From Reclinomonas americana ATCC 50394 (taxonomy: Eukaryota): DNA of 36,522 nucleotides. Below, piece after piece: positions 1-36,522 of this stretch (position 1 is the first letter of the stretch; the number at the start of each line of letters is the position of its first letter). Made by a program: the position numbers and the translations under genes. The stretch covers positions 94,118-130,639 of the forward strand of contig PS015070.1 of NCBI GenBank assembly GCA_048213135.1. Reading direction: 5' to 3'. The notes under the pieces were generated by a model, which worked only from the letters and a program-made list of their open reading frames with translations, did no database searches and was not told the origin of the DNA.

Positions 1-977
1 GAAGACAAAGGAAATGGAGAAGAAGAAAAAGAAGAAGAAGAACAAGCAGAAGAAGGACCAAGAAGTAGAAAAAGGAGGTTGTGGTGGACGCACCAAAACT
101 TGAACCGATAGGCCTGCACATCCGTGGCCACCGAATCGTCCTTGGCGGCCGTGCTCATCAACGTGGTAGCGCGACTGCCTCGCACACGATTGACGGTGAG
201 CGACGAGTTGGGATTGTGATGCACCGAGCCACGATGCGTGGCACGCGATCGCATCGGTGCCGCCGAGGACGAAGTCGTGTCGCGATGCGCTCCCACTGCA
301 TTCATCATGGTCGACGCAGCCGTGGCCACAGTGGAGTTATCCGAGGTCACCTCGTTCACTTGGTAGCCCTCCAGAGGCACTGTGCCCTGTGATACCTCCT
401 TGCTCTGCAGCAAGAGTGAGTGAGTTGCAGAGGAGTTATCTCTCTTTTCTCTTTGCTCTCAACTTGTGATTTGAAGTAGGTTAGTCGCCCGTGCACGAGC
501 ACGAAGTAGCGGCGTTTCCAGGCGCGTCGCACACGGCCCTTCTTGGTCAACCACCCTTCCAGATGCTGAGAGGCACACATTGGATGAGTTGATCAAATGT
601 GTGAGGGAGGGATGAGAGAGAGAGCGTGCGCACGTGTGTGTGTGTGTGTGCGTGCATGCGTGCGTGCGTGCGTGTGCGTGTGAGTGTTTGTTACGCACTG
701 GCGCGCCCATTTTCTCATACAATCGTCTCCGCAGCTTCTCTGCGGCCACATCGTCGACTTTCCCGCGTGATGTTCCATCACTGCGCTCACTTGCTGGCTC
801 GCCCGACACAAACGAGCTCTGCGTGTGTGTGCACGCACCAGAGAAAGAGTCAGACACCAATCTTTGAGTGTGAGAGTGAGAGCAAGTGCGAGTGCGTACC
901 ATACTGTGCATGCTGTCGGCGGCATAGGCGGAACCCGACACCGAGTACAGCGTGCCGGATCGTTCACGGTCAGTCAT
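1..977 (-). CDS. PH-domain protein, 5' part (spliced; continues beyond window start)
   Basis: Spliced translation MTDRERSG...MHSM|SSFVSG...MGAP|HLEGWLTKKGRVRRAWKRRYFVLVHGRLTYFKSQ|SKEVSQGTVPLEGYQV...YRFKF. The GWLxKKG..WKRRYFVL..LxYFK motif is the PH-domain N-terminal signature. GT-AG introns were traced; the last donor is at 93. The ATG at 977 is tentative. Confidence 0.8.
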
Positions 978-1075
978 GGCTTTGTCGAAGAGACGCACGT
1001 GGATCACAAACAAGGACACTGTGAAGGACACTGCATACACAAGATTAGTTTTGCATTAATGTAGTCGCTCTCTGC

Positions 1076-4000
1076 TCAGTCCTCCTTCCTCTCGAGCTCC
1101 GGGTCCGTGTCGACAAGTTCCACGACTCGCGATCGCCGTCTCCTCGCGGCTGGAATTGATGCGGGCGACGTTGGCGATGCCAGTGCTGGTGGCGGCAGTG
1201 GAGGAGGAGGAGCCGGTCCGGGTCCAGCCAGTGGGAGTACATGTTCGGGCATCGCTGCTCGAATGGATGGCAGTTGTGGGCGGAAGCGACGATCTGCTCC
1301 GGTGGGAGCTGTCATGCGTTCCGACGTGACGCGTCGCGCGACGTTGGCGTCGGGCGACATTGGCGTCGTGTTGGCGACGGCAGCTGCTGCAGCAGCGGCG
1401 GTGGTGCCATCAGCAAACGGCGATGCGGCATTGCCAGCAACGCCTGGTGAAGGGGTCTCGAGGCCGCCGTTGACCGTGTTGCGCCGTCGGTGACGAAGAA
1501 TGCCATCGCCGCCACCACCAGTACCTGAGGATGAAGAGGACTCTGGGGGTGGCGACAAGCACTGCAATTCCTCTTCGCCCACTGGCGGAGTGGCCGACTG
1601 TGGAGGCGTGGCCACTTGCAGCATGCGCATGCGAGTCACTGCCGCCAAGAATGTCGACGTCTCGTTTTGTGTACTTGCTGTCGGGCCGAGGCCGAAGCGC
1701 AGCTGGAGACGAGTTGAGGCCTGTTGCATCAACTTGCGTCGCTGTTCACGACGCATCCAACCGCGCACTGCCTCCTGCAGCCTCAACGCCGCCAACAGTT
1801 CCGCCACTTGCACCTTTTGCGGACGACGGCGCTTCCTTCGTCGTCGATCACCGCCGTCCAAATGTCCATCATCGTCGTCGTGGCCGCCGTTCTTGTCATC
1901 ATCGTCGTCGTCATTGTAATCATTGTCGTCACTGGGCGGATCGTCGAAATCGTCCTCTTCCTCGTTGTTGCCACCTGCTTGATCACCGTTCGCCTTCTTC
2001 TCGTGCTTTCGTTTCTGCCGCCGCGAGCGGTCGTCGAAAGCCGTGGGGAAGCGCGATGACCACTGTTCCATGATGCTGTGCTTGATTCCCGGCGGCAGTG
2101 CTCTGCGGTGGGAAAGAGTGGGTAAGCAACACGATCGTGTACACAAAAAGACATTCGCTTATACGCAACTTGGCTTCCACTTCGCACGCGCGTGCGGTGA
2201 GGGCCGGCAAAACGTCGCGGTAGTGCGCTGTGCCACTCCAGTCGTAGATCTCGACCTCGGCCAAGTATCTCAAGGCACGGGCGCGCGTGGCATCCCTTCC
2301 CACACCCAGTGGTGGATCGACTTGCTGCAGAATGGTCGGAAGTGCAGTCTGCAATACGTGACTCACGTTTAGCAAATTACGCGACATTGTCGAGAGACAA
2401 CATTGGCGAGGACAAACCACTGGCACATAACCCGTGCTCTCCGGGTCGTGATGTGCCCACGCATCCAGGAATCTGCGACAGCCGTGGAGTGAGATTGTGC
2501 ACCTAACAGTAGTTGCTGGCAGGAGCCATCATGCGCAACTGCTGAATGTTGTCGTCGGAGACGGCCTCCTCTTCGTCCTTGAGCGATAGCGTCGAAAGGT
2601 TTTCCAGCATGACCTGCGGTGTGGTGGCAACAGTGAGCGAAAGCCAGAGAGAAAAGGCATTCTTGTTTCCAGTGCAGAAACGCACCGCGATGAACAAGTT
2701 GAGCATCACAAACGTGACGAGGAACACAAACATCGAAAAGTAGACGGAAGTCAGAACTGTCACGCAGTTGGTGCTGTCGGCCGGGCAGGCTGTGCGGCGA
2801 AGAGTCACACGGTGAGAAGCAGAAATCATCCCACACGCCTCCACGCAGCCGATGGTACGCACGAAAGTATGGATGGCTGAGCTCCTCCATGACGTAAGGC
2901 CAGCTTTCGCCAGTCGAGGCGCGCAGGAGCAGACGGAGTGCGTTGGGAAAGTTCTGGAAGTTGGCGTGCCGATTGTAGAGAATGCCGAGCGGCACATCCG
3001 CAAACAGGTTGACTCCCACGACGGCAAACACGAAGAAGAGGAGTGCCAGAATCGAGCCAATGTTGGCAAGCGACGGCAGCGACAGGTACATGGTGTGGAT
3101 CTGCCGCTGCACACCCCGCAAATTGCGGAACAGTCGCATCACCCGGAACACACGGAAGATGCGGAACACTGTCGAGCCGACCCCGACACTCACATACAGG
3201 CCTGGTACAAGGCGTCAGAAAGAGCACCACATGCTTTGCAGTCGGCCACACGCACTCACCAATGACCGACACGATGCACACCAAAAAGTCAAACACATTC
3301 CATCCGCTCTTGAAGTACCGTCGCAGTCCGTTGCCGTACACCTTGATGCAGGCCTCGGCGACAAACACCCACGTGACCACCTGTGTATGGTCGACAAGGC
3401 GGCGATGAGAGGAATGTAAGAGCGGGGTACTTGTGAGTTCAGCCACGCACTTGTTCCAGCAAGTCAAACACATCGGTCATGGCCTTGGGCATGTCGCGGT
3501 ACACCAACACCATGCTCAGCACGTTGACGACAATCACAGCCATGAGGGCGTAATCAAAGGGTCGCGAGGCGGCGATGTCGTAGGCCAGCATGCGTGATTT
3601 GCCGAAGAATGTTGGTGCGTACGTCGGTGGAGCGGGCACCGGGCTCTCCGATAGGAGACGGCGTTGAGCAGCTGCAGCAAACACAGAAGAGAGTTTAACA
3701 CCCTGCAAGTCATGACACACTCTATTCTGTCCTGCTGCTGAGCTCACGCACCGACCCAGCGCTGCTGCTCCGGAGTGAGGAATACAGCGGCACCCTCCGA
3801 CTGCTGCTTGCGCTTGTAGTAGTTGTCGATGAGGACGCCGATAAACCTGTATGCACAACAACACAACGCGAGTTGAGTACGAATTCCACAGCCATGAATG
3901 AGCGCAACTTGCTGCTGCTGCACACGCACATGTTGAGGGTCAGGTACACGCCAATGACGATAAAGCCGACAAAGTAGAGCGCCTGCCATGGATTGCTGCC

Positions 4001-7000
4001 GCGAACAGGTTGCATGTCCACCTGTTCGAGAAAGAAACTTCAGAAACAAAAGAAACAAGTATGGCAGGAATCGGCAACGGCGACGCACCCCCACAGAATC
4101 GCGCCCCTTATTCATAATGTCCACCCATCCCTCGGTGGTGGAAATCTCAAAGAGCACTCGCATGGCGTTGACAAAATTGTCAAAGTTGGTCGCCGGCACG
4201 GTCCAGTCGCGGTCGCTGAGGTTGCCCGAGTCGTCAAAGTACTGACCGACGCAGTCGGCCTTTCTGTCAACACCTGTTGATAAAATCGTTGTGAGCAATG
4301 GCAGCGCGTGTGACAATGAACTGAGAGCGCGCAACTGGAGTCGTTGCAGGAGCCGAATGTACCGGCGTACAGTTGCACGCCGAGAATGCCGTACACCACC
4401 CACAGGAGCGACACCACCAACACGACGTTGACCATTGGAGGAATGGCACGGAATAGTGCGTCGACCACAATCTGTGCAGGTGCACCGTCGGATGAGCCAG
4501 TCGTCGGTTCGCGCAGAAAAAAAACTTGTGTGTGTGCGGTAGCTCATACCTTGAGACTGCGGATCCGATTGACAAAGCGGAGTGGCCGAATGGCACGAAT
4601 GATGCGAATCATACCGATCCACGAGATTGTGTGATTGTACAGTACCACACCAACAACAGAGGCCTGGTGGACGCCATGTTAGCCAACGGGAGGAGAATGC
4701 TCAAGATACATGCGCGTCACGAACCACCACGATGACAAAGTCGAAAATGTTCCACAAGGAGCGCATGTAGGCATTCTTGTGAAAGATGACTCCGTACGCC
4801 ACCCACTTGCACAGCATTTCCGCCACGAACCCCGCCGTGATGATGGTATTCATCGAGTACACCACCAGCCACATGGTCGTGTTCACCGGCTCGTTCGGAT
4901 GCTCAATGGCCAGTACCGCGCACGACCATCCGATCAACAACAAGACACTCCACTCAAACGCGCGATGCTCTACAATCACTGATCTCGGAAATGGATGATT
5001 TAGTCTGGCTGTCGGTACATGGAGGGGAAGGCGAGGAGCACACATGTAACTCACCGCGCATACGTTGAACCAGTCGCGACGAGTCGGGCAGAATGCACAT
5101 GGGCCACGACCGCGAAGGCAGTCTGCGCCACCAACTCTGTGCTACCTTCTGCTCGCCGCCATCCGCGGTTGCAGGTTGAGGTGCTTGCGTTTTTGTTTCG
5201 TCGCCGTTCTGCTGAGGTTCACCACCGACGGGTGCGTTTGTCCGTGTTGGTGACTGCAAGTCGTCGACACTATGGGAGTAGTCGATTATTGGGTCAGCCG
5301 CAAGCAGATGAGCTACCTACACTGGAAATTCTTCTTCCAAGTCACTCACCTGACTAGCACAGAGACGCCGCGCACGTGGTGCGGCCTGGTCTTCTTTCCC
5401 GTTGCCTCAATGTCTGATGGGCGGTGAGTCAGGTTTTGCAGAATAATTTAGAGAGCCAACAGAACACACCAACGTCTACGGCCAGCGCTAAATCATCAGC
5501 ATCGTCAGCTTCCGTCTCCTTTTCTGGCTTATCATCGTCGTCGCCAAAGGAAAAGTGTTGCAGCAGAATGGCGATGAAGAGGTTCAACAGAATATCTGAG
5601 GCTCAAGAGAGTGAGCGAAACACAAGAGCGGTGTGTAGCGTGGAGTGGCACGCAACAATTGCCGATGACAAGCACGAAAACAAAGTAGACGGCAGCCCAG
5701 TCACCGGTTCCGGCCATGCAATCCCACAGCACATTGACCCAGTTCTCCAAGGTAAGAACCTATTAATGTGTGTGAGCCTCACCGTGTCGAGTGAAGAAAC
5801 AATGAATGATAAGCCCAAGCACCTGGAAGATCGTGAGCATGGCCTGCAAAGCAGAAAAAGTCAGTGAAAATGAAAGAAGGGCAGGAGGATTGATCTCGAG
5901 TGTCTCGCGCACCTGGAAAAATGTGTCAAAGTTGGAGCGTGGAATCGGGTCATCATCGTCGGGGAAGTACAGTTTGCCACCAAAGAGTTGCATGCCGAGC
6001 AGAGCCGACACAAAAATGAAGAGCACCAGCAGAAGCATCAATGTGGAGACGCCTTGAATGCTCTCGCGCAGCATGCGGAGCACGCGTCGCAGAGAGTCCC
6101 ACGATCTGCATGGCACGCCGAGGTGAGTGGAGGGCGGAATGGAAGAGAAAGGCCATGTGCAACGCAACCTGGCCAGCTTGAACACGCGAAGCAAGCGCAG
6201 CGAACGCAGTGCCGTGAGGCCCGTTGAACCGGGTGTGTAGGCGTCGACAAAGCCGAGCGTCACAATGATGAAGTCGAAAATGTTGAAGACCACCGTGAAA
6301 TACTTGCATGGAGTCTGTGCGTACAGCAGCAGCACCATCTCCGAGGCGAAAAAATACAACAGCACCAGGTTGATCAGATCTGCAGGGCAGGGCCAGGGAA
6401 GGTCAATACTCACATGAATACACCAAAATAAAAAACCACTCTCAGGCCACTCGGACGACGCACCGCAAACATCGCTCATTGTCTTGGACATGCCGTAGTA
6501 CTGAATTCCGAGAATGATGGTGTTGAAGACAATGACAGCGGCCATAATGCCCTGCCACACACTCGTCTGGGAGATACGCATCAACCAGAGCCGCGAGCGC
6601 AGCAGCAATGTGCGGAAGACGCCGGTCGCTGTGGCGGCCGAGGGGGCCGCTTTGATATTGTTCTCCAGCTCCTGCATGAAAATGACCTCCTTGGCCACCT
6701 CGGGCTCCGGCGCCATGGAGCCGCGTCGACCACGGGCATGCTCGGCGGCCTGCGGAGAGCCTGTGGAGTGGTCCCACCCGTCGTCGTCCTCGTTTGGGTC
6801 GATGAATGATCCACGACGCCCGTTGACTTTGCCCAAGGACTGAGCCAGCATGCTGCCGAATGCTCGCTGTCCACCAAAGACGCCGCCGCCGCCGCCGCCC
6901 ACAAACGACCGAGCTGGAGCCGGACGCACCAGTAGGCCACTGACAGAGGCCGACATTGTGGGCGGATCTCCGAGCTTGTACGGCTGTGCTCCTTCCACAG

Positions 7001-10000
7001 TCTCCACTCCTGTTCCCACACCTGCTGCTGCTGGCGCTGCTGCTGCTGCTGAATCACCCACCGTCGACAAACGCCGCAGCACCGAAACGCTTGGTCGATT
7101 CTCGTCGCCATCCTCGCTGCCGTCGTCGTCAGCATTCTCGGCATCCGAGTTCTCGCCAGAATATGGCGACGACGACGCCGACGACGACTCTGTCGAGGAA
7201 CCACTGCTCTCCTCCAGCGAGCCGTCGCATACCACAAGACTCGGTCGGTGCTCGGTGAACTTCCACTTCGCCATGGCCTTGTGCACCTCAATGCCCGACT
7301 CGGCATTGATGACCATGGATGAGCCAGCCACCGTGTTAATGTCGGCGCCCATCTTGGAGAGCTCCAGCGTGGCGGCGCTATCCGTCTTGGCACGCTCCTT
7401 GGAGACCTTCATGAAGGTCTCGGTGATGATGACGATGATGAGGTTGGCCAGGAACCAGGCGCCGAAGAACACCATTGGAATAAAGTACCAGACGGCTTGG
7501 GCGTTGTAGGCGTCCATGGTTGCCGATAGAATGTCGGTCCAGCTCTCCATTGTTACACCCTGCACATGAGCAGAAGGGTTATATAATCAGCAGGGGCCTA
7601 GTGCATATTTGATGTGTGTACATGCTCACCGACATGACACACAGCGCTGCCGAGGCGATATTGTCGAAGCTGGTCTTGCCGCGATTCGGATTGTTGCCGC
7701 CGACCATGCACACTAGACCGTCGGGGCACTGTAGGCCGCCGTTGAAGGAGCAACCGTCCGTGGCGACCGTGCTCTGCGTCATCGTGCCGTCGTCGGCCAC
7801 CTCGAAGCACCGCTGCGAGAGTGTGCCCTTGTAGAGCTGCACGCCGACCACCGAGAACACGAGAAAGTAGACGAAGAAGAGCAGCAGGGTGTCGGCCAGC
7901 GCCGGCAGGGTGCGGAGAATGGTGGTGACGAGCATTTGCATTTCGCGGAGATTGGAGATGGCGCGCAGCGGACGCAGGAGACGCAGCGCACGCACGCCGC
8001 TCACGTTGGAGCCGACGAAGATGTTGAGGTAGCTGTGGAGCAGGGAAAGGGGGGAGAATGAGAGAAGGGAAGGGAGAGAGGGAAGAGAGGGAAGGAGAAG
8101 AAGGGAGGGAAGGGAGGAGGAGGAGGAGGAGGAGGAGGAGGAGGAGGAGGAGGAGGAGGAGGAGGAGGAGGAGGAGNNNNNNNNNNNNNNNNNNNNAAGG
8201 GAGGGAAGGGAGGGAAGAGAGTGAAGAGAGTGAAGAGAGTGAAGAGAGTGAAGAGAGAGAAGAGAGTAAAGAGAGGGGAGGGAGGGAACGGAAAGCCGTA
8301 AAGGGGCTGGAAGAAAAAGGAGCGAATCGAAAGATGAGAGAAAATCTCGATGCGACAAACAGCGAAGAAGGGAAGAACGAAGCAAAAACGAGAGAAGCAC
8401 ATGGAGAAGTAGGGCCACGAGGTCAAGAAGCAGAAGGGGATGGGGGGCGGAGAGAGAAGCAGACATGATGTAGATGGGCACGACATGGGACCTAGAGGAA
8501 GGGGAGCTTGGAACGAAACGAAAATGAGAGAGACATCATGCGACAATGACAACAAGGGCACAGGAAGACAGAAAAGAGACGGAAGATCTGCAAGAGAACA
8601 ATGAATGCAAGAGATGCAAAGAGTGTGGGCAGCGATAGAGTGCACGAGACGAGAAAGAAAGGGACTTGGAAGCTGACACTGTTATCAGAGGACTGAGGTG
8701 CTGACAACGCGCTTCCTCTCTCTCTTTCCTGGTATGTTTGCGTGTGTGCGCATGTGTGTCTGTCTGACTGCTTGTGCGACTATCATTCTACCTCTGATTC
8801 TCTCGTTATCTCTGCTTCTCTCTCTTTCCTCATTGTACTCTTCTTCACGCAGCGCACCTTCCTGCCACGACGATAAAGTCGAGCCAGTTCCATCCCGATT
8901 TGAAGTATCCCACAAACCCCAATCCAATCCACTTGCACATCATTTCCACAGTGAAGATGGCAGTGAAGCCGTAGTCGACAAAGTTGAGGTAGTAATTGCG
9001 TCCCTCCTCCGGCCCGGTCAGCGGGTCAAACATAGCCAATGCGATACTGTTCAGTAATACCACGACCAGGATGGTGGTCTCAAAGGCTCTGCAGATGAGG
9101 AAGAGAGAGAAAGAGAGAAGAGTGAGTGAGAGAGAACGGATCATGGAGCAAACAAATCGAGACACCACACAGCAATCACCTGTGATTGATCATGTCGTAC
9201 ATGAAGCGATGCAGGATCTGCCAGCAACTCAACCGCACAGAGGGGATGCCATTGTAGGGACGAGCCACCCGGCACTCCTTCTCGATACGCTTGAGCCGCT
9301 CCAGCTCCGCCAGCGACGTGTTGACCGGTACGAGGGACTGCACAAAATTGACGGCGGCACGACGAATGAAAGAGCCGCGTCGCCTTGGCACCTTGTGCAG
9401 GACTGCACCGCTAGTCGACACATCGCCTCCTTCCACGTCGGCAGCCGCCACCACGCTCGCCCTCCGCCCGCCACCATTGCCCAACAAATCCGGAACACCG
9501 TCACCGCCCGCAAACGACACCAGCGTGCTCCGTCGCCGACCCGGCAGGTTCGGCAACGCAAATCGCAAGTGCTGCTGCAAGTGCTGATGAGCCTCGCCCT
9601 CTAATGGTGGTGGCAGCAGTGGAGGTGGTGGTGGTGGCGAGGGAGAGGGGGCCAGCAGTGCTCTGGTTATTGGTGACGCTGTGAGACCGCTGTCGTGGCC
9701 GTCGCCCACCACAATGCTGGGATTGTCATTGATGGTTCTCTGTTGGGGAGTGGACGGGATGCGGCGAAAGTGTGGTCGCGCGGGTGACTCGGTAGACGGC
9801 GGTCGAGGCACCGGCTGTGTGGAAAGGTGAGAGGTGAGAGTCGGAAAGAGGGTGATTGATTGAATGCAACGTGCACTGGAGGGGAGAAGACGACAAGTCG
9901 CGCACATATGAAGAACAAGCAACAATGCGCAGGGAGCAAGAGTTGCACGTACATACAGATACTGAGAGAAGGAGACGGGAAGAGAGAGAGGGAGAGCGAC

Positions 10001-10060
10001 CATGTGCGTTTGCGTAAACACCCTCTTGGGACTCACCGCACATTCCCCAGTGTCGCTCAT
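1076..10060 (-). CDS. Four-domain voltage-gated cation channel alpha subunit (Cav/Nav superfamily, EEEE filter), about 26 introns
   Basis: Four S1-S6 repeats with Arg-rich S4 segments (VRALRLLRPLRAI; LRSLRLLRVFKLAR; IRIIRAIRPLRFVNR; FRIFRVFRVMRLFR). Pore loops are TMESW, TLENW, TTEGW and TGESW. The C-terminus has an EF-hand-like region (FLDAWAHHDPESTGYV...VDPPLGVG) and an IQ-like motif (LRLQEAVRGWMRR). Stop TGA at 1076-1078. The start codon and first small exons are uncertain. Confidence 0.93.
8114..8270. repeat. (GAG)n and GAAGAGAGT microsatellites inside a channel intron, with a small gap
   Basis: Trinucleotide run at 8114-8176 and 9-mer tandem copies at about 8214-8260, both directly visible. 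Confidence 0.9.
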
Positions 10061-10567
10061 GTGGAGGAGTCGTCCACCAGTGGCTTCTCAACCAGCACAC
10101 TGCAGATACTCACTCTCTCACTGACACACACACGCAAGTGCGCACGCCCAGACGCACACGATCAAGGTGGTCGATGTATATCGCTCCCTCGCTCGCACAA
10201 CACACGAAATGGTGAATGACCGTTGCAAAATCGCTCGTTTTCAGACATTATTTTTCGAGGTGGAAAAGGTGCGTGCGCGGCACGTGGAGGCGTGCACGTT
10301 GGAAAGCGGAGATGATGGTGTCTGTCTACTTGTGAAGGACAGCCTTCCCAGGGGAAATGGGTGCCCAAAAATGGCGATCCCTTGACTTTATGTGTGGTCA
10401 GGAACGACCGTATTTCACCGCGATTCATGTTCGCTCTCCCGCGAAAAAGTCGCACGTTGGATACGCAACGCTGTTCAGGGTGCTTTTCCTAACAACAAAG
10501 TTGCCGGCATGGTGCAGCAGGGAGGGAGGGAGCGAGAAGCATTGGTTCGGTTTTACCAAAACTGGGG

Positions 10568-13500
10568 TCATGACACGCCTTGACGCACGTACGACGACGG
10601 CGGCGGTACGACCAGCGAGTGCGATGGCAACTCGGATGATGTAGGACTCAACAACGTCAACGTTGACTTGCTGTTGCCGCCGACCTCGACGGGCGACGGG
10701 TCCCAGCGGCCCTGCAACCGACGACCGCTGCCCTGATTCGACGCAGTGTGCTGACGCTGGAAGGGGGAAGGGCGGAGTGAGAAAAACTTTGTGGGTGTGG
10801 TGCGAAGCGATAACGGAAGACATGCACATACCAAAGCCGAGGGAATGACGCGCGGCGACAAGTCGGTCGACGAGTTGGTCTCTTGCGAGCGACGCAGGGA
10901 GCCGAGCGGAGGCGTGACATTGATGGAGCTCAAGTCGAGTCGCGCTCGGCCAGTGGACGACGACATGGGCGGTGTGGCAGTGGTCTCGTCGAATGCCGCC
11001 CGCACAAAACGCCGGCGATGCGATGACGACGGTGTGCTCGCATTGCCAGACGACTGCTGTGGTGGTGGTGGTGGTGGTGGTGGCGGCGGTGCCGGGGCGG
11101 GTGACATTGGTGTGGCAGCGGCAAATACTTGTGCNNNNNNNNNNNNNNNNNNNNNNNNNNNNNNNNNNNNNNNNNNNNNNNNNNNNNNNNNNNNNNNNNN
11201 NNNNNNNNNNNNNNNNNNNNNNNNNNNNNNNNNNNNCCGAGTGTGCCGCCGTCGCAGGCGGTGCAGCTGGCCGAGGAGGCGCAGAGGCGGGCGCGGCATC
11301 GCGAGCGCTCAAACGGACGGCCCGTGACGCCACCGCGACTAAAGCCGGGCATGGTGCTCCTGGTGGAGACCAACTCGCCGCTGACGTCGCCCACCTCGTT
11401 GCGACTGCGGTACGAGTTTTTGAATCCGCCCACCTCACGCACACAAGCGACGCGCTCGTCGGCTGGAGGCTCCGCGAGGGCGCAGAACGGACTGCACACG
11501 CTGCCGTTCCCGCTCAAGTCTTTCATGTCGTCGGTGGTGACGGCAACTTCGCCGTCCCCTATGCCGCCGCAGTCACCCGCACCACCTCCACCGCCGCCCC
11601 CACCGCAGCAGCCGTCGTCGGCTGGACGAAGGCCTCCGCCACGGCGTNNNNNNNNNNNNNNNNNNNNNNNNNNNNNNNNNNNNNNNNNNNNNNNNNNNNN
11701 NNNNNNNNNNNNNNNNNNNNNNNNNNNNNNNNNNNNNNNNNNNNNNNNNNNNNNNNNNNNNNNNNNNNNNNNNNNNNNNNNNNNNNNNNNNNNNNNNNNN
11801 NNNNNNNNNNNNNNNNNNNNNNNNNNNNNNNNNNNNNNNNNNNNNNNNNNNNNNNNNNNNNNNNNNNNNNNNNNGGGAGCGCGACTGGAGGAGCTGTCGA
11901 CGCCGAAGAATCCGCGCGCTATTCATCCGTCGTTGCAGCGACTGCAAGAGCAGTTGTATCGTCGTAGTGGTGCGTTTTCGTTGTTTGTTTTTTTGCGTGT
12001 GCAGGCTGGAGAGGGGAAGAGGCTGCTGTCGACTTGTTCGTCTTCTCCTCTCTCTCTTGTGCCCTTTCTTCTCTGTCTCGTCTTGGTTTCTCTCAACTTG
12101 TATGCAAGAGAGAGCATCTCTCTCTTGCGCGTTCTCCTCTCTTGGTCTTCTCCTCCTCTCTCTCTCTCTCTTGCCCTTCCTCCTCTCTTGCCCTTCCTCC
12201 TCTCTTACCCATTCTCCTCTTGGTCTTTCTCCTTCTCTCTCTTGCCCTTTCTCCTCTGTCTCGTCTTTGGTTTCTCTCCACTTGCACGCAAGAGAGAGCA
12301 TCTCTCACTTGCGCGTTTTCCCGTTTCTCTTGCCCTTTCTCCTCTCTTGGCCTTTCTCCTCTTCTCTTGCCCTTTCTCCTCTGTCTCGTCTTGATTTTCT
12401 CACTCTCTTGCCCTTTCTCCCCTTTCTCCTCCACTCTTGCCCTTTCCTCCGCTTTTGTTTTTCCCCTCCACGCTTGCCTTTATTCCTCGTATCCGGCCTT
12501 CACTCCTTGTCTCGTGCTTTCTCCTCCTCTCTTGCCTTTCTCCTCTTTCTCGTGCCCTTTTCCCTCCTTGCCCTTTCTCCCCCCCTCTCTTTCCCTTACT
12601 TCCGTGCTGACTCTGTGAATGATCGCGCAGAATCGCCTGCTGTGCGCGCCAAGGCCCTGCCGCGGTTGACGATTGACACGGCGGCGGCGGAGAAGGAACC
12701 GACAAGCGCGTTTGTGTTGGTGGCGAGTCCAAAGGGTGGAGCCGTGTCGCCGTCGCCGGCGTTCATGAAGCGCTCGCCGAACAACCTCATGAGCCCCGTC
12801 GGCACGCCGGGCTCGCTGCGGCAGGTCGTGATGGATGCGTTGAATGAAACGGCGAGGAAGGAACAGCAGCAGCAGCAACAGCAGCAACAGCAACAGCAAC
12901 AACATCAACAAGCGTTGTACTCTTCAAGGTCAGCACCGGCGGCCTCCAACCCTGCTGTAGGCACAACGACGACGACGACGACGACGACCGCCAATGGTGC
13001 CACGTCGGCGCGCACCACCACGCGCTCGATGCCACTGACTCTCGACAACTTGGCCACTCATCGTCGCGTCGGCCAGCCGGCTGAGCCGTCGACTCCGCGC
13101 ACCGAGTACCGCCTGCAGGTGGCGACGAACAATGCGCGCATCAAGCGCTGGTTGCAGGAGGTGGATGACGCGGCGCCGTGGGCCAGTGAGCTGGTGGAGC
13201 GCACTGTGGTGGAGACCGAGTACGAGCGGGAANNNNNNNNNNNNNNNNNNNNNNNNNNNNNNNNNNNNNNNNNNNNNNNNNNNNNNNNNNNNNNNNNNNN
13301 NNNNNNNNNNNNNNNNNNNNNNNNNNNNNNNNNNNNNNNNNNNNNNNNNNNNNNNNNNNNNNNNNNNNNNNNNNNNNNNNNNNNNNNNNNNNNNNNNNNN
13401 NNNNNNNNNNNNNNNNNNNNNNNNNNNNNNNNNNNNNNNNNNNNNNNNNNNNNNNNNNNNNNNNNNNNNNNNNNNNNNNNNNNNNNNNNNNNNNNNNNNN

Positions 13501-14683
13501 NNNNNNNNNNNNNNNNNNNNNNNNNNNNNNNNNNNNNNNNNNNNNNNNNNNNNNNNNNNNNNNNNNNNNNNNNNNNNNNNNNNNNNNNNNNNNNNNNNNN
13601 NNNNNNNNNNNNNNNNNNNNNNNNNNNNNNNNNNNNNNNNNNNNNNNNNNNNNNNNNNNNNNNNNNNNNNNNNNNNNNNNNNNNNNNNNNNNNNNNNNNN
13701 NNNNNNNNNNNNNNNNNNNNNNNNNNNNNNNNNNNNNNNNNNNNNNNNNNNNNNNNNNNNNNNNNNNNNNNNNNNNNNNNNNNNNNNNNNNNNNNNNNNN
13801 NNNNNNNNNNNNNNNNNNNNNNNNNNNNNNNNNNNNNNNNNNNNNNNNNNNNNNNNNNNNNNNNNNNNNNNNNNNNNNNNNNNNNNNNNNNNNNNNNNNN
13901 NNNNNNNNNNNNNNNNNNNNNNNNNNNNNNNNNNNNNNNNNNNNNNNNNNNNNNNNNNNNNNNNNNNNNNNNNNNNNNNNNNNNNNNNNNNNNNNNNNNN
14001 NNNNNNNNNNNNNNNNNNNNNNNNNNNNNNNNNNNNNNNNNNNNNNNNNNNNNNNNNNNNNNNNNNNNNNNNNNNNNNNNNNNNNNNNNNNNNNNNNNNN
14101 NNNNNNNNNNNNNNNNNNNNNNNNNNNNNNNNNNNNNNNNNNNNNNNNNNNNNNNNNNNNNNNNNNNNNNNNNNNNNNNNNNNNNNNNNNNNNNNNNNNN
14201 NNNNNNNNNNNNNTGCTGCTGCTGCCCTCCCGACACATGACTCAACGAGCTGCTCGGTCGACGAACAAGTCGCGGAGGAGCCTGCTCAGCAGCAGTCACA
14301 GGCGACGATCCACTTGCCGATGACGTGGCTCCCGTTCCCATAATGTGCGCAGCGGCGGTTGGTGTGAGTCCCAGGTCCTGCAACGTGGCCAGCAGCTGCC
14401 GCGAGAGACGTCCACTGGAACGACGCGACGTGCGAAGGGGGAAGCGTTGCCGCGGAGTCAGATCGACGACTGTTCCATCCACGGACTTGACTGTGGTGAC
14501 TCCTCCTGATCCTCCAACTCCTGCTGTTGCATTGTCTGTGCTGTGTGTGCGGGAGTGGCGATGGGCGGAGGTGGGGCGACTGGAGGGGCGCGCGGGCGAC
14601 CAGAGTCGGCGGTGTGTGTCGCGTTCCAGGCGAGAGAAGACGTCGCCGGATTTGGAGTTGGGTGTGGCCGCGCGAGAGGACAT
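10568..14683 (-). CDS. Hypothetical low-complexity Pro/Ser/Arg/Gln-rich protein; 5' end at 14683-14214 and 3' end at 11134-10568
   Basis: ATG at 14683 opens MSSRAATPNSKSGDVFSRLERD...QQQ, running into the gap. On the other side, a minus-strand frame with a GT-AG intron (10831-10757) ends at TGA 10568. No recognisable domain. Joining the two ends into one gene is inference. Confidence 0.55.
11237..13232 (+). CDS. Internal exons of a low-complexity protein (poly-P, poly-Q, poly-T), probably the reversed middle of the 10568-14683 gene
   Basis: Open coding-like frames on plus. A phase-1 intron at 11970-12630 has a GTGCGT donor, CT-rich body, CTGAC branch and GCAG acceptor, and joins ...LYRRS to ESPAVRAK... 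The segment is gap-bounded on both sides with no evident start or stop. Confidence 0.65.
13233..14213. other. Assembly gap (largest); other gaps at 8177-8196, 11135-11236, 11648-11874, 32168-32669, 34540-34945
   Basis: Runs of N, mostly adjacent to simple repeats or low-complexity sequence. Confidence 1.
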
Positions 14684-14859
14684 GACAGAGTGGCGCAAGC
14701 ACGCACGCACACTGCTCTCGTTCGCGGAGTGACGATTGCGTTTGTCCCAAGTTTGCGCGACTCTGTCCTCTGTCGTTGACAGTTGCGACGTTCGGTCGAA
14801 AAACAGGGCAAGAGAGAGAAGGGAAGAGAAGGAGAGTGAATGGGAGGAGGGAAGAGAGA

Positions 14860-14984
14860 GAGAGAGCGAGAGTAGGGAGAAGGCAGACCAACGGACTGTA
14901 ACTGAAGGTCGAAGTTTTTCTCGTGAGTGCTAGTGCGTGCGACAGATTGTGTGCAGCAAAAGCAGTGGCGGCACACGGGAATGG

Positions 14985-15032
<48 letters not shown>

Positions 15033-15180
15033 GAGGAGGAGAGAGAGAGAGAGCGAGAGTAGGGAAGGCAGGAGACGACAGACCGCAAACTGAACTGGAA
15101 GTCGAAGTTTTTCTCGTGAGTGCGAGTGTGTGCGACAGATTGTGTGCAACAAAAGCAGTGGCGGCACACGGGAATAGAAG
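14860..15180. repeat. Diverged direct duplication (period about 190 bp) separated by (GA)n
   Basis: GTCGAAGTTTTTCTCGTGAGTGC...GACAGATTGTGTGCA.CAAAAGCAGTGGCGGCACACGGGAAT occurs at about 14908-14982 and again at about 15100-15175. Confidence 0.85.
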
Positions 15181-15383
15181 AGGGAGAGAGAGAAGATGGT
15201 CACTGTGACGAACGAAAGCGTGAGAAAATGAGGATGCAACGCATGCGTTTCGCGATTTTTCAGTTTCCGAAAAGAAAAGTACACTGCGACCGTCGCTGCA
15301 GTTTTTTTGGTCGGTTCTCACGCGGAGAGGCACGCGGAGAACATGGAGAAACACAGACAAACACATAGAGAGAGTGAACGTTG

Positions 15384-18300
15384 TCACTGGTCAGCCGGGC
15401 CGTGCTGCGAGATCAGCGACAACACCTTGGGGTAGACCTGCTGCGAGGCGACGTTGTCCCAGATGAAGGTCATGTGACCCCAGCCGTCGAACCTGCGATA
15501 GAGGCAAGGAGAAGGAGAGAGAGAGAAAGAGGGAGAAGGGAAGGGGAGAGAAAATGGGCAAAGGAGGAGAGAAGCGGAGAGAGAAGGAGAAATAGAATAG
15601 GAGAGGCGAGAAAGAGAGAGAAGAACAGACAGGATAGAGAGTGTGTGTGAGAGAGAGAGGAGGAGGAGAGAGAAACAATCGTGAGCCCACAACAACCCAC
15701 AACAGTACACGAGCGTTGCCACGCAACTCCTCCTTGTAGACGAGCTTGTCGCTGGGGATCTCGTGAATCGCGGTCTCCACGTCCTTTGGGTCACTGCACA
15801 CATGGATGAGTGAACATATGTAGCAGAAGGAGCGATACGCGGTCAGCAACGGCGACCAACCCGAGAGTGTCTGCGGTCGGGAGGCCATGTGAGCGAAAAA
15901 CAATGATCACGACGCAATGCATGTCACGAGACTCACCGGCGCTGCCGTAGAAGAGGGCGACCTTGGTGGCCATGTCGGCCAGCTTGTACAGCGGTGGCGT
16001 GTCCTGACCGTAGTGAGCCTGGTTCGCACTGTGGTAAAAAAGATTCATGCACATGAGATTATCGATATATCGCAAGTGGCGCCCAGCAGTGACAGACTGC
16101 GCAGATGAATACACAATCAGGAAGGACTTTCTGTAACTATATCAAGGTAGTTGTGTAACCAATGCGACGGCCCTGTGTTTTTCCATCGTCCTCTTGACCC
16201 CTTGTCATCTACATACCTTGCGCTGCCGAAATCGAACTTCTGGAACTTGTTGCTGCGGATCTGCGACACGGAACGTAACAGAGGCGTTAGTATCTCGCAC
16301 TCTACCAACATGCGTGCGTCCTCCACTCCGCATACAAACCAGTTGAGCCCCTGCAATGCAAGCGAGTCAACAAATAGGTCGCACAAATACACGGGAATGA
16401 GAGAGAGGGAGAAAGGGAGAGATAAGAGAGAGAGAGAGCGAGACAGAAAGAGAGAGACAGGGAAGATAGAGCGAGACAGAGAGTGCGAGTCAGAGAGACA
16501 GGGAAGAGAGAGCAAGGATGAGATTTACAAGCAAACCGCTCTCCATACACGCACAATGGAAAACGATTGATTCGCAAAGAGACATGGACAAGCACGCTCG
16601 CCCACGCATGCACAGTACAGAATAGCTATCGCACACAAAGAGAAAGAATTCACACAAACAAGCAGGTGCTCTCCGTACGCGCACAATGGAGAACAAAGCA
16701 CACTGCGCAGAAAGGACTCACAAAGAAACATGGACAAGCACGCTCGCTCACGCATGCACAGCCGACGCACACATAAGAAAAAACGATACACACGATAACA
16801 ACAGACAATCACGCACACGCACAGTGGAGAGCACTCGAAGCAAATCAGAGGACGATTCACACAGACACAAGGGCACACAAACGCACGCACACGCACAAAG
16901 AAGCAGCCAATGCAATACACGCACACGTACGAGAAAGTAAATTCACAGGAAGGCAACAGACAAGCACTCTCTCTCTCTCTCGCACGTACACCGAGGAGTA
17001 GCCACAGCAAAGCACAGCTAAGGAAACGCACACCCCAGTAATGACACACACTTGCTGAATGCACCACGCAACAGTGAGCCATGTTCATCACGCTGGTGCC
17101 CGACGGGTAGTGACCCATGTACACATCCCATCGGCTCATGTTCATGAACTGCTTCTGGCAGCCGGCCATGATGCACAGAGTCTCCTCGCACACCCACGGC
17201 GTCAGCTTGCACACCTCCGGCAGCAGCGTCTCCAGCACTGCGCAAATAAAGTCGCAGGATGAGAGACTCATTTTTTGAGGAAACACTCGGTGGAGAGACG
17301 TCGCGCAACGTTGACTGCTCGGCAAGAACTCGTCGACACCGAGCAGCGCCAGGATCTGGTCAGTGCGCAGCGCGGCCAGAGCCTCGAAAATCAACGAGCC
17401 TGCCGTCATATGAAGATAGAGTCAGCTGCTGCACACCAACTCATGAAAAAGACCAACAACAATTAATAACCTGGATGCGCGTAGTAGGCCACCGGTGCCA
17501 GCGCCACAAACACGCCGACCTTGGCGGCGTAGTCGGGGCGCTGCGTGAAGAGCGCAAAGCCCTGCGTCGTGCCCTGCGAGTGACCGACGTAGGCGTGGAA
17601 ACGCTTGGCACCAGAGGTGCGCAGCGCAAAGTCCAGCGCCGCCGGCAGATCAATCAAGCCCAAATCATCCCAGGTAAAGTCCCAGTAGGCGTTGTCGGGT
17701 GTGTTGAGCTCCTGTGAGTGGTGGTGGCGTGGTGTGAGTGCGGCGCACGGAGCGGGGAGGAGAGAAAAAGGCGGGGTGGAAAATCAACAACCTTGCTGTA
17801 CGTGTTGCCGCGGTCGTTGCCCTGTTCATTGGAAACGAGAGTGAGGGGGCAAGGACAGCAATAATAGACTTCTGCAAGACAGACCAGCCACACATCGTAG
17901 CCAGCGTCGGCCAGAATGAACGCCAGGCTGTTGGAGGCAAAGTTGATGACCCACGTCGTCGACGCATCGGTAACACTGCATGCACGAGTCAGTGCGATTC
18001 GACGCGATACACCAACAACGCAGAGTCGCACGCAACCCGTGCTGGAGCCACACTGCACCGCGCGAGAAGAAACATGAGCAAGTCAGCTATCGGAGTATGG
18101 AGGAGAGGGGAGGGAGGGAGACACGTACCGACGGGGCGTGGTCCGGGAGTCGGACCCGCGCGACCATGCGGAATGCGTTGCACGGAGAGCAGGTAGCCGT
18201 CGGGAGCGCGCACTTGGTAGTTGATGCAGGGGTAGCCCTTGGACTCGACTGTGGGAAGGGGAGGAGAAAGTGGAGGGAAAAGAGTGAATGAGAAATTAGA

Positions 18301-18829
18301 TAGTCAGTGAGTTGTGGAACTTGTGTGTGTGTGAGTGTGTGTATGTGTGTGTGTGAGAGAGAGAGAGGAGGGAGAGAGAGAAGAGAAGGAAGAGAGAGCG
18401 TGTTGTGCACAAGTCTCTCACTCCACACACACAGTCATGACATCGTGTCCAGTTTCTCAGTCTCTCTCTCTCTCTCACACACACACACTCACACACACAC
18501 ACTCACACACACACACTCACACACTCACTCACTCACTCACATGACATCACGTCCAATTTCAGTCACTCTCCTTTCCCTCCCTTCTCCCTTCTCTCTCCTT
18601 CTCCCCTTCTTTGCCTCTCTCCCTCTCCACACACTCAACTCAATTGCGTGACATTGCGATGCGTGTCGGGATCCAACGAGGCAAAGCGCGCACTCTCCGC
18701 CACGCGCTCCTCCACCTCCATATCCAACACCGCAAACTTGCGACTCACACTGTCACCATGCGCACTGACACTCACAACAGCAGCACAGAGGACCAACAAC
18801 AACAAGAGAGGAAGAGTGGCGCGCCCCAT
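15384..18829 (-). CDS. Secreted or lysosomal acid lipase (LIPA/gastric-lipase family alpha/beta hydrolase), 13 introns
   Basis: Signal peptide [23 protein letters not shown]. Family motifs [37 protein letters not shown], nucleophile GHSQG (17571-17585), [22 protein letters not shown], catalytic Asp (SADTLGD) and His (WGHMTFIW). All 13 introns can be joined in frame. Confidence 0.95.
18310..18545. repeat. (GT)n/(GA)n/(CA)n microsatellite cluster in lipase intron 1
   Basis: Directly visible dinucleotide tracts. Confidence 0.9.
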
Positions 18830-20216
18830 GATGGTGGCAAGACAAACAAGACGGAGACGCGAGCTCGTCATTGTCTGACTTGACGACATTGGCTGGAGCC
18901 TCGCAGCTGCTGTGTGAGTGCAAGGCGATGAGCTCCGCAATGAGGGCATTCTACAGAGGGGAGACGCATTGCATGCATGCACAGACGAGCAGTGGGAATT
19001 CGAAAGGCGAGCTCGAGGAGTCTGATCAGAATTCGAACACCATGGCCAGCGAGTGAGAGAACTCTTGCTCGCACACTAGGCACACTCCGTGTTGTCATCG
19101 AGTGCACAGAGAGAGCGGTTCCCTGGAACCTGCAGCTTGGTGCTGGCTTTTCGTGGTGTGTTCGGTTTGCGTTTCTCGGTCACTTTTTATCTCCTACACT
19201 TTATTTTGATTACAGTGCGCCGGGCCTTAAGAGACATCGCACGCGCATGTGATGTGCTTGTGGTGGCCAACCGGGTGGCGGACGAGGTAACGGTCATAAT
19301 TATAAGGTTTGGATTCGCGTTTGGCGAAAAGCCACGCTAGCGCGCTTTGCATGGTTGTGAATGTGCACCTTCTCCCAGAAAAGGTAAATAAAATCATCTC
19401 TCCTCTCTCTGTCAGGGTCCCAGCGCATGCGTGTAGATCACGTGATGCCTCGTAGTCGCGAGTTTCAACCGCAGAGGTTGATGCGTGCGTGTCAGTGATC
19501 ACATGTTGTCTCGATCGCGACGACTGCGCTGGAGTGCTCTCTGCAAAACTCAATCAGCAGTGGCAAGGTCCTTGGTTCATCTCTCTGGAAACGTGTGAGC
19601 CACATCGCGAGGAGGCCTCCCGAGCTCAGGCAACGAGTTGTCCAGAGCGGAGCACCAAATTTGGTGCGCGCATGCGCCTTTCGATTTCTCTGCGAATGCA
19701 CCACACTGCGGAAACAGGAGTTCGTGTTCCACCCGTGTCGACACTGAGTTGGCGTCTCTGCGTTTGTCGCTGCGCTGCGGCCACTGCAGGACGATTGCTT
19801 TGGGAGAAGTGTGGCTATTCACTACAACTGCCTGACAGATTTGTGAGGTACATGCACACGCGCACAACGTAAACGACACCTACGAAAAAAAAAACATTCT
19901 GCAACCTTTCGACGAGACCATTCTTACAAACCTTCGATACATCAGGATCTTGTCGTCGTGCGTACGCGTGTTGCCGATAAATGATGATCAATCACGAATT
20001 CGAACTACTGTACGATCGCGAATCACACCTTCCTCTTTCATGTTTCACTGTCGATGTGTGTGCTTGGGTGTGTGAGGGTGGCGCTTGTCGACATCACGAA
20101 CCACACCACTCGTGTAAACACCCACATGGCCAGTAAGTTCGCGAGTCGGGTATTACAGAAACAACAACTTTACTAATCCAAACACCACTATACGTTCTCG
20201 ATTCGCTGAAACAGCC

Positions 20217-23200
20217 ATGCGATCAGCGCCACGAGTGCGACGAACGAGGGCACACTGCATTGCTGTGCTGCGTCGTGGAATGTCTGTTGTTTTATCGCTG
20301 AGTGAGCTCTGCTCGGGACAAGGTGAAAATTGTCGGTGCCGTTGCAGCGTTTTGTTTGTTGCCCATTTTCTTATTCTGCCCGGGAGAGAGAAAAGAGTGC
20401 GCGGTACCCGTCGAAATATCACGTCTGTTTCTCCTCCACCGTCATGCAGTTAGTGCCGCCTGTTGCGTTCGTGACGCGCTTTGTGAGCGATGTGCACCGA
20501 GACACGTTTCTCTTCTCACCAGTTGCGTGGCGAGTCCGAGATAATGCGCGCCTCAGTTTTTTTGGCGGTATCGTGAACCACTCACCAATCTCCGGCAGAA
20601 CCGCACCGCGGACGCGCTGGCATTCCTCAGCCTTCACCTGACGCTACTCGGCTCAGTGTTCATCAACACCCACTCGGGCATGGCATTCGCGGCCACGCTG
20701 TTGCCAACAACGGTACGCCGCTGGCGTTTCGATTTCCGAACACGCACATTCTGTCATCTTAATTCGTCATACATTGCCTTTTCGCAGATGGAATATTCGA
20801 GACTCACGACAGTCTGGTTGTTTGTGGCCGTTTCTCTGTCGTTGCTGGCGGTGCAGACGGTGCGATTGTATCTCTCGCACCGTGCACAGCACAGCAATGC
20901 TGCTGGAACCGGCTCCACTGACTTGTCCGCCCGCGGCGTCGCGATGACGACCGTCGTCGTCCGTTTCTTGGTGCGTGTGTGTGGAATGGCCATGTCCATG
21001 CCTTGCGCCTCTCCTTTCCTCGAAACCTGTGGTTTCCCGATCATGAGCTGTCCTGTCCTCTCTCCTCGCTGCTGACATGTGCGGAATATTAGTGGGCACT
21101 GGCGACGGGTCCGCTGCTGACGGCCATTGCGCACCTGCTACTGCGACCACTCCACTGTGACTTTAACTCGCTGCAGCACCTCTCTGTGGACTTGATCGAC
21201 ACCCTGTGGAGTTGCGATCTCGTCGGCAATCTGCATGCATGCATTTCTTGTTATCTCATCAACACATCCCCCTCCCTCTCTCTTCGCAGGATGTGACGAT
21301 CCCGTCAACGTGTTTCTCGGGTCCGCCGGCCTTCTTGTCGTCGTCGCACTGTGCATCGTGGCGGTGCTGCTCCCACTTCTGTTGCGCCGTGATGAGTGAG
21401 GGTCTCTCTCTCTCTCGAATCCTCCCGACTCATCACTCTTGATTCGCCACAAGCGCAGCTCATTGGACTTCCACCCAAACTCGCGGCTGTCGACTGCCGG
21501 CTTGCTCAGCGGCCGCTACGTGGCCGCCCTCAATCTTTGCCGCGTTGTGCTGGCCGTCTCGTACACATTCATCGCCAAGGCCGTACCACTGGTGCACTTC
21601 GGGCTGGCCGTCGCCGTGGCACTGGTGTTGGCGATTGGCGTCGCTCGCTACCTGCCGTTCTACTCGATGCTGTCCACCACCAGTGCGTTGTCGCTGTGCT
21701 CGGCAGTGGCCTTGGCCGCCGTCGGCTGCGCGTACGTTTCCGTCTCGGGTGGTGCTGGTCCACTGCGTGAGTGGTGGATGATGCAAGCGGTGATTGTCGG
21801 CGGCAGTGTGGCTGCCGGCATCGTCTTTGGCTTGATCGTCATCTCCCTCCGTCATCGGCATGTGGTTCGCGGTATTGACCAGCTTATTAGCGGCATTGGC
21901 GTCGGTGGCAGTGGCGGTGGCGGCAGCAACACCTTGTCGTCACGGGCCAACAACAGCCTCGCCAGCTTGTCGAGTCCCACTGCCCGCTACTTGGTGCGGT
22001 GTACGTGTTGTCCTCCTCATCCTTTGTGCAACTCACTCACGCTCACAGCGAGGACTGACGTCGGGGAGCCAAGGTGGCGATACAGAAACAAGGGAGGACG
22101 AGGGGTACCTGCACGCCGTGCGGCATGCGTTCCCACGTGTGTGGTCCGTTGAGCTGGCCGCCCGCTTGCCTCCGAGAGATGCCGCAGACCCATGGGGACG
22201 TGCCATGGACCTGTTTGAGATCGGTGAGTGCCACCGTTGTCACCTGTGTGTGTCTTGCGTGCTCACACGTGCGCGCGCGCACGTGCAGGTCACATCCACT
22301 TTGCCGACTGTGTGCATGCCGCTGACACGCTGTCGGTGGTGCACGCCGTGTACATGATGAGTTTTGATGTGGAGCTGGGGCGCTCACAGCAGATGGTGGC
22401 CGAAATCGCAGCGCGCAACGAGGCGACGCCGACGCTCTCGTGGGATATGCGTCGCATAGTGTCGGCGCTTGTATCGTCGTTTGAGCAAAATGTCGATTTC
22501 CGACAGCAGTCGTACCGCGCTCGACTGGCCGCCGTGCATCAGGAGTGGTGCCAGTGCTACGTGTTGCTGATCTCGTTGTGGCGACAAGTGGAGAACGGTG
22601 GCCGTGGTGCGTGAATGATGGCCCCACTCTGATGTTGCAGTCGCGCGGACTCATTGTTTTGTTCCGCACAGAGAGCAAGCTGCTGTCGGTGCTGCTGACG
22701 TTGAAGGAGCAAGAGGACAAGTGCAACAGCCTGTTCCTGTCCATGTTGCGTGACTTTCCAGACGAGGCCGAGCTGGTCATGTGGTACGCACAGGTGCGTG
22801 GAGTTGGTTGTTTGCCATCACTTGGCGTGCAGCACTTTTTCTGAGCTGACGATGCGCAGTTCCTGGTGGAGATCAAGAACGATGAAGTCGGCGGTCGACG
22901 ATACGACGAAGTGGCTGAGTTGCTTGCCACAGTCGACGGCTCCTCGACGGAGAACCGAGAAAAGGAGCGCCACTTTGCACTGGAGGAGATTGCCGCGGTA
23001 AGCTCAGCAGAGAGTGCTCTCTGCTATTCCGACACCGCTGATCAAGCGCGCGCATGTGCAGGAATTGCGCGGCATCATGTTTCTCCGCCATGACATCTCC
23101 GGAGACAGCAACGGCGGTCCATCCGAGTCGGCGTCGTCGTCGCGATCGTCTGCGACGTTGCCTGCGTGGGGTGTCTGCGATGGTGGGCAGCGCGTGCAAA

Positions 23201-26200
23201 ATCGGAACCATGGTACCGCGTCTAACACATGGGGGTGTTGTTGTTGTTGGTGAGCAGACGTAGCCGCGCAATCCGCATCCAATGATTCGAGCTCGGTCCG
23301 CGAAGAGTCAATCGCTTCAGAGACTGATCACCGACAGTCGTCGACGCCGGCACCTGCAGGTGCATCATCATCCACCACATTGCCGACTGGCGTGCGCCTT
23401 TAATTTTCTCATTGCGGTTGTCGCGCAGCAGCTGGTGGAAACGAGGGCGAGCTGCGATCAGCTCTGAAGAGCAAGAAAGACGAAATGCGAACGGTGTCGC
23501 ACGTGTACAATAGCCTCCTTTTGGTTGCTTGCTCACTGTGCGTTGTGTATGAGTAGGACTCTCGCAGTCTGCGCCTCACCTCGCAACGAAAACTCAGTTG
23601 CGCGACAAGCAGTAGCAGAGGAGTATGCATGTTGTCACGCTGACTGTTGCCGTTGCAGACTTTCCGGCACCTGTACAGCCACGAGGTATGCAGATGGCAT
23701 CGGCTGTAGACGATGGAGCCTCGTCTACCGGTGGCAGGTGTGCATGACTACAGTGTGGATTATCATGTGTGTGCGACTGAGGCTGACGACGATGTCTGCG
23801 TGCGCAGCTCGCGTGTCTCCGGTGCCAACTCCAACAAGAGCGGCGTCAGTGTGGACAGCACCGCCTCTGCATCGATTCGTCGCACAATCATTCGCGAAAA
23901 GGTTTGCCAGTGCGCAGCGCGCGCACATGTGTCTGCCCGCCATTGGCCTGACTTTGCGCCTCTCACCATCTCAGAATCCCACAACATACCGAGCATATTC
24001 GATTCTCGCCATGTTCACCGCTGTCTGTGCCGTCGCTGCTGTTGCCATCCTTGTGAGGTCGTCGAGTATGCTTGCATCGATTGTGAATGACCGCACGCTC
24101 GTGACGGATATCGACACTGGCAGGTCTTTCCACCGATATTGCTCCACAACAGGGTCGTACTCATTCGTCGTCTTACGTGGTGCTCTCTGTCTTCACAGTA
24201 ATTGTGCGATTCGCATCGCCGTGACTGCGTGGCGCATGTGGGAGGAGGCGAACGTTGAAGGCGGCGCGAAACTGGTGGATGGTTTACGACCATACATTGC
24301 TGGCAATAGCACCGCAGTTCACAACGCCTTGAGACTCATCTCGCAGCAGTGCGTAACCTCTTGTTGTCTCACACCCACTCACCTCGCCGCGGACACTCAT
24401 AGTTTGTTCTTTTGTAATGCACAGCCACTTTAGCGACCAGTTGGCGATGCGAGTTGCTATTCGGAACATCGAGTACAGCGACACGAGCGGCACTGTGGTG
24501 AATCGATCACTGCCGGGTGGTGATTTTGTGTCATTGTTTCTAGATAGCGCAGCGGTACGTACGTGCATCTGAGTGCGTCCAAGTGCTACTATTGCAACTG
24601 AGGTGTGGGTGCACAGAGCCTCTCTCGCATGTCCACGCGACTGATGACATCGGCTGTTCGTGAGGAGGCGCTGATTACGCTGCTGGCCAATAGCGCCACT
24701 GCTAGCGACGTTCTCTTCCGAGTGGCCAGCGAGTTCAACGACGACGTTGTCAAGTCGACCGCGGAATACTCTGTGGAGGCCTGGTTGGACCTTGCAATTG
24801 TTACTGGGTGCGCAGACATTCAGGCACCGTCGTGAACTTGATCTATCGCGCTGACTATTTCCAATGTGTGTGCAGGCTCTGTGTCGGCGTGCTGTTGGTG
24901 CTATTGCTTCCTGTGGTGATGACCATGCGTCGCAACTTGCGACGCAGCCTCGCCACATTTGCGAGTATACCACGCGACGAGATGCGCAAGATACGTCATC
25001 GTGTGCGTGACTCCTACCTCAACTACCTCAGCATGTCGGACGCGGTACGAAATGTTGCGTGGTCGCACTATTCTTCTCGTCCATGATCTCTATTCCACTG
25101 ACAGCCTTGCGCCGTCTGCAGGGCGTCCACCCGTCCACGACGGTGACGAGCAAATACCTCGCCACTCAGTGTACACGAGCAAATACCTCGCCACTCAGTG
25201 TACACGAGCCGACATGCAGTTCACCGGCAACATCATCTTCCGCGCCGTTGTGCTGGCACTCATTGTTGTCACTGCACTGGCGTGCATGTCGTTGCGCCAC
25301 CACTGTCTCGAAGTCGTTGTAGCCATTCTTATCTCTGACAAATTGGTCTGACATGTTTCGTGCATCGCGCAGAGTAAGCGCCAATGTCGTTGCTCAACAA
25401 AGCGTCGACGGCTTGCAGACGACGGGTCTCGTGGCGGAACGTAACGTCGCTGTGGGAATGGTTGTGATGACAGCTATGCAGTACTTGAATCCCGTCGGCA
25501 TCACTCCTCGAGCGGACGTGCAAGTACGACTGCAGCAACTAATCGCGACGGTACGCGTCGCATGTGAGATGTGTGAAGAAACGGCTGCTGAATATCTGAA
25601 TGCACTGTGTGCACTTGCCAGGCGAAGAAACGACAAGAGGAAGTGACGGAGAGAATCATGGACAAGGGGTGGGATTCGACAGCCGACGCCATGCAAAACA
25701 CGCTGTTGTACTCGACGCGCTGTTCCTCCGCCGCAACGAACCCTACGTGGTGGAAAACGATTCGCTGCGCGCCGATCAGCGACCTTGTGCGTCGATGTCA
25801 TGTCCATTGAGGCGACTGATTTAATCACCAGCTGGTGTCATCTCACTTTTGGTGCAGATTCACTCGATGCTCAGCAGCGCAGAGCAGCTGGCGTCCGAGC
25901 TGAACAGTCCGCCGACGGCAAGCGACAGAGATTTGGAGGAGTTTATCGTGCAATCACGTCCCGCGCTGGCCACTTATTTTGGTGCCAGTCTCCAGGTGTG
26001 GATGGGGGAGTGAGAAAGAAAGAAAGAGACGGTAGATGATGGGTCATCTGAGAATTGCAAAGAGAGAGAGAGAGATCTAGAGCTGAATTGCTTGATCGCT
26101 GCTGACTTTTGCGCACAGGCACTGACTGACGGCCTCGATCGGTCGATCGCCCGCTATACGTTCTTTGCCACTGTGATGTTCACCGTCGGCGTTGTGTCGA

Positions 26201-29200
26201 CCCTCTTCATCTCCGTTGTTCTCTTGGCTCCGCTGCTAAAGGAGACAGACTGTCAGCTGCGGTTCTTCAAGCAATCGCTGCTGCGTGTTCCTGTCTCGGC
26301 AGTGAATGCAGTGGCGGAGCTTCGTCGACAGTTATTGCCTCGTTGCGTCGATCGATCAGTTTGTCATTGCTTCCAGCTTGTGTAGTCTCACCTTGCTCTC
26401 GACTACAGATGCCATGTTGGCGTCGATTGAGATTGGGCGAGTGATGAACGAGAACGAGTACATGTTTCGCGAGATTACCTCCAGTTGCGACACATGTCCT
26501 CAGAAGTTGTTTGAGAGGGTGTGCACGAAGCGATATTCATTTCACAAACGCGCAGGTCGAATTGTGGCACTGGCGAATGAGGCGGTGCGTCCTGCTTTCC
26601 CTCTTGTTGATTCTGCGTTAATGACTGACTGACTGGAGATCTGGAAACAACTTATCTCCAGGGAGTGGTTGAGTTCGTTAACAGAGCCTTCACAAGGTCG
26701 CTGGGATACGTCCCAGATGCCATTGTCGGCAACAGCATCAAGGCATGAACTCCCGGTGTCGTCACTGGTCATGATTGTTTGAGTGTGTGCTGCTCACATG
26801 TCCATCTCGCGCAGGCGATCATGCCTCCCGAACTGCACTCAATGCACGACGGACTATTCTCTCGCTTTGCAGCTCAATCAGCGAAAGACCGCAGCGGCCT
26901 TATGGTCGCCACCAACACCGAGGTACTTGTGCAATTGTTCTCCTCATTGCACAGGCTGTTGAGAGCACCTGACGCAACTTGCACTGCAGGCGTGTCACCG
27001 TGACGGCAGCCGAGTGCCAGTGGCACTCTCTGTGATCGACATGACTGTTAATGGTCGTCACATGTATGGTGTCATGATGGGCGATCGCACGAAAGAATCA
27101 TCAGGTTCCGACACGCTGAGGCTGCACAAGGTGAGCTCTCTCTGTCTTCAACGGAGAAGACATTCAGTGGCACTCACCACGGATCACATCAGGTGTCATC
27201 GGTTACCGAGACGATGCCCGATGCAGTCATTGTGTCGGATGCGAGTGGTACGATACTGCAAGTCAACGGCAGTGCGGTGCACCTCTTTGGATATTCTCGT
27301 GTCGCCGATCTGCAGAATCAGAACATTCGCATGCTGATGCCAGCGCCACATGCGGAGCGACACGATTCGTTGCGTTGCCTGCAGGGGGTGGCAAGGGCAA
27401 GAGGTTGCTGACTCCGATGACGTCCTTGATCACAGGTATATCACCGAGTACTTGCAAGGCAGCAACTCACCCGCTGCAGACGCGGTTATGCAGAAAGCAA
27501 CAACACTGCAGTTGCGTGTATGTCTCCTAGTAAGTATCTCGTTCTCTCTCTCTCTCATCGGGCGTGTTTTGCAGTCCTCGAGACGTGCAGGCGGTGCAAC
27601 GGAACGGCTCGCTGATTGCGATTCGAGTGCACGTGGTAGATGTGCAGATTCGTGACACTCATTACTTTTGTGCAAGCATTCGCAACAATGCCGACGAAGC
27701 ACAACAGCGCGCGACGTTGGAAATGCGCATCGATGAACTGTCCAACATGCTGGGCATGTCGTGCGATGCAGTTGCGTGCAAGGGATGGCTGTGGGGAGTG
27801 GCCGTCATCAGACTCTTCTTGTCTTGTGTGCTTACTGTCGTGCAGATTCTGTGGACCGACAGCGCGGGAGACGTCAAGTGGTGCAACACATTGGTGCCTC
27901 GCCTGCTCGGATACACAATGGAGGAACTGACGCAGCCGCACGGTTTGTGACGGCGATTGAGGAGTTCGTCACTCGCATTGCTCTCACACGGCCGACTGTG
28001 CACAGGTGATGCCGCCCCAGCCAACATCAGTGCACTGCTGCGTCCTCTCACCATTACGGAGGTGCTGCAAGTGGATCCGCACGGCGGGCTAGAAGTGACA
28101 CTGACCCGCAAAGATGGACAGACGTTGCGCTCTCTTTGGCGCTCTCCAATTTGTGTGATGCGAGAGTGATGCTCATTGCTGTCGGGCACAGTGGTGCCTT
28201 TGTGGTACGCGGCACCGAGTGCATCATCGATGGGCAAACGCACATGCTGGTGAGCATTGCCGAGCTCAATCAACAACAACGTGCCATTCTCCAACAAGAC
28301 CAGAGCAATCGCAATCTACATCAGGTTTGCTGTTGTTTTTATTTGCTGATTATGCATTTGTCTCTCTTACTCACGGTTACTGCGGCCAGCTGCTGAGCAT
28401 GTCATTCCCGGAAGCGGCGCTCAACCTTCTGATGGCATCGACTGAAGACAGAGCTCGACGCTTACTGGACAAGGTGTGTGTATGTTATGGAGCCACGAGT
28501 TGGTCCGAAGCTTGTGGCGCACTCACGAACTGTACGTCTCGACGCAGGGGGCAGTGGATGAGCGCGGTCTGGCGCCGACCATGTTCGAGTATCACGAAGA
28601 TGTCACGTGCATATTTGCAAAGGTCGTGGCGGTGGAGCGCGAGGCCGAGGGAGGTGAGTGAGCACCGTTTGAGAAGAGTCGCCGGACAAGTCAATGATTT
28701 GTGTGCGCCGTACAATGATGCAGGCACAATGTGCAACTTGTCGTTGCTGGAAAAGGTGGGGGTGATCCATCGACTGATGAGCAAGTTGGATGCGCTGGTC
28801 AAGCAGCAGCACATTGAGCGGGTGAAGACCATTGGTGAGATGGAAAGAGGACACTGCTGCACCCTCTTTCTGTCAAGACCTCACCACCAACGTGGTGTGT
28901 ATGTGTGAGCGCAGGCTCGGCGTATCTTGCCGTGTCGGGCATGTACGCGCCGCGGCACGATCATGCCGCGGCCGCGGTTGAGTTTGCGCTGTCGGCGAAA
29001 CAGGCGATCGAGGAAGTGAGCGAGAGAGTTGCGTGTACGGTGGAGACGAAGTGAGAGAGACTGGGAGAGGGAAAAGAGGCCTCACGTTTTCTTCGCAGGA
29101 GAACCTGCACATCAAGTTCCGCATTGGTGTGAACACGGGGCCGGTGACCTCGGGCATTGTTGCCGGACTCATCCGCACGTTCGACTTGTATGGCGGTGAG

Positions 29201-29617
29201 TGGGATGAGGCGGAGGAAGAAGGGTGATGGAAGAAACTGACTCCTCATCGGTGGTGTCACAGACTCGGTGAACATGGCGTCGCGAATGGAGAGCTCTGCG
29301 CCACTCGGCAAGATCCAGATCAGTGAGGTAAGTGCGTGCGGCAGATGAGGGAAGGTGGATCTGGAGAGAGCTGACTGGGTGGTCTGCACAGTCGACGCAC
29401 CGGCACACGCGCGGAATGTTTGAAGCTGATACGACAAGTGTGGAGGGTGAGTTTTGTGAGAGTGGAGAGTCGACGGTACGCAGTGTGGTGCTGGTGCTTA
29501 TGAGTGTGGTGCGCAGTCAAGGGCATCGGTATTGTGACGAGCTTTGTGGTCGTAGGCGCCCGCGGTCGTCGCAGTATCACCAGCGACAAATCATCAGGTA
29601 GCGTTGGCTCACTGTAA
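20217..29617 (+). CDS. Multi-pass membrane protein with TmcB/TmcC-like helical region, three PAS domains and a C-terminal class III (adenylyl-type) cyclase domain
   Basis: Hydrophobic TM exons at about 20790-21860, 24000-24060, 24880-25280 and 26150-26240. TmcB-like motifs WSVELAARL and LRDFPDEAELVMWYAQFLVEIKND. PAS1 GVVEFVNRAF...IMPPELHSMHDGLF; PAS2 TMPDAVIVSDASGTILQVN...LMPAPHAERHDSYI; PAS3 ILWTDSAGDVKWCN...LGYTMEEL. Cyclase motifs RVKTIGSAYLAVSG, FRIGVNTGPVTSGIV, FDLYGDSVNMASRMES, KIQISE and VKGIG. Stop TAA at 29615-29617. The 5' boundary is uncertain. Confidence 0.88.
25146..25203 (+). repeat. Exact 29-bp tandem duplication within an apparent coding exon
   Basis: ACGAGCAAATACCTCGCCACTCAGTGTAC at 25146-25174 and 25175-25203. 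Confidence 0.95.
26743..26814 (+). other. GC-AG intron in PAS1 of the cyclase gene
   Basis: The exon ...DAIVGNSIK (AAG) is followed by GCATGA, which contains an in-frame stop. Splicing AAG|GC...GCGCAG|GCG ATC ATG CCT restores the PAS motif IVGNSIK-AIMPPE. Confidence 0.7.
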
Positions 29618-29622
29618 ATAAA
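29617..29622 (+). terminator. Possible polyadenylation signal AATAAA overlapping the cyclase stop codon
   Basis: CTG TAA ATAAATAAC; an AT-rich patch in otherwise GC-rich DNA. Confidence 0.3.
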
Positions 29623-30170
29623 TAACTTCAGTGGGCCTCGCAGAAGAGGGCAACAAAGAGTACGAGTTGCGCATGCTGTCGAAAACAACAAAACACTTCC
29701 TTTCAGATGCGACAAAAATGTCCACAATCCCTTGCCGACAATGACTTTGGCACACCAACAGTGATACAGACACTCTTCTCCAACAGTTATCTTCCCTTTC
29801 AGGGCCAATCGACGTCGATATCAAATTCTCTGTTGGGAAATCAGCTTTCACTTGAAACACCAGCCGTGCAGAGACCGGCAACCCTAGGACAGTGCCTTCA
29901 TTCTTGGACCTCGACACTCGTGAGAAGAGGGGTCGACTTCGCATTCTTGTTGATCTCGACGTCGACGTCGAAGTTCTCTCAGTCACAACGACAATCAAAC
30001 GCCTTCGCTTGTGCTCTCTCACATACAGAGGCGTGACACTACCACACACTTCTGCGTTGTCACAGGGTTTCTGACTGAAAAAGTCCTGTGACACTAATTT
30101 CGCGCGCGTGCACTCACGCTCTCTTCTCCTCTTTGTGTGAGCTTGTGCTCTTCCTCCTCCCTTGTCCACA

Positions 30171-30560
30171 ATGAACCAGTTCCAGATTGTGGAACAAGTC
30201 GGGCAAGGTCTGTGTGTGTGAAGAGCAACAACAACAACTGACATTGTGTGTGTGCGCACTATTTAGTAACTGTGTGTGCTTGTCATTGAGAGAGAGAGAG
30301 GGAGAGAGAGGGAGAGGGAGGGAGGGAGAGAGGGGGAGAGAGTGATTGCTTGTTCATTGAGACTTCAGGGACTGTGTCTGTCTCTCACTCACTCTCTCTC
30401 TCTCACTCTCTCTCTTACTCTGTGAGTGTGTGTCTGGGAGAGAGTGTTGTCACTTGAGTTGCTCATTCTTTGGGATCTCATTGTGTGTGTGTCTGTCTGT
30501 CTGCCTCTGTGTGTGTGTGTGCGCATGTGCGTTTGATAGAGAGTTCGCTCACTCTTCAGA

Positions 30561-30608
<48 letters not shown>

Positions 30609-31884
30609 CTGTGTGAGTTGTCACTCATTCGCGGAGATCCACCAGGCAAATTCTCCACTGTGTACAAGGGCCGCAAGAAGCAAACGATCGAGTATGTCGG
30701 CATTCGCAGTGTGGAGAAGCAGCATCGGAAACGCATTCTCAATGAGGTTTGTCTCTCTCCCACTCTCTCTCCCTCCTCTCTCTCTCTCTCTCATCTCTCC
30801 TTCTTCACTTGCAATCACCCAGGTCGCCCTCCTCCACTCGATGAACCACCGGCACGTGCTCCAGTTCAAGTGCTGGTACGAAACCAACAATCACCTGTGG
30901 CTCATTGTGGAGTTTTGCGCGGCGGGCTCCCTCCACACCATGTTGTCACAAGACGAGCGGTTGCCGGAGAGCACCGTGCAGTTGTTTGCTCAGGATCTGC
31001 TGTGTGGTCTCCAGTTGCGTCTTCTGCGCACGACGCTCTGTCTCTCTTGGTGTGCATGGGCGTGTCCATGGCTCGCCTCCTATCCTGTGTATCCGCATTA
31101 CTCCCTCTCTCTAAACGTGCGCTTGTCTGTGCACTCCCTCCGCTGGTTCTCCTTGCTGCACTCTTCGTGTGTCGCTCTCTCTGTGCGTGCGCATTCCTGT
31201 GTACTCCCTCCGCTGGTCTCCTTCGTGCACTCTTTGTGTGTCGCTCTCTTTGTGCGTGCGTATTCCTGTGTACTCCCTCCGCTGGTTCTCCTTGCTGCAC
31301 TCTTCGTGTGTCGCTCTCTCTGTGCGTGCGCATTCTTGTGTACTCCCTCCGTATTCTCTCCTTCCTTGTTTTCGCACCATCCGCTGTCGTTCACTCTGCG
31401 CGTGCGAATGTGTACTGCCTCCGCAGCTTCTCCTTCCTGCGCTTCTTGCGTTTCGCGTCATTCCCTCTCTTTCGCTCTCACTCATTCTGTGGTGTCTCGT
31501 CCAAGTCCTATGCCCTCTCCCCGCGTCTCACACCTCCTCCCCCTTCACCCCCAGGTACATCCACTCTCAGGGCATCGTCATGTGCGAGTTGAAACCGTCC
31601 AATGTCCTCATCGACGCCAACTCCACTCTTAAGCTGGCCGACTTCCGAGTCGCACAGCGTGTCACTGGCGGCGCCTCCTCCAAATATGTGCGTGGCGGTG
31701 GTGGCAGCAAACTCTTGGTTCTTCAAGCCTAAAGTCTCATCTGTGCCTTTCGTCACAGGACCTAAAACCGCGCCAAGGCACGCCGTGTTACATGTCGCCG
31801 GAGCTGTTCCTCGAGGACGGTGTGCACAGCTTTGCCTCGGATTTTTGGGCTCTCGGATGTGTGCTGTTGCGTGTGCAATTGTAT

Positions 31885-31929
<45 letters not shown>

Positions 31930-34368
31930 TTAGTGAGCGTGATTGTGTGTGTTAGACATGTGTGCGCGTGTGACGGTGAGCCTTCTCTCTCTCTCTCTTC
32001 CCTTTTTACTATTTCGCTCGCATAGCCTGCCTGCCTGCCTGTGTGTTTGTCTGTGTGTCCGTCTGTTTCTCTTCCTTCTTCTCCCTTCACTTTTCGCTCG
32101 CATCACCTGCCTGCCTGTCTGTCTGTGTGTCTATTTGCTTGTCTCTTTCTCTCTCTCTCTCCCTCTCNNNNNNNNNNNNNNNNNNNNNNNNNNNNNNNNN
32201 NNNNNNNNNNNNNNNNNNNNNNNNNNNNNNNNNNNNNNNNNNNNNNNNNNNNNNNNNNNNNNNNNNNNNNNNNNNNNNNNNNNNNNNNNNNNNNNNNNNN
32301 NNNNNNNNNNNNNNNNNNNNNNNNNNNNNNNNNNNNNNNNNNNNNNNNNNNNNNNNNNNNNNNNNNNNNNNNNNNNNNNNNNNNNNNNNNNNNNNNNNNN
32401 NNNNNNNNNNNNNNNNNNNNNNNNNNNNNNNNNNNNNNNNNNNNNNNNNNNNNNNNNNNNNNNNNNNNNNNNNNNNNNNNNNNNNNNNNNNNNNNNNNNN
32501 NNNNNNNNNNNNNNNNNNNNNNNNNNNNNNNNNNNNNNNNNNNNNNNNNNNNNNNNNNNNNNNNNNNNNNNNNNNNNNNNNNNNNNNNNNNNNNNNNNNN
32601 NNNNNNNNNNNNNNNNNNNNNNNNNNNNNNNNNNNNNNNNNNNNNNNNNNNNNNNNNNNNNNNNNNNNNGAGAGAGACACACACAGACACACAGACAGGC
32701 AGGCTATGCGAATGAAAACTGAAAAGGGAGAAAGAGAGAGAGAGAGTGAGAGAGTGAGAGAGAAGCAGATAGACACACAAACACACAGACAGGCACGTAA
32801 TGCGAGCGAAATAGTGAAAAGGGGGAGAGAGGAGGGAGAGACAGACACAGACACACAGACAGGCAGGCTACGCGAGCGAAAACTGAAAAGGGAGAGAGAG
32901 AGGAAGAGAGAGAGAGAGGGAGAGAGACAAGCAGATAGACACAGACACACAGACAGACAGGCAGGCATGATGCGAGCGAAAAGTGAAAGGGAGAAGGAGG
33001 AAGAGAGAAACAGACGGACACACAGACAAACACACAGGCAGGCAGGCAAGCTATGCGAGCGAAATAGTACAAGGGAAGAGAGAGAGAGACAGAGAGAGAG
33101 AAGGCTCACCGTCACACGCGCACACATTTCTACACACAATCACGCTCACTAACTCACTCAGAAATACACATTCATGCAATTGCACACGCAACAGCACACA
33201 TCCGAGAGCCCAAAAATCCGAGGCAAAGCTGTGCACACCGTCCTCGAGGAACAGCTCCGGCGACATGTAACACGGCGTGCCTTGGCGCGGTTTTAGGTCC
33301 TGTGACGGAAAGGCGCAGATGAGACGTTAGGCTAGAAGAACCAAAAGTTTGCTGCCACCACTGCCACGCACATATTTGGAGGAGGCGCCGCCAGTGACAC
33401 GCTGTGCGACTCGGAAGTCGGCCAGCTTGAGGGTGGAGTTGGCGTCGATGAGGACATTGGACGGTTTCAACTCGCACATGACGATGCCCTGAGAGTGGAT
33501 GTACCTGGGGGTGAAGGGGAAGGAGGTGTGAGACGAGGGGAGAGGGCACACAGAACGAGTGAGAGAGAGGGGGACGAAATGATGCAGAAACGCAAGGAGC
33601 GCAGGAAGGAGAAGCAGCTGAGGGAGTACACAGACACTCGCACGCACAGAGTGAGGGACAGCGGATGGTGCGAAAACAAGGAAGGAGAGAATACGGAGGG
33701 AGTACACAGGAACGCGCAGGCACAAGGAAGCGACACACAAAGTGCAGCAAGGAGAACCACCGGAGGGAGTACACAGACAAGCGCATGCACAGAGAGAGCG
33801 ACACTTATAGAGTGCAAGGCAAGGAGAACCAGTGGAGGGAGTACACAGACAAGCGCACGTTTAGAGTGAGCGAGAGGGAATAATGCGGAAGACAAGCATA
33901 CTCGTATGCACATAGAGTGTGTGCATGAGAGAGAGAGAGAGAGAGCGCGCGCGCAGAAGACGCAACTGGAGACCACACAGCAGATCCTGAGCAAACAACT
34001 GCACGGTGCTCTCCGGCAACCGCTCGTCTTGTGACAACATGGTGTGGAGGGAGCCCGCCGCGCAAAACTCCACAATGAGCCACAGGTGATTGTTGGTTTC
34101 GTACCAGCACTTGAACTGGAGCACGTGTCGGTGGTTCATCGAGTGGAGGAGGGCGACCTGGGTGATTGCAAGTGAAGAAGAAGAGATGAGAGAGAGAGTG
34201 GGAGGGAGAGAGAGTGGGAGAGAGACAAACCTCATTGAGAATGCGTTTCCGATGCTGCTTCTCAACACTGCGAATGCCGACATACTCGATCGTTTGCTTC
34301 TTGCGGCCCTTGTACACAGTGGAGAATTTGCCTGGTGGGTCTCCGCGAATGAGTGACAACTCACACAG

Positions 34369-34414
<46 letters not shown>

Positions 34415-36522
34415 GGAGGGGGAGGGGGGGAGGGGGGGAGGGACGAGTAGTAGTAGTAGTAGAGAGAGACGACGTACTACTACTACACAACGACGACACG
34501 TACGACGACCGAACCAACAACCAACAACAACGAAGAGAGNNNNNNNNNNNNNNNNNNNNNNNNNNNNNNNNNNNNNNNNNNNNNNNNNNNNNNNNNNNNN
34601 NNNNNNNNNNNNNNNNNNNNNNNNNNNNNNNNNNNNNNNNNNNNNNNNNNNNNNNNNNNNNNNNNNNNNNNNNNNNNNNNNNNNNNNNNNNNNNNNNNNN
34701 NNNNNNNNNNNNNNNNNNNNNNNNNNNNNNNNNNNNNNNNNNNNNNNNNNNNNNNNNNNNNNNNNNNNNNNNNNNNNNNNNNNNNNNNNNNNNNNNNNNN
34801 NNNNNNNNNNNNNNNNNNNNNNNNNNNNNNNNNNNNNNNNNNNNNNNNNNNNNNNNNNNNNNNNNNNNNNNNNNNNNNNNNNNNNNNNNNNNNNNNNNNN
34901 NNNNNNNNNNNNNNNNNNNNNNNNNNNNNNNNNNNNNNNNNNNNNCTCTCTCTCTTCCCCCCTCACCCCCCTTCCAGCAACTACCGCGACACGAGTGGTG
35001 GATGACCGAGTTGTCGCCACTCCCCATGCCCGATCAGCCGCTCTTTGCCGCATTCCTCGACACACACCGCGATTGGGCCGCCGACATGCATCGCCTGTTT
35101 GGTGTGGAGCCACCGCCACCAGCCCGCACGGCAGCCGCCGCTCCCACGGCTCCACCAGCGCCCACTCCCGCGGCAACGGCGGCGGCATCGGTCGCGCGCA
35201 AGCCAACTGCGGCCGCGAGTGGCTCTGGTCGCGACCTGTCCATTCGCAGTTGCGTGGGTGCATGGTGCCGCGCATCGCACAACGCTTACCAATCATTCTC
35301 ACGCGCCGCAGAGAGCAACATGCTCACACGATTGTCACAAATCGTCCGCACCAACATCACCAAGAGGGCGGAAAACGCCAACTACCGACGCAGCATCGTC
35401 ACCCTTGGTGCGTTGTCGAGAGTGTGCCGCGCTGGCCTCACCTCGCTCTTCTCATTCCACGAACGCGCAGCCGAGGCTGGGGTGGCACCGGACGAGGAAA
35501 GCGATGTGCTCGATGCGGGCGACATCGTCGTCTCCAATCCCGACATGGAAATGATGTTTTCCGACGAAGCGCGCGACGACGAGGCCGGGGGTGCCATTAC
35601 ACCGGTAATGCGCACATCGTGCTGTGATCATCACTCACCAGCATTTGTCTAATCGCCCTTGCTGCTGTTGCCGCAGGACGCCGTGCCCAGTGAGATCGAG
35701 GATTCGGAGTCGCCGGGACTGGCCGCCGAATCCACGTCAGAGGACGACATTCCGGAGGAGATCGAGGAGAGCGGTGCGTGTGTTTGCACCCTCACATGCT
35801 TGTTTTTCTCTGCTTAGCTGATGACCGTCGTCATGGCACAGCTCCAGAAGAGCAGTACGAGATTTCGGGCGAGGAGAGCAGCGGGGCGGAGGGCTCCGGG
35901 GCTGCTCGACCACACACTGCGCCGGTCAAGTTTGCCCGCGATGTTGCCGAGGTATGTTGCATGTTCATGCATCTGCAGAGTTGTCTCCTCTCTTCTCCCT
36001 TCTCCTTCTCTGTCTCCCTTCTCCCTCTCACTCGCTCTCCGTCTCTCCAGGAACCCCGTCCTGTCACCGCCTTCCCGTGGCTCGAGGGCAGCCGTTACAC
36101 CGGACCGAACGTGGAGCACGTTTCGTCGACTCTGCGTGTGGCGCCCTGCGTCAGTTTCGTCTCACTCGTTTTTCTCTTCTCCTCTGCCACAGTTGCTGTT
36201 CCACCAGTCCGACAACTTTGTCAAGCCTATCATCATGAATCCACGCATCGAAAAGATCACACCACCGACTTATGAGAGGCGGTCTGTGTCGTGCTGTTGT
36301 TCATTGCCTGTCTCGTTTTTTCGTGCTCATTGTCGACGAGCAGAGCCATCCCGTTCACGCCGCTGTCGCTGAATGACATGCTGGCTCTCAACCAGCACGA
36401 TCTGGAGAGTTTCCTCACCCTCATCTACAAGACAGTGGGTGGCAGCTCGGAGCTGGCCCAAAAACTGAACACACTGAGGTATATGCGCTCATGTTATTGC
36501 TGTGTGACCCATGGGAGGTGAC
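30171..36522 (+). CDS. ULK4: ULK4/RUNKEL-family pseudokinase, 5' part (gapped; continues beyond window end)
   Basis: Exons 30171-30207, 30646-30746, 30823-31013, 31555-31687 and 31759-31865 give MNQFQIVEQVGQGKFSTVYKGRKKQTIEYVGIRSVEK...WYETNNHLWLIVEFC...QDERLPESTV...GTPCYMSPELF...HSFASDFWALGCVL. After the gaps come RLSQIVRTNI...NYRR, PDMEMMF, LLFHQSDNFVKPI and KLNTLRY, matching ULK4/RUNKEL post-kinase blocks as I recall them. Confidence 0.92.
30280..30605. repeat. (GA)n, (GT)n and (CT)n microsatellites in ULK4 intron 1
   Basis: Directly visible tracts, including (CT)n at about 30565-30603. Confidence 0.9.
31125..31355 (+). repeat. Roughly 65-70 bp minisatellite, about 3 copies, in ULK4 intron 3
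   Basis: Repeated ACTCCCTCCGCTGGT(T)CTCCTT...GCACTCTT.GTGTGTCGCTCTCT.TGTGCGTGCG.ATTC.TGTGT units. Confidence 0.8.
32670..34539 (-). other. Inverted near-identical copy of ULK4 exons 2-5 (probably a mis-scaffolded allelic contig)
   Basis: Same exon translations as 30646-31865 on the opposite strand. The coding differences I saw are synonymous (GTG/GTT, CGG/CGA, ACT CTT/ACC CTC). Flanked by N gaps on both sides. Confidence 0.85.

Follow-up and report, generated by a model that had tools for sequence, protein, structure and literature searches.

The 36.5-kb window, the whole stretch of DNA analysed here, carries an acid-lipase-like gene and the conserved part of a four-domain voltage-gated cation channel gene on the minus strand, and the gene model of a membrane-PAS-PAS-cyclase and a ULK4 kinase domain on the plus strand (Table 1). 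Introns in these genes begin with two kinds of 5' splice site. With the slash marking the junction, the regular donor of the window reads (C or A)AG/GUGCGU(G) and the second class reads CA/GUUGCGU(G); as strings, the class and the regular site differ by one base. In-register GTTTGT and GTTCGT donors also occur in the window.

Table 1. Genes, class introns and candidate class donors in the window, with the support for each junction (homolog counts are those choosing the junction).
Feature	Positions	Strand	Length (nt)	Donor	Context and support
Acid-lipase-like gene	15384..18721	-			13 introns; modelled reading frame complete
Lipase intron 1	18249..18639	-	391	GTTGAGTGT	donor at 18639; 6/16 homologs, rivals 1 each
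Lipase intron	17976..18036	-	61	GTTGCGTGC	after LQHG micro-exon; 12/16 homologs
Lipase intron	17238..17309	-	72	GTTGCGCGA	in frame, stop-free; 11/16 homologs
Lipase intron	16351..17072	-	722	GTTGCGTGG	12/16 homologs
Lipase intron	15493..15727	-	235	GTTGCGTGG	7/16 homologs, top at junction
Four-domain voltage-gated cation channel gene, conserved part	2349..9088	-			19 homology-supported introns
Channel intron	6106..6168	-	63	GTTGCGTTG	in frame (FKLA/RSWDSL); 61/62 homologs
Channel intron	5596..5656	-	61	GTTGCGTGC	within S6 motif GN/YILLN; 60/62 homologs
Channel intron	4274..4335	-	62	GTTGCGCGC	30/62 homologs; rivals 4321 (12), 4314 (10)
Channel intron	2473..2539	-	67	GTTGCGCAT	46/62 homologs
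Candidate intron	405..463	-		GTTGAGAGC	unsupported; weak acceptor score 0.6
Membrane-PAS-PAS-cyclase gene model	20444..29617	+
Cyclase gene, membrane part	21211..21289	+	79	GTTGCGATC	donor-agnostic and trained models; acceptor score 4.9
Cyclase gene, membrane part	21381..21458	+	78	GTTGCGCCG	donor-agnostic and trained models
Cyclase gene, probable	26342..26408	+	67	GTTGCGTCG	trained model only
Cyclase gene	26484..26555	+	72	GTTGCGACA	donor-agnostic and trained models
Cyclase gene, PAS domain 1	27369..27435	+	67	GTTGCGTTG	FixL alignment; trained gene model
Cyclase gene, PAS domain 1, probable	27511..27574	+	64	GTTGCGTGT	trained model only
Cyclase gene, before PAS domain 2	27771..27845	+	75	GTTGCGTGC	in frame; donor-agnostic model
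Cyclase gene, PAS domain 2	28124..28191	+	68	GTTGCGCTC	donor-agnostic and trained models
Cyclase catalytic domain	29028..29098	+	71	GTTGCGTGT	newly added class member
ULK4 kinase domain intron	31014..31554	+	541	GTTGCGTCT	repeat-rich
ULK4 candidate donor	31866..31872	+		GTTGCGT	acceptor in N gap (from 32168)

Donor use at aligned and modelled junctions

Junctions were located by spliced alignment of homologous proteins to the DNA (panels of 16 lipase and 62 channel homologs), a motif-blind procedure in which only GT..AG was required and the donor motif went unscored. The alignments chose all nine donors that an initial annotation had claimed in the lipase and channel genes, each ranking top at its junction, and reproduced its counts of 5 class members among 13 lipase introns and 4 among the channel introns. 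Between consecutive chosen introns, 29 of 30 exons kept phase and contained no stop, the remaining one being the unconserved channel linker, and GT..AG, the sole intron type that the aligner allows, explained 32/32 homology-supported junctions. An alternative GC donor 3 nt downstream scored below the GT model at 9/9 class junctions. Counted by homolog, the GT model outscored that downstream donor in 15/16 at 18036, 14/16 at 17309, 62/62 at both 6168 and 5656 and 57/62 at 2539; at 4335 it was better in 42, worse in 12 and tied in 8. Lipase intron 16351..17072 interrupts the W codon of a conserved HW, and the gastric lipase alignment stops at ...NMAH.

Gene models came from a purpose-written dynamic-programming gene finder run without donor scoring (donor-agnostic) and from a trained gene finder with donor and acceptor weights taken from the 32 homology-supported introns. 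In the cyclase gene, a FixL PAS alignment (E=9e-11) stops at ...RHDS, which is the exon end at 27369, and the next exon begins YI; a weak PAS alignment (E=0.15) opens at ILWTD, the exon start after intron 27771..27845. Donor 26342 has a frame-compatible rival at 26324 (GTCGAC, same acceptor) that the donor-agnostic model prefers, and donor 27511 has one at 27518 (GTATGT, spliced to 27590). The class member that we add at 29028 follows a GTGAGC at 29016 by 12 nt; Guanylate_cyc profile positions 95 and 96 meet without a gap over the 29028 junction, and donor 29016 would lose 4 positions. In the ULK4 gene, an alignment to 6u5l (E=1e-16) reaches donor 31014, with kinase homology restarting at YIHSQG, the exon start at 31555, and kinase alignments terminate at ...LGCVL, at the candidate donor 31866.

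All 20 GTTGCG or GTTGAG motifs listed in the initial annotation (20/20) were found on the strand and at the base it gave. Its further claim, that the 20 serve as donors, was borne out by homology at 9 of them and by alignment ends at 27369 and 31014; six further claimed donors are supported by gene models alone, and 463 went unsupported, being absent from all gene models.

Frequency and character of the second donor class

GTTG[C/A]G donors make up 9 of the 32 homology-supported introns of the lipase and channel genes (28%, 95% CI 14–47%), and the figure of roughly a fifth of introns proposed earlier is, if anything, low for this window. At positions +3 to +6, TGCG occurs in 25% of these 32 donors versus 1.1% predicted by independent position frequencies, which places the class in excess of the expectation, and among the donor-agnostic gene models class donors number 11 of 63 versus 1.1 expected (p=1e-8). 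GTTGCG is also biased in strand across the window (30 sense, 11 antisense). Within the lipase and channel genes, 8 of 9 sense-strand copies are used as donors and the ninth lies within an intron; a search of 4,542 nt of their exons found 0 copies. Class positions +3, +4, +5 and +6 are near-invariant (9/9, 9/9, 8/9 and 9/9), stricter than in regular donors. The conserved G stands at +6 in the class versus +5 in 20/23 regular donors, so the class does not arise from base preferences acting independently at each position. Judged from the sequence, GTTGCG and GTTGAG donors are a real, distinct and abundant class.

Class introns are short and CAG-ended, with a CTNAY branch-like motif. By motif count, CT[ACG]A[CT] is present in 17/20 short class introns, regular introns being similar, and it lies 10–31 nt from the 3' end in 16 of them and 52 nt in one. 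Class and regular introns also match in how similar their interiors are, in base composition and in the distance of the branch motif. With a putative branch site taken from the motif only, we conclude that class introns are ordinary U2-type GT-AG introns. U12-type introns, spliced by the minor spliceosome, have the donor /RTATCCTT; no class donor resembles it, which rules out that type. An introner-like (transposon-derived) family is likewise ruled out, with a mean interior identity of 0.53 for class introns, 0.51 for regular introns and 0.52 between the groups.

Exon side of the junction and pairing register

The two kinds of donor differ on the exon side as well. G occupies -1 at 2/9 class donors versus 19/23 regular donors (p=0.0026) and, when PDB or Pfam alignments are used to add four class and two regular sites, at 2/13 versus 21/25 (p=7e-5). 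The nine homology-supported class sites carry A4 G2 T2 C1 at -1, and the 20 sites of the initial annotation carry A10 T4 C4 G2, with C at -2 in 9/20. Phase 0 accounts for 0/9 class versus 12/23 regular introns (p=0.012), the -1 and phase statistics being drawn from 9 to 13 sites and the whole sample being a single 36.5-kb window that carries five genes; the lack of phase-0 class introns is expected if -1 avoids G, with codons favouring G or C at the third position. Class -1, G-poor and A-rich, resembles regular -2 (G 2/23), class +7 (T6/C3) parallels regular +6 (T19/C3), and class +8, with G at 7/9 sites, parallels regular +7, where G stands at 9/23. On either side of the junction, class position k thus corresponds to regular position k-1.

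We infer, as a plausible reading to which we give a little less than an even chance, that class donors are read via a one-base-shifted pairing register, with both the register and its snRNA partner putative. In a shifted register -1, -2 and +1 would face U1 positions 10, 11 and 9, the expected bases being A, C and G and a -1G being dispensable, and this is the pattern found. The same U1 snRNA would pair identically with the regular and the class string: intron G+1 would replace exon G-1, U+3 would replace U+2 and G+6 would replace G+5, and cleavage would fall at the sole available GU, one base upstream of its place in the regular site. One pair would be lost in the shifted register, so the other intron positions would all have to match, which could account for the near-invariant UGCG at +3 to +6. 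Regular donors without -1G have the full GUGCGU in 3/4 cases, a compensation of the same kind. Against the standard U1 5' end, which may not be this organism's, nearest-neighbour prediction with RNAduplex gave weak duplexes at the class sites, with energies between +0.5 and -6.7 kcal/mol, and the best register was shifted at 3, canonical at 2 and other at 4 of the 9. The shifted model on standard U1 leaves +5C unpaired, although C is present in 8/9 class sites; so strict a +5C would fit a partner RNA with G at that place.

The initial annotation was right in describing a distinct, abundant class, but its first option, a plain bulge in the normal register, does not agree with the -1G counts (2/9 versus 19/23). 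In such a bulge, U1 would keep its normal register (G+1 with C8), one U of +2/+3 would be looped out, and G+4, C+5 and G+6 would stand in for +3, +4 and +5. The class motif amounts to GUGCG with a single U added, strict conservation at +4 to +6 is consistent with compensation, both class sites having -1G fold in the canonical register with standard U1 in RNAduplex, and a bulge at +2/+3 has been experimentally validated in human cells (PMC4856993). We nevertheless consider a bulge unlikely here, because it predicts that -1G should be no rarer than at regular donors, yet even the earlier list of 20 has 2, and because it leaves the A enrichment at -1 and the missing phase 0 unexplained. The -1 pattern fits one-base-shifted pairing better than a simple bulge.

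The stricter conservation of +3 to +6 than in regular donors, together with the weak duplexes formed with standard U1, would also suit an snRNA that is dedicated to the class or has co-evolved with its donors: a second U1 variant could pair through its 5' end with GUUGCG(U), or a single altered U1, such as ACGCAC, matching GUGCGU, could read the class with one offset. Co-evolved U1 5' ends are reported in Entamoeba and Mastigamoeba, but standard U1 is reported in a Mamiellales alga and in Thecamonas (bioRxiv 10.1101/2022.06.08.495308), and for two donor classes to share their genes, either a pair of snRNAs or a single flexible one would be required; we think this explanation quite unlikely. 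No snRNA genes were found in the 36.5-kb window. It is very improbable that the junctions are mis-modelled, with true splicing at nearby regular donors or at the GC donor 3 nt downstream (GTT/GCG...) and GTTGCG incidental. Two class motifs do follow regular donors closely and in frame (3929 followed by 3908, 29016 by 29028), 26342 and 27511 have the frame-compatible rivals given above, and the aligner admits only GT..AG; however, the GT model beats the 3-nt-downstream model at all nine junctions (62/62, 62/62, 57/62 and 15/16 homologs, for example), coding could not explain an invariant exonic GTT across differing codon phases, GTTGCG is missing from exons and homology votes favour the claimed donors.

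Known donor systems and wider significance

Human shifted-register 5' splice sites were first described by Roca and Krainer (as cited in PMC4856993); all validated noncanonical registers combined amount to 1.5% of 201,541 human sites, of which shifted ones are a small subset (PMC4856993). Like those sites, class donors open GU-AG introns with a U1 helix that would lie one base off the cleavage site, and the model oligonucleotide ACAGUCAAGUAUA of PMC4856993 shares the CA/GU... layout of CA/GUUGCGU. Unlike in human shifted-register sites, one stereotyped motif takes about 28% of supported introns here, and our case for the register draws on sequence statistics, whereas that for human sites draws on suppressor experiments (PMC4856993). 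The human bulge +2/+3 register, predicted at 68 of 201,541 sites (PMC4856993, Table 3), shares with the class an extra U after GU and a downstream consensus moved by one base, but the class covers 9/32 introns and is depleted of the exon-side G expected there.

Lineage-specific donor codes with U at +3 are also reported by bioRxiv 10.1101/2022.06.08.495308, where Entamoeba has GUUUGU with U1 ACAAAC and Mastigamoeba GUACGU with ACGUAC; each has one homogeneous donor type, whereas here two types in different registers share the same genes. The same source gives a standard U1 for a Mamiellales green alga with GYGCGY donors, where five genomes were searched and Micromonas pusilla CCMP1545 yielded the U1 sequence, and for Thecamonas, with a donor C at +4. 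Mamiellales GYGCGY or AG/GTGCGT donors equal the window's regular GTGCG(T/C) (PMC3879977; bioRxiv 10.1101/2022.06.08.495308), but GTTG donors go unmentioned in the part of PMC3879977 considered here, in which the string 'gttg' occurs 0 times. Micromonas introner elements have a common interior sequence (PMC3879977); class introns here do not.

Because offset donors are rare in humans, their abundance here suggests that splice sites are marked in an unusual manner. A broader possibility, which we regard as speculative and somewhat unlikely, is a two-register splice code in which a quarter to a third of introns would begin with a donor obligatorily displaced by one base, read either by a second U1-like snRNA, reserved for the class and complementary at its end to GUUGCG, or by one re-tuned U1 that routinely tolerates the offset, with U6/U5 fixing cleavage independently of U1. 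If true, this would be the first genome in which a noncanonical U1 register had become a major class under selection instead of an occasional exception. Annotation by gene finders whose training used one donor matrix would be wrong for a large share of exons here, including micro-exons of 10–21 nt. Pairing registers and the choice of cleavage site off register have so far been studied on about 1.5% of human sites (PMC4856993). A genome with roughly a quarter of its donors offset would be a natural system for off-register U1 binding, in which the uncoupling of U1 from cleavage position and the co-evolution of snRNAs with a second donor class could be tested, and it would also show exon-end composition and intron phase adjusting to that second class.

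Donor choice by motif-blind alignment

The window is eukaryotic nuclear DNA of ~55% G+C with six N gaps and at least four recognisable intron-rich genes, and our evidence base comprises its sequence, homologous proteins and the literature. The initial annotation had proposed 20 introns opening with GTTG[C/A]G, a class of 5' splice site set apart from the regular, typically GTGCG-type donors. All 20 motifs lie on the strand and at the coordinate claimed (18 GTTGCG, 2 GTTGAG). Their use as donors was largely borne out, with 11 confirmed by homology, five supported by gene models that score no donor bases (27771 also by a weak alignment) and two rated probable; one has its acceptor in a gap (31866), and another, 463, is unsupported, being absent from every gene model.

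Lipase and channel donors were placed with a custom program for spliced protein-to-DNA alignment, scored with BLOSUM62 and a flat penalty for introns, in which GT..AG is the sole requirement and no other donor or acceptor base is scored, with 16 lipase and 62 channel homologs as inputs. The closest channel relatives are ~36% identical and come from scattered taxa (Fabomonas, Pedinophyceae, Bryopsis, Andalucia, Ostreococcus), and scanning metagenomes turned up none that was close; an initial lipase homology search gave no matches, and the named lipase relatives are Salpingoeca kvevrii and Amoebophrya. All five claimed lipase donors were the top choice at their own junctions. The most-voted non-overlapping set holds 13 lipase and 19 channel introns, and 29 of the 30 exons between consecutive chosen introns are phase-consistent and stop-free; the exception is an unconserved channel linker, 5595-4725, within which there must be further introns. 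Four micro-exons on the minus strand (16340-16350, 15861-15870, 18037-18052 and 5823-5843, of 11, 10, 16 and 21 nt) are required for collinearity with the lipase and channel homologs, for example HW-AQL-IRS and GSA-DTLG-DPKDV.

Because the aligner permits GT only, we also tried a GC donor 3 nt downstream (GTT/GCG, the slash marking the junction). The GT model scored higher at all nine junctions of the class, being better for 62/62, 62/62, 57/62 and 42/62 channel homologs and for 12-15 of 16 lipase homologs.

Genes of the window and donors of the GTTG[C/A]G class
Feature	Donor position	Strand	Evidence
Four-domain voltage-gated cation channel gene		minus	
Acid-lipase-like gene		minus	
Membrane-PAS-PAS-cyclase gene		plus	
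ULK4 kinase gene		plus	
Lipase donor	18639	minus	6/16 homolog votes
Lipase donor	18036	minus	12/16 homolog votes
Lipase donor	17309	minus	11/16 homolog votes
Lipase donor	17072	minus	12/16 homolog votes
Lipase donor	15727	minus	7/16 homolog votes
Channel donor	6168	minus	61/62 homolog votes
Channel donor	5656	minus	60/62 homolog votes
Channel donor	4335	minus	30/62 homolog votes; rivals 4321 (12), 4314 (10)
Channel donor	2539	minus	46/62 homolog votes
Donor	21211	plus	donor-blind gene finder
Donor	21381	plus	donor-blind gene finder
Donor	26484	plus	donor-blind gene finder
Donor	28124	plus	donor-blind gene finder
Donor	27771	plus	donor-blind gene finder; PAS alignment opens at next exon's first residue, E=0.15 only
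Donor	27369	plus	FixL heme-PAS structures align (E=9e-11) to ...RHDS, the exact exon end
Donor	31014	plus	human ULK4 (6u5l, E=1e-16) alignment reaches donor
Probable donor	26342	plus	trained gene model only; frame-compatible rival
Probable donor	27511	plus	trained gene model only; frame-compatible rival
Candidate donor	31866	plus	kinase homology stops there; acceptor inside N gap
Donor added here	29028	plus	Guanylate_cyc profile positions 95 and 96 continuous across junction

Abundance and the introns concerned

Nine of the 32 homology-supported introns belong to the class (28%, 95% CI 14-47%). The 23 regular donors favour G at +5 (20/23) and T at +6 (19/23), with C at +4 in 12 and +3 divided among G (13), T (6), A (3) and C (1). 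The class is commoner than independent position frequencies predict, with TGCG at +3 to +6 observed in 25% of donors against 1.1% expected. T at +3 also occurs in six of the 23 regular, in-register donors, all on the minus strand (16339, 2417, 4724, 15860, 17470 and 17788/17791; GTTTGT twice, GTTCGT, GTTGGT, GTTATT and GTTGAT/GTTGTT), so that this organism tolerates an unusual range of bases at +3 even with the offset class set aside.

With the sense strand set as minus up to 20,000 and plus beyond, GTTGCG occurs 30 times in sense and 11 times in antisense. In the lipase and channel genes, eight of nine sense occurrences are used as donors, and the motif is absent from 4,542 nt of exon and from the antisense strand over both spans; the ninth, 3908, lies inside intron 3929-3847 and was rejected as a donor, since the homology votes went to 3929 instead (56/62). 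A donor-blind gene finder, a custom dynamic-programming program, placed 11 of 63 donors in the class where 1.1 were expected (p=1e-8); the first such finders read through in-frame introns and skipped micro-exons and were therefore used for enrichment counts only. With an acceptor matrix trained solely on the 23 non-class introns, a strong acceptor was found 55-95 nt downstream of 13/30 sense and 0/11 antisense GTTGCG occurrences, and of 15% of all sense GT. Within the window, the class is real and abundant.

The class introns are ordinary introns. In the homology-supported set of 32, 27 have lengths of 58-84 nt and 30 close with CAG, and in the gene models most of the short introns examined carry a CTNAY motif no more than ~30 nt from the 3' end. 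Interior similarity (0.53 in class versus 0.51 in regular introns), composition and branch-motif distance are alike in the two groups, which rules out an introner family. U12-type introns were considered and rejected.

Further sites and gene context

The exon after the 27369 intron opens with YI, and the aligned FixL chains likewise continue after RHDS (Y seen). Downstream of donor 31014, kinase homology returns at YIHSQG from 31555, giving a 541-nt intron; most of 31014-31554 (plus) consists of tandem copies of a CT- and GT-rich unit of ~100 nt. Donor 29028 is a class member beyond the 20 proposed; a GTGAGC donor 12 nt upstream, at 29016, would lose four Guanylate_cyc profile positions. Both 29016/29028 (plus, 12 nt) and 3929/3908 (minus, 21 nt) pair a regular donor with an in-frame GTTGCG and could be alternative 5' splice sites, the preferred members being 29028 by Pfam continuity and 3929 by homology.

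Reading through candidate donor 31866 on the plus strand (31866-31900) gives LRVQLYEC, in which LYE looks like the motif that should follow LGCxL in a kinase, but 4-5 residues are inserted; the likeness arises either by chance or because an exon can alternatively end within the (GT)n run. A gene model with splice weights trained on the 32 homology-supported introns, and this model alone, adds predicted GTTGCG donors at 20522, 25054, 25291 and 2169, and gives the modelled cyclase gene 12 class donors among 34 introns. It also predicts a further multi-exon gene piece at 35002-36522 (plus), with a GTTGCG donor at 35249 and a 63-nt intron; ULK4 may continue there past the gaps. At 30300-30800, 32000-32167 and elsewhere, extended repeats of CT, GT and GAGA hold open SLSLSL-like frames that mislead ORF-based gene finding.

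In the membrane cyclase, the first of the PAS domains (27196-27368, plus) has the bacterial heme-binding oxygen sensor FixL as its nearest relative (E=9e-11). With a PAS of this FixL-like kind joined to a eukaryotic class III cyclase, the protein could be a gas-sensing cyclase. A Pfam search with the short PAS exons and a PDB search with the middle PAS exon gave no match.

Pairing register and the snRNA partner

The class string could be read in two ways, as GUGCG in the normal U1 register with one U looped out (a bulge) or as a regular site read one base along (a shifted register), and these readings would diverge on the exon side of the junction. There, G at -1 is found in 2/9 class versus 19/23 regular donors (p=0.0026), the commonest class base being A; across the 20 proposed sites, -1 is A in 10, T in 4, C in 4 and G in 2, with C at -2 in nine. 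Adding class donors 27369, 27771, 29028 and 31014 (PDB/Pfam alignments) and regular donors 28835 and 29196 (Pfam profile continuity) gives 2/13 versus 21/25 (p=7e-5). On both sides of the junction, class position k resembles regular position k-1, so that CA/GUUGCGU(G) and CAG/GUGCGU(G) differ by a single base; the former is arranged as shifted-register sites of humans are in PMC4856993. Phase 0 introns number 0/9 in the class versus 12/23 among regular introns (p=0.012), as expected if a final G is to be avoided in the exon, given third codon positions that favour G/C. Three of the four regular donors without -1G have full GUGCGU, which would be the same kind of compensation and fits a shifted register.

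These sequence patterns favour a shifted register over a plain bulge. Counting against it, RNA duplexes with the standard U1 end are predicted to be weak and fail to single out one register, and the near-invariant C at +5 in the class is left unexplained by shifted pairing unless the partner RNA has a G there. A co-evolved or second U1 that reads the class therefore stays in play. The preprint bioRxiv 10.1101/2022.06.08.495308 records co-evolved U1 ends for Entamoeba and Mastigamoeba, but its account reports none in Thecamonas, nor in a Mamiellales alga, for which U1 came solely from Micromonas pusilla CCMP1545. Neither an Rfam scan nor a tRNA scan of the whole window detected anything.

The regular GTGCG(T/C) donor of the window is of the green-algal Mamiellales type, as described in PMC3879977 and the same preprint. 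Among 201,541 human donors, according to PMC4856993, validated noncanonical registers account for 1.5%, and 68 sites are predicted to use the +2/+3 bulge. Literature searches whose scope left out most subscription journals and supplementary files returned primers and unrelated text only for GTTGCG/GUUGCG donors, and no GTTGCG-type class among noncanonical registers or atypical protist donors. The initial annotation had suggested a lineage-specific mode of donor recognition, with routine bulged pairing as one form; the lineage-specific mode is a reasonable reading, and the form favoured by the data would be pairing displaced by one base.
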